From Dehalococcoidia bacterium (GTDB lineage Bacteria; Chloroflexota; Dehalococcoidia; Plut-88900): DNA of 64,000 bases. A program made the translations under genes and the position numbers. Under the pieces are notes generated by a model, which did no database searches, was not told where the DNA came from, and was given only the letters and a program-made list of their open reading frames with translations. The stretch spans positions 709,857 through 773,856 of the forward strand of contig CBDFLQ010000005.1 in the NCBI GenBank assembly GCA_965249275.1, given 5' to 3'. This document shows positions 1 through 64,000 of this stretch, piece after piece. Position 1 is the first letter of the stretch. Every line of letters begins with the position of its first letter.

Positions 1-240
1 CAATTCGAAGGCGTCCCGTTCCTTGTCGGGGGTCGCGTCAAGGAAGGGTTCTTCGTAGTAGTGCGGATCGATATCTTCGCCGCCGGACAGGAGGAGACCA
101 TCAACGCTATCGAGGATAGAAGGGAAGTTAACGTCGGGATCGGGGCGGAGGATTATGGGCTCAGCGCCGACTTTCTCCAAGACCCTTATGTATCGGGCCC
201 CTTTGGCTTTCCTGGATGCGGTTATACCTACTATCGGCAT
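1..240 (-). CDS. gamma-glutamyl-gamma-aminobutyrate hydrolase family / peptidase C26 class I glutamine amidotransferase-like protein (N-terminal part, runs off the window)
   Basis: Manual translation from ATG at 240 gives MPIVGITASRK...DSVDGLLLSGGEDIDPHYY...ERDAFEL. DGLLLSGGxDIDPxxY and RDxFE are PuuD/C26 motifs. Not in the ORF track because it is truncated. Confidence 0.85.
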   Translation of the reverse strand, partial: MPIVGITASRKAKGARYIRVLEKVGAEPIILRPDPDVNFPSILDSVDGLLLSGGEDIDPHYYEEPFLDATPDKERDAFEL

Positions 241-276
241 GTGGGAAACGAGGTCTTGACGGACGGGTCAAGGTAA

Positions 277-308
277 CTGAAGTGAAGCGTAGAAAACCTT
301 CACTTCAG
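277..308. terminator. hairpin, possible terminator for the upstream (-) element
   Basis: Perfect 11-bp inverted repeat ctgaagtgaag...cttcacttcag. Confidence 0.4.
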
Positions 309-340
309 GCACGAACATAGTATCATTTTCCAGGCAATTA

Positions 341-1106
341 GGCAACATAATGTACTAGTTCGGCACGTCAGGGGCAGGCAAGGGCCTTTATTCGGTTGTG
401 GGTTGGATTTTGGTTCTTATTTGGGAGGGTTTGGCGATGGAAGACGCTGGCTGGACGCTGTCCCCGTTCATGTGCTTCGGGTGTTCCGACGCCCCGGGGC
501 GAGGGCGCCGGCCCGACTACGGCGGACTAAAGCCGCCTGCCGCTGCTGCGGCCTGTGGCCCTGCATACGCTGGACATGGGCAGGGACCTTCAGGGCCAGC
601 AGGTCCGAGCCCGACTCCGAGGGTTGGCTGCACCGCTATAGGGCGGCAAGGAGGCCCGTCCAGCGTCCGATGCCGGGCCTCTGCAGGCGTAGTGTGTTCA
701 AGTTTGCCGGTGCGACCCGGAGCGCGTAGACCACCGGCTCCCGGCTTCATTAAGCGGAGGGGGTACCGAGAGGGCCTCGGCGCCGGGCCTATCCGACCGC
801 TATTCCGCTCGAAGGAGCGGCTTCTCCGTAAGGAGCTTCACATGGAACTTAACGAACCAGGGCGTCTTTCCATCGCCTGGGGGTCAGGGAAGGGGCACGG
901 GACCTGATGGGATGAGGAGATGGCGGCGTTTGCTTGAGCCGCAGGCCGCGGGACGGCCATTGGGATGGGCTTGGACGTTGAGTCCTCGGATGGGTCGGGT
1001 GGGCTTCCCTGGGTTTTTGGTTCCTCCTTGAGATAGTTAGGTTAGTGTTCGAACGGTGGGGAGAATAGCACGAATGTTCATCTAAGGTCAAGGGGGTTGG
1101 TGTCAC
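341..1106 (-). ncRNA. putative large structured ncRNA element, copy 1 of a 3-member family
   Basis: Homologous in inverted orientation to 5990-6723 over promoter, leader and 3' tail. Closing stem 860-877 pairs with 433-447. Core has many hairpins and no conserved ORF. Confidence 0.6.
1062..1106 (-). promoter_or_regulatory. sigma70-type promoter with LexA-box-like site
   Basis: GTGACAccaaCCCCC-TTGACC-18nt-TATTCT, with GAACattcGTGC abutting the -10. Confidence 0.6.
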
Positions 1107-1173
1107 TCCTATTGAGGAAGGCGACCGGCCGGTCGTACCTACGGAAGTGGGGTGAGGTTGTATAATTGTCTGT

Positions 1174-2505
1174 ATGGCGGCGTTTAGGTGGGTAAGGCTG
1201 TTTCTCGGGGTGGCGATGTTGGTTGCAGGGCTGACGTTGCTGCTTAGTCCCGCCCTCGCCCAAAATTCGGAAGAGCAAGTCTACGTACTCACCTACGACG
1301 GAGATATAGGCCCAAACGCGGAGCGGTATTTTTCTCGCGGCATCGAGATGGCGGAGGTTGATGGGGCGGCGTTGGTCGTCATCAAGCTGGACACGCCGGG
1401 GGGGTCGCTTTCCTCCACTGAGAAGATTGTGGAGAGGCTGCTCGGGGCGGAGGTGCCCGTGGCGGTGTACGTCTATCCACCTGGCGCCTTTGCGGCCTCG
1501 GCGGGGACGTTTGTCACGGCGGCGGCTAACTTTGCGGTGATGGCTGAGGGCACGTCCATCGGGGCGGCTTCGCCGGTCGCCGCGGACGGAGAAGACCTGC
1601 CCGATACACTATCCGAAAAGGCCATCAACATAACCGTAGCTATGGCCGAGGGCATCGCAGAGAAACGAGGCCGCGACAAGGAAGCCCTGACCAAGACGAT
1701 CACGGAGTCGGAGGCGTACACGGCGTCAGTGGCGGTGGAAGTCGGGTTAGTAGATTTCGTGGCTGTGAACATACAAGACTTGCTTGAACAGCTGGACGGA
1801 AGGGAGACGGAGACGGCGTTAGGAACGGTTACGATGCGGACCGCGGGGCTGGTGGAGCGTGAGGTCGATAGGAACCTCGCTGAGAAGTTCTTCTCGTTCG
1901 TCGCAAATCCGAACGTTATAGGTCTACTCCTGACGTTTGGCTCAATAGGCCTCTTTGTGGAGCTTCTGAACCCGGGGCTGATCGTTCCCGGGGTCGTTGG
2001 GGCGCTGGCGTTAATCGTAGGGCTGGTGGCTCTTGGGGCGCTCCCGTTCAACTGGGCGGGTGTGGTGCTGCTGGGCCTGGCAGCCATACTGATCTTCCTG
2101 GAGATACAGGTTCCGGGGATAGGGTTCCTGGGGGTGGGGGGAGTGATCGCGTTCGTGCTGGGGGCGCTGCTGCTATTCTCGGTTGGGGAGCCGGACTGGC
2201 CGGGGGCCCCGGTGCTCAGGATCAGTTTCTGGCTCGTGGCCATACTCTCCGGGATGATGGCGGTATTTGCCCTGGTGATCGTAGGGGCGGTGGTAAGGAC
2301 GCGAAAGCTGAAATATGCCTCGAGTGTGGAGCTACTTATCGGGCAGACGGGACAAGTGCTCTCGGAGTTGAACCCCGTGGGGAACGTGCAGCTGAAAAGC
2401 GAGACGTGGAGCGCGGTGTCGTCGGGGGAGGGGTCAATAGGGGTGGGTGATAAGGTGGAAGTGGTCGAAGTCGACGGTCTGACTATCAAAGTCCGCAAGG
2501 CGTGA
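1174..2505 (+). CDS. nfeD: NfeD family membrane-bound ClpP-class serine protease
   Basis: LDTPGG and AASAG motifs, IGAASPV, TM region and C-terminal OB-like domain; upstream of an SPFH gene. Confidence 0.92.
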   Translation: MAAFRWVRLFLGVAMLVAGLTLLLSPALAQNSEEQVYVLTYDGDIGPNAERYFSRGIEMAEVDGAALVVIKLDTPGGSLSSTEKIVERLLGAEVPVAVYVYPPGAFAASAGTFVTAAANFAVMAEGTSIGAASPVAADGEDLPDTLSEKAINITVAMAEGIAEKRGRDKEALTKTITESEAYTASVAVEVGLVDFVAVNIQDLLEQLDGRETETALGTVTMRTAGLVEREVDRNLAEKFFSFVANPNVIGLLLTFGSIGLFVELLNPGLIVPGVVGALALIVGLVALGALPFNWAGVVLLGLAAILIFLEIQVPGIGFLGVGGVIAFVLGALLLFSVGEPDWPGAPVLRISFWLVAILSGMMAVFALVIVGAVVRTRKLKYASSVELLIGQTGQVLSELNPVGNVQLKSETWSAVSSGEGSIGVGDKVEVVEVDGLTIKVRKA

Positions 2506-2523
2506 ATTAGAAAGGAGCCTTAA

Positions 2524-3402
2524 ATGGCGACACCGGTATTGTTCCCAGTAATCATCGTAAAGCAGTATGAAAGGATGGTCCCCTTCAGGCTGGGGAAGTT
2601 CTACGGGTTGAAGGGCGCGGGTCTGCGGCTCCTGATCCCGTTTATAGACAGCTTCCAGAAGGTCGATCTTCGAGAAGACGTAATCGACGTGGCGAGGCAG
2701 ACCAACATAACCAAGGACAACGCCCCGATAGGCATCGACTTCTTGATCTACTACAAGGTAGTGGACCATGAGGCAGAGAAGTCGGTCATCGAGGTCCAGG
2801 ACTTCCGCGCCGCGATTGTAGGTATGGCCACGACAACCCTTAGGGCCGTAATTGGTGACATCCCCCTGGATGACGTCCTCGCCAAAAGAGAGGAGATCAA
2901 CATGGTCCTCCGGGTCAAGCTGGATGAAGTCACCAGCCGCTGGGGCGTGAAGGTGACGGCTGTCGAGATCCGGGAGATCGACCCGCCCACCGAGATCCAG
3001 CACGCCATGAACAGGCAGATGGCCGCCGAGCGGGAACGCCGAGCCGTAGTCACCGAGGCGGACGGCCAGAAAGAGGCCAACATCACAGTCGCAGAGGGAC
3101 AGAAGCAGGCAGCGATCCTCAATGCCGAGGGCCAGAGGCAGTCAGAGATACTGAAGGCTGAGGGCAATAGGCAAGCGGCGATTCTCAACGCCGAGGGATT
3201 CAGCAATGCGCTGGACCAGATATACAAGGTAGCCCAGGGGGTCGATGCGAAGACGATGAGCCTCCAATACTTCGAGACGTTGAAGGAAATTGGGGCCAGC
3301 CCCTCCACCAAGTTCATCTTCCCGATGGAGTTCACCAACGTTCTGAAGCCCTTCATGAACCTGGCCGCCAGCGCCGATGAGGATGCGGCCAACGGGAGGT
3401 AG
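2524..3402 (+). CDS. SPFH/stomatin (band 7) domain protein
   Basis: ITKDN, TTLRAVIG, WGVKVTAVEIREI and QMAAERERRA; canonical nfeD-SPFH pair. Confidence 0.93.
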   Translation: MATPVLFPVIIVKQYERMVPFRLGKFYGLKGAGLRLLIPFIDSFQKVDLREDVIDVARQTNITKDNAPIGIDFLIYYKVVDHEAEKSVIEVQDFRAAIVGMATTTLRAVIGDIPLDDVLAKREEINMVLRVKLDEVTSRWGVKVTAVEIREIDPPTEIQHAMNRQMAAERERRAVVTEADGQKEANITVAEGQKQAAILNAEGQRQSEILKAEGNRQAAILNAEGFSNALDQIYKVAQGVDAKTMSLQYFETLKEIGASPSTKFIFPMEFTNVLKPFMNLAASADEDAANGR

Positions 3403-3510
3403 GAACGCGGCTGGGGAGTAGACCTATTATGTGGTGGGAAAGGGCTGCGCTCTTTCCCACCACCGTTTTGATGGGTGGGTGATATACTCGCCTCCCTGCT
3501 TCAAGCGCAT

Positions 3511-4674
3511 ATGGCTAAGTCCAACGACAACTCAACATCCGTCCGCGGGCGTAATGTCTCAGTCGCATACCGTCGGATAGTGGTGAAATTGGGCAGCAAC
3601 CTGCTTGCGGGGCCCGACCGAGGCCTCGACCTGGGGTGTATGGCCTCGCTAGTTGGGCAGATAGCGACTATCAGGCGGGAAGGGATGGAGGTGGTGCTGG
3701 TGACGTCGGGGGCGATGGCGTCCGGGAGGGAGATTCTGGGCCGGGTGCCGGAGCACAGGGGTGTGCCGCTGAAGCAGGTGCTGGCGTCGGTGGGGCAGGG
3801 AAGGTTGATGCAGGCGTACGACAGGCTGTTCGGGGAGCACGGGATAACCGTTGCGCAGGCCCTGGTGTCGAGGGGGGACCTGTCGGATAGGCTCGGGTAC
3901 CTGAATGTGCGGAACACTCTCAACACTTTGCTGGAGCTCGGGGTGCAGCCAATCGTTAACGAGAACGATGTTGTTGCCGTCGAGGAGATCAAGGGGACGC
4001 GGTTCGGGGACAACGATAATCTATCGGCGATGGTGGCGAACCTTGTGGACGCGGACCTCCTGATGATCCTTTCGGACGTGGCGGGGTTGTACACATCGGA
4101 CCCGAGCCTCGACCCGGAAGCGAAGCTCATCCCCAGGGTGGAGGCGATCGATGAATCGATTACGTCTCTGGCCCAAGGTACGAAGAGCGCGGAGGCAGTC
4201 GGTGGGATGGTAACGAAGCTGCAGGCGGCGAGCCTGGCTACGACATCAGGGGTGGACGTGGTGATTGCCAAGGGTCGGATGGAGGACGTGATACCCCGCC
4301 TGGCCCGTGGAGAGGGATTGGGCACTTTCTTCCCCAGCCAGACGACGAAGATGGAGAGCCGGAAGCGGTGGATGCTGAGCGGGCTGAACTCCCGGGGCTC
4401 GGTGCGGGTGGATGGGGGTGCGGTGTCGGCGCTAAAGAGGGGAGGGAAGAGCCTGCTGCCCGCGGGTGTGGTGGAGGTGTCGGGGAGCTTTGAGCGGGGA
4501 GACGTGCTGATCATTCTCGACGGGGACAGCAACCGGATCGCATGTGGGCTGGCCAACTATGGGGCGGGGGATGCGAAGGCGATAGCGGGACGGCAGTCGG
4601 GGGAGATCTTAGAAGTTCTCGGGTACGAGTACGGGGCGGAGCTGGTGCATAGGGATAACTTGGTGTTGCTGTAG
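3511..4674 (+). CDS. proB: glutamate 5-kinase
   Basis: VVKLGSN, VTSGA, PIVNENDVV, FGDNDNLSA, GGMVTKL and a C-terminal PUA domain ending HRDNLVLL. Confidence 0.96.
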   Translation: MAKSNDNSTSVRGRNVSVAYRRIVVKLGSNLLAGPDRGLDLGCMASLVGQIATIRREGMEVVLVTSGAMASGREILGRVPEHRGVPLKQVLASVGQGRLMQAYDRLFGEHGITVAQALVSRGDLSDRLGYLNVRNTLNTLLELGVQPIVNENDVVAVEEIKGTRFGDNDNLSAMVANLVDADLLMILSDVAGLYTSDPSLDPEAKLIPRVEAIDESITSLAQGTKSAEAVGGMVTKLQAASLATTSGVDVVIAKGRMEDVIPRLARGEGLGTFFPSQTTKMESRKRWMLSGLNSRGSVRVDGGAVSALKRGGKSLLPAGVVEVSGSFERGDVLIILDGDSNRIACGLANYGAGDAKAIAGRQSGEILEVLGYEYGAELVHRDNLVLL

Positions 4675-4773
4675 GGGAGGGGGGGTTTGTACTGGATCTG
4701 GCTCTAGGTTGATTTTGAAACAGCGATATTTACAACTTCCGTCGCATATTTGTCTTAATGCGTATACCAGCTA

Positions 4774-5628
4774 ATGACTAAGAAGCGTTTGTCTACCAAA
4801 ATCAGACAAATGGCCGAACTACAATACGCCGAGATTGTCGGACGCCTTTATGCCAGTGAACATCTGGAGTCGGAAATAGAGAACGTTTCCGACCCTCGCG
4901 TATTGTATGGATGGAATCTGTTGACTCAAGAAGTACTGATCCGGCTTGCGGAGGCGTCCCTAAAGTTGCTCTACATGGTTTACTTCGACCACGAACCGCC
5001 GCGTGGTCGCGATGGTCACGATCTTGCGGTCCTTTGGGGAAAATTCCCTAAAGAAGTACAGGACGAAGTAGAAGCCAAGCGTCAGAATTATTCCGGCGGC
5101 GATCGGCGAATCAGTTTCCCTGACTATAATTTTGATGACTTCCAGGACGTCAGGTATTTGTACGAGCGCCTATTGGGAGGTCAGGCCAAGTCGTTTGAGA
5201 CGCGACGATTGTATCTAGATTCGTTCGCCGCTAGAGACGTGGCGGAAGACTGGTTAGGCAACATAACGACCTGGCCTTGGGCGGGATTGGTAGACCTTGC
5301 CTTAGCTGGCTACGAGATCATTCCAACTGCGGAGGATAAGTTAGATGTTTGGGTCAAGAATCCGATTAAGCCTATGGATTGGGCAGGCGCGATTATAGAA
5401 CTCAAAGATGGCCGATATATCTGGACGCTTTTCTGCGGCTTCACTAAAGGCAACGGTGAGAGAAAATCTTACAAAATTAAAAGCCCGTGCTACTCATGGC
5501 CGCTCGAAGATCTATTGGCCAATACTGTCGAGGAGTGCGCGGAGAAGATTCACCGGGCCTATCAGGAACCCTGTCCTGCATTGCTCAAGGCCATAGAGGA
5601 AGCGACTGAAATGAAGAGTATCAACTAA
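4774..5628 (+). CDS. hypothetical protein with HEPN-like N-terminal domain, inserted between proB and proA
   Basis: 284-aa ORF, visibly more AT-rich than its neighbours. The AEASLKLL...GHDLAVLW...DVRY pattern resembles HEPN. Confidence 0.6.
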   Translation: MTKKRLSTKIRQMAELQYAEIVGRLYASEHLESEIENVSDPRVLYGWNLLTQEVLIRLAEASLKLLYMVYFDHEPPRGRDGHDLAVLWGKFPKEVQDEVEAKRQNYSGGDRRISFPDYNFDDFQDVRYLYERLLGGQAKSFETRRLYLDSFAARDVAEDWLGNITTWPWAGLVDLALAGYEIIPTAEDKLDVWVKNPIKPMDWAGAIIELKDGRYIWTLFCGFTKGNGERKSYKIKSPCYSWPLEDLLANTVEECAEKIHRAYQEPCPALLKAIEEATEMKSIN

Positions 5629-5779
5629 AGCGCGAGTGCACGGCATAAGAGTTGCGTAGTCAATTGCACACAATTATTAGGTAAATAGTGGTAGGCAAAG
5701 GCTACCCGGACGGGCTCGTGGTATATTATTCAGGCTAAGATGCACCTACCTCAAGTGTGCTGAAATTGAAGCAGAAAAA

Positions 5780-5844
5780 ATGACTACCAGCGTTAAACAG
5801 GACCTTAGGGCGCAGGCTTTGGCGGCTCGGGGGTCGGGGCGGAG
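5780..5844 (+). repeat. duplicated 5' fragment of proA (about 65 bp, direct repeat of 6757-6822)
   Basis: Encodes MTTSVKQDLRAQALAARGSGR versus MTTSVKQDLRAQALAARGAGR, then diverges. Confidence 0.9.
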
Positions 5845-5989
5845 GTGGGTTGGGAGGGTGCGAAGAGGTGGTTTGAAGTGGAGTTGCTTAGGTCTGGCTA
5901 GTCGTCAGCTATTCCCACCCGGCATAGGAGACGCCTTCGGAGAGAGATTTACGTTGGGTCGGGCCGTTTGATCCCGTTCACATAGAGGG

Positions 5990-6723
5990 GTGACATCACC
6001 CCCTTGACATTATAAGTACTTATGTTCTATATTCTAACCAGGTCTAGACCACCTAACCCAACTACCTTAAGGAGGTACACAACACCCAGGGAAGCCCACC
6101 CGACCCACCAGAGGACTCAACGTCCAAGCCCATCCCAACGGCCCTCGCGCAGGCCTGCGGCACAAGCAAACGCCGCCATCTCCTCATCCCCACGGGTCCC
6201 GTGCCCCCTTCCCTGACCCCCAGGCGATGGAAAGACGCCCTGGCCTTCACGCTCCCACCCTGCTCCCTGTACGGGAGATTGCATCAAGGGTGACCCGAGC
6301 ATACACTCCGCGGACCGCCTAACCCCCATGGAGAACCGTCTCGAACGTCGGGCCGCATTGCTGGAGATTGGCGCTACGGCGCGGGGGTGCCCGGAGGATA
6401 TTCGCTCCTGTCCTTTTCCGGCGAACTTGGACACTATTAGTTAGGCTGTGGGGCCTCGCACAGCTGGATCCCTGGCCCCGACGTGCCCCCACGGGCATAC
6501 AGCCCCCATAAGGAGCCTCTGCCGGACGTCTGGCCCGAGAATTGTCCGTGTATACCATCTAGCATCAGGGCATACTGGCTGCAAGTCCACGTACAAGCAG
6601 CTCTGCCAAATGGGCGTCTTCCATCGCCAACCTCCTCCCAACAGACAGAACGGAAACCAAAACCCCACAACTGAATAAAACCCGGTGTGTCACTAATCTA
6701 CCGAACGAGTACACGTTCTTGCC
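5990..6723 (+). ncRNA. putative large structured ncRNA element, copy 2
   Basis: TTGACA-18-TATATT promoter with GTACttatGTTC. Leader nearly identical to copy 1. Stem 6223-6240 pairs with 6612-6628. Central motif at 6418-6433. Confidence 0.6.
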
Positions 6724-6756
6724 CCTCGGCGGTCAAGTCCTGATAATAGGAGAGCA

Positions 6757-8034
6757 ATGACTACGAGTGTTAAACAAGACCTTAGGGCGCAGGCTTTGGC
6801 GGCTCGGGGGGCGGGGCGGGAGCTGGGTCGGGCGAACAGTGCAATTAAGGACCGGGCCCTGAGGAACATAGCGCGAGCCCTTCTCGAAAAGCAGGAGGAT
6901 ATTGTCGCGGCCAACCGTCGGGACTGCGAGACGGGTGTTGCAACGGGGTTGTCGGACGCTCTGTTGGACCGGCTCCTGCTTACGCCCGAGCGGATTCAAG
7001 CTCTCGCTGCGGATGTTGAGGGCATTGCCGTGCTGCCCGACCCTGTAGGCGAGACGTTCGATATGCGGACGCTTCCGAATGGGCTGCAGGTCGGGAAGAG
7101 GCGTGTGCCATTGGGCCTGATCGGGGCCATATATGAAAGCCGCCCGAATGTGACCATAGACATATCTTGCCTATGTCTCAAGTCGGGCAACGCGGTGCTG
7201 CTGAGGGGCGGCAAGGAGGCCATCAGGTCGAACCTTATCCTCTCCTCAATTGTAAGGGAGAGCCTGGTCGAGGCTGGGGGGCCGGGCGAGGCTGTTCAGT
7301 TCGTCGAGTCGACGGACCGGTCCCTGGTCGGTGAGATGCTCGGCATGAAGGGGTTGATCGACCTGTTAGTGCCCCGGGGCAGTGAGCAGTTCATACGCTA
7401 CGTAGGAGAGAACGCTTCGATGCCGGTGGTAGAGGGTGGGGTGGGGGTGTGCCACACGTATGTGGACAAGTCGGCCAATCTGGACAGTGCGGTAGCCATA
7501 GCCTACAATGCCAAGGTACAACGCCCCTCCACCTGCAACGCCCTGGACACCCTCATCGTGCACTCCGCCGTCGCCCACGAATACTTACCTCGAATCGCCC
7601 GCGCCTGGAGTGAGAAGGGCGTAGAGATACGGTGCGACGAAAGGGCCCTCGACCTGCTACAGAGCGTGCCCGAGGCCCGGTCAGTCCCCGCAACCGAGTC
7701 CGACTGGGGTACGGAGTTTCTTGCCCTGGTCGCCTCGGTCAAAGTTGTAGACGGGCTGGACGAGGCCCTGAACCACGTAGAGACCTATGGGTCGGGGCAT
7801 TCAGAGGCGATAATTACCGAGGACTACTCGGCGGCGCAGAGGTTCCTGGATGAGGTGGACGCGGCGGCCGTATTTGTAAATGCCAGCACCCGCTTCACTG
7901 ACGGCGGCCAGTTTGGCCTCGGGGCAGAGGTGGGGATCAGCACGCAGAAGCTGCACGCTCGGGGCCCGATGGGGCTCCGGGAGATGACTTCCTACAAGTG
8001 GATAATTCTGGGCCGCGGTCACGTCCGGCCCTAG
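6757..8034 (+). CDS. proA: gamma-glutamyl phosphate reductase (glutamate-5-semialdehyde dehydrogenase)
   Basis: IYESRPNVT, CLKSGNAVLLRGGKEA, CNALDT and NASTRFTDGGQFGLGAEVGISTQKLHARGPMGL. Confidence 0.97.
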   Translation: MTTSVKQDLRAQALAARGAGRELGRANSAIKDRALRNIARALLEKQEDIVAANRRDCETGVATGLSDALLDRLLLTPERIQALAADVEGIAVLPDPVGETFDMRTLPNGLQVGKRRVPLGLIGAIYESRPNVTIDISCLCLKSGNAVLLRGGKEAIRSNLILSSIVRESLVEAGGPGEAVQFVESTDRSLVGEMLGMKGLIDLLVPRGSEQFIRYVGENASMPVVEGGVGVCHTYVDKSANLDSAVAIAYNAKVQRPSTCNALDTLIVHSAVAHEYLPRIARAWSEKGVEIRCDERALDLLQSVPEARSVPATESDWGTEFLALVASVKVVDGLDEALNHVETYGSGHSEAIITEDYSAAQRFLDEVDAAAVFVNASTRFTDGGQFGLGAEVGISTQKLHARGPMGLREMTSYKWIILGRGHVRP

Positions 8035-8055
8035 ACCAGAGAGGAAACACCGCAC

Positions 8056-8370
8056 ATGGCCCCCTACCGCTTCGAAAGAGAATGCCGCACCCCGCACTCA
8101 GAGACCTACACGATCATCGATGATGAGAGCTCGGCGGGACGGGTCGATCTGCACTTTGGCGCCAGCGTGGTACACGCTACGCTCTGCGTACTTGAGAACA
8201 TAACCCAGGAGGGCGTCCAGGAGCTCATCGATACAATCGACGAGGAACTAGTTATGACGGCGGACGCGTCTCGGGGCGACTTCATAGTCGCGGTGTACCA
8301 GGGCCGGGAGATCGGTGTGTTCAGCGACGAGGACTTCGACGAGGAAGAGGGCGGCGGCAGCGCTCAATAG
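8056..8370 (+). CDS. conserved hypothetical acidic protein
   Basis: 104-aa ORF directly after proA with GAGG SD and typical codon usage. Confidence 0.7.
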   Translation: MAPYRFERECRTPHSETYTIIDDESSAGRVDLHFGASVVHATLCVLENITQEGVQELIDTIDEELVMTADASRGDFIVAVYQGREIGVFSDEDFDEEEGGGSAQ

Positions 8371-9497
8371 CTCTGGAACAGCTTGCCCCAGCCTGTCTTC
8401 ATTGCCTCCCTGATGCGACGTTTACCGATTAGGTTCATCCAGAAGACGTTGTGATACAGGTTCGAGGCCAGGTAGGCCCAGGGCACCAGGGGCGAGCGCA
8501 GCAACAGCTTCTCCAAGGGCTTGAGAGGGCCCCAGTAAATCAGCTTCTGGCCCCTGCTGGCAAAGGTGTTCTCCGATCCGCTGAACCCCCAGTTCACACC
8601 CGACAGGTCTTCCCCCGCGATCTCTATCTCCCTCGGGTCTCCGCACCCTAAGCCCGCGTCGTGGGCGAGGCGTATGAACTTGATGGACATGGGGTCGAAG
8701 CCCATGAGCTTGGCGGCCACGGCGTCTATCGCCACCTGATCGGCACTGGCCAATAGCAGGTTCTTGACGTGCCACCTCATGGCTCGGGGGCCGGGGCCGT
8801 CTCCGGCGAAGGAGCCGTCCATCATTGCGAAGATACCGGGATGTATCTCTTTCTGGATTGCCAGGAGGTCGACTAGGGTCTCGTGGATGACGGAGTGGGT
8901 GTAGTGGCGTTTCCTATTAAGCAACCCACCGAAGGCGTTTTTCATGGCCCCGGTCATCCTGGTGAAGACGTGGGTCTTCATGGTGGGCAGCTGGACTACG
9001 TTCTTGCCGATGAAGGGCTCGGGGATTTGAATGCCGTCAGGGAAGATGTCGTCGAGGGCGAGCATCTTGGCCTTGGGCCGGTACTCGATCCAGCGGACGG
9101 GATCTTCCTCAAGGTGCATGTTGGGGAGGTTGTACTTGTCGGTGACGACCTTTTGCTTGTTACGAACCTCGCCTTCCCGGGCGTCGACGACCACGGTGCC
9201 GTTGTGCGCGGCGATGAGGTCGGTGTAGCCGTTTGACTGAAGAGCCTTGACGGCGCCCTCTATCTGCCAGGGTGGGGTGGAGCAGGCGGGGTAGTAGTAT
9301 TGCCAGGAGATGTTGATCTTCAGAAGGGTGGGGAGGTCCCTGGGGAGGTGGTCTTCCATGCCCGCCAGCTCGGCGAGGCGGACGTAGTCGTCTAGAACGG
9401 TCTCGGGGGTAGTGAATACGGCTGCGACTGTGGACTTTCGGGTTGCCGAGGTTGCGGCCGGCACTGTCTTTTGAGCGGGCGAGGTTTGGATTGTCAT
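8364..9497 (-). CDS. DUF362 domain protein (Fe-S-binding-like)
   Basis: LLKINISW, LPTMKTH, TGAMKNAFG, DGPGP and ASADQVAIDAV are DUF362-type motifs. Confidence 0.85.
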   Translation of the reverse strand: MTIQTSPAQKTVPAATSATRKSTVAAVFTTPETVLDDYVRLAELAGMEDHLPRDLPTLLKINISWQYYYPACSTPPWQIEGAVKALQSNGYTDLIAAHNGTVVVDAREGEVRNKQKVVTDKYNLPNMHLEEDPVRWIEYRPKAKMLALDDIFPDGIQIPEPFIGKNVVQLPTMKTHVFTRMTGAMKNAFGGLLNRKRHYTHSVIHETLVDLLAIQKEIHPGIFAMMDGSFAGDGPGPRAMRWHVKNLLLASADQVAIDAVAAKLMGFDPMSIKFIRLAHDAGLGCGDPREIEIAGEDLSGVNWGFSGSENTFASRGQKLIYWGPLKPLEKLLLRSPLVPWAYLASNLYHNVFWMNLIGKRRIREAMKTGWGKLFQSY

Positions 9498-9732
9498 TAG
9501 GAAATTATAGCGTCGCGGGGAGGGGGGGTACAATTCGAGGGAAAGGGATGGGTGCTACGGCCACTCTACGCTAATATTTCGATCCTCTAAAGGCGGACTT
9601 TCAGCAGCACGGGCGGCCCCTCCCCAGATTCCGAGGCTCCGCGAGGAATGACAGTTGTACAAAGGGCTCAGCAAGGGAGAGGGGATGTAGGAATCGACAG
9701 GGGGGAGAGGGGAGATTAAGATTGACGGCGAT

Positions 9733-11802
9733 ATGGTGAAGGTGTACGACGTAATTGTGATAGGCGCGGGCCACGCGGGGTGCGAGGCGGCATTGACCGC
9801 GGCTCGGATGGGCTGCGACACGCTGGTCCTGACGATGAAGCTGGACCATATTGCTCTCATGCCGTGCAATCCGTCCATCGGGGGGCCGGCGAAGGGACAC
9901 CTGGCTCGGGAGGTCGATGCGCTGGGCGGCGAGATGGGGCGGAACACAGACAAGACCTTCATACAGATCCGGATGCTGAACACGGGCAAGGGGCCCGCGG
10001 TGCAGGCCCTCCGGGCGCAGTCGGACAAGGGCCTTTATGCGAGTGAGATGCGGAGGACGTTGGAGCGGCAGGAAGAGCTGACGATTCGGGAGGCGTTGGT
10101 TACGGGGATAAGGCCGGGGGGAGGGGATAGATCCTGGGTCGGGGGTGGGGATGACAGAGAGGGGTTGGGGAGGGGAGGTGTTGGGGTAGGTCCTAGATTC
10201 CTCCCGCCTCGGCAGGCTTTCAGCGCGGGGCCTCGGAATGACATGAGTGATGGGAGGGGTGGGGTGATACGGCTGGAGACGAAGTCGGGGGAGGACTATT
10301 TGGGGAAGACCGTGATTCTGACGACGGGGACGTCTCTGGCGGGGAAGATCATCATGGGGGAAAGAGCGTACACGGGGGGTCGGGCGGGGGAGCCGGCGGC
10401 TACGGAGATATCGAGGTCGCTTAGAAATCTAGGTTTTGAGCTGGGGAGGCACAAGACGGGCACGCCGCCGAGGCTCGATGCCCGGAGCATCAACTTCGAA
10501 AAGGCGCGGATTCAACCGGGTAGCCCGACTCCACTTCACTTCAGCTTCTGGGGATTTGACGATGAGAGCCTGAACTTTCCAACTCCCAACCCGGTCTACC
10601 CTCGGGGGCCGGAGTCGGAGTGGCGGCGACAGATGGCGTGCTACCTCGTGAGCACGAATCCGAAGACCCATGCGGTGATAACGGCGAACCTGGACAGGGC
10701 CCCGATGTTCAACGGGTTGATAGAGGGGGTCGGGCCACGATACTGCCCGTCCATCGAGGACAAGGTGGTTCGGTTTGCACACAAGGACTCCCACGGGTTG
10801 TTCCTGGAGCCTGAGGGCTGGGAGACGAATGAAGTCTACCTGCAGGGCGCCAATACCAGCCTGCCGGAGGATGTGCAGAAAGCATTCGTTAGGTCGATAG
10901 CGGGGCTGGAGCGGGCCGAGATACTGAAGCCCGGATACGCGATCGAATACGATTTTGTGCTGACGGACCAGATCAACGCTACGATGGAGTCGAAACCGGT
11001 GCCCAACCTGTTTTTGGCGGGACAGGTGTGCGGGACCTCGGGGTACGAGGAGGCGGCGGGGCAAGGGATTGTGGCAGGGATAAACGCCGCGCTGAAGGTC
11101 AAGGGGCGGGCCCCACTGGTCCTACGTCGAGACCAGGCGTACCTGGGAGTGATGATCGACGACCTCGTGACCCGGGACCACTTTGAGCCCTACAGGATGC
11201 TCACGTCTCGGGCCGAACACCGGCTGCTATTAAGGCAGGACAACGCCGACCAGAGGCTCGCTCCTATCGGGTATGAGGTTGGCCTTCTAAGCGCAGAACA
11301 ATACGGCATTGTGGAAGAGAAGCGAGAGAGGGTTGCTCGGGAGTTGGGGAGGCTGGGAGGGACCTATTTGCCACAGGACGGGAGCATGGACACACACCTG
11401 GAGAGTCGGGGGTTGGCGCCCGTTCGGAAAGCGGTGACGACTCTGGAGTTTCTCCGGCGCCCGGAGGTCGATTACGACACGGCCCTGGCGCTGGGGCTCG
11501 GGGACCGGGAGTTGAATGAGGAGTGCAGAAGCCAGGTGGAGATAGAGGCCAAGTACCGGGACTACATAGCGAGACAGAGTCGGGAGGTGGAGCGGATCCA
11601 AAAACTGGAACAGCGCCCGATACCCAGTGGTGTTGACTACGGCGAGGTGCGTGGCCTGTCCAACGAGGCGCGGGATAACCTGAGCAAGTTTTTGCCGTTG
11701 ACGGTGGGGCAGGCGTCTCGGGTGCCGGGGGTGGGGACTTCGGACTTGAGCCTATTGCTGGTGTATTTGGAACGGAGAAGAGATAGGGCCAGAGCAATCT
11801 GA
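9733..11802 (+). CDS. mnmG: tRNA uridine-5-carboxymethylaminomethyl(34) synthesis enzyme MnmG (GidA), with an in-frame REP-derived insertion
   Basis: GAGHAGCEAA, MPCNPSIGGPAKG, KTGTPPRL, GPRYCPSIEDK, GYEEAAGQG and YRMLTSRAEHRL. Confidence 0.97.
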   Translation: MVKVYDVIVIGAGHAGCEAALTAARMGCDTLVLTMKLDHIALMPCNPSIGGPAKGHLAREVDALGGEMGRNTDKTFIQIRMLNTGKGPAVQALRAQSDKGLYASEMRRTLERQEELTIREALVTGIRPGGGDRSWVGGGDDREGLGRGGVGVGPRFLPPRQAFSAGPRNDMSDGRGGVIRLETKSGEDYLGKTVILTTGTSLAGKIIMGERAYTGGRAGEPAATEISRSLRNLGFELGRHKTGTPPRLDARSINFEKARIQPGSPTPLHFSFWGFDDESLNFPTPNPVYPRGPESEWRRQMACYLVSTNPKTHAVITANLDRAPMFNGLIEGVGPRYCPSIEDKVVRFAHKDSHGLFLEPEGWETNEVYLQGANTSLPEDVQKAFVRSIAGLERAEILKPGYAIEYDFVLTDQINATMESKPVPNLFLAGQVCGTSGYEEAAGQGIVAGINAALKVKGRAPLVLRRDQAYLGVMIDDLVTRDHFEPYRMLTSRAEHRLLLRQDNADQRLAPIGYEVGLLSAEQYGIVEEKRERVARELGRLGGTYLPQDGSMDTHLESRGLAPVRKAVTTLEFLRRPEVDYDTALALGLGDRELNEECRSQVEIEAKYRDYIARQSREVERIQKLEQRPIPSGVDYGEVRGLSNEARDNLSKFLPLTVGQASRVPGVGTSDLSLLLVYLERRRDRARAI

Positions 11803-11822
11803 TCCCCGAGAAGGTGAAAAGC

Positions 11823-11858
11823 AAGGGGGCCGGTCGTGCGACCGGCCCCCTCTTTTTG
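11823..11858. terminator. intrinsic terminator between convergent mnmG and SBP gene
   Basis: aagggggccggtcg-tg-cgaccggccccct followed by ctttttg. Paralogous hairpins at 13395-13430 and 14946-14980. Confidence 0.8.
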
Positions 11859-11878
11859 TCTAGCTTGCTTAGTACCCG

Positions 11879-13189
11879 CTAATTCTTGCCTTGAACTTCG
11901 AACCAGATCTCTGCTTGTGCTCCACCGATCATGCCGTCTGAGGCCTCATCCATGAGGATGGCGTAGGGGAGGTTGGCGTCGGCGGTGGGCAGGTAGGGCC
12001 GGTGAGTGTCGAATTCCGGCGCTGCGAGGAAGGGGCCCGACTTCAGGTTAGTGGGGCCATAGGGTTGATAGAGCGCCTGACTTGCGGCGATCTCAGGGTG
12101 CTGCGACCAAGCGAAGAAGAGGTTGATGAGCTCCCAGCGCTCGGGTTCCAGTTCAGCGAGGCCCTTGGGGGACCACCAGTTGTCTGTCAGCACATCGTGG
12201 CCGCACTCCCAACAGATGTGGGCGTTAAGGTCAGTGTTAACGACGGAGTCGAAGGCGATTCCGTTGTCAGTCTCGCAGACGTCCAGCTCGCCGGACTGAA
12301 TGAGGGCCGGGCAGTCGCTGGCACCGGCAAAGAAGACGTCGGTATTGGGAATCATTCGCTCTTCGACGACTTGCCAAGCTCTTTCAAGCTCCTCGGGGCT
12401 CATGGCGGAGAGGCTAGCTCTGCCCTCTTCGGTGTCGAGGAGGGTAGGGTCATCGATGAGTAGTCCGAAGCGGACGCGGTGCTTCCAGGCCCAATCCTGG
12501 GAGAAGATGCCTCTGCGTCCGGGGAACTTCTCCTTGTCAAAAGCATCGGCCATGGTCTTGGGACCGTCGTCACCGTAGGTGTCCTTGCTCCACATTACCA
12601 TGTGGGAGAAGGCGGAACCTCCGCCGCCGATCCAGGGGGCGTCACGGATGTGGGGGAATAGATCTGTCTTATCCACGATGGCCAAGTTGAGCTCTTCCAG
12701 GACTCCCTCCAGGCCCATTGTGATGGAAGCCTGACCGGAGCCGTCGATGATGTCCCAGGTGATGTTGCCGGTTCGGGCCATGGCCCTTACCTTGGCGTAG
12801 TCGGGAGGGCCGTCCTCAACGACTTCAACGCCGAATTCCTCGGCGAAGGGTACCAGGAAGGCCTGGCGTTGCATGGCCTGGTATGCCCCGCCCCAGGATG
12901 CAAAGGTGAAGGTACCGCCGCGGTGGGCCGCAAGAGCTGCCACTACTTCCTCATGGGTGCCGGGATTGTCGGTGGTCCATTCGCTTATGGGGCGCAGGCC
13001 GGTGGATGGTTCATCCGGCTCTTCCATCATTGCTGTTGGCGTAGGCTCGGGCATTGCCTCATCCGCCTCAGGAGTGGCGGTGGCAGACTCGCCGCAGGCG
13101 GCAACGATCAACAAGGCTGCCAAGGCAAGGGACAAGAGCCCCAGAACCAGCCATTTCTTACTTCCATATATTGGGGTCAGATACTTCAT
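11879..13189 (-). CDS. ABC transporter extracellular solute-binding lipoprotein (PotD/PotF-like), paralog 3
   Basis: Lipobox LIVAAC, Pro/Glu linker, SWGGAYQ, WDIID and FPGRRG. Confidence 0.88.
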   Translation of the reverse strand: MKYLTPIYGSKKWLVLGLLSLALAALLIVAACGESATATPEADEAMPEPTPTAMMEEPDEPSTGLRPISEWTTDNPGTHEEVVAALAAHRGGTFTFASWGGAYQAMQRQAFLVPFAEEFGVEVVEDGPPDYAKVRAMARTGNITWDIIDGSGQASITMGLEGVLEELNLAIVDKTDLFPHIRDAPWIGGGGSAFSHMVMWSKDTYGDDGPKTMADAFDKEKFPGRRGIFSQDWAWKHRVRFGLLIDDPTLLDTEEGRASLSAMSPEELERAWQVVEERMIPNTDVFFAGASDCPALIQSGELDVCETDNGIAFDSVVNTDLNAHICWECGHDVLTDNWWSPKGLAELEPERWELINLFFAWSQHPEIAASQALYQPYGPTNLKSGPFLAAPEFDTHRPYLPTADANLPYAILMDEASDGMIGGAQAEIWFEVQGKN

Positions 13190-13249
13190 AGTCAAACCTC
13201 TCCTCCACTGCTAGTCAAAGCCCACGCTAATCAAATTCACAGGAAGCGA

Positions 13250-13340
13250 TGCTGGTCTTCCTGCAGGCGGCTTATCGGCCGCTACGAATGGTCCATAAGC
13301 TACCTCCAGAACGGGTAACATGGCCGGGAAACGGCTGTGG
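13250..13340 (-). promoter_or_regulatory. conserved 5' leader with GGAGG, 4-codon uORF (MDHS*, 13282-13296) and anti-SD hairpin
   Basis: Same motif upstream of all three SBP paralogs. Confidence 0.55.
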
Positions 13341-13447
13341 TCTTTCTAAAGGCCGGTCGAGAGAGGGTGAGAGCCCAAGGTGCGAGTAACTATTGTGGGG
13401 GGCCGATCATACGACCGGCCCCCCACTTTTGGATTGCCTAGAACTAT

Positions 13448-14758
13448 TTAATACTTGCCCTGAACTTCGAACCAGATTTCTGCCTGTGCTCCGCCAATGG
13501 CTCCATCCGCCGCCTCATCCATTAGGATGGCGTAGGGAAGGTTAGCGTCTGCGGTAGGCAGGTAGGGCCTGTGGGCGTCGTATTCAGGCGCTGCGAGGAA
13601 GGGAGCGGACTTTAGGTTCGTAGGCCCGTAGGGCTGGTAGAGGGCCTGGCTGGCCGCGATTTCCGGATGCTGGGCCCATGCGAAGAACAGGTTGATCAGT
13701 TCCCATCTCTCGGGCTCCTGCTCTGCCAGCCCCCTGGGGGACCACCAGTTGTCGGTCAGCACGTCGTGGCCACACTCCCAGCAGAGATGCCCGTTTAGAC
13801 CGCCGTTTACAATAGCGTCAAAGCCTACACCGTTGTCGGTCTCGCAAATGTCGACATCACCCGAACTGATCAACGCCGTACACTCGACGCTAGGGAAAAA
13901 CACGTCAATATTCGGGATTATTCGTTCCCTGGTTATCTCCCATGCCTTGTCGAGCTGCTCGGGGCTCATAGCCGAGAGGGATGCGCGGCCTTCTTCCGTA
14001 TCCAAGAGAGTGGGATCATCCACTAGCAGTGCGAAGCGGACCCTGTGCTTCCAGGCCCAGTCCGCACCAACCAATCCGCGCCGGCCGGGGAACTTTTCCA
14101 CATCGAAGATGTCGGCCATGGTCTTGGGTCCGTTATCGCCGTAGGTATCCGCGCTCCAAATGAACAAATGGGAGAAGGCGGAGCCTCCGCCGCCGATCCA
14201 AGGGGCGTCCCTTATGTGGGGGAATAGGTCACTTTTGTCCACGATGGCCGGGTTGAGCTCTTCGAGGACTCCTTCGAGGCCCATAGTGATGGAAGCCTGG
14301 CCGGAGCCGTCGATGATGTCCCAGGTGATGTTGCCAGTGTGGGCCATGGCCCTGACCTTGGCGTAGTCCGGGGGGCCGTCCTCGACAATCTCGACGCCGA
14401 ACTCCGTGGCGAAGGGGATCAGGAATGCCTGCCGCTGCATGGCCTGGTAGGCAGATCCCCAGGATGCGAAGGTGAAGCTGCCGCCGCGGTGGGCCGCCAG
14501 GGCTGCCACTACTTCGTCATGGGTGCCGGGGCTGTCTGCGGTCCATTCGCTTATGGGGCGCAGACCGGTGGAGGGTTCATCCGGCTCTTCCTCCATCATC
14601 GCTGTGGGCGTAGGCTCGGGCATTGCCTCCTCGGCTTCAGGAGTAGCCGTGGCTGACTCCCCGCAAGCGGCAATGATGAGCATGGCAACAAGGGCGAGGG
14701 ACAAAAGCCCAAGGACCAGCCATTTCTTACTTCTATAGACGGGAACGGAATGTGTCAT
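13448..14758 (-). CDS. ABC transporter extracellular solute-binding lipoprotein (PotD/PotF-like), paralog 2
   Basis: Close paralog of 11879-13189; lipobox LIIAAC. Confidence 0.88.
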   Translation of the reverse strand: MTHSVPVYRSKKWLVLGLLSLALVAMLIIAACGESATATPEAEEAMPEPTPTAMMEEEPDEPSTGLRPISEWTADSPGTHDEVVAALAAHRGGSFTFASWGSAYQAMQRQAFLIPFATEFGVEIVEDGPPDYAKVRAMAHTGNITWDIIDGSGQASITMGLEGVLEELNPAIVDKSDLFPHIRDAPWIGGGGSAFSHLFIWSADTYGDNGPKTMADIFDVEKFPGRRGLVGADWAWKHRVRFALLVDDPTLLDTEEGRASLSAMSPEQLDKAWEITRERIIPNIDVFFPSVECTALISSGDVDICETDNGVGFDAIVNGGLNGHLCWECGHDVLTDNWWSPRGLAEQEPERWELINLFFAWAQHPEIAASQALYQPYGPTNLKSAPFLAAPEYDAHRPYLPTADANLPYAILMDEAADGAIGGAQAEIWFEVQGKY

Positions 14759-14804
14759 ATTCTTACCTTTCAGCTAATGCTAACCGATACATTCGGAAGG
14801 TCTG

Positions 14805-14892
14805 GGCGCTTCCTGCAGATAGCTTGTCTGCCACTATGGATAGTCTATAAGCTGCCTCCCGAAAGGGGTGAGTGCCCAGAGACGGCTGCACC
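14805..14892 (-). promoter_or_regulatory. conserved 5' leader, copy with ATA-GAC-TAT-CCA-TAG (14834-14848)
   Basis: Aligns with 13250-13340 and 16375-16460. Confidence 0.5.
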
Positions 14893-14998
14893 CTTGCGAT
14901 GAACCAACGGGGCAAGGTGAGCCCTAAAAGGGCGAATTACCGCTACGGGGGGCCGGTCGTATGACCGGCCCCCCGACTTTAGGCTTGCCTGCAACTAC

Positions 14999-16321
14999 TT
15001 AATTCTTGCCCTGAACTTCGAACCAAATTTCCGCTTGGGCACCGCCGATCTCTCCGTCAGACGCCTCGTCCATGAGGATGGCGTAGGGAAGGTTGGCGTC
15101 GGCGGTGGGCAGGTACGGCCTTATTCTGTCGAACTCAGGCGCATCGAGGTAGGGCGCCGACTTCAGGTTGGTCGGCCCGAAGGGCTGGTAGAGTGCCTGG
15201 CTGGCCGCGATTTCCGGGTGCTGGGTCCAGGCGAAGAACAGGTTAATGAGCTCCCACCTCTGCGGGTCCTCCTCCTTGATGCCTTTGATAACCCACCAGT
15301 TGTCGGTCAGCACGTCGTGCCCGCACTCCCAGCAGGCCCCGACATTGAAATCTTCCTCCACGATGCCATTGAATGCGGCTCCGTTGTCCCCCTGGCAGAT
15401 GTCAACCTCCCCGGAGTCGAGGAAGGCGATGCATTCGTAGATGCCGGCAGTAAAGATGTCGATAACTGGGATGAACTGCTCTTCAACTATCTGCCAGCCG
15501 GTATCCAACTGCTCGGGAGACATGGCTGATAGCGAAGCCCTGCCCTCTTCGGTCTCAATCAGCGTGGGGTCGGTGGCCAGGTGGGCCCAGCGCACCATGT
15601 GCTTCCAGTTCCAGTCCTGGGGAATCATTCCGCGTATGCCGGGGAACTTATCCCTGTCCAGGTAGTCGGCCCAGCTGGAGGGCTGAGGCCCGCCGTCCGG
15701 GTAGGTGTCCGTGCTGTACATCAGGACCATGGAGTAGGCGGAGCCTCCGCCACCGATCCACGGCGCGTCACGGATGTGGGGGAACAGGTCTTCCTTGTTG
15801 ATGATGGACTCGTCGAGCTCTTCCAGCACGCCCTCGAGACCCATGGTGACGCCGGCCTGGCCGGAGCCATCGACTATGTCCCAAGTTACATTGCCGGTGT
15901 GGGCCATGGCGCGTACCTTGGCGTAGTCGGGAGGGCCGTCTTCGATGATGTTCACGCCGAACTTCTCGGCGAAGGGGATCAGGAACGCCTGGCGCTGCAT
16001 CTCCTGGTAAGAGCCTCCCCAGGAAACGAAGGTGAAGGAGCCGCCCTCGTGGGCCGACAGCGCCGCCTCGATCTCCTCGTGTGTGGCGGGGTTATCGACG
16101 GTCCACTCGCTCACGGGTCTTAGAGCGGTGGACGAATCATCCGGCTCATCCTCTTCCATCATCGCTGTAGGGGTAGGCTCAGGCATTGCGTCTTCGGTTT
16201 CCGGGGTGGCGGTGGCGGACTCGCCGCAAGCTGCAACGATGAGCAGTGCTACCAAGGCGAGGGACACAAGGCTCAACGCCAGCCACCTCTTTTTCCTATA
16301 TAACGAGATCGTGTGACTCAT
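14999..16321 (-). CDS. ABC transporter extracellular solute-binding lipoprotein (PotD/PotF-like), paralog 1
   Basis: GGAGGAG SD before ATG 16321; lipobox LIVAAC; paralog of the two downstream genes. Confidence 0.88.
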   Translation of the reverse strand: MSHTISLYRKKRWLALSLVSLALVALLIVAACGESATATPETEDAMPEPTPTAMMEEDEPDDSSTALRPVSEWTVDNPATHEEIEAALSAHEGGSFTFVSWGGSYQEMQRQAFLIPFAEKFGVNIIEDGPPDYAKVRAMAHTGNVTWDIVDGSGQAGVTMGLEGVLEELDESIINKEDLFPHIRDAPWIGGGGSAYSMVLMYSTDTYPDGGPQPSSWADYLDRDKFPGIRGMIPQDWNWKHMVRWAHLATDPTLIETEEGRASLSAMSPEQLDTGWQIVEEQFIPVIDIFTAGIYECIAFLDSGEVDICQGDNGAAFNGIVEEDFNVGACWECGHDVLTDNWWVIKGIKEEDPQRWELINLFFAWTQHPEIAASQALYQPFGPTNLKSAPYLDAPEFDRIRPYLPTADANLPYAILMDEASDGEIGGAQAEIWFEVQGKN

Positions 16322-16374
16322 ACTTAAAATTCTCCTCCAAAGTGATAGTAGCAGTGTCAAGAAGATGCACGCAC

Positions 16375-16460
16375 CCTCTCCCAGGCGGCTTAATTGCCGC
16401 TATGGATCGTCCATAATCCACCTCCAGGATAGGAGCGAACACCCAAGGACAGTACATGCT
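16375..16460 (-). promoter_or_regulatory. conserved 5' leader with GGAGG, uORF MDDP* (16400-16414) and anti-SD hairpin
   Basis: Aligns with the two other SBP leaders. Confidence 0.55.
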
Positions 16461-16712
16461 AGCTAAGTAGCGAATCAGGCCGGGAAAGGTGGTGAGAAGG
16501 GGGAAGAGGGTGGTGATTCTGGGCGTCTGTTCAGGACTCGGCAGCGGGATCCGGGGTCACCTTTCTGCAATGGCCAATGACGCTAATTATGGTTTTGGAT
16601 TATATGGAGCAGTATGGGGATAGTCAAATGGGGAGAGGGTGAGTACAAGGCCTGCTCATAGGCGGGAGGGCAGGCACAAGACCTGCCCGTACGGGGGAGG
16701 GGGCTGCCTTGG

Positions 16713-17879
16713 CTAGGATGTGAGGCGATAGAGGTCTATGGCGTTGAGGCCCAGAACGTTGGCCTGGGCGTCGGGGGGGAGGGGTTTCAGGCTCTCTCGC
16801 AACTCATCGACGGCGCCGAGCATGCCCTCCGAGTGGGGGAAGTCGGCGCCCCACATGAATTTGTTAGAACCGAACCTCTCGACGACCAGGGGGGCGAGCT
16901 CTTCGTCGGGGTCCATGGAGGTCCAGACCTGGCGCTTAAAATACTCGGTGGGGTACATCGACATCTCGTTGGTTCCGGGGAAGGCATCGAGTATGCCGTC
17001 CATCCTTTCGAACCAGTAGAGCATCCACGCGCTGCCCGTCTCCAGGAGCACGACCTTGAGGTCAGGGAACCTATCAAAGACGCGTCCGGCGATCATGCTG
17101 CCGAAGCCGAGGTGAACGGCGGGGGGTTCTTGAAGCACGAAATACCAGATATCGGAGTCGGGGAGGTCATTGAGCGTGGTGTTCGGGAAGTTCGGGTTGT
17201 AGAAGGGGTAGAGCCCGCCGACAACGTGCAGAGTCACGGGTATTTGAAGCTCTTCAGCGGCTGCCCAAAAGGGGTCGAAGGCCGGGTCTCCGTAAGAGCG
17301 GCCGTTAAGAGGGAACCCGCTGATGAGGGCTGCTGTTACGCCTCGCTCCGCGACCCGGCGCAGCTCAGCGGTGCCTTCCGCTATGTCCAGGAGTGTGATG
17401 TGGGCGATGGGCTTGAGGCGGTCCGGGTAGTCGCTGCAGAAGTCGAAGACGTATTCGTTGTAGGCACGGGCGTAGGCGGCGGCTACTTTGGGGTCCCGAA
17501 CGTCGGTTTCCCAGTGGAGGCCGAGGGTCGGGTAGATGAAGGAGGTGTCGATGCCTTCCTGATCGAGGACCTGGACTCGGGGGCCGGGTTGGTGGGAGGC
17601 GGGAACGTTGATCAGGCCCTGCTCATAGGTCACAGCTCCCGGCTTCAGGTAGAGGTCCCTCTTCTCCTCGATGGACTTGCCCGCGGCCATGCGTCCGAAG
17701 CGGCCTTCCCGGAGGAAGAGGTTATGGGGCATTCGGCCCTCGACGCTCATGTATTCCAGGCCGCGATCGTCGACTTGGATAGAGAGGGCCAAGTCCCGGT
17801 ATTTCGGGTCCAGATACTCGGCCATTAGGGGCAGGTTTTCCCAGATGTGGCTGTCTATGTCTATGACGGGTCCCGGCAT
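16713..17879 (-). CDS. amidohydrolase family protein (Amidohydro_2)
   Basis: IDIDSH, DPFWAAAEEL.IPVTLH, FDRFPDLKVVLLE and WGADFPH. Confidence 0.9.
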   Translation of the reverse strand: MPGPVIDIDSHIWENLPLMAEYLDPKYRDLALSIQVDDRGLEYMSVEGRMPHNLFLREGRFGRMAAGKSIEEKRDLYLKPGAVTYEQGLINVPASHQPGPRVQVLDQEGIDTSFIYPTLGLHWETDVRDPKVAAAYARAYNEYVFDFCSDYPDRLKPIAHITLLDIAEGTAELRRVAERGVTAALISGFPLNGRSYGDPAFDPFWAAAEELQIPVTLHVVGGLYPFYNPNFPNTTLNDLPDSDIWYFVLQEPPAVHLGFGSMIAGRVFDRFPDLKVVLLETGSAWMLYWFERMDGILDAFPGTNEMSMYPTEYFKRQVWTSMDPDEELAPLVVERFGSNKFMWGADFPHSEGMLGAVDELRESLKPLPPDAQANVLGLNAIDLYRLTS

Positions 17880-18028
17880 GGGGGTGTTCCTCCCTCGTAT
17901 TGGGGTTGAGGCGCGGCTTTATGCTATCGGTGATGGGGGTGTGGGGTCAAACGGGGGGAGGGATGGATTCACGCCTCGGCGCATCTTCGACCGGCTCGGG
18001 GGCCGGGATGACACCATAAGAGAAGTTG

Positions 18029-18397
18029 CTAGTTGGTGGTGAGGTCGACTTTGATGAGGGGGGCGCCGGTGACGCGGGCATCCAGCTGGTCCAGGGTATC
18101 CTGTTTGGAGCAGATGGCATGAAGGATTCTGCGCTTTTCTGCGGGGTCGGTGATGGGGGTGGCGAGGGCGGGGAGGTCGGCGACGGCAGTCTCTTTGAGG
18201 TGAAAGGTCAGACGGGGGTCGACGAGGATATTGGCGTACCAGCCTCGGGTGCCGGGGAGGCCGGTAATGTAGAGGATGCCGTCCAGGTTGTGGAACCAGA
18301 TCTCGACCCGGTGGGCGTCGCCGCTCTTTCTGCCGGTGGTTGTGATATCGATGATTAGGTCTTTTCCCAAGGCCTGTTGGACATTGGGGTCGAGCAT
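18029..18397 (-). CDS. deazaflavin (F420)-dependent nitroreductase family protein
   Basis: ITTTGRKSG..R.EIWF and WYANIL..P; SD AGGAG. Confidence 0.85.
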   Translation of the reverse strand: MLDPNVQQALGKDLIIDITTTGRKSGDAHRVEIWFHNLDGILYITGLPGTRGWYANILVDPRLTFHLKETAVADLPALATPITDPAEKRRILHAICSKQDTLDQLDARVTGAPLIKVDLTTN

Positions 18398-18455
18398 GAC
18401 GTCGGTTCTCCTATGCGGGGGCAACGGTCCAGCCGATTCGGTTTGAAGTTGGAGC

Positions 18456-18830
18456 TTATCCGGCTTCGAGGCGTACTCTTATCAAAGGGGATTCAGCGAC
18501 TCGGGCTTCGAGAAGCTCCGGCTCACCCAAGTTATCGCATATCCGCTCCAAGACTCTGTGTCTTTCCGCGGCGTCGGTTATCGGAGTAACGAGGGCAGGG
18601 AGGTCGGCTTTTGTTGTCCCTTTGAGATGGAAGGTCAATCGAGGGTCGTTGAGGATATTGGCATACCAAGCCCGGGTCCCGGGCAAGAGCAGGCCGGCGA
18701 TGTAGAGTGAGCCATCCAGGTTATGAAACCAGATCTCGACCCGGCGGGGTGAGCCGCTCTTCTTGCCTGTGGTGGTGATATCGATGATGAGGTCTTTTTC
18801 CAAGGCCTCTTGGACTTTGGGGTCGAGCAT
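18456..18830 (-). CDS. deazaflavin (F420)-dependent nitroreductase family protein (tandem paralog)
   Basis: Near-identical N-terminus and RBS to 18029-18397. Confidence 0.85.
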   Translation of the reverse strand: MLDPKVQEALEKDLIIDITTTGKKSGSPRRVEIWFHNLDGSLYIAGLLLPGTRAWYANILNDPRLTFHLKGTTKADLPALVTPITDAAERHRVLERICDNLGEPELLEARVAESPLIRVRLEAG

Positions 18831-18963
18831 GACGTCGGTTCTCCTAGTGCGGCTTGAAAGAAATCTAACAGGCCCCGTATCCGTTGTCACCTGCCCACGG
18901 GACGGGTGCGGTTGACACCGCGAGAATCGGACACTTAACATCGTGAGCGGAGGGGAGATTAAG

Positions 18964-19389
18964 ATGTCTGTTTTTCCGTCCGTCGAGTGGTTTGAGGAGG
19001 TCAGGGAGGTTGTGAACCCGAGCAAGGAGTTCCGGGCCCTGGGCAACTGTGACGCGAACATGGGGGTGAAGGTAGGGGACAGGGCCTTCTCCCTGAAGTT
19101 CGAGGCGTTTTCCTGCGAGGAAGTGTCCGAGATTGGTGCCGAGGGGCTGGCGGACCTGGACTTCTACCTGGAGATGTCGTCGAAGGACTGGCGGGAGTTG
19201 CTCAGCAATATCGAGTCCAACGGCAAGGCAGATGGGGAGCATAGCTTGAACACTCTTGACCTGACGCGGGAGGGTGGGATTTTGCGGGTCAAGGATGACT
19301 TTCTGCGGCAATCTTTTCTTCGATATCACCTTTCGTTCCAAGCCTATTTCGACGCTTCTGCCCAAGTGGAGACAGTCTTCGCCTCTTAG
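18964..19389 (+). CDS. hypothetical protein, SCP2-like fold suspected
   Basis: MSVFPSVEWF N-terminus typical of SCP2-like proteins; strong SD. Confidence 0.6.
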   Translation: MSVFPSVEWFEEVREVVNPSKEFRALGNCDANMGVKVGDRAFSLKFEAFSCEEVSEIGAEGLADLDFYLEMSSKDWRELLSNIESNGKADGEHSLNTLDLTREGGILRVKDDFLRQSFLRYHLSFQAYFDASAQVETVFAS

Positions 19390-19398
19390 GTCGACCTT

Positions 19399-19683
19399 AT
19401 GCCACTGTACGAATACAAGTGCCTCGGGTGCCAGCATGTGACCAGCCGTTATTGGCGCAACTTTTCACCGCCTGAAACGATCGCTTGCGAGGGGTGTGGG
19501 GACGCTGGAGCGGAGCGGCGGTTCTCGACCTTCGCCTTTCACAAGTCTGCGGAGACGAAGATGGCGGAACTTGACCCGAAGTACGACAAGATGGTCGACG
19601 AGGCGTTCAAAAACTCGCCTGCCACGTCGGACCCCCAGCATTACTTGGACAAGATGGCATCATTCGACGGCGTACCGGACTAG
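19399..19683 (+). CDS. FmdB family zinc-ribbon protein
   Basis: MPLYEYKCxxC...CxxCG. Confidence 0.9.
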   Translation: MPLYEYKCLGCQHVTSRYWRNFSPPETIACEGCGDAGAERRFSTFAFHKSAETKMAELDPKYDKMVDEAFKNSPATSDPQHYLDKMASFDGVPD

Positions 19684-19713
19684 GGCATCTCCCCACTGCG
19701 CTAAACTAGGCCG

Positions 19714-20916
19714 ATGAGCATGGAAGTCGGGGTGTGGGTGGGAGCCGGTTTATCAGTTTCCGCATTACTTGCCTGGGGCTGGCTTACGCTTTTCAGAGGC
19801 CGGTTCTGGGCGACGGACCAACGGCTAGAAGTTCTACAGGCCAAGGAAGGTGGTTCCTGGCCGGGGGTCGTGGCGGTGATCCCGGCCCGGAATGAGTCCG
19901 AGGTCATTAGTCAAACAATTCCAACAGTCCTTGCCCAACGCTACCCGGGTCCTGTGTCGGTCTATCTAGTTGACGACCGGAGTTCGGATGGAACTGCTGA
20001 TATCGCTAAGGCCGCCGCCAGAGAAGCCTACAAAGGGTTTTCCTTCAAAGTGGTGATGGGCAAGGAAAGACCCGAGGGGTGGGCGGGGAAGGTGTGGGCA
20101 CTGCAACAGGGCGTCGAGGCGGCAAAGACAGTCGACCATGAATATTTCTGGTTCACCGATGCGGATATAGCCCACAGACCGAATGTGTTGGCGTCTCTCG
20201 TGGCGCGGGCGGAGGAAGAGGGGTTGGATATGGTCTCGGTGATGGCGAAGCTGCATGTGTCTACCTTCTGGGACAGGCTTCTCATACCAGCCTTTGTGTT
20301 CTTCTTCGGGAAGCTATATCCATTTCACTGGGTGAACGATCACGAGAAGAGTATGGCAGCCGCGGCGGGAGGATGTGTGCTGGTGAGGAAAGAACGGCTG
20401 GTGGAGGGTGGGGGTTTTGAATCGATGAGGGACGCGATAATCGACGACTGCACTCTTGCTCGGTTGGTACGCGGTCCTGAGGGTCGGGGGAGATTGTGGT
20501 TGGGGATGAGCCAGGAGGTGCAAAGCGTCCGGCCCTATGACGGGCTCAGAGGCATTTGGGACATGGTGGCGAGGACGGCTTACGTACAGCTACGTCACTC
20601 GCCGATCCTGTTGGCGGGTACGATTTTGGGGATGGTGTGGCTGTATCTCGGGCCTCCGGCGGCAATGGGCGCAGGGATAGGGTTAGCTGCCGTTGGGGTA
20701 TGGGACACGCCGACGTGGGTGTTGTTGGTCTCGGGAGCGGTGGGGTGGGGGCTAATGTCGGCGATATACACGCCGATGTTGAAGTGGTACGGGCTGAACC
20801 GTTGTTGCGGACTACTGCTGCCTACGGCCGGCCTTCTGTACACGCTGATGACCGTGGACTCGGGGCGGAGGTACTGGATGAGAAGGGGCGGGGGGTGGAA
20901 GGGGCGGACCTACTAA
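19714..20916 (+). CDS. hpnB: GT2 glycosyltransferase, hopene-associated HpnB-like
   Basis: IPARNE, VDDRSSDGT, GWAGKVWA, TDADI, AAAAGGC, IIDDC, MVARTAY.QL and GGWKGRTY. Confidence 0.75.
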   Translation: MSMEVGVWVGAGLSVSALLAWGWLTLFRGRFWATDQRLEVLQAKEGGSWPGVVAVIPARNESEVISQTIPTVLAQRYPGPVSVYLVDDRSSDGTADIAKAAAREAYKGFSFKVVMGKERPEGWAGKVWALQQGVEAAKTVDHEYFWFTDADIAHRPNVLASLVARAEEEGLDMVSVMAKLHVSTFWDRLLIPAFVFFFGKLYPFHWVNDHEKSMAAAAGGCVLVRKERLVEGGGFESMRDAIIDDCTLARLVRGPEGRGRLWLGMSQEVQSVRPYDGLRGIWDMVARTAYVQLRHSPILLAGTILGMVWLYLGPPAAMGAGIGLAAVGVWDTPTWVLLVSGAVGWGLMSAIYTPMLKWYGLNRCCGLLLPTAGLLYTLMTVDSGRRYWMRRGGGWKGRTY

Positions 20917-20928
20917 GCCAAGTGCCGG

Positions 20929-22170
20929 TCAGACCAGCTCTCGGGGGCGGCGGTCCCATTCGGCGGGGAGGAAGAAGGCAGCGATGGTCAGTGTTACTCC
21001 GGCCATACCCACGATGGTCAGTGCAAGGCGCCGGTCGTCGGAGAGTTCGTGAAGTACCCCCGCCGCTATGGGGCCGCTCATAGCTCCGACCATCAAAGCC
21101 GTCCTTAAGAATCCCATCGCCACGGCGATCTCCCGGGTCCGGATGCCCTTCAATTGGAAGGGTATGGTGAATATCACCGGGAAGAAAGTGAAGCTGAGGC
21201 CGTGTAGCAGTGATAAGACCACCAAGACCGGGAAAGACCCGGAATAGAGTAGGGCTACGGTAGTCACAGAAATCAACGCTCCGCCCACACGCAGAGCCGT
21301 TCTACGCTTACCAGTCTTGTTGACCATAAGGTTGATGCCCAGCCCGGAGGGACCGGCAACCATGCCGCCGATGGCCCAGATCAGGGCCGAAGTCTGGATA
21401 TCAATGCCGTATGTGTCTTTCATGTGGCTGGGCCAGAAGGTGGCAAAGGAGGAAAAGGTCATCTCGACTCCCACCAATCCGATGGCCAAGAGCCACAGCT
21501 CCTTGTAGCGAAGGGCGCTCCTGATGGATACAGGCTCCTTACTTTCCTTTTCGGTCTCGGCGTCGGGCATGGGACGCTCTCTACCTACGACGAACCAGAC
21601 CACGGCTAAAGCAATGGTTGCATAGCCGAGGACCTGCATAGTCTTGCGCCAATCGTCGTCCAGAGCCTTCAGGATGACCGGTATGAGGATAAATAACGCC
21701 GCGCCGATGCCCCAGAGCAGCTCAATAGAGGCGTTGGCAATCAGTATCTGCCGGGGCCGTATCCACATCCTGAGGAGCAGGGTCCGGGCGGGTTCTCTTA
21801 GGGTTATGGAGAGGCCGTATAGCAATCTCGCCAGCAGGACGAAGCCGTAGACGGGGGCCCAAGCCTGAAAGAAGATGACGCAGACTGCTCCAACAATGGA
21901 GACCAGGGTGAGCAGTTTGGGGGGGAAGCGGGAAAGGTAGAGCCCGAAAGGGATGGACAAAATGAGGACCGTCAGCTGGGGCGCTGCTCCGAGGAGGCCT
22001 TCCCGGACGGGGGTGAGATTGAGCTCCTCACGCATGGATGGCAGGAAAAGGCCCAGGGTCTCCATGACCAGATACCCCCACATGTGGATCGCCATCCAGG
22101 TGAGGATAACTACCCATCCGTAAATGGGGCTTTGGAGCGAATTGGCAATCCGCGGGACTGCTTGTGCCAT
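20929..22170 (-). CDS. MFS transporter
   Basis: About 12 hydrophobic segments, 413 aa; paralog of 28530-29792. Confidence 0.85.
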   Translation of the reverse strand: MAQAVPRIANSLQSPIYGWVVILTWMAIHMWGYLVMETLGLFLPSMREELNLTPVREGLLGAAPQLTVLILSIPFGLYLSRFPPKLLTLVSIVGAVCVIFFQAWAPVYGFVLLARLLYGLSITLREPARTLLLRMWIRPRQILIANASIELLWGIGAALFILIPVILKALDDDWRKTMQVLGYATIALAVVWFVVGRERPMPDAETEKESKEPVSIRSALRYKELWLLAIGLVGVEMTFSSFATFWPSHMKDTYGIDIQTSALIWAIGGMVAGPSGLGINLMVNKTGKRRTALRVGGALISVTTVALLYSGSFPVLVVLSLLHGLSFTFFPVIFTIPFQLKGIRTREIAVAMGFLRTALMVGAMSGPIAAGVLHELSDDRRLALTIVGMAGVTLTIAAFFLPAEWDRRPRELV

Positions 22171-22408
22171 GATGCGGGCAATCCTAACACCGGCGGGGTG
22201 GGAGTGGGGCCTTAGCCTGAGAGAGTGGACTGCAATATCAATTATTGCAGAGGATTCTTTTGTACTGCCTGGCCGGTTAGGGCATGGGCCGCGATAGTAA
22301 TGAGAGAGTCACTGGGTGATACAAATGCCCTTAGGCACAGAATGCCGGTGCCTCAACGGGCGTTCACGCGTGGGGTGGAAGGGACCTTGAACCGTAGCGT
22401 TAGTGGAG

Positions 22409-22771
22409 TTAACTTTCCGATGTATCGTCGGTAAGCGGGGTAACCTCACCGATGGGGGCAGTTGGGTATCCAAGTTCCAGGGCTAGCCGGTAGCGGCCTT
22501 CCAAGCCAACCCAAACGTGAGCCGGGATTTCCAAAACCGCCTCCAATTCCACGGCTGTCCTTGGCGTCAGAGCCCTCTTGCCCAGGGCGATTTCGTTGAT
22601 AACGTGGAGGGGGCGTTTCATTTCGGCGGCCAGACGCCTCTGGCTCATTCCTCGGGCCTCCAGCTCATCCTTAAGCATCAGCCCAGGTGGAATCGCGATT
22701 TTAGGCATTACCTGCGAAATGTCCGAGGAAGCCGGAATTTTGGGCACTCCTGTTTTGGCTTCAGTCGCCAT
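22409..22771 (-). CDS. higA: HigA family antitoxin (HTH)
   Basis: IPPG..LKDELEARGMSQ..LA and INEI..GKR.LT...A..LE. Confidence 0.88.
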   Translation of the reverse strand: MATEAKTGVPKIPASSDISQVMPKIAIPPGLMLKDELEARGMSQRRLAAEMKRPLHVINEIALGKRALTPRTAVELEAVLEIPAHVWVGLEGRYRLALELGYPTAPIGEVTPLTDDTSES

Positions 22772-23057
22772 AGTGTGCACTCACCTCTCTAACAACTACC
22801 GATTGGTCACCAACCGGCTCGATTATCAATCGCCAGCGTCCCTGGAGGGTCATGGCCCATAAACCGCTCATGTTTCCCTTGAGGGGATGCACCCGAAGCG
22901 CTCGGGATTTCATCAGGGCCTGCAAACTGTCTGCTACAACCAATAGCTCAATCCTGTTCACATACCTCAACCCAATGCTCGGCCCCCATTCACGAATTGC
23001 ATCCGATGGATTGTAAAAGCGCCGTTCAAGTCTCTTGTTGGCAAAATCCACTTTCAC
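22761..23057 (-). CDS. higB: HigB/RelE-like toxin (plasmid-maintenance killer type)
   Basis: V.F.NK.L, HPLKGN..G.WAM.L...WRLI; lies upstream of and overlaps higA. Confidence 0.85.
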   Translation of the reverse strand: MKVDFANKRLERRFYNPSDAIREWGPSIGLRYVNRIELLVVADSLQALMKSRALRVHPLKGNMSGLWAMTLQGRWRLIIEPVGDQSVVVREVSAHYGD

Positions 23058-23067
23058 TACTGGAATA

Positions 23068-23090
23068 ATGTACCACCATCGGTGGTACAT
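23068..23090. promoter_or_regulatory. palindromic operator of higBA
   Basis: atgtaccacc-atc-ggtggtacat perfect inverted repeat just upstream of the toxin start. Confidence 0.7.
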
Positions 23091-23178
23091 AGACAAGGTG
23101 AAGTTAGTGGCGCGGGGGAGTCGCTCTTCTCCCTTAGCAGAAGCGAGGCCTTGCAGGTCGAAGTCGGCCCAGACGGGT

Positions 23179-24465
23179 CTAGCGGTGGTTACGCGCCCAC
23201 TTACGGACCATTCCGGGATCCGGTTCCTGTTTGAGGCAGCCTCGGGCGCCGCCTAGGCGCTGGAAGTCTCGGGAGCGCTTGGCCAGGTTTCGGCGGAAGA
23301 GGATCAGGCCCCTGTCGAGGAGGCCGAGCTTCTGGGGGCGCTCCAGGTTGATGTGCTCGGTCTTGAAGACGATGAGGTCTTCTTTTTCGTTGATTGCGAC
23401 AACCCGGGCAGGCTTGTTCCAGAGGTAGTACCAGACGTCCATCCAGAACTTTCCGAGGAAGGTCTTGGGAGTCTTGCAGACGGTGAAAGTCCAGACCCGG
23501 GTGTTTTGCTCGTCGACGGGGACGCCCCATCTCAGATGCACCAGGCTGCCGATGCAAACCCTGATCTTTGTTGGCAGCTGGAGGTTGTGGTTGTAGGTGG
23601 CCCAGGCCTTTTCTCCTGTGGCGGTGGCGATCATGCCTGCGTTGGGTGTCTTAGGTGCGGAGAGCTTACGCCACCAGGTCTTTCGGGGCCATTTGCCAAG
23701 GCCGGGGTATTCTGCCTGGCCGAACTTGGCCTCGGCGGTCTTGACCCAGATATTGTCCTCGCCTTCGGAGACGATCTCGGTGCCGCCGGTAGAGACGGAC
23801 TTGGGCCGCCAGAAAGGTAAGCGGTAATCGACGAATCGCCAGAAGTTCAAGCCCCGGTGGAGGTAGAACTCGTGGTAGTCGATGCCCTGGTTCATGGGCT
23901 CGGTCCAGTTGGTTTCCCACGTCTTGACCCTGGTGTATTTACGTCCGGTGAGGGTCGAGTCGGAGAACTCGTAAGGGAGGTCCTCTTCGAAGGGGACAGG
24001 GTCGGTCTCTCCCATCCAGACCAGGACTATGCCCTGCCACTCGGCGGTGGGGTAGACGCGGGTGCGCATCTTGTTGACCAGGGGGGACTCGGTGCTCTCG
24101 ATGAGGCCGGCGACGCAGTTACCCGTCTCGTCGAAAGTGTAACCGTGGTAGGGACAGGTGACGGTCCCTTCGAACTCGCAGAAGCCGCGGGAGAGTCGGG
24201 CGCCGCGGTGGGGGCACCATTCGTTGAGGGCAACTATTTTGCCGTTCTTGCCCCGGAACAGGACGAGTTCATCTCCGAGCATCTTGATGTTCTTGGGCTT
24301 GCGTCCCACTTCCTTGGTCCAGACGCAGGGGTACCAGTACTCACGGAACCCGACCTTGGGAACGTAGTCAAAGGGGCCTATTTGCGTTGCGCCGTAGGAC
24401 TCGTCCTGGACATCGGGGACGTGGACGGCTGGAATCTGTCGTTCTCTTCGTGTAGTTACTACCAT
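23179..24465 (-). CDS. Rieske non-heme iron oxygenase, alpha subunit
   Basis: CPHRG...CPYHG Rieske motif; NW...D.H...H catalytic region. Confidence 0.9.
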   Translation of the reverse strand: MVVTTRRERQIPAVHVPDVQDESYGATQIGPFDYVPKVGFREYWYPCVWTKEVGRKPKNIKMLGDELVLFRGKNGKIVALNEWCPHRGARLSRGFCEFEGTVTCPYHGYTFDETGNCVAGLIESTESPLVNKMRTRVYPTAEWQGIVLVWMGETDPVPFEEDLPYEFSDSTLTGRKYTRVKTWETNWTEPMNQGIDYHEFYLHRGLNFWRFVDYRLPFWRPKSVSTGGTEIVSEGEDNIWVKTAEAKFGQAEYPGLGKWPRKTWWRKLSAPKTPNAGMIATATGEKAWATYNHNLQLPTKIRVCIGSLVHLRWGVPVDEQNTRVWTFTVCKTPKTFLGKFWMDVWYYLWNKPARVVAINEKEDLIVFKTEHINLERPQKLGLLDRGLILFRRNLAKRSRDFQRLGGARGCLKQEPDPGMVRKWARNHR

Positions 24466-24539
24466 AGTGCCTAACCCCTCGCTAAAGATCTGCATCCGGG
24501 GACATGGGTGTGAGGATGATTCTACCAGACGTTGGGCCG

Positions 24540-25724
24540 GGCAACAAAAGGGGGTTGGGGTTCAATTGTGGGGGAAGGGTGTGTGGGTGTGGGCTAGTGG
24601 GTGGTTCCTTTCTTGGGTCGGGGGAGGGGTGTGGACGCCCCGTTCGGGGCATCCACACCCTGGGCGACTGGCCGGTCGTCCCTACTGGGGAAGTGGAGAA
24701 GGGGGAGGGGAGGGGGCAAGGGGCGAGCCCCACCCCAGGGCGACCAGCCGAGCCTGTCTCAAAAGTCGCCCCATGCCCCTCTTCCCGCTCTTATACGACT
24801 TGGATTCGTGCCTACGGCACCCGTCGCATTGGTCAAGAATATCCAATCGGGCTGTGTCTAACGGACTTATGAGACAGGCTCAGCCGGTCGCCCCTACGGG
24901 GGAGGGGGCAGATAGAGGGGGAAGGGGAGGGGATGGAAGGTCCCGGACGGTTGCGCAAGAAGACGGCGACGCCTGTACCGATGGGTGTTGTCCGCGACAG
25001 CGGATGTTCCACATCGACGCCGGCTCTGCGACAGCCCCGTGCTTCTGAGAGGACGTGGAAGAGACGCGAGGGGATCTCGGTGTGGGGCAGTCTCGACCAC
25101 CAGAAGTGCCCGACCACCCTAAGGGATGGGAGCGTGGACCCGTGACCGGCGTTCGTAGACCGGAGTTCTCCGATGGTGACGACGGTGGAATCCCTAAATG
25201 GTGCGTTTGTTTTAAGTCGGAGGTTGTCCGACTGTTCGGACTCGCCAGCAAGGTCTAGGCCGGGGGAGTCCGGAGGTGGCGCTATGGCCCAAGGAGGAGA
25301 CATGACGCTGTGCTCCGGGGCGTCGCCTGAGGAGGCGAAACGGATGCGCCGGGTGAGTGGGGCGCGCACTTGGCAGTGGCCCTTGGAAAGGGCAAGCCAG
25401 GTTTTGTCCGGGGATCTTCCATAGCCGGTCGCGTGGACCGGGCGGGACAGTGATTGATCGCTGCGGAGGCGGAGGCGATGGGCCTTGGGGCAGCGCTTGT
25501 AGTGGGGGATGTGTGGTGGGACGTTGGATGGAAAGGGACAGGGGAGGAGGCGCGTGCCTGTGGCCGGGCGGTGGCATACCGCTCGGTTACGACGGGGCCT
25601 ATGGAGGCTTGTGCGACTCATGGGACTCCTATGTCCTTTCCTTATTAGGGCCGACGTTGGAAGAGTCGGGCCTGGGGGGCAATATAGTACAGATGTTTTG
25701 ATTTAGTCAAGGGGTTCGTGTCAC
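24540..25724 (-). ncRNA. putative large structured ncRNA element, diverged copy 3 (3' tail interrupted by REPs and a MITE)
   Basis: GTGACAcgaaCCCC-TTGACT-18-TATATT promoter with AAACatctGTAC. CAACGTCC leader motif. Stem 25406-25422 pairs with 24933-24948. Central motif at 25233-25248 and CCCACAA tail motif. Confidence 0.5.
24750..24881. mobile_element. 132-bp MITE inserted in a REP palindrome
   Basis: 18-bp TIRs gagcctgtctcaaaagtc / gacttatgagacaggctc (1 mismatch); 4-bp target duplication AGCC at 24746-24749 and 24882-24885. Confidence 0.85.
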
Positions 25725-25754
25725 TTTTGGGGGCGGGATGGGGAGGGAAGCCCC

Positions 25755-25926
25755 GCCCCAGATTCCTCGCGGGGCCTCGGAATGACGGGGGAGAAGGGGG
25801 TGGGGTGGGTGGGGAGGGGTGTGACGGATTGGTGGGGCGTGGGCCGCCCCCCGCTCGACCCTTCGACGGTGCTCAGGGTGAGCGGCCCCTCCCTGGGACG
25901 GATTCCCGATCGGGGTCGGGAATGAC
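25755..25926. repeat. cluster of REP-like palindromes (GATTCC..GGAATGAC and CCCTTCGAC..GCTCAGG types)
   Basis: Similar units near 9623, 26840-26913, 33357, 38894, 40544, 43240, 54240 and 55287. Confidence 0.8.
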
Positions 25927-25995
25927 GGGTGAGCGTGGGTGGAGGGAGGGTTGTGCAGAAGCATGGGGGCGGGATAGCCTTTGGGGGGAGGAGTC

Positions 25996-26796
25996 ATGCC
26001 TGTATTAAGCGAGGGAACCGGAAGCCGTAAGGAGATTATCGGGGTGGTGCACCTGCTGGCGCTGCCTGGCAGTCCCGGCTGGCAGGGAGACCTTGACGAG
26101 GTCGTGCAGCACGCACTGCGGGATGCCGAGGCCCTGGCCCGGGGCGGTATAGATGCCGTGATATTCGAAAACTTCGGGGACGTTCCTTTTCTGACCGGCT
26201 CAGTACCGCCTGAGGCCATAGCCGCGATGGCTGTCGTAATCGATAGAGTCGCCAAGAGAGTTGACGTGCCATTTGGGGTGAATGTGCTTCGTAACGACCC
26301 GATAGCGGCTCTCGGGCTGGCCTATGCAACGGGGGGAGAGTTCATCCGGGTGAACGTGCACACGGGCGTAATGGTTACTGATCAAGGGATTATCGAAGGT
26401 GGGGCTGCAGAGACGGTTAGACGGCGGTCGGGGCTGGGCGCGGATGTGAAGCTGCTGGCCGACGTGTTGGTAAAGCACGCTGTTCCTCTCGGCGAGCAGG
26501 ATATCCGGGACGCGGCGAAGGCGGCTGTGCAGAGAGGACTAGCCGACGCTCTGATCGTGACTGGGCCTTTTACGGGGGAGGAGGCAGACATGTCGGATGT
26601 GAGGGCAGTAAAGGAGGCGGTGCCTGAGGGGATGCCTGTGCTGGTCGGGAGCGGGGTGACGGAAGAGAATATCGGGGCTTACATGAAATGTGCGGACGGC
26701 GTAATAGTGGGGACGAGCGTGAAGGTGGGTGGGGTGGTTTCGAATGCGGTGGACTGGGAAAGGGTGGCGAGGCTGGTGTCGGTGGGGAGGGGGTGA
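25996..26796 (+). CDS. BtpA/SgcQ family TIM-barrel protein
   Basis: IIGVVHLLALPGSP, ENFGDVPF, GVNVLRND, ADVLVKHA and ADGVIVGTS. Confidence 0.93.
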   Translation: MPVLSEGTGSRKEIIGVVHLLALPGSPGWQGDLDEVVQHALRDAEALARGGIDAVIFENFGDVPFLTGSVPPEAIAAMAVVIDRVAKRVDVPFGVNVLRNDPIAALGLAYATGGEFIRVNVHTGVMVTDQGIIEGGAAETVRRRSGLGADVKLLADVLVKHAVPLGEQDIRDAAKAAVQRGLADALIVTGPFTGEEADMSDVRAVKEAVPEGMPVLVGSGVTEENIGAYMKCADGVIVGTSVKVGGVVSNAVDWERVARLVSVGRG

Positions 26797-26939
26797 GCAC
26801 CTCAATTGATTGTCTTCACAAAGCAAGGGCGTGCCCCTCCCGCTCGACCCTTCGACTTAGCTCAGGATGAGCGGCCCCACCGCTCTGGAATCCGGCTCGG
26901 AGGCCGGAATGACTTGTGGGGGGTGGGGAAGTGGGGGAG

Positions 26940-27135
26940 AGAGAAAGCCCCGAAGCACTTCGGCCTATGGCCGTCCCGGTGGACAACCCGGGAGCTTCGG
27001 GGCCCGGCGTCTGCACGGATTCCGCAAACGGAACCCAGGGGGACGCCCCCTACGTGTCAAACCGTTTACGTTACAGACACCTCACAAGTCCGTCTATCAT
27101 CAATATCCAATTGACCACCTCCTTTCTGAGTGTAC
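26940..27135 (-). other. putative small RNA carrying a 14-aa ORF (27066-27110, MDIDDRRTCEVSVT) and a structured 3' region
   Basis: AGAAAGGAGGT SD 6 nt before TTG; three stem modules ending in gccccgaagc...gcttcggggc-tttctc. Confidence 0.45.
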
Positions 27136-27261
27136 CCTCAATATAAATGCAATTGCGGTGCGCGCGCAATACTGGTTTGCGGCAAATTTCGGTTGTTGCT
27201 GAAAGATTGGTGCAGGTCTATCATTCCGGGCAATTTTTAGTAGACGGAAAAGGGGCGCAAC

Positions 27262-28515
27262 ATGGACTCGGCGAATGGAGAAGAGGCGCGACCTATGGGG
27301 CCCCTGACCGGGATACGAGTCATAGAACTGGCCGTCTGGCACAATGGCGGGGGCGCGGGATACATGCTCGGGGACCTGGGGGCGGACGTTATCAAGATAG
27401 AGCAGCCCGTGACCGGAGACCCGAGCAGGGGAGTGACGCAGGCCTTCGGGCACAACCTTGAGATCCCCGGCGGCCGGGCCCTGTGGTTCGAGATGGTGAA
27501 CCGAGGCAAGCGGGCCATCACCCTTAACTTGAAGAGCGCCCAGGGGAAGGAAGTGCTCCGCCGGCTAATCTCCAAAGCCGACGTCTTCTTCACCAACTTC
27601 ACCATGGACGTGGTTGAGCGGCTGGGCGTGGACTACGAGGCCCTTTCGGCTATAAACCCCAAGCTGATATGGGCGATCAACACGGCCTACGGCACTCGGG
27701 GCCCGCTGGCGAACAAGCACGGGTACGATTCCTCGATACAGGCGCACAGCGGCTACATGTTCCGTATGGGTAATGCCGAGGGCGGGGAGCCATTGATTGT
27801 TGGGGGAGGGACTTTCGACCAGATGGGCGCGACCATGCTAGCCTACGGGATCATGGCGGCACTGATTGCCAGGGAGAGGCAGGGGGTGGGGCAGGCGGTG
27901 GAAGCCTCGATGCTCGGGAGTGCCATTCACCTGCAGCACGACAACTACCACATGTACCTCTGGAAGAATGACGCAACCTTTGGGACTTCCAGCCGTGCGT
28001 CGTTGGACCCGTTCGTCAACTGGTACCGGTGCTCCGACGGCCAGTGGATAATGCTCAACGAGCCGCATCCGGAACGGGTCTGGCAGGAATTTTGCTCCGT
28101 GCTGGAGCTGGGTGCGTTAGTCGACGACCTGAGGTTCAACACGCTGGCCGGCAGACTGGAGAATGCGGCTGCATTCAGAGACATCCTGATTGAGACATTT
28201 GCAGCGAGGCCGAGACCGGTGTGGGCCGACCTGTTTGTGCAGAAGAAGGTGAAGTTCGTCTACACGCTGGTCAATACGGTTGCGGAGGCTGCGAAAGACC
28301 CCCAAGCGTTGGCCAACGAGTACGTGGTAGACACCGAGCACCCGACGATGGGGGCTACCAAGACCACGGGACCACCAATCAGATTCTCCAAGACTCCGGC
28401 GAGGGTCGGGACAGGGGCCCCGGAGTTCGGGCAGCACACCGAGGAGGTGCTAACCGAGGTTTGCGGGTACGACTGGGATGAGGTGACCGAGATGCGGGAG
28501 TCGGGGGTAATCTAG
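27262..28515 (+). CDS. class III CoA-transferase (CaiB/BaiF family)
   Basis: PLTGIRVIEL, LGDLGADVIKIE, NRGKRAITLNLK, GYD and APEFGQHTEEVL. Confidence 0.94.
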   Translation: MDSANGEEARPMGPLTGIRVIELAVWHNGGGAGYMLGDLGADVIKIEQPVTGDPSRGVTQAFGHNLEIPGGRALWFEMVNRGKRAITLNLKSAQGKEVLRRLISKADVFFTNFTMDVVERLGVDYEALSAINPKLIWAINTAYGTRGPLANKHGYDSSIQAHSGYMFRMGNAEGGEPLIVGGGTFDQMGATMLAYGIMAALIARERQGVGQAVEASMLGSAIHLQHDNYHMYLWKNDATFGTSSRASLDPFVNWYRCSDGQWIMLNEPHPERVWQEFCSVLELGALVDDLRFNTLAGRLENAAAFRDILIETFAARPRPVWADLFVQKKVKFVYTLVNTVAEAAKDPQALANEYVVDTEHPTMGATKTTGPPIRFSKTPARVGTGAPEFGQHTEEVLTEVCGYDWDEVTEMRESGVI

Positions 28516-28529
28516 CCGCTGCCCCTATA

Positions 28530-29792
28530 ATGGCTGTCGTAACCATGGCAGTCATTTCTCAAGAATCGTCTCCGCATCGTCTCGCCGCCCAGGATGCGAT
28601 CCCCCGTTACCGATGGGTGGTGATTGGGGCGATGGCCTCAGGCGTCTCCACGTCGATGGCGATGCTCTTCTTCATCGGCCTGCTCCTGCCGGACATTTCC
28701 AAGGAGCTTGGGCTGTCGCCGACGATGCAGGGGTTGGTGGGCTCCTCGTCGCTGATCACCAACCTGGTGCTGGTGATGCCCATCAATACGTGGAGTTCCC
28801 GATTCAGGCCGCGGCGGATGCTCGCCTTCGCGCTGTTTTTGGTTGCGGGGTCGATCTTCATCCAGGCTCGGGCGCCGGTGTTTGCGGTGCTGCTCCTCGG
28901 GAGGGGGTGCCTGGCCCTGGGAACGATGTTCACGCAGGCCCCGAGGGTGCTGTTGATTCAGCAGTGGTCCAGCAGACGCCAACTGGCCATGACCAACGGC
29001 ATCCTTGTTGGAAGCGTGGACTTGATGATGGGGATCGTGTCGTTCCTTACACCGCTGATCGTGGTCTGGACAGGGGACTGGAGAAGAGCGCTGAACGTGT
29101 GGGGCTTCGTGTGCCTGGCCCTGACCCTGGCCTGGCTGGTGCTTGGCAGGAACCGGGGGACGGGGGAGGAGCGAAGAGGAGCGCCTTCCCAGGAAGGCAC
29201 ACCGCTGAAGAGCGTCCTGAAATACCGGGAGCTGTGGTACGCCAGCATCGGGCTGGTGGGAGTGGTCCTGGCGGAGATGGCCTTCAACGTGTTCTGGCCG
29301 ACCTTGGCAGAGAGCCGGTTACACCTCTCGGGGACAATGGTGGGGGTAGCAGTGGGGGCCTCGGCGCTTGCTGCTGCGCCGAGCTCGATAGGCGTAAACG
29401 CAGTGGGGTTTTTCAACCGGCACAGGTCCCTTGTCCTGGCGGTGTGCGGCGTCGCCAAATTCGTACTAATCGTGCTCCTGCTCTACACAGAACCTGCGGG
29501 ACTGGTGATCCTTTTAACGATACTCAAAGGAGTGTTCTCGGCGTTCTTTGCCGTGATAATGGGCATGGTGTTCTATCTGCCCAACATCAAGCCGAGAGAA
29601 GTGGCCGTGAGCCAGGCCTTTCTGCGGATAGCGATCTCCTTAGGAGCGGCTATCGGGCCCCTGATGGTGGGATTCATCCAGGAGGCTACGGGGGACCTGC
29701 AGCGAGCTTTGCTTTACACCTCATTCATGCCACTGACCCTAGTCCTGAGCTCAGTGCTGCTCCGGAAACCGAGACGAGCGACAGAGGGCTAG
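28530..29792 (+). CDS. MFS transporter
   Basis: YRWVV N-terminus, about 12 TM segments. Confidence 0.85.
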   Translation: MAVVTMAVISQESSPHRLAAQDAIPRYRWVVIGAMASGVSTSMAMLFFIGLLLPDISKELGLSPTMQGLVGSSSLITNLVLVMPINTWSSRFRPRRMLAFALFLVAGSIFIQARAPVFAVLLLGRGCLALGTMFTQAPRVLLIQQWSSRRQLAMTNGILVGSVDLMMGIVSFLTPLIVVWTGDWRRALNVWGFVCLALTLAWLVLGRNRGTGEERRGAPSQEGTPLKSVLKYRELWYASIGLVGVVLAEMAFNVFWPTLAESRLHLSGTMVGVAVGASALAAAPSSIGVNAVGFFNRHRSLVLAVCGVAKFVLIVLLLYTEPAGLVILLTILKGVFSAFFAVIMGMVFYLPNIKPREVAVSQAFLRIAISLGAAIGPLMVGFIQEATGDLQRALLYTSFMPLTLVLSSVLLRKPRRATEG

Positions 29793-29831
29793 CGGCGGGC
29801 AAAATGGGTCAGGGAAGATTACTGAACAGTC

Positions 29832-30473
29832 ATGCCAGAGCAACCTGAGTCCCCATTCCGGCCTGAGCACTTTCGTAGGGACGACGAGAGGCCGGATGCC
29901 GTGTTCTACGCCGCGCCACGGCTGGTTGTCCACATCGATCAGTTCGCTATCAAGGCGATTGGAGAATACCTCTCGGGGGTGCTGCCCTCCGGCGGGGTGA
30001 TACTGGACCTGATGAGCAGCTGGCGGTCGCATCTGCCTGAAGGCCAGCCGAGGGGGAAGGTGGTCGGGCTGGGTCTCAATGCAGTCGAGATGAGGGAGAA
30101 TCCGCAACTCGACGATGCCTTGGTCTACGATTTGAATGCCAATCCCACACTGCCTTTCCGAGACGACACGTTAGATGCGGCGATATTGACGGTATCGGTG
30201 CAATATTTGACCAAGCCGGAACTAGTGTTTCGGGAGGTGGCAAGGGTGCTTAGGCCCGGGGCCCGGTTCCATGTGATCTTCTCGAACCGGATGTTCCCTA
30301 CGAAAGCCACGGCGATATGGAAGGCGCTTTCGGAAGAAGACCGGGGGCGGCTGGTGGGGGCGTATTTCCGTCGGTCGGGGGGGTGGGGGGAGCCGGAGGC
30401 GAGAGATATCACTCCAAGGCTCGGGATTTACTGTGATCCGGTGTATGTGGTGTCGGGGGCGGTGGTGGTGTAG
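29832..30473 (+). CDS. class I SAM-dependent methyltransferase
   Basis: FY..PRLV.HID, LDLMSSW.SH, SVQYL and FSNRMFPTKA. Confidence 0.88.
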   Translation: MPEQPESPFRPEHFRRDDERPDAVFYAAPRLVVHIDQFAIKAIGEYLSGVLPSGGVILDLMSSWRSHLPEGQPRGKVVGLGLNAVEMRENPQLDDALVYDLNANPTLPFRDDTLDAAILTVSVQYLTKPELVFREVARVLRPGARFHVIFSNRMFPTKATAIWKALSEEDRGRLVGAYFRRSGGWGEPEARDITPRLGIYCDPVYVVSGAVVV

Positions 30474-30500
30474 GCTTGGGGTCAATTACGAGGTGAGATT

Positions 30501-30797
30501 ATGCCTATGGCAAACCCGTGCCACCCGGGAGAGATAGTCAAATATGAATGCTTGGAGCCGTTGGGGCTGACCGTGACTAAGGCGGCTAAGGGCTTGGGTG
30601 TAACTCGCTAGGCGCTTTCAAATGTGATTAATGGAAGGGCTGGGGTGTCGGTGGACATGGCGATCCGGTTTTCGAAGGCGTTTGGGTCTACGCCGGAGAC
30701 CTGGCTGGGAATGCAGATGGCCTACGATCTCTGGCAGGCCCGGGACAGAGTCAAGGAGATCAAGGTCGAACGATTCGCCGAGCCGAGTGTAGTTTAG
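30501..30797 (+). pseudogene. higA: HigA family antitoxin with an in-frame TAG at codon 37
   Basis: [13 protein letters not shown]...LGVTR*ALSNVINGRAGVSVDMAIRFSKAFGSTPETWLGMQMAYDLWQA; stop at 30609-30611. Confidence 0.85.
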
Positions 30798-31495
30798 CCG
30801 GAGTCGGCGTCTTCGGTGATGCCGACTGTGCCGAGGGCGGCGATTATCTCTTCCCTGCTGAGGAATGCGCCGAACTTTATGTGGCGGACCACTCCCTTGT
30901 CATCCAGGATGTAGGTCCAGGGCAGGCCGGGTACCTGGTAAGCTGTGGCTACCTGTCGGTGAGTGTCCATGACCGTCGGCATGGTTAGTCCCAGCAGCTC
31001 CTTGTAGGCTTTGACCCTCTCCGACGATTCCCGGACATCCACCGTAAGCACCACCAAGTCGTCCCCGAGAGAGTTGTAGATACTCTCGATCTCAGGCATT
31101 TCGAAGCGGCAGGGCCCGCACCAGACGGCGAAGAAGTTGATGAAGACGGGTTGGCCTCGGAAATCGCTAAGAACTACGACATCACCATTCTCGGTCTCGA
31201 GCCGGAAGTCGGGGGCGAGGTAGCCGATCTCGCTGCCGATGGGGAGGCCGTCTGGGTTGGGGGTTTCCTTGATGCCGAGCCTAGTGTTTGGGTCAGCGTC
31301 CGCCTCTGTCTCCGGGGTGACTGTGGGGATGGGGGTGGGCACGGAGGTGGGGGTGGGGGGTGAGACTTCTTGCGTAGGCTCGGGGGTGGGGGTGGGAGGT
31401 TCCTCGGTGGCGGTGGGACTGGCGCAAGCGGCCGCGGCGAGGATCACGAGGGCCAGGGCCAAGACCGGGATTTGTAATAGTCTGTTGCTGATCAT
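30794..31495 (-). CDS. TlpA/ResA-like thiol-disulfide oxidoreductase lipoprotein
   Basis: Lipobox LAAAAC, PT linker, APDF.L and NFFAVWCGPC. Confidence 0.9.
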   Translation of the reverse strand: MISNRLLQIPVLALALVILAAAACASPTATEEPPTPTPEPTQEVSPPTPTSVPTPIPTVTPETEADADPNTRLGIKETPNPDGLPIGSEIGYLAPDFRLETENGDVVVLSDFRGQPVFINFFAVWCGPCRFEMPEIESIYNSLGDDLVVLTVDVRESSERVKAYKELLGLTMPTVMDTHRQVATAYQVPGLPWTYILDDKGVVRHIKFGAFLSREEIIAALGTVGITEDADSG

Positions 31496-31615
31496 GGGTT
31501 GGGGTTATTATAGCCCGGTTGGGGGAAGGGATGGGTTCAAGCTACGACGCACCTGCGGACTGCCTACGAAGGAGCGACGGGCAGAAAAGCGGAAAATTCG
31601 GATTAAAGGTCGGAG

Positions 31616-32989
31616 ATGATGGCAACGGTTATTAAGAATACGACCATCGTGACGGGAGGGCCTGGTAGGACCATTCTTCACGACTCGGCGATTGCGATTG
31701 AGGACGGGAAGATTGCTGCGCTGGGAAACTCGGAAGAGGTAGGGGCGCGGTTCCCGGGGGCGGAGGTGGTGGATGGTCGGAGGAAGGCTGTGTTTCCGGG
31801 CCTCATAAACGCCCACACTCACCTGTTGAAGACGGCTAACCGCGGCATCCTGGAGGACACGGGCTTCCCCACAACCCTCCGGTTCCCGGAGGACACCCGA
31901 GCCCTGATGGGCAAAGAAGAAGATAACGTCTTTGCCGTGCTCGGGGTTATAGAGTCGATACGGAGTGGGGCGACATGCGTGCTGGAGATCGAGAAGGACA
32001 TAGCGAACTATGTCCAAAGTCTCGCCGACACGGGGATGAGGATGGTACTGGCAGAGTACGTAGAAGACGTGGACATGGAGCTGGTTCGCAGGAGCGAGTA
32101 CAGCTACATCCCCGCCAAGGCGGACGAGGGGATGCGGAAGAGTGTTGACTTGATCGAGGGTTGGAATCGCGGAACCGAGGGTCGGGTCACGTGCATGACT
32201 TCCCCGTCGACACCCGAATACTGCTCGCCGGAGCTGTTGCAGGATTGCCGCCGGACGGCTGACCGGTATGACATCGGGATGACGGTCCACCTGAGCGAAA
32301 GCTACGATGAAGTACAGGCGGTGATGCGGACCAGGGGCGTGAGGCCGACCCAGTACCTGTACGTTAACGGCGCCTTGGGCCCGAGAGTGGTGGCCGCGCA
32401 CTGCCGCTACCTAGATGATTCGGAGATTGCGTTGATGGGGCAGACCCGGACGAATGTGTCGTTCAACCCGGCCATTGCCGCACGACGAGGGGCGGCAGCC
32501 CCGGCCAGGGAGTTGGAAGAGGCGGGTTCCAACATCGGAATGGGGTCGGACAACATGGACGAGAACATGCTCCACGTGCTGAGGACGGGTCTGTTCGCCG
32601 AGCGGGTGCGCCAGCACACTCCGATGTCGCCGCAGCCGGAGCAGGTATTGGAGTGGGGGACTATGGGGAGCGCCCGTGCCCTGGGGCTCGGGGACCAGGT
32701 AGGCAGCCTGGAGGTGGGGAAGAAGGCCGACCTGTTTATGATAGACACGTTCAGGCCTCACCTGGTGCCGAACCACCGGATTGTCTCGGCGTACATACAC
32801 AACGGGCAGGCCGACGACGTGGAAGCGGTGATGGTCGACGGACGATGGCTGATGAGGGACGGGAAGCTGTTAACCATCGATGAGGAGGATGTCGTGGCGC
32901 GGGCCGAGGAGATGGGTCAAACATTATGGCGCCGCTTGCTGGACAGGAATCCCTCGGTGCCGTTTCCCTTCTCGTTGCCGCCTCGGTAG
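31616..32989 (+). CDS. amidohydrolase (MTA/SAH deaminase / chlorohydrolase-like)
   Basis: PGLINAHTH, HLSES, AAHC, GSD and GSLEVGKKAD. Confidence 0.9.
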   Translation: MMATVIKNTTIVTGGPGRTILHDSAIAIEDGKIAALGNSEEVGARFPGAEVVDGRRKAVFPGLINAHTHLLKTANRGILEDTGFPTTLRFPEDTRALMGKEEDNVFAVLGVIESIRSGATCVLEIEKDIANYVQSLADTGMRMVLAEYVEDVDMELVRRSEYSYIPAKADEGMRKSVDLIEGWNRGTEGRVTCMTSPSTPEYCSPELLQDCRRTADRYDIGMTVHLSESYDEVQAVMRTRGVRPTQYLYVNGALGPRVVAAHCRYLDDSEIALMGQTRTNVSFNPAIAARRGAAAPARELEEAGSNIGMGSDNMDENMLHVLRTGLFAERVRQHTPMSPQPEQVLEWGTMGSARALGLGDQVGSLEVGKKADLFMIDTFRPHLVPNHRIVSAYIHNGQADDVEAVMVDGRWLMRDGKLLTIDEEDVVARAEEMGQTLWRRLLDRNPSVPFPFSLPPR

Positions 32990-33063
32990 CGCCATCCGAC
33001 TCATCCTGATAATATCTCCCCGTTCCCGGTTCTGAAGGTCCCATCACATCAAGGAGGACGGAT

Positions 33064-33267
33064 ATGCCTATAGTCAGAGTAGAGATGCTGCCAGGCCGGA
33101 GCGAGTCACAGAAATCGGACCTGGTTAAGGCCATGACCGACGCCATGGTCAACATAGCGGGCACTCCCTCGGCGGAGTCGGTCCACGTTATCATCACGGA
33201 AACCGCCGGCGAGCACTGGGCCATGGGTGGCGAGATGCTTTCCGAGAGGATGAAGGCCAGGGCGTAG
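33064..33267 (+). CDS. 4-oxalocrotonate tautomerase family protein
   Basis: N-terminal Pro, GRS..QK and V.VII.E...W..GG. Confidence 0.92.
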   Translation: MPIVRVEMLPGRSESQKSDLVKAMTDAMVNIAGTPSAESVHVIITETAGEHWAMGGEMLSERMKARA

Positions 33268-33476
33268 CGGACCTTTCCTTCCCTAAAGGACAATGGCCGT
33301 ATATATTGGGGATCACCCTAGCCCTCTCCCATCAAGGGAGAGGGTATAAGACTCCCCCGCTCATACTTCGAGAGCCTCCCGCCTCGGCGGATCTGCGACA
33401 GCACGAGTGGGCCCAGCCCCTCCAATACGAGTTATGTGAGGGTAGTTCCTTCCGAGAAAGGATATGGGCTTAGTAC

Positions 33477-34451
33477 ATGGGTGACATAAGCAGGTTCAGC
33501 GCGTATTTGTACGGGTGGGGAGCGACGCCGCCAACACTGGACTCCCTGTCGGATGTGGTGAAGCAGCTGGACCGGCTGGGGTACTACTCCGCCGGATTCC
33601 CATATCACATGACCCTGCCCCACGCCCCGATGTTCGAACAGTTCAGCAGTCACCACCTGTTCGACCCACTGGCTTTACTTCCGTCCCTCTTTGCAGTCAC
33701 GCAAAACCTGCGTCTCGGGATCCATTCGCTCATCCTGCCCTTGCTCCCGCCCTATTTCTGGGCCAAGAACCTCTCGACGATCGACGTGATGTCCGGGGGG
33801 AGGCTGATACCGGGTATGTGCATGGGATGGTCTCCTGGGGACTTCAAAATGGCCGGGGTGGAGGAGCATCACAAACGCAGGGCTCGGGTCACGGATGAGC
33901 AGATGGAAGTGATCACCCGACTCTGGACTGAGGACGGCGTCGATCACGAGGGTAAGTATTACCAGCTTTCGGATGTAACCCTAGACCCGAAGCCCGTGCA
34001 GAAGCCATACCCGCCGATATGGTATGGCGGGGGCATTCCGTCGATACCGCGAGCGGCACGGTATGCCACCCATATTCTCCCCGCCCCGATGCCCGTCGAG
34101 GAGATAAGGGAGCAATGGATGCCGGCAATCGAGGCGGAGAACGAGCGGGCTGGGTCTTCCCTAAAGATCAGCCTGATGAACTTCGTTGCTATAGTGGACG
34201 ACGAGAGCAAGGTTGAGAGCGAAGTCGTGCCGCAGCTGCGGGAGTGCATTCGGCTGACTGCGACGGGGGTGAAGCCGGAAGATATGACGATAGTCGGCTC
34301 CCCGGAGACGTGTGCGGAGAGGGTGAGGGGTTTTCTGGACGCGGGTGTGGATCACTTATTGCTGGACTTCAGCTATCGAGGGTCGGCGTCTGCGGAGTAC
34401 CAGCGGGAGCAGATAGAGCGCTTTGCGGAAGAGGTAGTGCCTCTGGTTTAG
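33477..34451 (+). CDS. LLM class flavin/F420-dependent oxidoreductase
   Basis: DP...L, IDVMSGGRL, PKPVQKPYPPIW.GG and FAEEVVP. Confidence 0.9.
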   Translation: MGDISRFSAYLYGWGATPPTLDSLSDVVKQLDRLGYYSAGFPYHMTLPHAPMFEQFSSHHLFDPLALLPSLFAVTQNLRLGIHSLILPLLPPYFWAKNLSTIDVMSGGRLIPGMCMGWSPGDFKMAGVEEHHKRRARVTDEQMEVITRLWTEDGVDHEGKYYQLSDVTLDPKPVQKPYPPIWYGGGIPSIPRAARYATHILPAPMPVEEIREQWMPAIEAENERAGSSLKISLMNFVAIVDDESKVESEVVPQLRECIRLTATGVKPEDMTIVGSPETCAERVRGFLDAGVDHLLLDFSYRGSASAEYQREQIERFAEEVVPLV

Positions 34452-34715
34452 GGCTGGATGCCTGCTGTGGCAAGGCCGGACTCACCCTCACTCTCCTCAG
34501 CGAGCCTACGGCCCTAGCCCTCACGCCTCAGCGCATCTACGACTCTCATCGAGGGAGAGGGACAAGACGCCTCCCCCATTCCACTCTTGAGACTATTCGA
34601 GAGCCTCAGGGCCAGCGGAATGCCACAACCTTTTATTCACGCTGAGGCGTACCTCCGGCCTGCGCGCCAGAGGCGCATGTTCCAACTTCGCAGGAATGAG
34701 ATGGGAGTATCGGGA

Positions 34716-37631
34716 TCAGGCTAGGGGGATTCCTTCGGTGAGGACGGAGTCGCGGAGGACTTCGACGAGGTGCCGGGCGCGGCGGCCGGTGCCGTGCTCG
34801 ACCTGTTGCCGGCAGGAAACGCCCATGACCGCCACGTCCCACTCCTGACCCTTGGCCTCGATGGCTGGGAAGAGCTTCATTCCGCCTATCTGCATCGATA
34901 GGTCGTAGTGCTCCTTTTCGTAGCCGAAGGCTCCGGCCATGCCGCAGCACCCGGAGTCGATAACCTCCACCTGGTGGCCGGGGGCGAGGGAGAGGGCGGT
35001 CTTGGCTGCTTCTACCCCGACGAGGGCCTTCTGATGGCAGTGGCCGTGGAACAGGACTTTACGCGGTTGTCCGGAGAAGGCCAAATCCAAGGCTCCCTCT
35101 TCCGATATCTTGGCCAGGAACTCGTCGATCATGAAGGTGTTTTCGGCCACGACCTTGGACTTGCTATCCTGGAGGAGGTCGGGGTATTCATCACGGAAGG
35201 CGAGAAGGCAACTGGGCTCACAGCCGACTATCGGGGTGCCTTTGGAGGCGGCTTCAAACAGACGGTCGACGTTGTAGCGAGCGTTGCCTCGGGCGCGCTT
35301 TAGCAGACCCTTGGAGATCATGGGACGGCCACAGCATCGCACGTTGGCGAGACGCACTCGATAGCCTGCCAGCTCCAGCAACTCGACGGCGGCTATGCCG
35401 ACGGACGGGTAGTTGTAGGTCATAAATGTGTCGTTGAAGAGGATGACCTCGCCTCGGGACCCGGAGCTGAGGGGTCGGTGGTTTTTGAACCATTGCCCGA
35501 GGCCGGGGCTGGCAAAGGGAGGCAGTGCGCGGTTCTTGTGTATGCCGAGGAATCGGTGGTTGAGGCTTCGGACTCCGGGGAAGTTGGCGAGCCAGTTGGA
35601 GAAGGGGGCGAGAGCGGACCCCAGCCGGTTTATCAGGCTTATCTCGGAGAAGATCCGGGCTCGGAGGGGAGTGCCGTTGGCGGCATTGTACCGTTCCAGG
35701 AACTCATATTTGAGCTTGGCCATATCAACATTGGAAGGGCATTCGGCCTTGCAGCCCTTGCACTCAAGGCAGAGGTCAAGGGCGTCGTGGAGGCGCTCGC
35801 TGATCATGGTGTCGTGGGGGAGGGCGCCGGATAGGGTGGCTCGCAAGAGATTGGCGCGTCCACGGGTGGAGTGCTCCTCTTCACGGGTGGCCTGGAAAGA
35901 GGGGCACATGACGCCGTCCGACTTCCGGCATTCACCCATGCCGTTGCACATCTCGACGGCCCCGGCATAGCCTTCGAAAGACGAGAAGTCCATGCGGGTG
36001 TTGAGGCTCTGGGCCCGGTATTCCGTGCCGTAGCGCAGGTTCTCGGACATGGGGGGGCACTCGATGATCTTGCCTGGGTTCATTATGCGCTTGGGGTCGA
36101 AGGCGTCTTTGAGCTCGACGAAGGAGTCGTAGATCTTCCGGCCGAACATCTTCTCGGTCCAGACGCCTCGGACTATTCCGTCGCCGTGCTCGCCGCTGAG
36201 GGAGCCGCCAAACTCGAGGACGAGGTCGGTTATAGCCTCGGCGATGGACTCCATCTGCCGGATGCCGGGGCCATTCTTGAGGTTGACCAGGGGTCGGATG
36301 TGGAGGCAGCCGACGCTGGCGTGGCCGTAGTAGGAGGCAGTGGTATGGTGGGCTTGGACGATCTGGTCGAAGCGGCGGCCAAACTCTCCGAGCCGGTTGG
36401 GATCCACGGCTGTATCCTCAACGAAGGGGATGGGCTTGGCGTCGCCGCGGACGCCCATGAGCAGACCGAGACCTGCCTTGCGCACTGCCCAAGCCTTGGC
36501 CTGGTCTTCTTTCTCAAGCAGGTTGACGCAGGCGTAGCCGAGCCTCTTGCGCTCCATGTCGGCCTTGAAGCTCTCCAGCTTTGACCGGACTTCCGATTCC
36601 GAATTGCCGAAGAACTCGACCAGGACCAAGCCTCCGGGGTCTCCCTGCAGGAAGTCTATGTAGCGCTTGAGTCCGAGGGACGCCCGAGTCTGCCGGATGA
36701 TCATGTCGTCTATGAACTCCACGGCGGAAGGTCCGTGTTCGATGATTGCGGGCGTGGCGTCGCAGGCTTGGAAGATGTCCTCGAAATGGAGAGCGGCGAC
36801 GCCGGTGGCGTTGGGCAAGGGTTCGAGCTTGACCTTGGCCTCGGTGATGGTGCAGAGGGTGCCTTCGGAGCCGACGATGATGCGGGCAAGGTTAAAAGGG
36901 TCTGGGTCCAGGAATTCGTCGAGGTTGTAGCCGCTGACCCGGCGCATGATCTTTGGGTAGCGGGCTTCGATCTCTGCGCGGTTGGCCTCGGCGAGACGGG
37001 CAGTCTCACGATAGGCGTTGCCAAGCAAGCCGGGCCCCGAGAGTCTGTACTCCAAGCTACTTGGTGATATAGGACCTAGCCGCGCTCTTGTGCTGTCGGA
37101 GAGGATGGTGTCGAGCTCCAGGACCTGATCGATGGTCTTGCCGAAGAGGACGGAGTGGGTGCCGCAAGAGTTGTTGCCTATGCCGCCTCCAACGGTTGCA
37201 CGGTTAACTGTCGAGGGGTCGGGGGCGTAGTGGAGGCGATGTCCGGCAACCTGCCGGTTGAGGGCCGCAACTACGATGCCCGGCTCCACTCGGGCCCAAC
37301 CCTCCTCCGGGTTAACCTCCAGGAGCCGATTCAGATGCCTGCTGAAGTCCAGGACGATGGCGTGGTTGACGGTCTGGCCGGATAGGCTTGTGCCAGCGCC
37401 ACGAGGCAGGACGGGGATGCCCTCCCGGTTGGCGAGCTCGACGACGGCTACGACGTCGTCGGCATCGCGGGGAGTGACGACACCGACGGGTTTCATCTGG
37501 TAGATGCTGGCGTCGGTGCTGTAGAGGGTGCGGGAGAAATCGTCGAGGCGGACTTCGCCGGAGACGCGTCTTTCGAGTTCGGCGGCGAGGTCTCGGGCGA
37601 GGGTGGTATCGGCGCTGGTGGCGAGGGTCAC
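34716..37631 (-). CDS. FAD-linked oxidase fused to Fe-S/CCG domains (GlcD/GlcF, D-2-hydroxyacid dehydrogenase-like)
   Basis: PRGAGTSLSGQ, GSEGTL, SGEHGDG, CLECKGCKAECP, CCGRP, HGHCHQ and CCGMAG. Confidence 0.92.
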   Translation of the reverse strand: MTLATSADTTLARDLAAELERRVSGEVRLDDFSRTLYSTDASIYQMKPVGVVTPRDADDVVAVVELANREGIPVLPRGAGTSLSGQTVNHAIVLDFSRHLNRLLEVNPEEGWARVEPGIVVAALNRQVAGHRLHYAPDPSTVNRATVGGGIGNNSCGTHSVLFGKTIDQVLELDTILSDSTRARLGPISPSSLEYRLSGPGLLGNAYRETARLAEANRAEIEARYPKIMRRVSGYNLDEFLDPDPFNLARIIVGSEGTLCTITEAKVKLEPLPNATGVAALHFEDIFQACDATPAIIEHGPSAVEFIDDMIIRQTRASLGLKRYIDFLQGDPGGLVLVEFFGNSESEVRSKLESFKADMERKRLGYACVNLLEKEDQAKAWAVRKAGLGLLMGVRGDAKPIPFVEDTAVDPNRLGEFGRRFDQIVQAHHTTASYYGHASVGCLHIRPLVNLKNGPGIRQMESIAEAITDLVLEFGGSLSGEHGDGIVRGVWTEKMFGRKIYDSFVELKDAFDPKRIMNPGKIIECPPMSENLRYGTEYRAQSLNTRMDFSSFEGYAGAVEMCNGMGECRKSDGVMCPSFQATREEEHSTRGRANLLRATLSGALPHDTMISERLHDALDLCLECKGCKAECPSNVDMAKLKYEFLERYNAANGTPLRARIFSEISLINRLGSALAPFSNWLANFPGVRSLNHRFLGIHKNRALPPFASPGLGQWFKNHRPLSSGSRGEVILFNDTFMTYNYPSVGIAAVELLELAGYRVRLANVRCCGRPMISKGLLKRARGNARYNVDRLFEAASKGTPIVGCEPSCLLAFRDEYPDLLQDSKSKVVAENTFMIDEFLAKISEEGALDLAFSGQPRKVLFHGHCHQKALVGVEAAKTALSLAPGHQVEVIDSGCCGMAGAFGYEKEHYDLSMQIGGMKLFPAIEAKGQEWDVAVMGVSCRQQVEHGTGRRARHLVEVLRDSVLTEGIPLA

Positions 37632-37915
37632 GGGATTGGGGCCTCCGGGGGGTTGACTATAATCAGGGCATCAGGACCTTTGATTGAATCACTAACTCAG
37701 GCACGATTATTGATTGTTTCGAGAAACTTTGCGCGTCACTTAATGGACATTCAGTGCTTTTTCTCCATTGGAAAGGATAGGGTGGGGAGGTGGGGGGATG
37801 CAAGGGGGTGACGGCTCAGAGCAATGTTGACACCCGTGAAGCGCCTCAAACATAATGCGGCCCATCTCCAATTACACGGCTCGGCGGCCGTGTGTTCTGA
37901 ACAGGGAGGTTTCGT

Positions 37916-38803
37916 ATGGCTACAAAGCTCAAAGGCGTACACTGGATGCTGGCTACGCCGTTCAACGAAGACGAAACGGTGGACGAGGCGAGCATCCCGA
38001 ACCTTGTCGGAAAGGCGCGGGAGTCGGGGTGTGAGGGTGTGGTGGCGCTGGGTGTAATGGGAGAAGCACACCGCTTGACTGACGCTGAGGGGAGGGGGGT
38101 GGCAGAGGCCGTGATCTCGGCGGCGAACGGGATGCCGGTGACGCTGGGAACGTCTGGGCCGAGCACGATGGTTGCGATAGCGCGGACCCGGGAAGCCAAG
38201 GAGATGGGCGCAGCTGCGGTTATGGTCGCGCCTCCGCCGATGCCCAAGACCAACCTGGAAGCCGTATACGCTCATTACTACCGGTTGGCCGAGGCAGTAG
38301 ACATCGACTTAGTGGTGCAGGACTATCCGAAGACCACGGGGGTACACATGCCGCCGGAGTTCTTCATGAGGCTGGCCGACAACATTCCGTCAGTACAATA
38401 CTGCAAGATCGAGGCGCCACCCACGCCGCCGAAGATTCGAGCGATAAAGGATCTAGCCGGCGACAGGCTGGCATTGTTCGGGGGGTTGGGCGGGCTGTTC
38501 CTGGTCGACGAGCTGGCGCAGGGGGCGTCGGGGGCGATGACGGGTTTCGCGTTCCCGGAGACGCTGGTGCGGATCTGCCGGCACATGGCGGAGGGTGAAA
38601 CGAAGGAAGCAGAAAAGCTTTTCTATCAGTGGCTGCCGATGGTCTTGTTCGAAGTGCAGGAGGGAATAGACCTGAGCATCCGGAAGAATGCTCTCCATTA
38701 CCGGGGGCTAATAGGGAATCCGGCGGTAAGGCATCCCGGGCCGAGGGCCGGTGAGGCGACCGTAAAGCAGCTGATAGAGCATATCGAACGGATGGAGTTT
38801 TAG
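37916..38803 (+). CDS. dihydrodipicolinate synthase family aldolase
   Basis: TPF, LG.MGE, QDYP, Schiff-base Lys in YCKIE and GAMTGF. Confidence 0.88.
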   Translation: MATKLKGVHWMLATPFNEDETVDEASIPNLVGKARESGCEGVVALGVMGEAHRLTDAEGRGVAEAVISAANGMPVTLGTSGPSTMVAIARTREAKEMGAAAVMVAPPPMPKTNLEAVYAHYYRLAEAVDIDLVVQDYPKTTGVHMPPEFFMRLADNIPSVQYCKIEAPPTPPKIRAIKDLAGDRLALFGGLGGLFLVDELAQGASGAMTGFAFPETLVRICRHMAEGETKEAEKLFYQWLPMVLFEVQEGIDLSIRKNALHYRGLIGNPAVRHPGPRAGEATVKQLIEHIERMEF

Positions 38804-38820
38804 ACAGTGCCACCATCGCG

Positions 38821-38939
38821 AGGCCTTTACGCAACTCACAGTACTAGACCACATTCGGAGGACCGCGTAGCAGCTTCCATGCCAAAAGCCCCACCCCAGA
38901 TTCCTCGCGGAGCCTCGGAATGACAATTGGCAAAGGTCT
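38821..38939. mobile_element. MITE-like element containing a REP
   Basis: Imperfect TIRs ggcctttacgcaa / ttggcaaaggtc, related to the ends at 44127/44274. Confidence 0.5.
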
Positions 38940-38957
38940 CATCGCGGAGGACCCGCA

Positions 38958-40505
38958 ATGAAGAAGCTGCGCTACGACGTGATAGTTGCGGGTGGGGGGT
39001 CGGCAGGGTGTGCGGCGGCAAATGTATTGTGCCGTGCCGGGCTGTCGGTGGCGTTGCTGGAAGCGGGGCCCGACTACGGGCCGAAGGCCGAGGGACGGTG
39101 GCCTAAAGACCTTCTCGATCCCCGGTTTGATCCAGACAGCCACGACTGGGGCTATTACGCGGAACGACTCGATGGGTCCAAGTTCATCGAGCTTCGAGCG
39201 AAGGTTATGGGCGGGTGCTCTTCCCACAACGATTGCGCGGCGATCTGGGGCGTGCCCCGGGACTACGATGCCTGGGCCGAGGCTGGCAACCCCGGCTGGA
39301 GATATGAAGACCTTTTCCCGCTGATACAACAGATTGAGGGTACGGCAGGGGACTCGGTGACGCCTTACAGGGGCACACAAGGGCCGTTGTATACGAAGAG
39401 GATGCAGGAAGAGGAGCTTTTGCTATACCAGCGGGCGTTTATAGAGGCGAGCCTTAACGAGGGTTTCGGTAGGGTGGTGGACATGGGCGGGCCGGAACCG
39501 GGCGAGGGCGTGGCCTCTTACCACGGAAACGTCAAGGATACGGAGCGCTGGAACGCGGCGTTTGCGTTTCTCGACCCGGTGCGGGACAACCCCAATCTGA
39601 CCATCTGGGACCACACGATGGTCGACAAGGTGGTAATTGAAGGGGCGAGGGCCGAGGCGTTGATCGTGAAGTCTCGGGGGGAAGATGTGGAGCTTCGGGC
39701 AGACACGATATTGCTCTCCACGGGGACCCACGGGACTCCGCCGATTTTGATGAGGTCGGGGGTGGGGCCGCGGGAAGTGCTGAAAGAGGTCGGAATCCCG
39801 GAGTCGGTGGTGATGGAGGGTGTCGGGCGCAACCTGCATGATCATCCGTCCTTCTATATCAGCTACAAACCGACAGACGAGGGTTGGGAGCGGGTGGTCC
39901 GGGACTTGGGAGAAGATAGCGTGTACCGGGGTCAGGTGATCCTACGGGCCCGGAGCCCCGTGTGCCAGGAAGACCTGCCCTTCGATCTGCACTTGCTGCC
40001 GAGTCAGGTGCCCAGGACGCTGGAGTCCCGCACCTTGCAAGGGTTCATCTGTCATATGGCGGCCCGGTCCCGGGGCCGGGTGTGGATTACGAGCCGGGAC
40101 CCGAATGCTGCCCCAAGAATCGCAACCAACTACCTGACCGACGAAGGGGGCCGGGACAAGGCTGCCCTGATATACGGACTCAGGCTTCTCCGCAGGGTTG
40201 CAGAGGCGGCGCCGATGTCCTCGCTTATCGAGAGCGAGGTTGAACCTTGGGGAAGCAAGCAGACCGACGAGGAGATAGTAGGCGAGCTTCAGGAGTCGAT
40301 AGTGAACTATAGCCATGCGTCAGGGACGTGCAAGATGGGGCCTGCCTCGGACCTGGGGGCGGTTGTAGATGCTGCGGGCAAGGTGCACGGGATGGAAAAC
40401 TTGTACGTCGCAGATGCCTCGATAATCCCGTTAATACCCTTGGCCAACACGAATCTGACGAGCATGCTGATTGGGATGAAGGTGGCCTCGGGGCTGGTGG
40501 GGTAG
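38958..40505 (+). CDS. GMC family oxidoreductase (choline dehydrogenase-like)
   Basis: GGGSAG, LEAG, GGCSSHN, VGRNLHDH, HASGTCKMG and ADASIIP...NTN. Confidence 0.93.
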   Translation: MKKLRYDVIVAGGGSAGCAAANVLCRAGLSVALLEAGPDYGPKAEGRWPKDLLDPRFDPDSHDWGYYAERLDGSKFIELRAKVMGGCSSHNDCAAIWGVPRDYDAWAEAGNPGWRYEDLFPLIQQIEGTAGDSVTPYRGTQGPLYTKRMQEEELLLYQRAFIEASLNEGFGRVVDMGGPEPGEGVASYHGNVKDTERWNAAFAFLDPVRDNPNLTIWDHTMVDKVVIEGARAEALIVKSRGEDVELRADTILLSTGTHGTPPILMRSGVGPREVLKEVGIPESVVMEGVGRNLHDHPSFYISYKPTDEGWERVVRDLGEDSVYRGQVILRARSPVCQEDLPFDLHLLPSQVPRTLESRTLQGFICHMAARSRGRVWITSRDPNAAPRIATNYLTDEGGRDKAALIYGLRLLRRVAEAAPMSSLIESEVEPWGSKQTDEEIVGELQESIVNYSHASGTCKMGPASDLGAVVDAAGKVHGMENLYVADASIIPLIPLANTNLTSMLIGMKVASGLVG

Positions 40506-40623
40506 GGGTGGACTTTACTTCAGCAAGTGCGGTTTGGGCGCATCGCTCATACTTCGATCCTCCTCATACGGACTTTCAGCGGGCTCCGCATGATCGGGTG
40601 GGTCTAGGCTTAGCCTAGCTAAA

Positions 40624-41718
40624 ATGGCAGTTGGGGACTTGGAAGAATCGAGGGTCGGGGGAGGGCTGCCACCCGTAACGCCGGATGAACAGGCCCGGCT
40701 GCTGGGGCCCGTTCTCAAAGGGACATCCCGGGCTTTCTATCTGACTCTTCGCATACTGCCAGGCAACCTCAGGACTCCGGTGGGACTTGCCTATTTGCTG
40801 GCGCGGACCGCGGACACGATAGCCGATACGAAGACCACCTCCGCGCAGGACAGGCTGGCCGCACTCCTCGACTTTCGGAGGCAAGTAGACGGGCCGGGGG
40901 ACTTAGGGGAGATCGAGGCACTGACACGGTCGGTTAGGGTGGAATCCTCGCTGAAGTCAGAGCAAGCGGAGAGAGAGTTGATCAGGTCGATGCCCAAGGT
41001 CATATCGATGCTTGAGGGTCTTGGGGAGATGGACCGGTTTCGGGTACGGCAGGTCGTCGTGACGTTGACCCAGGGGATGGAGATGGACCTGACGTATTTC
41101 CGCCAGGAAGGGGTGTCGGGCTTTGAGACGGCGGAGGAGATGGATGAATATACCTACCTGGTGGCGGGTTGCGTGGGACAGTTCTGGACCGAGATGAGCA
41201 TGGACCACAATCCTGGGCTCGGGGGCTGGGATGCCGGTGAGATGAGTGAGAAGGGGGGCAGGTTCGGCAAGGCGCTTCAGTTGACGAATATCCTACGGGA
41301 CGTGCCGAAGGACCTGCGTATGGGTCGGTGCTACCTGCCGAGGGAAGTGCTTGAAGGGTGCGGGCTCTCGGCGGGGGACTTGCTCGATGCCGGGGCGAGT
41401 GGCAAGGCGAGACCCGCGCTGGTGTGGGGCATCAACAGGGCCCTGGTCCACTATCAAGCCGCTGGGGAGTACCTTCACGCGATTCCGATAAGGCACTATC
41501 GACTCCGGTTGGCCGTGGCTTGGCCGTTGCTGATGGGACTGGGGACGTTGGCGGTGCTAGCGAAAAATGGAGAGTGGCTTGATCCATCGAGTAGAAGCAA
41601 GGTGAGTCGGGGGTGGGTGTATCGGATGATGGGGGTGTCGGGGGTGAGGGTGTTGTCCAACAGGTCGATAGCCGGTTGGGTAGAGCGGCTGAGGGGAGAG
41701 GTTGTGCGGTCGTTGTGA
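40624..41718 (+). CDS. squalene/phytoene synthase family protein
   Basis: SRAFYL, ARTADTIAD, YLVAGCVG and ALQLTNILRD..KD...GRCYLP. Confidence 0.9.
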   Translation: MAVGDLEESRVGGGLPPVTPDEQARLLGPVLKGTSRAFYLTLRILPGNLRTPVGLAYLLARTADTIADTKTTSAQDRLAALLDFRRQVDGPGDLGEIEALTRSVRVESSLKSEQAERELIRSMPKVISMLEGLGEMDRFRVRQVVVTLTQGMEMDLTYFRQEGVSGFETAEEMDEYTYLVAGCVGQFWTEMSMDHNPGLGGWDAGEMSEKGGRFGKALQLTNILRDVPKDLRMGRCYLPREVLEGCGLSAGDLLDAGASGKARPALVWGINRALVHYQAAGEYLHAIPIRHYRLRLAVAWPLLMGLGTLAVLAKNGEWLDPSSRSKVSRGWVYRMMGVSGVRVLSNRSIAGWVERLRGEVVRSL

Positions 41719-41741
41719 TGGAGATGGTTTGAAGATAGAAG
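41596..41741 (+). repeat. 146-bp direct repeat, left copy
   Basis: Matches 42596-42741 with 4 mismatches; period exactly 1000 bp. Confidence 0.95.
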
Positions 41742-41950
41742 TTCGAGAGAGTTGCGGACAAAATGGCGGGGCGGTTTTTGAGGGGGGGTGAGGGGAGAGT
41801 CCACGATGTAGTCCGGATATAGATCTCGAGGGTTCTACGGGATACCGACGCCTTCCATGCTCTACCAAGTTCACTCTTCAGTGAATTTATTGATCCTTCA
41901 ACAAGGCCCAAAGTCCTGATTATTGGTTGCTATAATGCTATCATATAGAC

Positions 41951-42190
41951 ATGGACAAGAGGCTATCGCAAATGAGGCGCAACCCCCGCAACGTCCGGTT
42001 TGACGACCTGCGGAAAGTCTGCGACCGTTACTTTGGAGAGCCGCGGCAAAGCGGAAGTCACCTGCTCTATCAAACGCCTTGGCGGGGCGATCCGATAGTG
42101 AACATTCAGTCCAGGGGAGGAATGGCAAAGGCGTACCAGGTCCGCCAAGTCCTGAAGGCAATAGACAAGCTGGAGGAGATTGATGACTGA
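41951..42190 (+). CDS. hicA: HicA family toxin
   Basis: NP.NVRF.DL, GSH and AKAYQVRQVL.AI. Confidence 0.88.
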   Translation: MDKRLSQMRRNPRNVRFDDLRKVCDRYFGEPRQSGSHLLYQTPWRGDPIVNIQSRGGMAKAYQVRQVLKAIDKLEEIDD

Positions 42191-42518
42191 TATTGCTGAC
42201 CGATACGCTTACCGAGTCGTTTGGTCTGAGGAGGACGAGGAATTCGTCGGGCTGTGTACCGAATTCGGGTCGATCAGCCACCTAGACAATACGCCGGAAA
42301 AGGCGTTCGCAGGTATTCGTGAACTGGTGGCCTTCTCTGTTCGGTGGCTGCGTGAGGAGGGCAAGCCGGTTCCCGAACCTCTGTTTACACGACGTTACAG
42401 TGGAACTCTCACGCTTCGCGTCCCCCCAGACACGCACCGCGCCCTCGCGATGGATGCTGCCGAAGCCGGGGTCAGCATGAACCGATTGGCCGTCGAACGT
42501 CTATCATTGCGGCGTTAG
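42183..42518 (+). CDS. hicB: HicB family antitoxin
   Basis: Y.V.WSEEDEEFVGLC.EF and YSG.L.LRVPP..HR.LA..A...GVS.N. Confidence 0.9.
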   Translation: MTDIADRYAYRVVWSEEDEEFVGLCTEFGSISHLDNTPEKAFAGIRELVAFSVRWLREEGKPVPEPLFTRRYSGTLTLRVPPDTHRALAMDAAEAGVSMNRLAVERLSLRR

Positions 42519-42595
42519 CAATTACGGGAAGCATAGGCAAGTTTTGGAGCCGAGAGTTTGGACAGGCGAGCGCGGCACAGTTCGGCGTATTGTTC

Positions 42596-42741
42596 AGCAA
42601 GGTGAGTCGGGGGTGGGTGTATCGGATGATGGGGGTGTCGGGGGTGAGGGTGTTGTCGAACAGGTCGATAGCCGGTTGGGTAGAGCGGCTGAGGGGCGAG
42701 GTTGTGCGGGCGTTGTGATGGAGAAGGTTTGAAGATAGAAG
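42596..42741 (+). repeat. 146-bp direct repeat, right copy
   Basis: Duplicate of the synthase 3' end plus the coxG RBS and start. Confidence 0.95.
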
Positions 42742-43181
42742 GCGCGTTGACGCTCGCGGGCTCGCCGGGAGAGGTTTGGACTGCCCTACACGATCCCGAC
42801 ACCTTGGCTCGTTCGATCCCCGCTTGCAAAGGCGTAGAGAGGGTTGATGATGAGGTATTCAGGGCGGTCTTCGAGGCGGATTTCGGAGGGATGAAGGGCA
42901 GTTACGAGGGAGAGATTCGATACTGTGAAGAGACGCCGGATTCGTATAGCCGGGTGCTGATCACGGGGGAGGGGCCTTTGGGGCCGGTGTCGGGGGACGG
43001 GGAGGTGTGGCTTTCACCGTCGGGGGAGGGAACGATGGTGAAGTATCAAGTCGAGGTGAAGTTGGGTGGGGGGTTGGGGTGGCTCGGGGGGCGGATGTTC
43101 GAGGGGGTGGCGAACAAGATGGCGGAGCGGTTCTTTGAGGGGGTGGGGAGGGGGCTCTCTTCCGCTCCACCCCACTTATAA
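42729..43181 (+). CDS. coxG: CoxG/SRPBCC family protein
   Basis: VW.AL.DP..LA..IP.C and G.L..LG.R...GVA.KM...FF; TTG start after GGAG. Confidence 0.85.
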   Translation: MKIEGALTLAGSPGEVWTALHDPDTLARSIPACKGVERVDDEVFRAVFEADFGGMKGSYEGEIRYCEETPDSYSRVLITGEGPLGPVSGDGEVWLSPSGEGTMVKYQVEVKLGGGLGWLGGRMFEGVANKMAERFFEGVGRGLSSAPPHL

Positions 43182-43309
43182 ACTGAAGCATCACTAATTG
43201 CGCCGTAATAAGTGATGCTTTCTAGCCGATGGGGGGGATGGATTCACGCCTTGGCGCACTTACAGTCTGCCTACACAGGAATGACCGAAGTGGGAAGTGC
43301 CGGTGCAGG

Positions 43310-43507
43310 CTAAGAAAGGGCTTCGGCGAAGTCCAGGTTGAAGAGGAACTTTTCGCCGGTCCATTCACCTTCGGCGATTTCGACTTCGTGGACGTACATG
43401 CTGTCGGCGTCCAGGAAGACGGTGTTGCCAGTGGTCTTGATGGTAAGCCCGCTGGGGCTCTTGAACTGCATGTCGGCCGCTATGCTGTCTTGCTCGGCGT
43501 ATGCCAT
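43310..43507 (-). CDS. small hypothetical protein (65 aa)
   Basis: MAYAEQDSIAADMQFKSPSG...; codon usage matches genuine (-) genes. Confidence 0.65.
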   Translation of the reverse strand: MAYAEQDSIAADMQFKSPSGLTIKTTGNTVFLDADSMYVHEVEIAEGEWTGEKFLFNLDFAEALS

Positions 43508-43721
43508 AGAAATCACCCGGGTTGGTAAAGGTTGAGCCGAAATGCAGGTCGTTACGGCTATCAGTCGATGTAATATATCGTAGAAGACGGGGGGCGGCAA
43601 GGGGAAGGGCAAGAACCCCCTCCTCCTTTATCCCCCTCTCCCTTAGGGCCCTCAAGGGAGAGGGGGAAGAATGAACAGGGGCGAGCGTCGGGGCATTGGA
43701 GTAAGGTTGGAGGAAAGAACG

Positions 43722-44060
43722 TTGACAACATTGACGCAGGAGCGGTGTGTGGCCTGTCGGAGAGATGCGCCTCATGTTACTGAAGAGGAGATCGCCGAGC
43801 TTCATCCGCAGGTGTCGGAATGGGAGTTGATAGACGAGGGGGGAATTCCCAAGCTGGATCGCACGTTCAAGTTTTCGAACTTCGGGGATGCTCTGGCGTT
43901 CACAGAAACCGTGGGGAGCGCGGCAGACGCCGAGGGTCACCACCCGAGACTGGTGACCGAGTGGGGCAAGGTGCGTGTGACCTGGTGGACGCACAAGATT
44001 CGGAACCTGCACCGCAACGACTTCATTATGGCCGCCAAGACGGACGGGTTGTACGGGTAG
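43722..44060 (+). CDS. phhB: pterin-4-alpha-carbinolamine dehydratase
   Basis: CVAC, F.F.NF..A..F, EGHHP, WWTH.I..L..NDFIMAAK. Confidence 0.93.
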   Translation: MTTLTQERCVACRRDAPHVTEEEIAELHPQVSEWELIDEGGIPKLDRTFKFSNFGDALAFTETVGSAADAEGHHPRLVTEWGKVRVTWWTHKIRNLHRNDFIMAAKTDGLYG

Positions 44061-44074
44061 GCGGTGTGAACCTG

Positions 44075-44291
44075 TCACCCTCACCCTAGCCTTCTTACGC
44101 CTCGGCGCACCTGCGACCTGGCAGGGGACCTTAGCGTAACTAGGCCGTAGAGGTCCGGAACACCCTCACTCTCCTCAGCGAGCCTACGGCCCTAGCCCTC
44201 TCCCATCGAGGGAAAGGGGATCAGACGGTACAGACCACCCCTCCGCCGCCTGGAATATGGGTTGTGCAAAGGTCACGCCAAGGGAGAGGGA
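44075..44291. repeat. nested REP/MITE composite
   Basis: A CCCTCACCCTAGCC..GGGAGAGGG REP is split by a TIR element (gaccttagcgtaac / gttgtgcaaaggtc) that itself contains a REP. Confidence 0.7.
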
Positions 44292-44354
44292 ATGTGACGA
44301 GCTCCGACTTCGTTTTATGAGACGTTGTGAGTGGGCTTCTCTATGGTTGCAAGG

Positions 44355-44780
44355 CTAGGAACGGGAGATGTCGGGTTTGCCTTTGGGGTTCTCCCAGAGT
44401 TCGATTAGGACGCCCTGCGCCTGCTTAGGGTGAATCCACCCGACTCGGAAGCCGTAGTCGTTGGAGCCGATGGGCTTGATGAGGTCGTAGCCTAGGGGTT
44501 TAAGCATCTCCAGGTCGGCGTCCAGGTTGTCGGACTCCAGGCAGATGTGGTGGAGGCCGTCGCCCCTTTTTCCGAGGTAACGTGCCACGCCACTGTCGTC
44601 ATTGATGACCTGGTTGACCTCGATCATGCTTTCGCCGATAGGGATGTTAAGGATGCGAACGTCTTCTTCGACGAGGTCGAACTCCCGGCCGGGTGTGAGA
44701 CCGAAGTGGTCGCAGTAGAGCTTCTTGGTCTCGTTGAGGTCTTTGACGAGGAGGCCGACGTGGTGCAGGCGGATGAACAT
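44355..44780 (-). CDS. VOC family protein (methylmalonyl-CoA epimerase-like)
   Basis: LHHVG, GLHHIC and HPK...GVLIEL. Confidence 0.88.
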   Translation of the reverse strand: MFIRLHHVGLLVKDLNETKKLYCDHFGLTPGREFDLVEEDVRILNIPIGESMIEVNQVINDDSGVARYLGKRGDGLHHICLESDNLDADLEMLKPLGYDLIKPIGSNDYGFRVGWIHPKQAQGVLIELWENPKGKPDISRS

Positions 44781-44810
44781 GTAGGAATTCTCCTATGTGT
44801 GAATGGGGGG

Positions 44811-45212
44811 TTAGTCAGGGATGACGGCGATGAGCTCAATCTCGAGTCGGGCGCTGGGGGGGATCAGGCCGGCGAGGATGCCGGTGCTGGCCATGGGCGA
44901 GGTGAGGTATGTCTGCATGACCTTGTAGACGGGGTCGAAGTCGTTGATGTGGGTCAGATAGACGTTGCGCTTGAGGACGTTGTCGAAAGACGTACCGGCC
45001 TCCTCGAGGATGGCCTTGAGGTTCTCCATGACCTGGGTGGCCTGCTGCTCTATACTGCCCATCTCGGGGGTGGAATGGGGGTTGCCGCCGACGTCCGGGG
45101 GGTTGGCGACCTGGCCGGTGATGAACAGGAAGCCGCCGGCCTTGGTGGCGTGACAGGTGGTGCTGGAAAAAGCCTTGCCGATCTTGGGTGAATTGACGAC
45201 CTCTTTCTTCAT
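44811..45212 (-). CDS. RidA/YjgF family protein
   Basis: LFITGQ, Q..QVMENL..IL..AG and LEIELIA. Confidence 0.9.
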   Translation of the reverse strand: MKKEVVNSPKIGKAFSSTTCHATKAGGFLFITGQVANPPDVGGNPHSTPEMGSIEQQATQVMENLKAILEEAGTSFDNVLKRNVYLTHINDFDPVYKVMQTYLTSPMASTGILAGLIPPSARLEIELIAVIPD

Positions 45213-45273
45213 GTCGGGGTCCTCCTGTGGGGTTGGGTGGGGACATTATAGCGCGAGGGTGGGGATTAACGGG

Positions 45274-45540
45274 TTAATCGAATAGGTCGGAGTGTGTACC
45301 AGTACGTACCAAAAGCAAGTCACCTTCTTCTCGAAACCAGATCAAAAGCCAATTCGGTTCGATATGGCATTCCCAATAATGAGACCTCCGACCGGACAAA
45401 CGGTGGGGCCTGTACCGTTCAGAGAGGGGCTCGCCTGACAAAAGCAGTTCTACTACCGCGCACAGTTTGTCGAGGGACTTGCCTCGCCTCTTTGCCCTGC
45501 TGGCGTCCCTTCTAAACTGCCTCGTTTGGAGAAGCCGCAT
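45274..45540 (-). CDS. yafQ: YafQ family mRNA interferase toxin
   Basis: F.RD, H.L.G, ECHIEPNWLLI and RTGTHSDLF. Confidence 0.93.
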   Translation of the reverse strand: MRLLQTRQFRRDASRAKRRGKSLDKLCAVVELLLSGEPLSERYRPHRLSGRRSHYWECHIEPNWLLIWFREEGDLLLVRTGTHSDLFD

Positions 45541-45804
45541 CTATGCTTGCTCGAGGCTTTCCTTAAACTCCTCGAGACTGGAGTATTCGATAAGGTCCTC
45601 TCGGTTCTCTGCTTGTCGCATTGCCTCGATTGTTACTGCGTTGGGAATCCTTACAGAAAAGGGAAGGCCATGGTGGATGGCAACCTGCTTGTAGAACAAA
45701 GTTATGGCCTCTGTGGTTGAGAGGCCGAGCTCAGAAAAGAGCTCTTCTGCACGTCGTTTCAGTTCCGGCTCCACGCGAGCACGAACCATTGCGGTTTTGG
45801 GCAT
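45541..45804 (-). CDS. dinJ: RelB/DinJ family antitoxin
   Basis: VRARV...LK..AE..F..LGL...AI.LF and GLPF.V.IPN..T..AM; palindrome gtgccccaattggggtac upstream (45827-45844). Confidence 0.92.
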   Translation of the reverse strand: MPKTAMVRARVEPELKRRAEELFSELGLSTTEAITLFYKQVAIHHGLPFSVRIPNAVTIEAMRQAENREDLIEYSSLEEFKESLEQA

Positions 45805-45996
45805 CACGCACCTCCTATACAGTTTAGTGCCCCAATTGGGGTACATTCCATTATAGCATCTTCAAAAGAGGGCGACCAATCATCTGGTGCAGGGAACATA
45901 GGAACATAAATGCCGGCCACTGTTGCCATACCTCACAGGCGGGATTAGGCTAGGCGGACATCACCAACGTACGCTGTGCATCGAAAGGAACACGTA

Positions 45997-47334
45997 ATGG
46001 GCTCTACTCCCCTTGATTCCGCTTTTTTCAAAGACCTGTTCGGCACCGACGAGATGCGGGCTATATTCGAGGAGCGCAACCAACTGCAGAGATGGCTGGA
46101 TGTCGAAGCAGCGCTGGCCCGGGTGGAGGGGCGCCTGGGGGTTGTTCCACAGGAAGCCGCGGACGCCATCGTTGCCCATTGCAACACCGATGAGATGAGC
46201 ATAGAGGCGATCAAGCGCGACATGGACGTGACGCGGCACCCGATTGTGCCGGTAATCAAGGAGCTTGAGCGGCACTGTCCGGGGGACTCGGGTGAATACA
46301 TTCACTGGGGCGCGACTACCCAGGACATCATGGACACGGGAGTAGTCCTGCAGCTGAAAGAGGCAATGCCGATCCTGATGCGCGACCTGGGCCGTGTGCA
46401 ACAGGCTTTGATTAACCTGGCAAAGGAGCATCGGGGGACGCTGATGGCGGGTCGGACGCACGGACAACAGGCGCTGCCGATCACATTCGGGTACAAGGTG
46501 GCAGTGTGGGCGGACGAGATGAGTCGGCACATTCAACGGATGAAGGAGTGCGAGCCCAGGCTGCTGGTGGGGCAGTTCAGCGGGGGAGCGGGGACGCTGT
46601 CATCGCTGGGGGGGCGGGCTTCGGAGGTGCGGGATGCGCTGATGGAGGAGCTGGGGCTCGGCAATCCTGTTATTACGTGGCACTCGGCGAGGGACAATCT
46701 CGTGGAGTTAGTGGTGGTGCTTTCCATGATAGCAGGCAGCCTGGCGAAAATGACCCATGAAGTCGTGCTGATGCAGCGAACCGAGATGGGCGAACTGGAG
46801 GAGAAGTTCGGGCCGGGGCAGGTGGGGAGCAGCACGATGCCTCAGAAGCGGAACCCGACCTGGTCGGAGCAGGTTATCGCAGTGGCTCGGACCATTCGCG
46901 GGCTGGCGGGCGTTGCGCTGGAGGGGCTGGAACACGAGGACGAACGAGACTCGGCGGTATGGCATAGCGAGTGGCACTTCATTTCTGAGGGGTGCATCCT
47001 AACCGCGGGCGTTCTGAACCTGTCCAGCGTGATTTTCGAGAACCTACAGGTGAAGCCTGAGCAGATGCGCCGGAACCTGGACCACAGCCGGGGGTTGATC
47101 ATGTCGGAGGCCGTGATGATCGGGCTGGCGGAGTCGCTGGGCCGGTTTACGGCGCACGACGTGGTCTACGAGGCGGCGCAGAAGGCGTTCGAAGAGGGTC
47201 GGTGGCTGAAGGAGCTGCTAATGGAGGATGAGAGGGTGACGAACGTTCTGTCGGAGGCCGAGATAGACCGGCTCCTGGACCCGGACTCCTACCTGGGGTT
47301 GGCTAAGGAATTCGTTGATCGGGTGGTGGGGTAG
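45997..47334 (+). CDS. adenylosuccinate lyase / class II fumarate-aspartase superfamily lyase (PurB or PcaB-like)
   Basis: HWGATTQD, GRTHGQQA.P.TFG and GSSTMPQKRNP. Confidence 0.88.
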   Translation: MGSTPLDSAFFKDLFGTDEMRAIFEERNQLQRWLDVEAALARVEGRLGVVPQEAADAIVAHCNTDEMSIEAIKRDMDVTRHPIVPVIKELERHCPGDSGEYIHWGATTQDIMDTGVVLQLKEAMPILMRDLGRVQQALINLAKEHRGTLMAGRTHGQQALPITFGYKVAVWADEMSRHIQRMKECEPRLLVGQFSGGAGTLSSLGGRASEVRDALMEELGLGNPVITWHSARDNLVELVVVLSMIAGSLAKMTHEVVLMQRTEMGELEEKFGPGQVGSSTMPQKRNPTWSEQVIAVARTIRGLAGVALEGLEHEDERDSAVWHSEWHFISEGCILTAGVLNLSSVIFENLQVKPEQMRRNLDHSRGLIMSEAVMIGLAESLGRFTAHDVVYEAAQKAFEEGRWLKELLMEDERVTNVLSEAEIDRLLDPDSYLGLAKEFVDRVVG

Positions 47335-47366
47335 GGGTAGGCGTGAGGGGCGTTTCCCTCGTACAG

Positions 47367-47579
47367 CTAGCTCAGAATGCTCAGTGCTAGCCGAATTTTC
47401 GGTATTTCCTGCCCGTCATCGAAATAGCACTCCACAGCTTCTCTAATGTTGCAGCGCAACTCATCAAGGGTGTCGGCCTCGGTGAGGATGCCATACTCCA
47501 AAGCACTGGCGGAGTAACCACCGTCGATTTCGTCCTCGGTTACTGCGAATGTAATGTCAGGTAAGTTGATTGGATTCAT
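47367..47579 (-). CDS. HicB-like small antitoxin (orphan)
   Basis: I.F.V.E...GGY.A.A...I.TEADT.DEL..NI.EAV.C.F. Confidence 0.75.
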   Translation of the reverse strand: MNPINLPDITFAVTEDEIDGGYSASALEYGILTEADTLDELRCNIREAVECYFDDGQEIPKIRLALSILS

Positions 47580-47609
47580 AATTTCACATAGAGGATTGTG
47601 TAAGGCAGG

Positions 47610-48590
47610 TTACTTGAATGCCGGGATGACTTCCTCTACGAAGGCCTGGAGGCCTTCCCAGTCGAAGGGGGCGCGGACGGAGATGTTGACCTGGTCGGCG
47701 CCGACGTCTTGCAGAGCGCCGAGGCGCTCGATGGCGTCTTTGGCGGTGCCTAAGATCATTCCCTGTTCAAACTCCGAGAGATAGTCCCGGTCCTTGTCGT
47801 AGTTCGCGTCATCGGGTCCGGCCTCCCCGCGGCCCCACTTCTCTTCGAACTCCCAGCGCTTTCGCTGGGCTGCCTTCTCGTCGGCGCCCATGTAGAAGCC
47901 TACGTTGCAGGAGCGGACGATGTCGGCGGGGTCCCTGCCTTCCTGTTCGCACAGCCTATCTAACAGCCGGTTTTTTGATTCGAAAGCGGCGTCGGGGATG
48001 TAGGTGGCGTTCCAGCCGTCGGCGTATCGGGCGACCATGGGGAGGATACGCCTTTCCCCGATACCGGCAATCCAGAGTCTCGGAGGGTCTTGGACGGGTC
48101 GGGGGTACACGTGGGCGTTATCTATCTGGAAGTGCTTTCCCTGGAAGGTGGTGGTCCCGTTGTGGAGCATGGAGCGCGTGATTTGCGCCGCTTCCTCCAG
48201 GATGTCCATCTGGGTCTTCATGGCAGGTAGATCGAGTCCATAGGCGACGTATTCCGGCCCCCAGGGGCCGTAGCCGATTCCCAGCTCCAAACGCCCGTTG
48301 CTGACGTGGTCAATGGTGACGGCGGCTTTGGCCAGGAGGCCCGGGTTGCGGGTCCCAACACAGAATACGAGACAGCCCACGCGGACGTTTTTGGTCTCCG
48401 CCGCGAGGGCGGTCATTATAGAAACGGCCTCAAAGCATGGGCCTTTGCCATCGATGACGGGGGTCTCGTAGAAGTGGTCCCAGACGGAGACCCAGTAGAA
48501 CCCTGAGGTGTCAGCCATGTGCCAGAGCCGTTTCAAGTCTTCGTAGGAGCAGTCCTGGGGACCGGCATGGATACCTATTTTCAGTGCCAT
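47610..48590 (-). CDS. LLM class F420-dependent oxidoreductase
   Basis: WDHF, RNPGLLAKAA.TIDH.S.GRLELG.G and P.PVQ. Confidence 0.92.
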   Translation of the reverse strand: MALKIGIHAGPQDCSYEDLKRLWHMADTSGFYWVSVWDHFYETPVIDGKGPCFEAVSIMTALAAETKNVRVGCLVFCVGTRNPGLLAKAAVTIDHVSNGRLELGIGYGPWGPEYVAYGLDLPAMKTQMDILEEAAQITRSMLHNGTTTFQGKHFQIDNAHVYPRPVQDPPRLWIAGIGERRILPMVARYADGWNATYIPDAAFESKNRLLDRLCEQEGRDPADIVRSCNVGFYMGADEKAAQRKRWEFEEKWGRGEAGPDDANYDKDRDYLSEFEQGMILGTAKDAIERLGALQDVGADQVNISVRAPFDWEGLQAFVEEVIPAFK

Positions 48591-48619
48591 ATCAAATCCT
48601 CTTTTGAAGGAGCGGTCAG

Positions 48620-49549
48620 CTATTTACGGAAGTGGGGCATTACCTCTTTTGCGAATGTCTCGACGAGGGTGCGGATGTCACGGGGGTGGCATCCGGGGTC
48701 GAGCACAAAGTTGGTGACACCGATTTCTGCGAAGGACTCGATGGTAGCGATCATGTCCTCGGGGCGGCCAACGGCGTAACCCCCGTCCGGGTTTACGGAG
48801 TGCTTCTTATTGAGTCGAGCACCTATTTCCCTCTCCGCGGTCTTAATGCCTTCCTCCCGGCTGTCGGCGAGAGCACCCCAGGTAAGGAGGCCCCAGCCGA
48901 TGGATTCCGGGTCCCGGCCTGCGGCTTCGGCGTGGCCTTTAATGGTGGCCTGGGCGTCCCGAAACCGTTCGACGGGGGTCTCGGTGGGGAAGAAGCCGTC
49001 GCCCAGGCGTCCGGCCCTGCGCAACACGCCCTTTGGGAATCCGTTCATGCCGTTGGCGCCTATCCAGATGGGGACGGGCTGCTGGATGGGCCGAGGGCCC
49101 ATCGTGAGGTCCTTGAAGCTGTAGAACTCGCCGTCATAGTCCACGTTCTCACCGGCGAGGAGCCTGCGGGTGATGTCTATGTACTCGTCGGAGATCCTGC
49201 CGCGCTTGTGAAAGTCGACCTGGGCTATTTCGAAGTCACGGGCCACGGCGCCGATGCCTACGCCCAAGGTCAGCCGACCATCGGAGAGAACATCCACGGA
49301 AGTGGCGTCCTTGAACATCTGGAATGGGGAGCGGAATGGGGCGAGGGTCACGGCGGTCCCGAGCCTCACGTTCTTCGTTTCCCGGGCGGCGGCTGCCAGA
49401 AGGACGAAGGCGTCCAGGTAGGGGAGGGTCACATAGTCGGGGACCCAGAAGTAATCGTAGCCAAGATCGTCGGCCATGCGGGCGAGTTCAAGGGCCTCGG
49501 GGCCTTCTTTGGTCGGGAAGAAGAGGGGGCCGAATTGCAGTGTGTTCAT
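48620..49549 (-). CDS. LLM class flavin/F420-dependent oxidoreductase
   Basis: GYD..W.PD, RLGTAV, DVLSDGRL.LGVG.G and FAKEVMP. Confidence 0.92.
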   Translation of the reverse strand: MNTLQFGPLFFPTKEGPEALELARMADDLGYDYFWVPDYVTLPYLDAFVLLAAAARETKNVRLGTAVTLAPFRSPFQMFKDATSVDVLSDGRLTLGVGIGAVARDFEIAQVDFHKRGRISDEYIDITRRLLAGENVDYDGEFYSFKDLTMGPRPIQQPVPIWIGANGMNGFPKGVLRRAGRLGDGFFPTETPVERFRDAQATIKGHAEAAGRDPESIGWGLLTWGALADSREEGIKTAEREIGARLNKKHSVNPDGGYAVGRPEDMIATIESFAEIGVTNFVLDPGCHPRDIRTLVETFAKEVMPHFRK

Positions 49550-50493
49550 TAGTCAGCACCTTTGAGACGTGGAATCACTTCGCGGCCGAATTGTTCGGTC
49601 TGGGCGGTGGTCTCTTCGGGATCACAGCAGGGGGCGAGGATAAGATGAGAGACGCCTAGGTCGGCGAACAGCTCTGCGGTCTCGATGCAGTCCTCGGGAG
49701 TGCCGAGGCCGTAGCAGGCGTTATCCTGGACTACCCACGGCACGCTAAGCATCCTGGGGATTACCCGGTTGGCCGTGGCCTTTGCCTGTTCGCGGGTGGG
49801 GCCCAGGCATGTCCACATGGTCCCGGCGTAGCCAATGGCGTCGGGGTCTCGGCCTGCGGCTTCTGCGTAGGAGCGGACCTTTTCCTTGGCGTAGGGATAG
49901 TAGCTTGTGGGGGTGTCGGCGGGAAAGATGAAGACATTGGCGTATGTTCCGGCGCGCTTAAGGGCGGCGTCGGCAATTTTGCCGGTCCATCGAGCCCCGA
50001 TCCAGATGGGTACGTGTGGTTGCTGGACGGAGTCGGGGGAGAGGGTGAAGTCCTCGAAATTGTAGTAGTCGCCGGAATGGGAGATGGACTTCTCGGTGAA
50101 GAGTCGGTAGAGGATATCGAGGCGTTCGTTGGAGACTCGGCCCCGCTCCCGGAGGTTGGGGATTCCTTCGACCTCCAGGTCCTTGGGAACGACTCCCCCG
50201 AGCCCGAGGCCGAGAACCAGCCGACCGTCGGATAGGATGTCGGTGGTGACTGCGGCCTTGGCGAGCTGGATGGGACTACGAAGAGCCAATCCAGCGACGC
50301 CCGTGCCGAGCCTGATGGTCTTGGTGTGTTGAGCGGCCGCAGAAAGGACAGCGAAGGGCTCCAGGGTGGGGATGGCCAGGAACTCGGGGGCCCAGAATAT
50401 GGCGTAGCCCCAGGCTTCGGCATCGATTCCCTGCTTCACGGCGCTCCGTTCATTGCCGCCGATTTGTGTGACGCCGAACTCCATGGCGGTCAC
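49549..50493 (-). CDS. LLM class flavin/F420-dependent oxidoreductase
   Basis: LLM motifs; close tandem paralog of 50490-51440. Confidence 0.92.
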   Translation of the reverse strand: MTAMEFGVTQIGGNERSAVKQGIDAEAWGYAIFWAPEFLAIPTLEPFAVLSAAAQHTKTIRLGTGVAGLALRSPIQLAKAAVTTDILSDGRLVLGLGLGGVVPKDLEVEGIPNLRERGRVSNERLDILYRLFTEKSISHSGDYYNFEDFTLSPDSVQQPHVPIWIGARWTGKIADAALKRAGTYANVFIFPADTPTSYYPYAKEKVRSYAEAAGRDPDAIGYAGTMWTCLGPTREQAKATANRVIPRMLSVPWVVQDNACYGLGTPEDCIETAELFADLGVSHLILAPCCDPEETTAQTEQFGREVIPRLKGAD

Positions 50494-51440
50494 GAGGCAA
50501 CACCCGATCTGAAATGGGAGTTTACTTCCCTGCCGAACTGTTCGGTCTGGGCTGTAACCTCTTCGTATTCGCAGCAGGGATTCATGAGGATGTGGGAGAC
50601 GCCCAGGTCAGCGAACTGTTCTGCGGTGTCGATGCAGTCCTCGGGGGTGCCCATGCCGTAGCAGGCGTTATCAGGTACCACCCACGGCACGCTTAGCATC
50701 TCCGGTATTATCCGGTTGGCAACCGCTGTGGCCTGCTCACGGGAAGAGCCGAGGCACGTCCACATGGTGCTGGCGTATCGCATGGCGTCGGGGTCACGGC
50801 CTGCGGCCTCGGCATAGGCGCGGATCTTATCTTGGGCGTAGGGATAGTAGCTGGTGGGGGTGTCGGCGGGGAAGATGAATACGTCGGCGTAGGTCCCGGC
50901 CCGCTTGAGGGCGGCCTCTGTCAGCTTTCCCAGGTAACGGGCCCCGATCCAGATGGGGACGTGGGGTTTCTGTACGGGGTCGGGGCCGAGGGTGAAGTTC
51001 TCAAAATTGTAGTAATTGCCGGAATGGGAAACGGTACGCTCAGTGAAAAGACGGTAAAGGATTTCGAGGCGTTCGTTGGAGACTCGGCCACGTTCCCGGA
51101 GATTGGGGATGTTCTCGACCTCCAGGTCTATGGGGATGAGCCCCCCCAATCCCAGTCCAAGGACCAACCGACCGTTGGAGAGGATGTCTGTGGTCACCGC
51201 CGCCTTGGCCATCTGGACAGGGCTGCGAACGGCCAGGCCTGCGATGCCGGTCCCGAGCTTAATGGTCCTGGTGTGCTGGGCAACGGCAGAAAGAACGGCG
51301 AATGGCTCCATCGTGGGTATGCCCAGGAACTCGGGGGCCCAGAATATTGAATATCCCCAGGCCTCGGCGTCGATTCCCTGCTGCATTGCGCTCCGCTCGT
51401 TGGAGTCGAACAGGGTGACGCCGAATTCCAAGCCGCTCAT
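50490..51440 (-). CDS. LLM class flavin/F420-dependent oxidoreductase
   Basis: LLM motifs; overlapping stop/start with neighbours. Confidence 0.92.
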   Translation of the reverse strand: MSGLEFGVTLFDSNERSAMQQGIDAEAWGYSIFWAPEFLGIPTMEPFAVLSAVAQHTRTIKLGTGIAGLAVRSPVQMAKAAVTTDILSNGRLVLGLGLGGLIPIDLEVENIPNLRERGRVSNERLEILYRLFTERTVSHSGNYYNFENFTLGPDPVQKPHVPIWIGARYLGKLTEAALKRAGTYADVFIFPADTPTSYYPYAQDKIRAYAEAAGRDPDAMRYASTMWTCLGSSREQATAVANRIIPEMLSVPWVVPDNACYGMGTPEDCIDTAEQFADLGVSHILMNPCCEYEEVTAQTEQFGREVNSHFRSGVAS

Positions 51441-52384
51441 GAATTGTCCCTGGTCCTGAAGTGGGGTATGACTTCTTTGGCAAAGACTTCAAACATTTCG
51501 AGCATATCAACGGGGGCGCAGGCGGGGTCTACGACGAAATTGGTGACGCCGATGTCGACGTAGCCCTGGAGGGTCTCGGCCATTTCCTCGGGCGTGCCAA
51601 GGATATAGCCGTTCTCTGCCTGTACGTCCCACTCGGACTCGAGACGCTTGCTAATCTCTCGGCTGGCGGTCTGCCGGGCTTCTTCCTTGGAACTCCCGGG
51701 GCAGGTCCAGGCGAGGAGTCCCCACTTTATGGAGTCAGGGTCGCGTCCGATCTCGGCGGCGCGGGCCCTGATGCGTTCCTGGGCCTTCTGGAATTCCGGG
51801 ATGGAGGTGTCGGCGGGGTAGAAGCCATCTCCGTAGCGAGCTGCCCGGTCAATGACGCCGCTGGGGAAGCCGTTATTGCAGATGGACCCAATCCAGATGG
51901 GGATACCTGACTCCTGGACGGGCCTCGGCTCCATGGTGAGGTCGTCGAAGGAGTAGTAGTGGCCCCGATGGCTGACGTTCTCTTCAGTGAGGAGCCTTCG
52001 GGTGATGTCCAGGGTCTCGTTGGAGATGCGGCCGCGCTTTCGCATGTCGACCTGGGCGACATCGAAGTCCCGGGGCACGGCGCCGCCAATGCCCACGCCA
52101 AGGGTGAATCGGCCCCCGGAAAGCACGTCCACCGTGGCCGAGGCCTTGGCCAGCTGGAAGGGGGTCCTGAATGGGACTACTACCACGGCGGTGCCCAACC
52201 TGAGATAGGTGGTGTTCTGGGCGACGGCGGAGAGGAGAACGAAGGCGTCCATGGGGCTGAGGGTCACGTAGTCGGGGACCCAGTAGTAGTCGTAGCCCCA
52301 GGCTTCGGCCTTGCGGGCGAGTTCCACCGGGTCGATGTATTTCTCCATCGTGGTATAGAGGGGCCCGAACTGTACGTTGGTCAT
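51437..52384 (-). CDS. LLM class flavin/F420-dependent oxidoreductase
   Basis: MTNVQFG start, LRLGTAV and DVLSGGRF.LGVG. Confidence 0.92.
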   Translation of the reverse strand: MTNVQFGPLYTTMEKYIDPVELARKAEAWGYDYYWVPDYVTLSPMDAFVLLSAVAQNTTYLRLGTAVVVVPFRTPFQLAKASATVDVLSGGRFTLGVGIGGAVPRDFDVAQVDMRKRGRISNETLDITRRLLTEENVSHRGHYYSFDDLTMEPRPVQESGIPIWIGSICNNGFPSGVIDRAARYGDGFYPADTSIPEFQKAQERIRARAAEIGRDPDSIKWGLLAWTCPGSSKEEARQTASREISKRLESEWDVQAENGYILGTPEEMAETLQGYVDIGVTNFVVDPACAPVDMLEMFEVFAKEVIPHFRTRDNS

Positions 52385-52635
52385 AGCAAGACCCTTTCGG
52401 GGTGGGGATTCGGGGGTCATTTTAACGGAAAGGTGGATGTATGTCAGGGGATGCGGTTCTTCAGTGCGTCGGAGGGTATGCTGAAACTGTATATGCCACA
52501 AGCACAGGACGGGCATGAGACCCGCCCGTATGGGGATAGGGAAAAGAATCGGGGGCGGGGTGGATGTAATCTGCACCATGATATAATCAGTCGCCCATCA
52601 GCCACGACAAATGCGACCTGGGAGGAGCATCCGAA

Positions 52636-53799
52636 ATGAAACTGGCTTCTAGAATGAGCAACCTGGGGACCGAGACCGCGTTTGAGGTCCTGGTAAAAGC
52701 CAACGCCCTGGCCGCCACGGGTGTCGACGTGGTGCACCTTGAGCTAGGAGAGCCAGATTTCGACACTCCCGGCCACATTATCGGCGCGGCGAAGGATGCG
52801 CTGGATGGCGGGTTCACCCACTACGGCCCTGCCGCCGGTCTTCCCGACGTTCGTGCAGCGGTTGCCAAGCACACATCCGAGACCCGGGGCATTGACGTTT
52901 CGCCAGACAACGTTATCGTCACGCCGGGCGCAAAGCCGATAATGTTCTACACCCTGACTGCCCTTGTGGAAGAAGGGGACGAGGTCATATACCCGAACCC
53001 CGGATTCCCGATCTATGAGTCGATGATCAAATTCTCGGGGGCTACGCCTGTACCCATGCGCCTGTACGAGGAGGAGGGATTCAAGCCCGACCTGGATGAA
53101 GTGAGGCGATCCATAACCTCCCGCACACGGCTGATAATCCTGAACTCGCCCCACAACCCGACGGGTGGGATGATGGATAAAGAGGATTTAGAGGCCATTG
53201 CAGAAATGGCAAAGGAGCACGACATCCTGGTGCTCTCCGACGAGATGTACAGGGACATAGTCTACGACAGCACTCACACGAGCATTGCCGAGTTACCGGG
53301 GATGCTGGAGCGTTCCATAATCCTGGACGGCTTTTCGAAGACCTACGCCATGACTGGGTGGAGGCTCGGGTACGGTGTGTTCCCGCCGGAGCTGGTGCCC
53401 CATATCTCGAAGCTGATGGTGAACAGCGTCTCTTGTACGGCGCCCTTTGTGCAGAAGGCGGGCGTCGCGGCATTAGAAGGCTCCAAGGAAGAGCCTCAAG
53501 AGATGGTCGCGGAGTTCCGCAGACGGCGGGACATGACCTGCGACGCCCTGAACGAGATAGACGGCATCCGGTGCTTCAAGCCAGAGGGAGCTTTTTACCT
53601 GTTCCCCAACGTCTCGGACCTCGGGCTTTCGGCGCAGCAGTTCGGGGACCGATTGCTCTACGAGAACGGGGTGGCGGTGCTTCCGGGCATCTCCTTCGGG
53701 AAATACGGAGAGGGATTCGTACGGATTTCCTTCGCTACGAGCATGGAGAACCTGGAGAAGGGCGTGGAGGGGATACGGAAGTTTGTGGCGACGCTGTAA
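52636..53799 (+). CDS. PLP-dependent aminotransferase class I/II (aspartate aminotransferase-like)
   Basis: GEPDF.TP, NSPHNPTG, SDEMY, GFSKTYAMTGWRLG and GAFY.F. Confidence 0.94.
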   Translation: MKLASRMSNLGTETAFEVLVKANALAATGVDVVHLELGEPDFDTPGHIIGAAKDALDGGFTHYGPAAGLPDVRAAVAKHTSETRGIDVSPDNVIVTPGAKPIMFYTLTALVEEGDEVIYPNPGFPIYESMIKFSGATPVPMRLYEEEGFKPDLDEVRRSITSRTRLIILNSPHNPTGGMMDKEDLEAIAEMAKEHDILVLSDEMYRDIVYDSTHTSIAELPGMLERSIILDGFSKTYAMTGWRLGYGVFPPELVPHISKLMVNSVSCTAPFVQKAGVAALEGSKEEPQEMVAEFRRRRDMTCDALNEIDGIRCFKPEGAFYLFPNVSDLGLSAQQFGDRLLYENGVAVLPGISFGKYGEGFVRISFATSMENLEKGVEGIRKFVATL

Positions 53800-53836
53800 G
53801 GGTAGGTTCATCGACTACAACCTGAAATAACCAATA

Positions 53837-53876
53837 AAAGGAAAGGGTTGGCACTATGCGCCAACCCTTTCCTTTG
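53837..53876. terminator. bidirectional intrinsic terminator
   Basis: aaaaggaaagggttggc-actatgc-gccaaccctttcctttg. Confidence 0.85.
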
Positions 53877-53892
53877 GGAATTATCTACCGTT

Positions 53893-54093
53893 CTAACCAC
53901 TACGGGCGAAGAAAAGAAGTAGCACGACGAAACCAAGAATACATAGACCTAGCCCTATTGTGGCAAGTTCGGCTCTCTTCGTCACCATGTGCATCTTCGG
54001 GCCCGTGAGTTTCCTCTCTTTATCTCTCCACAGCAGGTGCCTGACGGCAAAGATCCACCCAAAGAATGTCGCAAGGAATACGAATATAGGCAT
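53893..54093 (-). CDS. small two-TM hypothetical membrane protein
   Basis: 66-aa ORF with two hydrophobic stretches, ending at the terminator. Confidence 0.45.
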   Translation of the reverse strand: MPIFVFLATFFGWIFAVRHLLWRDKERKLTGPKMHMVTKRAELATIGLGLCILGFVVLLLFFARSG

Positions 54094-54302
54094 CGGCTTT
54101 TCCGTTCTGACCACCAGGTAGACATAAAGTTAGTCCCCGGTACTTGCGATACAGAGGGCTCTGCGGCGGCACGGGGCGGGACTCGGCGGCATGGTGTCAC
54201 AATCCAGGCGAGTATAGCCTTCCAATGAAGGCTGTCAAAATTCCTCACAGGGCCTCGGGATGACATGCGAGAGGGGTTTTGCAAAGTGAGGGTATTGAAG
54301 AA

Positions 54303-55241
54303 ATGAAATTCGGGATAATGCATTCGCACATCTACGACCCAATCGAGGGTGTAGACATGGCGGTCCGGGCAGAAGAGTCGGGGTACGACTCCTTTTGGGT
54401 GACGGACTTTGCCCTGGGGTCAACTCCAGACCCAATGACGCTCCTGGTGGCGGCGTCCCAGAAGACGGAGCGCATTCTGCTGGCAACGGCGGTGATTGTA
54501 CTTCCGTACCGGCACCCCCTCGCCCTTGCCAAGACTGTAGCTACAGTAGACGCGCTATCGAAGGGTCGGCTGATATTGGGGTTGGGGGTAGGGAGCCGTA
54601 AGGAAGAGTTCGACGCCATGGGGCTGGACATTCACCAGCGGGGAGCGATGGCTGACGAGAAGCTGGCTTTGCTGCGACGGCTGATATCGGAGGAAAGTGT
54701 GACACACCGGGGTAAGTTTCATCAGATGGAGGGGGTGGTAGTTGGGCCGGAACCCGTGCAGCGTCCTCACCCACCGATTTGGACTGGACCGTTGTGGAAG
54801 AAGGGCCTTGTAGAATCGACACTCGTAAGGGCGGGAAGGCTTGCCGACGGCTTCATACCGACCCTGGTCCCCGTGTCCGAATACGGGGCAGTGCGTAACA
54901 AGGTGCGCGCCTACGCAAAAGGGTTTGGCCGGGACCCGGACGCGCTGGAGTTTGGGACAGTGCTTTGGTTCTGCCTGGACGACGACCGGGAGCGGGCGTG
55001 GAAAACGCTGGAAGCGGAATCTAACCGTCGGCGTAGCCATACGGCGGCGGTGCGGGGGGAGGCGAATGTCTCGGGTAACGCCGAGGACTGTGCTGAGGCG
55101 ATCCAAGAGTACATCGACGCGGGGGTTACGCACTTTGTGATGAACGCGGGTGTCACGCCGGAGCAGATGATGGAGCAGTATGAGCGGTTTGGGCGTGAAG
55201 TGCTGCCTTTGGTGAGGGGGATTTCACCCTCTCCGGCCTAA
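54303..55241 (+). CDS. LLM class flavin/F420-dependent oxidoreductase
   Basis: MKFG, GYDSFWV.D, RHP..LAK..AT.D.LS.GRL.LG.G. Confidence 0.92.
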   Translation: MKFGIMHSHIYDPIEGVDMAVRAEESGYDSFWVTDFALGSTPDPMTLLVAASQKTERILLATAVIVLPYRHPLALAKTVATVDALSKGRLILGLGVGSRKEEFDAMGLDIHQRGAMADEKLALLRRLISEESVTHRGKFHQMEGVVVGPEPVQRPHPPIWTGPLWKKGLVESTLVRAGRLADGFIPTLVPVSEYGAVRNKVRAYAKGFGRDPDALEFGTVLWFCLDDDRERAWKTLEAESNRRRSHTAAVRGEANVSGNAEDCAEAIQEYIDAGVTHFVMNAGVTPEQMMEQYERFGREVLPLVRGISPSPA

Positions 55242-55375
55242 GGCGGACCTACGGTTTGTAGAGGGAGGGGAAACGTGACCTCCCATCGCTCATACTTCGA
55301 GAGCCTCAGCACGAGCGGCCCCGACCCCTCCAACACGGGACGGGGTCGGACCTAGTCCCAGCCGCGGGATGTTCG

Positions 55376-56305
55376 TTAGCGGAAGTGGGGGACTATTTCC
55401 TTGGCGGCGCGTTCGTATTGTTCGACGATTTCTTCGGCGGGGGAGGCGGAATCGAGGATGAAGTGGGTGACGCCGATGTCGACGTATGCCTGAATAGCCT
55501 CGATGCATTCGTCGACGGTGCCGGCAGCAGCAGCCCGGCCATGGACTAAGGGGTAGTCCCGGTCCAGTCTGTCGGCGAGCTCTGCAAATCCCTTGCGTTC
55601 GGCGTACTCACGAGAGTCTTCCATGATGATGAAGATGAAGATCCCCCATTCGATGGAGGAGGGGTCTCGGCCGGCGGCCTCGGCGTGGCGGGAGATGCGT
55701 TCCATGGCGTCTTTGTACTGCTCGATGGTGGCCTCGGTCGGGATGAAGCCGTCGCCGTACTTGCCGGTGCGTCGAAGGGCGCCCTCTGCCCAGCCGCTGC
55801 CGCAATGGGCCCCGAGCCAAATGGGTATCCGGGGCTTGCTGATGGAAGGGGGGCCGATGGCAACGTCTTCGAAGGAGTGGAAGCGTCCGTGGTGGGTGAC
55901 GGTCTTGCCATCCAGGATATGGGACATGATGTCCAGGCGCTCATCGGAGACGCGGCCCCGGTATCGGATGTCGAGTCCCATCACGTCAAACTCCCTCGGG
56001 TTTGCGCCTATGCCGACACCCAGGAGAAGTCTCCCGTTGGAAAGCACATCCACGGACAGGGCCGACTTGGAAAGCTGAAGAGGGTCCTTGTAGGGAAGGA
56101 CCATGACGGCGGTGCCGAGTTGGATGGTGGAGGTGCGTTGGGCCGCGGCGCCGAGTACGATGAGGGCGTCCAGGCGGGGCTTGAGGACGTAGTCGGGGAC
56201 CCAGAAGGAGTCGTAGCCCCAGGACTCGGCTTTCTCGGCGAGTTCCACGGGCCCCATGATGTCTTCGATTCGGGTGTAGATGGGGCCAAACTTTACTTTA
56301 GTCAT
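55376..56305 (-). CDS. LLM class flavin/F420-dependent oxidoreductase
   Basis: GGAGG SD before MTKVKFG; LLM motifs. Confidence 0.92.
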   Translation of the reverse strand: MTKVKFGPIYTRIEDIMGPVELAEKAESWGYDSFWVPDYVLKPRLDALIVLGAAAQRTSTIQLGTAVMVLPYKDPLQLSKSALSVDVLSNGRLLLGVGIGANPREFDVMGLDIRYRGRVSDERLDIMSHILDGKTVTHHGRFHSFEDVAIGPPSISKPRIPIWLGAHCGSGWAEGALRRTGKYGDGFIPTEATIEQYKDAMERISRHAEAAGRDPSSIEWGIFIFIIMEDSREYAERKGFAELADRLDRDYPLVHGRAAAAGTVDECIEAIQAYVDIGVTHFILDSASPAEEIVEQYERAAKEIVPHFR

Positions 56306-56379
56306 ATTGTCCTCCAGTGTCCTCAATGGGCTGGGGCGGGCGACCGGCCGGTCGCCCCTACAAGGAGAGAGAGGTCATT

Positions 56380-57330
56380 TCAGCGGAACTCAGGAATAAC
56401 CTCTTTGGCGAAGCGAGCTACCGCTTCGTACGGGTAGGGAGTATAGAGGGTGATGATAACCTGGTCGACGCCGATGTCGGCGCGGGCTTGCACCCACTCC
56501 AGCCAATCATCCACGTCGCCGGTCATGGCCTGGCTCTGGCCTCGAAATAGGAGGTCGGGCTGATCGATGGCGATCTTTGCCAGGAAATCGTCATAGGACT
56601 TCTGCCGTTCGGGAGGAACGAACTGAACGAGGACGGTCTTCTTGATATCGTCGAAGTTTCGGCCCGCATCGAGGCAGTGTTGGCGCAGCACATCGAACTT
56701 GTGGGCAACGAGCTCGGGACTGCCGTAGGTATTCATCTGATCGGCGTGCCGGGCCACGGCGCGGAGGGTTAGCTTCTCGCCTCCGCCGGCGATCATGATG
56801 GGAGGGTAGGGCTTCTGCACTGGCTTGGGATTGAAGGGGGCATTTTCCAGGGTGTAATGGCGTCCGTGGAATGTTACGGGGTCGGGGGACTGCCACAGGA
56901 GCTTGGTCAACTGGACGGCCTCTTCCATTTGGGTTACGCGGTCGCGGATTGAATCGAAGGGAATGCCATAGGCTAGGTGCTCCTCTGTTGCCCACCCTGC
57001 CCCTATGCCGTAGGTGAGCCTGCCTTCGCTCATGATGTCTACGGTTGCTGCGATCTTGGCGAGCATCACGGGGTGCCGGTAGGTGTTGTCGCAAACCAAA
57101 GGTCCGATGGGAATGTTCCGGGTGAAGGAGGCTAGGGCGGAGAGCAGGCTCCAGCATTCGAGGACAGGGCCAGGAGATAAGTCGGCGTCGCCGGGTGTAA
57201 GGACGTCGGCAACCCAGAGATGGTCGAATCCCAAGTCCTCGACGGTTTCGCACATGCGGCGGAACTCAGGCCAGGAGGTGTTGGAAGCTCCTACCAAACA
57301 GGCGAATTCGATAGGCTTTTTCGAGGACAT
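56380..57330 (-). CDS. LLM class F420-dependent oxidoreductase
   Basis: NTYRHP..LAK.AATVD..S.GRL and PKPVQKP.PPI.IAGGGEK.TL. Confidence 0.92.
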   Translation of the reverse strand: MSSKKPIEFACLVGASNTSWPEFRRMCETVEDLGFDHLWVADVLTPGDADLSPGPVLECWSLLSALASFTRNIPIGPLVCDNTYRHPVMLAKIAATVDIMSEGRLTYGIGAGWATEEHLAYGIPFDSIRDRVTQMEEAVQLTKLLWQSPDPVTFHGRHYTLENAPFNPKPVQKPYPPIMIAGGGEKLTLRAVARHADQMNTYGSPELVAHKFDVLRQHCLDAGRNFDDIKKTVLVQFVPPERQKSYDDFLAKIAIDQPDLLFRGQSQAMTGDVDDWLEWVQARADIGVDQVIITLYTPYPYEAVARFAKEVIPEFR

Positions 57331-57348
57331 AGTAGAAGGTTCTCGGGA

Positions 57349-58512
57349 TTAGATCTGCTTGACAAGGAACTCCCTGGGGAAGCTGGTGAGGGTTTCAGTG
57401 CCGTTGTCGGTGATAAGGACGGTCTCGCTGAAGCCGGGACCTGCGACGCCCGGTATGAGAAGGGCAGGAGTGAGGTGGAAGGTCATGCCCGGCTTTAGGA
57501 AGCGTTGGTCGTCGGGCTTGATGTCCATGATATGGCCCTCACCCCATCCCGGCGGGTACCCCACGCCGATGGAATAGCCGGTGCGGTGGTTGAAGAGGTG
57601 TCCGTATCCAGCCTTGGTGATGGCGTCGCGGCAGAAGGCGTCGGCGTCGTGAGAGGTCATGCCGGGGCCCATGTTATCGACGGCGGCGGTGACCCCGGCT
57701 ATGGAGGCCTCGGCGACTCGTTTGACCTCGTCGTCAGGCGGGCCGAGGGAGATGGTACGCATGAGGGATGCGCTGTAACGCTTCACGTTGGCGGATATTT
57801 CGAAGAAGACGGGGTCGCCGGGCTCCAGGGTGACGTTGGAGAAGGTGATGTGGCCTCGGCTCGTACGTTTGCCGGAAGCGACGTAGGGCTGACCTGCGAA
57901 GTATATGCTGCCCTCGGCGTAGAGGGTGCGGGTGAGCTCTCCGGCGACGTAGTTGTCGGTGACGCCGGGTTGTGCAGCGTCGATGCCGGCCTGCATTCCC
58001 TTGGCGACTATGCGGGCGGCTTCCCTGATAGCCTCAATTTCCAGGGGAGACTTCACAACTCGGCTCTCTTCGACGATGTTGCCGCCGTCCTTGATCTCGG
58101 CGCTTGGGAGGAGGGAGACGGTCTGCTGGTAGTCACGGAGCTGGAGGAACCAGGAAGTTGACTCGAAGCCGACGCGCTTGTCGGCATAGCCAAACTCGTC
58201 GATGGCGTTGCAAGTGGTAACCACTGGGTCTTCGGTATCGGAGAAAATGCGGTAGTCGTCGAGCCATGTTCCCAGGGTGACGTTGTCGGTCTCCAGCTCA
58301 CGGGTGACCATGATCGGGTCCCGGTCGGCGGGGATGAGTAGACACTGATATACGTAATAGCCGGTGGTGTTGTAGCCGGTGAGGTAGTTGATGTTCTCCG
58401 GGGTGTAGGCCAGAAGGATATCTATGTCTCGGGAGCGCATCCGCTCCTGGACTGAAGCCAGACGAGTCCTGTACTCCTCGACGGGAAAGGGGATGTCTCT
58501 GTGCTCGGCCAT
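57349..58512 (-). CDS. M24 family Xaa-Pro peptidase / creatinase-like hydrolase (ectoine hydrolase-like)
   Basis: F..EEY..RL, NINYLTG, KS..EI, HRTGYSIG...PP.WGE and SETV. Confidence 0.85.
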   Translation of the reverse strand: MAEHRDIPFPVEEYRTRLASVQERMRSRDIDILLAYTPENINYLTGYNTTGYYVYQCLLIPADRDPIMVTRELETDNVTLGTWLDDYRIFSDTEDPVVTTCNAIDEFGYADKRVGFESTSWFLQLRDYQQTVSLLPSAEIKDGGNIVEESRVVKSPLEIEAIREAARIVAKGMQAGIDAAQPGVTDNYVAGELTRTLYAEGSIYFAGQPYVASGKRTSRGHITFSNVTLEPGDPVFFEISANVKRYSASLMRTISLGPPDDEVKRVAEASIAGVTAAVDNMGPGMTSHDADAFCRDAITKAGYGHLFNHRTGYSIGVGYPPGWGEGHIMDIKPDDQRFLKPGMTFHLTPALLIPGVAGPGFSETVLITDNGTETLTSFPREFLVKQI

Positions 58513-58522
58513 TGCGATTCTC

Positions 58523-59473
58523 CTATCTGAACTCCGGCATAATTTTGCGGGCGAAGGTTGTGAGGGACTCGAGGGGGTAGGGGGAGCGCATGGTCAAGAT
58601 AATGTGCTGGGTCCCGATTTCGGAGTGGCCGCGGACCCAGTCGCGGATGGCGTCCATATCCCCTACCACTCCGCCGTTCCCTCGTGCCACCATCTGCTCC
58701 GGCATGGTCTTGGAAAGCCGGTCCATCCACCAGTTCCAGTCGTCCATCTTTTCCGGTGGGATGAAGGCGGCGTTGACGGTCTTTTCGATCTGGGAGGGGT
58801 CACGCCCGACGTTGCGGCAGTGTTCTTCGAGGACTCGGTATTTATGGGCGGCTATCTCGGGGGTGCCGTAGATATTCATCATGTCGGCCCACTTGGCAGC
58901 GACCTTGAGGGTGCGCTTCTCGCCGCCTCCAGCGATGAGGATGGGGGGGTGGGGCTGTTGGACGGGTTGAGGGTCGAAGGGGGCGTTAGTGAGGGAATAG
59001 TACTTGCCAGCGAAGTTTACGGGCTCGTCGCTGGTCCAGAGCTTCTTGATGAGTTCTACGGACTCGTCGAGGCGGCTGATCCTCTCGCCGACAGTGTAGA
59101 AGGGGAAGTCGTAAGCGGTATGCTCCATCTCGAACCACCCGGCTCCGATGCCGAAGATGAGGCGTCCGCCGCTGATGATATCGACGGTAGTAGCGGACTT
59201 GGCCAAGAGGACAGGGTTGCGGTAGGTGTTGCCCGTAACCATAGGGCCGATGGTGACGTTCTTGGTCATGCGGGCCAAAGCCCCGAGAAGGGCCCAGGCC
59301 TCTAGGCACGGGCCTTCATTGCGGGCGGGGTCGGAGGGAATAAGGTGGTCGTGACACCAGAGGGAGTCGAAGCCCAGCTCCTCGATTAGGACGGCAGCCT
59401 CTTCAATCTCGGGCCAAGTGACGCGTTCCTGGCCTACAGAAACGCCGAACTTCATACGGGGCTTGGTAGTCAT
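58523..59473 (-). CDS. LLM class F420-dependent oxidoreductase
   Basis: GFDSLW..DH, GNTYRNP..LAK and IAGGGEKRTL. Confidence 0.92.
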   Translation of the reverse strand: MTTKPRMKFGVSVGQERVTWPEIEEAAVLIEELGFDSLWCHDHLIPSDPARNEGPCLEAWALLGALARMTKNVTIGPMVTGNTYRNPVLLAKSATTVDIISGGRLIFGIGAGWFEMEHTAYDFPFYTVGERISRLDESVELIKKLWTSDEPVNFAGKYYSLTNAPFDPQPVQQPHPPILIAGGGEKRTLKVAAKWADMMNIYGTPEIAAHKYRVLEEHCRNVGRDPSQIEKTVNAAFIPPEKMDDWNWWMDRLSKTMPEQMVARGNGGVVGDMDAIRDWVRGHSEIGTQHIILTMRSPYPLESLTTFARKIMPEFR

Positions 59474-59518
59474 GGCGAGGCCTTTCGGGGGTGGGGTGGT
59501 GTGGGGGGATTATAGCGT

Positions 59519-59923
59519 TCAGGTTAAGGGAAGTGGAAGCAGGAATTCGCACCGTGTTCCACTGGCTCTGGCTAATCTCGCGTCGAGCGTGGCCAGGGGA
59601 CAATCCATAGACTCCGCCATCGCCACATACCACGCATCGTAGGGGGTCAGGTTGAAGCGTAGTTCCCAGACTCGTTGGGCGTAGGGGGCAAATGGGTACA
59701 GGTCAACTCGCAGTGAACGGGCTCGTTCGAAGGCTCCACTAGCTGCCAAACTCGATAAGTGGCCCTGAAACTCAAGGCGTCGTAACCCGTTAGCTGTTTC
59801 GGTCAAGAGGAATGCGGGCGCCATAATTTGCTCATCTTCCAATACGTCTGCCGCCCACACGCCTTCCGCACTCGAGCGCACAAGGGCTCCGATCAGTGCT
59901 GAGGAGTCTAGGACAACGGTCAA
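59519..59923 (-). CDS. vapC: VapC PIN-domain toxin
   Basis: VVLDSS, E..N.LR, YDA.YVA.AE and L.TLD.RL. Confidence 0.9.
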   Translation of the reverse strand: MTVVLDSSALIGALVRSSAEGVWAADVLEDEQIMAPAFLLTETANGLRRLEFQGHLSSLAASGAFERARSLRVDLYPFAPYAQRVWELRFNLTPYDAWYVAMAESMDCPLATLDARLARASGTRCEFLLPLPLT

Positions 59924-60156
59924 CCTCTGTCCGCGTCCCTAGCCTCAAGAATTGCCGATACAGGAATGTCGAGCTCCTGAGTCTTCTTCCACTCGCGCAC
60001 TTCCCTCACCCACTCTGCTACCGACGGGCGAGAAAGGATCCGCTCAAGCTCCCCCATCAGGTACTTCTGCAAGGACTGCCCCTGCTCAGAGGCCCGAGAC
60101 GCCAATTCGTCCCGCATTTCCTCGGGCACGTCTCTAATTGTGATCTTGACTGCCAT
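59920..60156 (-). CDS. FitA/VapB-like ribbon-helix-helix antitoxin
   Basis: ITIRDVP.E....L..RA...GQSL..YL and C-terminal R.ADR; overlaps vapC. Confidence 0.85.
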   Translation of the reverse strand: MAVKITIRDVPEEMRDELASRASEQGQSLQKYLMGELERILSRPSVAEWVREVREWKKTQELDIPVSAILEARDADRG

Positions 60157-60293
60157 GCCAGCATTATGGCGGCATAGATGCCATGACGCAACGTATAAAC
60201 TCGAAGCCCTGAGTCCCGCCTCGACCTTTGATTGCCACATTGAAATCCGTTAAAGTTAATCCGCATCAGAAATTATCCTTGGAACTCGCCCGA

Positions 60294-60806
60294 ATGGACC
60301 TCAAGAAATACATCGCCGACGTGCCGGACTTTCCGAAGTCAGGCATTCTCTTTCGTGACATCACCCCTCTCCTTCAATATCCACCAGCGTTCCGATATGC
60401 TCTCGACCTTATCAAGCAGGGCATTGAGGGGAACAGTATCGACGCTTTCGCGGCGATAGACGCTCGGGGCTTCCTGATAGCGGCGCCACTGGCCCTGGAA
60501 ATGGACAAACCACTGTTGCCGGTCAGGAAAGAAGGGAAGCTGCCGAGGGAGACGGTGAAGGTGAGCTACGACCTGGAATACGGGTCCAATTCCATGGAAT
60601 TGCATCGAGATGCGGTTTCGGTGGGGGAGCGGGTGCTGGTAGTCGACGACCTGTTGGCGACGGGGGGCACGGCGGAGGCGACAGTGAGGCTGGTGGAGGA
60701 GTTGGGTGGAGTGGTGGCGGGACTGGCGTTCCTGGTCGAGCTCAAGGACTTGGGAGGTCGAGACCGTATCAAGGGTTATCCGATAACAACCGTCATCGAA
60801 TATTAG
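60294..60806 (+). CDS. apt: adenine phosphoribosyltransferase
   Basis: PDFPK.GI.FRDITPLL, ARGF, RK.GKLP, YDLEYG and VDDLLATGGT. Confidence 0.97.
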   Translation: MDLKKYIADVPDFPKSGILFRDITPLLQYPPAFRYALDLIKQGIEGNSIDAFAAIDARGFLIAAPLALEMDKPLLPVRKEGKLPRETVKVSYDLEYGSNSMELHRDAVSVGERVLVVDDLLATGGTAEATVRLVEELGGVVAGLAFLVELKDLGGRDRIKGYPITTVIEY

Positions 60807-60940
60807 GGGGGCGGGAAAACACCCGCCCCCTTCCATTTTGGGGACTCTTAGACAAATCAAGGGTGAGACTAAGGAGGGGGCAGAACAAGCGGAGTTGGGA
60901 CACGGTCCCAAGGCGCGGGAAAGGCTGACTGAACAGGGAT

Positions 60941-61687
60941 ATGAGAAACAGCGCAATAGAAGGCATCACTTTCGACCTGTGGAACACGCTGATAGTGGAC
61001 GTGGCGGGGGGTGGTGTGGCCCGGGCGAAGAAGCGAATCGATGCGACGACAGACATCTTGTCAGAGTACGGGGTGGACAGCACAAGGGAGAAGGTGGCGA
61101 AGGTCTACTGGGACTCACAGCAGAAGTTTGAGAACGTTCGGATACGGGGCCTGGACACCGCATTCGAAGTGCAACTCGACGACTTCCTGGACTCGATAGA
61201 GCCGGGCCTTTCGAAATCGCTGGTGACCGAAGGGAAGGAGCGGGTGTCGGAGAGGCACCTGAATGCGTTTCTCGAGCATCCTCCGGCATTGATGCCGGGA
61301 GTATTGGAGACCCTCTCCACACTCACCGATGAAGGGTACAAGATCGCGTTGATATGTAACTCGGGGACGACGCCGGGCAGCCTGGCCCGTAAGTTCCTCG
61401 CAGACATCGGGATCGCTCAGTACCTGAGGCACCTCACCTTTTCGGACGAGGAAAGACTGGCCAAGCCCGCGCCCAGCTTATTCCTGGATACCCTAGAGGC
61501 CATAGGGGTTCAGGCTGAGAGCTCGGTGCACGTAGGGGACAGGCCGGAGACGGACATACTGGGGGCGCAACGGGTCGGGATGCGGGCGGTGCTGATAGGC
61601 GGAGCTAACTGGGACCACGTACCTGCGACGCCGGACGCCTGCGTGGCCCAGCTGGCGGAGTTGCCGGGGGCATTGGCCGGGTTGTAG
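60941..61687 (+). CDS. HAD family hydrolase
   Basis: FDLWNTL, ICN, KP.P..F and HVGD...DI.GA. Confidence 0.9.
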   Translation: MRNSAIEGITFDLWNTLIVDVAGGGVARAKKRIDATTDILSEYGVDSTREKVAKVYWDSQQKFENVRIRGLDTAFEVQLDDFLDSIEPGLSKSLVTEGKERVSERHLNAFLEHPPALMPGVLETLSTLTDEGYKIALICNSGTTPGSLARKFLADIGIAQYLRHLTFSDEERLAKPAPSLFLDTLEAIGVQAESSVHVGDRPETDILGAQRVGMRAVLIGGANWDHVPATPDACVAQLAELPGALAGL

Positions 61688-61710
61688 GGGGGACGCCTGC
61701 CACAGGCAAG

Positions 61711-62736
61711 CTATTGGGTGGGGAGGGGTGGCTGCCACCAGGATGGGGTCTCGGTGATTTCGATTTCGATGACCCACTTTACCCATTCGAAGCCGCGTCG
61801 GCCTGGGGCCACCAGGCGAACTGGAAAGCCGTGGCCGTGGGACAACCGCTCGCCGGTGACGTGGGTAGCCAACAGGAAGTGTTGGGCGTCGTCGAGGGGG
61901 AAGCGCCTATAATAGCCGGTCACCGAGCGCACCAGGACACTGCGCGTAGTGTCAGAAGGGCCGACCTGAGACAGGACTCGGGAGAGGGGGACACCGTCCC
62001 AGCGCTGTTTGGAAAACCAACCTCCAGTGCAGTCGATGGTTGCGGTCTCTTCGGATAGGCGGGTGAGGTCTGCGTAGGTGAGCGTGAATTCATTTTCCAC
62101 TTCGCCGAAGATTCTTAGCGACCAGGTGTCGGGGTTGATGGGTTGGGGGCGGTCGTTGAGCCAGGAGACAACTGGGTAGTCGTTGCCAGAAAAACTGGCT
62201 GCTTCGTAAGACCCGGTGAAGCGCCTGGCAGACCCGGCTAGCGACCCCGCCCGAGATATGCCTTCGGAAAGCTGCCAAGCTGCGAAGCCCACAACAGCCA
62301 GGCCGCCGATCCTGAGCACTGACCGGCGCTCGGCCCAGAAGGATATGGGCGGGCCCCGGAACATGTACCAGCCGTGCCAGAGAAGCAGGGGAGCAAGCAC
62401 GACTCCGGCGTAGATGTGCCAGCTCAGACCACTGAACATCCACCAACTGAAATCACCGAAGATGGACCATACGAGCCCTAGGGCCAAAGTCACGGCCAGT
62501 ACGACTGCAAGGGCCAGGGATGCGATACGAACGGGTCTCTTCTTCGGCCACTTGAAGGATCGGGCGATGTTGGCCACTTTCCAGGCCAGCACGGCGAGGA
62601 TGCCGTAGCCGGAGACTCGGTGGAGCTGGATGTATATGGCGCGGTCTTGAGAGCCGGAGATTAGGCCGAAGAAGCCTGAGAGCATGTCGGCGAGGATGAA
62701 GAGGAGGAGGAGGATGTTGGCCCAAGGGTAGCGCAT
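61711..62736 (-). CDS. membrane-anchored molybdopterin-dependent oxidoreductase (sulfite oxidase/MsrP-like)
   Basis: N-terminal TM segments with His; DCTGGW, W.GV.L, HG.PVRLV.P...G..WVKW. Confidence 0.88.
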   Translation of the reverse strand: MRYPWANILLLLFILADMLSGFFGLISGSQDRAIYIQLHRVSGYGILAVLAWKVANIARSFKWPKKRPVRIASLALAVVLAVTLALGLVWSIFGDFSWWMFSGLSWHIYAGVVLAPLLLWHGWYMFRGPPISFWAERRSVLRIGGLAVVGFAAWQLSEGISRAGSLAGSARRFTGSYEAASFSGNDYPVVSWLNDRPQPINPDTWSLRIFGEVENEFTLTYADLTRLSEETATIDCTGGWFSKQRWDGVPLSRVLSQVGPSDTTRSVLVRSVTGYYRRFPLDDAQHFLLATHVTGERLSHGHGFPVRLVAPGRRGFEWVKWVIEIEITETPSWWQPPLPTQ

Positions 62737-62892
62737 GAGGGTTCCTGCGGCAGATGTATAGAGGGGCTAACCAATTATACGTGTCGGGCGCCGACGGATC
62801 CGTCCACCACTCTGCAGTCACCGGACAACGTAGACCCTAAAAGGAGTCAAGCAGAACGGCGGGCTAGAAGGAAATCCGTTGCCGGGCTTGTA

Positions 62893-63300
62893 TTAGCCGA
62901 TGAGGTTTTCGACGGACTCTCTGACTGAGGCAGCGGCAAGGGCGTTGTCGAGGGTTGCGATTCTGGCTTGGCGTCGTAGAGCGGTCTCAAGATAGGCGGC
63001 ATCGTAGACGGTGAGTTGGTGACGCCTTGCCAATGCGAGAACGACTTCTTCGTTGTGCTCCCTGTCTATTACGATGCCAAGAGCGTCAAGTCGACTGAGG
63101 AAGTGTCCGGTATCCTGGGATTCGATGCGCCCTCGCCGTTCGGCACGGACAAGGATGTTGCGGACCTCATACCAGAAAATTCCCGGTACGATAGCCTGCT
63201 CTCCAGCAATGAGGGATGCTACATTGTCTACAGCCTCGGGGGTCTCCTCGTCGGGAAAGCACCAAGCCAGGGCCACGGACGCGTCTATGACGATGGCCAC
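62893..63300 (-). CDS. vapC: VapC PIN-domain toxin
   Basis: IVIDAS...W...DE, EV.N.L, LT.YDAAYLE.A and ATLD..L. Confidence 0.9.
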   Translation of the reverse strand: MAIVIDASVALAWCFPDEETPEAVDNVASLIAGEQAIVPGIFWYEVRNILVRAERRGRIESQDTGHFLSRLDALGIVIDREHNEEVVLALARRHQLTVYDAAYLETALRRQARIATLDNALAAASVRESVENLIG

Positions 63301-63455
63301 TAATACCGACCTTCGTCCCGCATCCTCCTGATCTCATCTCGCGATACCTTGGGGCGTTTTCCTCTCTCAGCCAGCATCTTATTTGCGAGTGACAAACGCC
63401 TTGCTTCCTCGATTGCGAGGGAGTCTCTAACTTTGGGGCTCTTGTTTGCAACCAT
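63300..63455 (-). CDS. short VapB-like antitoxin (51 aa)
   Basis: Manual translation MVANKSPK...EIRRMRDEGRY*; the stop overlaps the vapC GTG and the C-terminus resembles VapC-associated antitoxins. Confidence 0.6.
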   Translation of the reverse strand: MVANKSPKVRDSLAIEEARRLSLANKMLAERGKRPKVSRDEIRRMRDEGRY

Positions 63456-63546
63456 TTACTCGACCATCCGGGCAGTCGCAAATTCAGCAGATTTCAGCCG
63501 ACCACCCACAAGGCATTTTACCCTCATCGGGAAGGAGCGATGAAGC

Positions 63547-64000
63547 CTAGTTCACTATCTCGGCGAGTTTCATGTCTATGACCTCATCCCAAGAGTAGTC
63601 GCAGATCTCTGTGAGGACCTCTTCGGTGTGCTGGCCGAGGTCAGGGGCGGGCATCCGCAGCTTACCGGGGGTCTTGCTCAGCTTGACGGGGAGGCCGACG
63701 TAGTGGAGCTTGCCCTTGTTGGGGTGGTCAAGCTCGGCGATGAACTCGTTTTCGAGGACGTGGGGGTCGTTGATGACCTCGGTGTACCTGCGGAGGCGGG
63801 CCCAGGGTAGGTCTGTCGAATCAAGAGCCGGAGCCCAGTGCTCGATGGTCTCCTCGGCGAAGCGGGCACGTAGGATTTCGTATAGGTCGGGGGGAGTTGC
63901 CGTTGGTACGCTTGGCTTGGGTGTCGAAGCGGGGGTCGGTTTCCAGGCCGGGCGAGCCTACGGCCTGGCAGAGGCAGCCCCATTCCTCGTCGGTGCCCTC
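63547..64000 (-). pseudogene. class III CoA-transferase C-terminal part with a +1 frameshift (pseudogene or sequencing error); N-terminus outside the window
   Basis: W..LC.A.G...L.TDPRF.T frame and DP....N...DHP..G...P.LGQHTEEVL frame are offset by 1 nt at the G6 run 63889-63894. Confidence 0.75.

Follow-up and report, generated by a model that had tools for sequence, protein, structure and literature searches.

A transposon-associated, probably SOS-controlled family of large non-coding RNA genes with modular cores in an uncultured Dehalococcoidia bacterium

Three intergenic loci in the 64,000-nucleotide stretch of DNA analysed here (the window) share a promoter, a tail and a long-range stem, and differ in the sequence that the stem encloses. 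What kind of element has a constant frame around a changing centre? A first reading of the sequence alone had proposed a three-copy family of probably SOS-inducible elements, being either an undescribed class of large structured RNA or a non-autonomous, RNA-based mobile or guide-carrying element. The present analysis showed that the three loci belong to a family of modular non-coding cassettes found throughout the genus of this uncultured Dehalococcoidia bacterium. Its verdict is that the family is a new one of large ncRNA genes, transposon-associated, modular in their cores and probably under SOS control.

Copy 2, on the forward strand, begins with a left terminal inverted repeat (TGATCCCGTTCACATAGAGGGGTGACATCACC, 5969–6000) that is an inverted match of the right end at 6684–6713; left ends of this type occur 18 times in the source genome (G000) and are present in five of the nine genomes of the genus. 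The promoter follows at 6004–6033 (-35 TTGACA, 6004–6009; -10 TATATT, 6028–6033), with a LexA/Cheo-like box in its spacer (GTACTTATGTTC, 6016–6027), and then a C-rich leader common to 54 copies (6042–6222), which contains AAGGAGG at 6069–6075 without a start codon. The 5' arm of the long-range stem (6223–6243), of which the first 11 nt (GGCGATGGAAG) are near-invariant in all core types, and the 3' arm (6612–6628) enclose a core of type 4a (6244–6611; six copies in the genome, and 30 loci retrieved from eight of the nine genomes of the genus). A C/A-rich tail with CCCACAACTGAA (6629–6683) leads to the right terminal inverted repeat, IRR (GGTGTGTCACTAATCTACCGAACGAGTACA, 6684–6713). Beyond it, at 6714–6724, are five bases, CGTTC, representing a spacer or a decayed target duplication, and the host -35 hexamer of proA, TTGCCC; the proA ATG is at 6757. 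A decayed duplicate of the proA 5' end lies upstream of the cassette on the same strand (5780–5854; 79–91% match to the proA start of relatives).

The other two copies are on the reverse strand. Copy 1 has its promoter at 1062–1106 (GTGACA, 1106–1101; -35, 1091–1086; -10, 1067–1062), with a LexA-like box between -35 and -10 (GAACATTCGTGC, 1079–1068), a stem (877–857/450–433) around a type-3 core (433–877 in all; the type has ten copies), and a tail with a degenerate right end (351–432, ending ...CCGAACTAGTACA at 351); a host promoter lies beyond (-35, 345–340; -10, 322–317). Copy 3 has a promoter at 25681–25724 (-35, 25710–25705; -10, 25686–25681) with a LexA-like box (AAACATCTGTAC, 25698–25687), a separate leader type found in 13 copies, and a stem (25426–25406/24948–24929) around a type-0 core (24929–25426 in all). 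Its tail contains an unrelated 133-bp MITE (24749–24881, reverse strand), 100% identical to copies at C5:488336–488468 and C7:193088–193219; the remaining tail (24548–24748, with CCCACAATTGAA at 24572–24561) has no IS481-type right end. Downstream of the three copies lie housekeeping genes with no relation to one another: proA, an amidotransferase-like ORF and a 438-aa ORF. The sequence-only reading had thus located the promoter correctly in all three copies (GTGACA-N-CCCC-TTGAC, 18 nt, TAtatT), together with the AAGGAGG and C-rich leader, the paired arms and the tail motif CCCACAAyyGAA; its 3' ends at 341 and 6723 overran into the host promoter, the true ends being 351 and 6713, and its length for copy 3 was inflated by the separate MITE.

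The family proved far larger than three copies. At least 64 cassettes of about 750 bases (roughly 0.7–0.85 kb) are dispersed through the source genome and account for about 1.7% of its 2.9 Mb; 63 were placed in seven core clusters and one was recognized by its leader, while eight of 72 promoter anchors were dropped as non-members. The sequence-only reading had suggested searching with the leader, and had held that a lack of further copies would count against it. Searching by blastn with the copy-2 leader returned 56 loci in the genome, far above chance, and the family was found in all eight congeneric genomes. The cassettes are scattered and form no arrays, and the loci that hold them are not polymorphic, being filled across species. 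Leader sequence was present at a depth of 54, and cores at depths of 13, 12, 10 and 6. The enclosed cores, 350–500 nt long, had been described as impossible to align between copies; they sort into about seven discrete types (20, 12, 11, 10, 6, 2 and 2 copies) with mean identities of 78–89% within a type, copies 1, 2 and 3 being of types 3, 4 and 0, respectively. The proposed division into constant scaffold and swappable core was supported at one homologous pair of loci on contigs C4 and C7, where the flanks are 93% identical and share the same 5-bp duplication, and where one locus has a type-4 core and the other a type-3 core, with breakpoints at the stem arms. Recombination within the shared scaffold therefore exchanges cores between cassettes.

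The promoter is of near-consensus sigma-70 type. A -35/-10 pair combined with a box one or two mismatches from the LexA (Cheo-box) palindrome GAAC-N4-GTTC was found at 53 of 54 leader loci (none perfect, 21 with one mismatch and 32 with two); such boxes occurred in 226 of 5000 random windows, which is a strong enrichment in cassettes. The operator of lexA in the same genome is perfect (GAACGCCCGTTC), and recA has a two-mismatch box in the same promoter position. This pattern suggests that LexA would repress the cassette promoter and that DNA damage would induce it.

The boundaries of some cassettes resemble those of a DNA transposon. Fifteen of the 64 copies, copy 2 among them, have both 30-bp IS481-type terminal inverted repeats, with TG...CA ends; the left end TGATCCCGTTCACATAGAGGGGTGACAtCACC is an inverted match of the right end GGTGtGTCACTAATCTACCGAACGAGTACA, and the other 49 copies have no full pair. 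An exact direct repeat (5/5) lies just outside the ends in ten of the 15 two-ended copies, two of these being homologous loci, and in copy 2 the repeat is decayed or shifted (CCGTT/CGTTC). None of eight copies with the right end and another left end had a target duplication at the expected place. The elements are small (720–900 bp) and contain neither a transposase nor a conserved ORF. The same right end (25–28 nt) stands immediately after the C-terminal end of IS481-like transposase remnants in three genomes of other genera (G011, G019 and G029), where the transposase genes are broken or truncated and the left end of the IS elements was not found. The best NCBIfam match was NF033577 (IS481). 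It scored 113.4 bits with the G011 remnant and 188.2 bits with IS-A, an IS481-like element of the source genome, both short of the curated cut-off of 224. The ends of IS-A are related to those of the cassettes (17/27 by eye) and not identical, and no intact partner transposase with cassette-type ends was found in G000. Across the class, the right end occurs in 11 of 151 genomes, in a patchy and multi-copy distribution. A solitary left end with its promoter was also observed upstream of groES/groEL.

The insertion site is also distinctive. In several genera the right end stands exactly 5 bp from host -35 hexamers, and TTG begins at +6 after the right end in eight of 16 cases, compared with a background of 1.2%. 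By crude ORF calls, 47 of the 64 copies point the same way as the ORF downstream, and in 42 the upstream ORF is divergent. Given the IS481-type terminal repeats, the 5-bp duplications and the site 5 bp upstream of -35, the 15-copy subfamily, which mostly faces the gene downstream, is a transposon cassette of the non-autonomous kind (MITE/MIC); an IS481-family transposase presumably moves it in trans. The earlier suggestion of a non-autonomous mobile element therefore stands at least for this subfamily. That the mobility was RNA-based was not borne out, as the signature is that of a DNA transposon and the 87%-complete genome yielded no reverse transcriptase, TnpB or IS110 gene.

The arms of the stem pair over 19–23 bp in all 62 copies measured, and the outer 11 bp (GGCGAUGGAAG/CUUCCAUCGCC) are nearly invariant. 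As DNA, the arms form an almost perfect inverted repeat (1288 Watson-Crick pairs and 44 G.U); the antisense arm duplex is at least as stable as the sense duplex, and so the sense RNA is not marked as the selected strand. Folding of the sense strand gave z-scores of -3.99, -2.24 and -3.31 for copies 1, 2 and 3, with none of 100 shuffles as good; antisense values were -2.27 for copy 1 and -3.27 for copy 3, which is therefore equal on both strands. Covariation among 29 type-4 cores was weak, contributing -2.03 of -81.7 kcal/mol, and most pairs were invariant. Cell-based measures exceeded shuffled alignments (0/500 reached the observed value), whereas event-based measures did not: double changes were seen in six pairs, while the shuffles averaged 6.1 and 384 of the 500 had at least six. 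The claim that the core is highly structured is weakly supported: folding z-scores lie between -2.2 and -4.0, but covariation does not rise above its event-based controls. The absence of a known RNA family was corroborated, since the three copies had no match in Rfam 15 at the gathering threshold; at E ≤ 1, with each copy scanned singly, the sole match was Flavi_ISFV_repeat_Rb, at the end of the leader and below threshold (23–24 bits vs 43).

The explanation judged moderately probable is that the modular cassettes are transcription units, that type-4 cores are selected, that a released core RNA is the selected product, and that one subfamily is an IS481-type transposon cassette. The promoter with its LexA-like palindrome would drive a transcript comprising the C-rich leader, the stem of about 20 bp with its core, and the C/A-rich tail. 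RNase III-like cleavage of this primary transcript where the long stem begins would free a stable core RNA about 400 nt long, with the invariant helix as a possible shared handle, either for processing or for protein binding. The best guess is that the core RNA would act in trans, as a DNA-damage-induced protein-binding or regulatory RNA. A broader formulation is put forward tentatively, at rather less than even probability: an undescribed class of DNA-damage-inducible large ncRNAs carried and dispersed on IS481-type ends, in which a constant scaffold of promoter, leader and invariant 11-bp helix presents constrained cores of about 400 nt, shuffled by recombination, and which homes to the upstream edge of host promoters.

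Selection on the core was assessed for type 4 only, through five orthologous comparisons over four loci. Core plus arms were 98.3, 96.6, 96.3, 91.2 and 93.9% identical, compared with 85.7, 89.6, 84.1, 86.6 and 86.0% at third codon positions of the flanking ORFs; the first value in each series concerns copy 2, its G002 orthologue and proA. In all five comparisons type-4 cores thus diverged less than synonymous sites of the adjacent genes, and so they are under purifying selection. The leader, though common to 54 copies, is close to neutral, its divergence between orthologues being about that of synonymous sites. These rates bear on the possibility that the cassettes are a purely selfish MITE family, in which promoter, LexA box and AAGGAGG are relics of a lost SOS-controlled transposase gene, the interior is functionless, and the inverted repeat is a feature of the DNA (nested ends or a recombination site). 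Such an origin would account for the terminal repeats, target duplications and IS481-type ends, for an SD-like site that no ORF follows, for near-perfect arms without strand asymmetry, and for the weak covariation, the near-neutral leader and the solo left end before groES/groEL. However, cores that exceed flanking third codon positions by 5–13 points in every comparison are not expected of neutral junk. The cores bear no similarity to the genome's IS481-like elements and match other family members only, and both the occupancy of loci across species and the 49 copies without a full pair of ends also argue against it; this alternative was considered unlikely.

Transcriptomes had been suggested as a check, and contigs from four RNA libraries (four studies) span the leader, core and tail, although these are unstranded assembled contigs, and carried-over DNA from a multi-copy repeat could give the same picture. 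Coverage begins at 6084, within the leader, and no contig covers 5700–6083. One (X15) corresponds to 6217–6629 and another (X16) stops at 6632 and continues into adapter letters; a contig therefore ends at the stem base in two studies. A third (X17) runs from the leader through the tail and into the right end, with proA on a separate X17 contig, and in three of the four libraries no contig joined the element to proA. Continuation into the right end, a tail that shows no terminator-like end, the spacing of exactly 5 nt to -35-like hexamers and the prevailing gene orientation would all suit a cis-acting mobile regulatory unit, adding a DNA-damage-inducible upstream promoter, with stem and core processing, insulating or attenuating read-through. 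Yet 17 of 64 copies are not co-oriented (by the same crude ORF calls), the genes downstream of the window copies have nothing in common, and contigs bridging to proA are lacking as described; moreover, a role in cis leaves about seven conserved core types, and the selection on them, unexplained. It was rated distinctly improbable.

The unchanging scaffold with its variable middle, the stem linking both ends and the association with mobile DNA also recall RNA-guided or RNA-templated systems (omega RNA, bridge RNA, retron or CRISPR-like), the cores being guides or captured sequence; in retrons, an a1/a2 stem joins both ends of the RNA. This reading, and with it the earlier idea of guide-carrying or exchangeable captured cargo, is very improbable: there are only about seven core types, each conserved, matches of at least 100 nt to cores lie within the family scaffold and never elsewhere, comparison with phage and plasmid sequences gave zero matches, and Rfam was silent at its gathering threshold. 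The 87%-complete source genome had no match to reverse transcriptase RVT_1 (PF00078), which rules against a retron msr-msd RNA; to the TnpB TNB domain (PF07282) or IS110 DEDD (PF01548), as for omega and bridge RNAs; or to TROVE/Ro/Rsr (PF05731), as for a Y RNA.

The cassettes are non-coding. Substitutions in cores had no 3-nt periodicity (p = 0.15–0.56), so that the codon-type conservation named beforehand as contrary evidence was not seen, and gap runs were multiples of three in only 4/30, 0/57, 8/37 and 7/54 cases in the four largest alignable core types; no ORF is conserved, as the sequence-only reading had maintained. Decayed or unusual protein-coding genes are scarcely credible, despite a 262-aa ATG ORF in copy 3 (24833–25621), frequent long frames without stops in cores and a 38-aa ORF common to three type-4a copies, since compensating 1-nt indels on either side of a GCGC-UACG-GCGC hairpin disrupt the 38-aa frame between subtypes 4a and 4b, and no conserved ORF group was found in type-0 cores.

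If the core RNAs of these putative transcription units are functional, about 1.7% of a small genome is given over to dozens of modular RNA genes with stress-type promoters. The insertion geometry would represent unusually precise, promoter-targeted transposition by an IS481-type element, which could rewire many genes to one signal. There is also a problem for annotation, in that 64 'intergenic' loci, and similar loci in all congeners, would otherwise be taken for unique regulatory regions.

Among known systems, the cassettes resemble MITEs and mobile insertion cassettes of the IS481 family in their terminal repeats of about 30 bp with TG...CA, 5-bp duplications, lack of transposase and multiple copies, and their right end is identical to that beside IS481-like transposase remnants in other genera. 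They differ in that the interior is a promoter-driven, constrained non-coding unit with interchangeable cores, and not a deleted transposase gene, in that 49 of 64 lack full ends, and in that they insert at a constant 5 bp upstream of -35 boxes. The Correia elements of Neisseria are repeats scattered near genes; they contain promoter elements, and their transcripts form a long stem that is cleaved by RNase III. They are about 100–150 bp long and their stem is made by the terminal repeats themselves, whereas in the cassettes the stem is internal, the core it encloses is conserved and about 400 nt long, and the promoter has a LexA-like box. A non-coding transcript under an SOS box, here a predicted one, is shared with LexA-controlled ncRNAs and type I toxin loci (istR/tisB, symR/symE and agrB/dinQ). 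Those RNAs are single-copy, shorter than 150 nt and antisense regulators of a neighbouring toxin gene; the cassettes are set apart by their 64 copies, predicted transcripts of about 650 nt, absence of a partner ORF and transposon context. Integron cassettes are analogous only in having an exchangeable middle, the present copies being dispersed and not arrayed. Finally, the large ornate ncRNAs GOLLD, ROOL, OLE and HEARO/omega RNA are non-coding, 400–700 nt long and often found with mobile DNA. The cassettes share this size range, lack of coding capacity and association with mobile DNA, and are distinguished by having no above-threshold match in Rfam 15, weak covariation, and several unalignable core types within a single scaffold.

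Reading and alignment of the three loci bore out the anatomy that the sequence-only reading had proposed for them. In all three cassettes (copy 1, about 351–1106 (-); copy 2, 5969–6713 (+); copy 3, about 24548–25724 (-)) the promoter consisted of GTGACA-N-CCCC-TTGAC, an 18-nt spacer and TAtatT, with a palindrome within the spacer (GAACATTCGTGC in copy 1, GTACTTATGTTC in copy 2 and AAACATCTGTAC in copy 3). AAGGAGG and a C-rich leader were common to copies 1 and 2, and CCCACAAyyGAA was present in the tail of each copy. The long-range arms that enclose the core were placed at 877–857/450–433 (-) in copy 1, 6223–6243/6612–6628 (+) in copy 2 and 25426–25406/24948–24929 (-) in copy 3. No known Rfam family was found on the three copies, whether the whole window was searched at gathering threshold, positions 1–26000 at E <= 5, or each copy alone at E <= 1, and the three loci contained no tRNA or tmRNA genes. 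The one exception was the insect-specific flavivirus 3' UTR repeat model (xrRNA clan), which gave sub-threshold matches (23–24 bits against a gathering threshold of 43) at 6182–6237 (+) and 863–917 (-), at the leader end just 5' of the 5' arm and around the hairpin CACGGGTCCCGTG; these matches in copies 2 and 1 are homologous, and hence not independent. Elsewhere in the window, 26939–27133 (-) matched Ms_IGR-5, an actinobacterial sRNA family, above its gathering threshold (58.9 bits against 45).

Some local additions to this plan were observed. A separate 133-bp MITE (24749–24881), whose inverted ends (GGGGCGACCGGCTGAGCCTGTCTCA...) measured about 25 bp, was inserted in the tail of copy 3, and 100% identical copies of it occurred elsewhere in the genome. 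The beginning of proA (about 75 nt, 6757–6830) had a duplicate at 5780–5854, upstream of copy 2, and this duplicate was 91% identical to the start of proA in a close MAG. A small module, GATGGAACATCCGCCTCTGGAGGAC, occurred in one to three tandem copies in many tails (e.g., C7:735399–735544) and also in the leader of C7_805305-; similar in sequence to the 5' arm, it could offer the 3' arm an alternative partner.

The earlier description of a three-copy family was right that the family is real and wrong about its scale, which is at least 64 copies. In the genome of 2.9 Mb, blastn placed the copy-2 leader alone at 56 loci, while the promoter and palindrome, used as an anchor, gave 72 sites, from which eight were dropped as unrelated and 64 were retained as family members. 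Further copies were found in relatives also, the family being present in all eight congeneric genomes searched; beyond the genus, the right-end module alone was matched, and no other part of the cassette. A leader 24-mer was found in no viral contigs and in one metagenome contig.

All-against-all comparison placed the cores in clusters of 20, 12, 11, 10, 6, 2 and 2 members. Cores previously described as unalignable, exchangeable cargo therefore fall into discrete conserved types, and those of copies 3, 1 and 2 do not align with one another because they belong to types 0, 3 and 4 respectively. Within a type, the core was the best-conserved part of the cassette (90–98% per 50-nt bin), above the promoter and leader. 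A motif, CCGGCRAACTTGRACAC, occurred at a similar position in types 3 and 4 and, weakly, in type 2. Promoter variants and core types were found in varied combinations. Contig C4 was a 93%-identical homologue of C7:583783–592579, with an identical insertion site and 5-bp repeat, and carried a type-4 core where C7 had type 3, with breakpoints at the arms; cores are thus exchanged between cassettes through recombination in the scaffold that they share. The entire C4 contig (9145 bp) is a second version of this region, and may stem from a large duplication or from another strain in the bin. None of 634 core matches was in the opposite orientation, and the genome contained no core match of at least 100 nt outside the scaffold, other than family members missed by the promoter anchor and the nested 133-bp MITE. 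A captured phage or plasmid origin of the cores, as suggested initially, found no match in its favour by blastn ('distant' mode), either for copies 1, 2 and 3 against phage or for copy 2 against plasmids.

The cores showed no codon-type conservation when aligned, in agreement with the initial view that no ORF is conserved. Substitutions had no 3-nt periodicity (permutation p = 0.15–0.56 inside the cores), and gap runs were multiples of three in 4 of 30, 0 of 57, 8 of 37 and 7 of 54 cases. No ORF group was conserved among type-0 cores, despite a 262-aa ORF in copy 3. A 38-aa ORF in subtype 4a was rejected as a candidate, since its frame is broken in subtype 4b, where two 1-nt indels that compensate each other lie on either side of a GCGC-UACG-GCGC hairpin. 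Orthologous loci could be compared between this genome and its congeners G002 and G005 in five instances, from four loci, all of type 4. Identity across the core plus arms was 98.3, 96.6, 96.3, 91.2 and 93.9%, against 85.7, 89.6, 84.1, 86.6 and 86.0% at third codon positions of flanking ORFs and 92.3, 90.0, 91.6, 85.8 and 83.2% in the leader (same order). Judged from these alignments, the type-4 core is constrained and the leader is roughly neutral.

Pairing of the arms extended over 19–23 bp in each of the 62 copies measured, with an average of -36.5 kcal/mol; in the stem, the outer 11 bp were almost invariant, while the inner part co-varied by core type. A comparison of G.U with A.C in the arms, made to detect strand asymmetry, did not support the sense strand, there being 1288 Watson-Crick pairs and 44 G.U; the arms form an almost perfect DNA repeat, and the antisense duplex was at least as stable as the sense. 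Fold z-scores for the sense and antisense strands were -2.24 and -0.73 in copy 2, -3.99 and -2.27 in copy 1, and -3.31 and -3.27 in copy 3. Covariation was evaluated with 29 type-4 cores from eight genomes, after L143, one of 30 loci, was dropped because its arms were not found. The consensus had 75 pairs, with a covariation term of just -2.03 kcal/mol, and double changes occurred in six pairs, which did not exceed shuffled columns (mean 6.1; 384 of 500 shuffles reached 6). Cell-based covariation measures were above all shuffles, and pairing was 97.6% versus 37–46% in slid controls; since the structure was derived from the tested alignment, these values lend it weak support.

Contigs from RNA libraries of four studies (X15, X16, X17 and X20; unstranded) were placed on positions 5700–7400; their coverage of copy 2 began at 6084 in the leader and included the core and tail. 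No RNA contig fell in 5700–6083, and uncovered stretches of the region were not counted as absence of transcript. One X15 contig (419 nt, 13 differences) spanned 6217–6629, which corresponds to the stem and core; an X16 contig stopped at 6632 and continued into adapter letters, and an X17 contig (698 nt) represented a whole cassette with a different core. Both X15 and X16 were labelled 'sponge metagenome', a label not taken as habitat. These contigs hint at a transcript processed at the stem, although DNA carry-over of a multi-copy repeat could give the same result.

Three variants of the promoter box were GAACATTCGTGC, GTACTTATGTTC and GTACACATGTAC. The lexA gene itself (C6:159597) had a perfect GAACGCCCGTTC just 3' of its -10, and recA had GAACACATATCC between its -35 and -10. 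A -35/-10 pair with box was present in 53 of 54 leader loci, with one mismatch from GAAC-N4-GTTC in 21, two in 32 and none perfect; two mismatches or fewer occurred in 226 of 5000 random 24-nt windows. SOS control of the cassettes through this putative LexA box is plausible.

In this genome and in other genera, the right end was followed by 5 nt, a -35-like hexamer and a -10 at 16–18 nt. TTG began at +6 after the right end in 8 of 16 cases here (background 1.2%), and TAnnnT lay 16–18 nt after the hexamer in 12 of 16 (judged by eye). Genes behind the right end included proA (copy 2), a tRNA gene (C6_81012+) and fabF (locus L041); by crude ORF calls, the downstream gene was co-oriented in 47 of 64 copies and the upstream gene divergent in 42 of 64. 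At the groES/groEL promoter, a solo left end (C6:928812–928830 (-)) supplied the -35 and the region upstream, and was followed by a CIRCE-like inverted repeat, TTAGCACTC-N9-GAGTGCTAA. Many host promoters consisted of GTGACA-N5-CCCTTGCC, a C-rich spacer and TATAAT; these too may be dispersed promoter modules with a relationship to the left end.

One promoter variant had a 5' boundary, TGATCCCGTTCACATAGAGGGGTGACATCACC, upstream of which sequences were unique; this was an inverted match of the 3' module GGTGTGTCACTAATCTACCGAACGAGTACA. Both ends were present in 15 copies, and the 5 nt just outside them were identical in 10 of 15, including two homologous loci (C4/C7), where chance predicts about 0.001 per site; the other 49 of 64 copies lacked one or both IS481-type ends. 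Copy 2 had its ends at 5969–6000 and 6684–6713 (+), with a 5-bp repeat that was decayed or shifted (CCGTT/CGTTC). The L023 locus was occupied in the five congeners tested, so that the cassette loci are old; in a search for an empty site there (G001–G005), each of the five genomes had the locus either occupied or rearranged and none offered a clean empty site, nor did the region upstream of proA, which was not syntenic in four close MAGs.

A search for protein partners in the genome, which is 87% complete, found no genes for RVT_1, TROVE, TnpB or IS110. Across the class, the right end was multi-copy and occurred in 11 of 151 genomes, from 8 of 111 genera; in the manner of repeats, it often lay near a contig end, at a distance of about 115 nt. 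In three genomes of other genera (G011, G019 and G029) it lay directly behind the C-terminus of rve transposases that were truncated or frameshifted, and for which the best NCBIfam model was IS481, with a score under the model cut-off. At one such locus (G011:C1:141000–144700), the IS481-like remnant adjoined an ORF like that of an SOS-response-associated peptidase and the C-terminal portion of one like an error-prone polymerase, as judged by eye from translations. The genome under study had 22 rve matches, among them three extracted IS481-like elements; the 5' ends of their mRNAs showed no particular complementarity to the copy-2 transcript (z = -0.56 to +0.56). One of these elements, IS-A (1056 bp, about 12 copies, e.g., C7:999572–1000627), was always located within a small repeat (GTCATTCC...GGAATC), at its GGAAT/ATTCC; the genome thus has a second IS with a sequence-specific target.

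DNA-level mobility of one subfamily and its insertion at promoter edges are well supported, while the processed-RNA model, and any function of core RNAs in trans, are inferred. Nothing on such an element was found in the literature searched. The best reading is of a family of modular non-coding RNA genes that is associated with a transposon and probably controlled by LexA, with cores under selection. Among known systems, the closest comparison is with IS481: IS-A has TGT...ACA ends related to those of the cassette and likewise makes 5-bp duplications, and the inverted ends, 5-bp repeats and IS481-like neighbours identify the subfamily with both ends as a non-autonomous IS481-type cassette.
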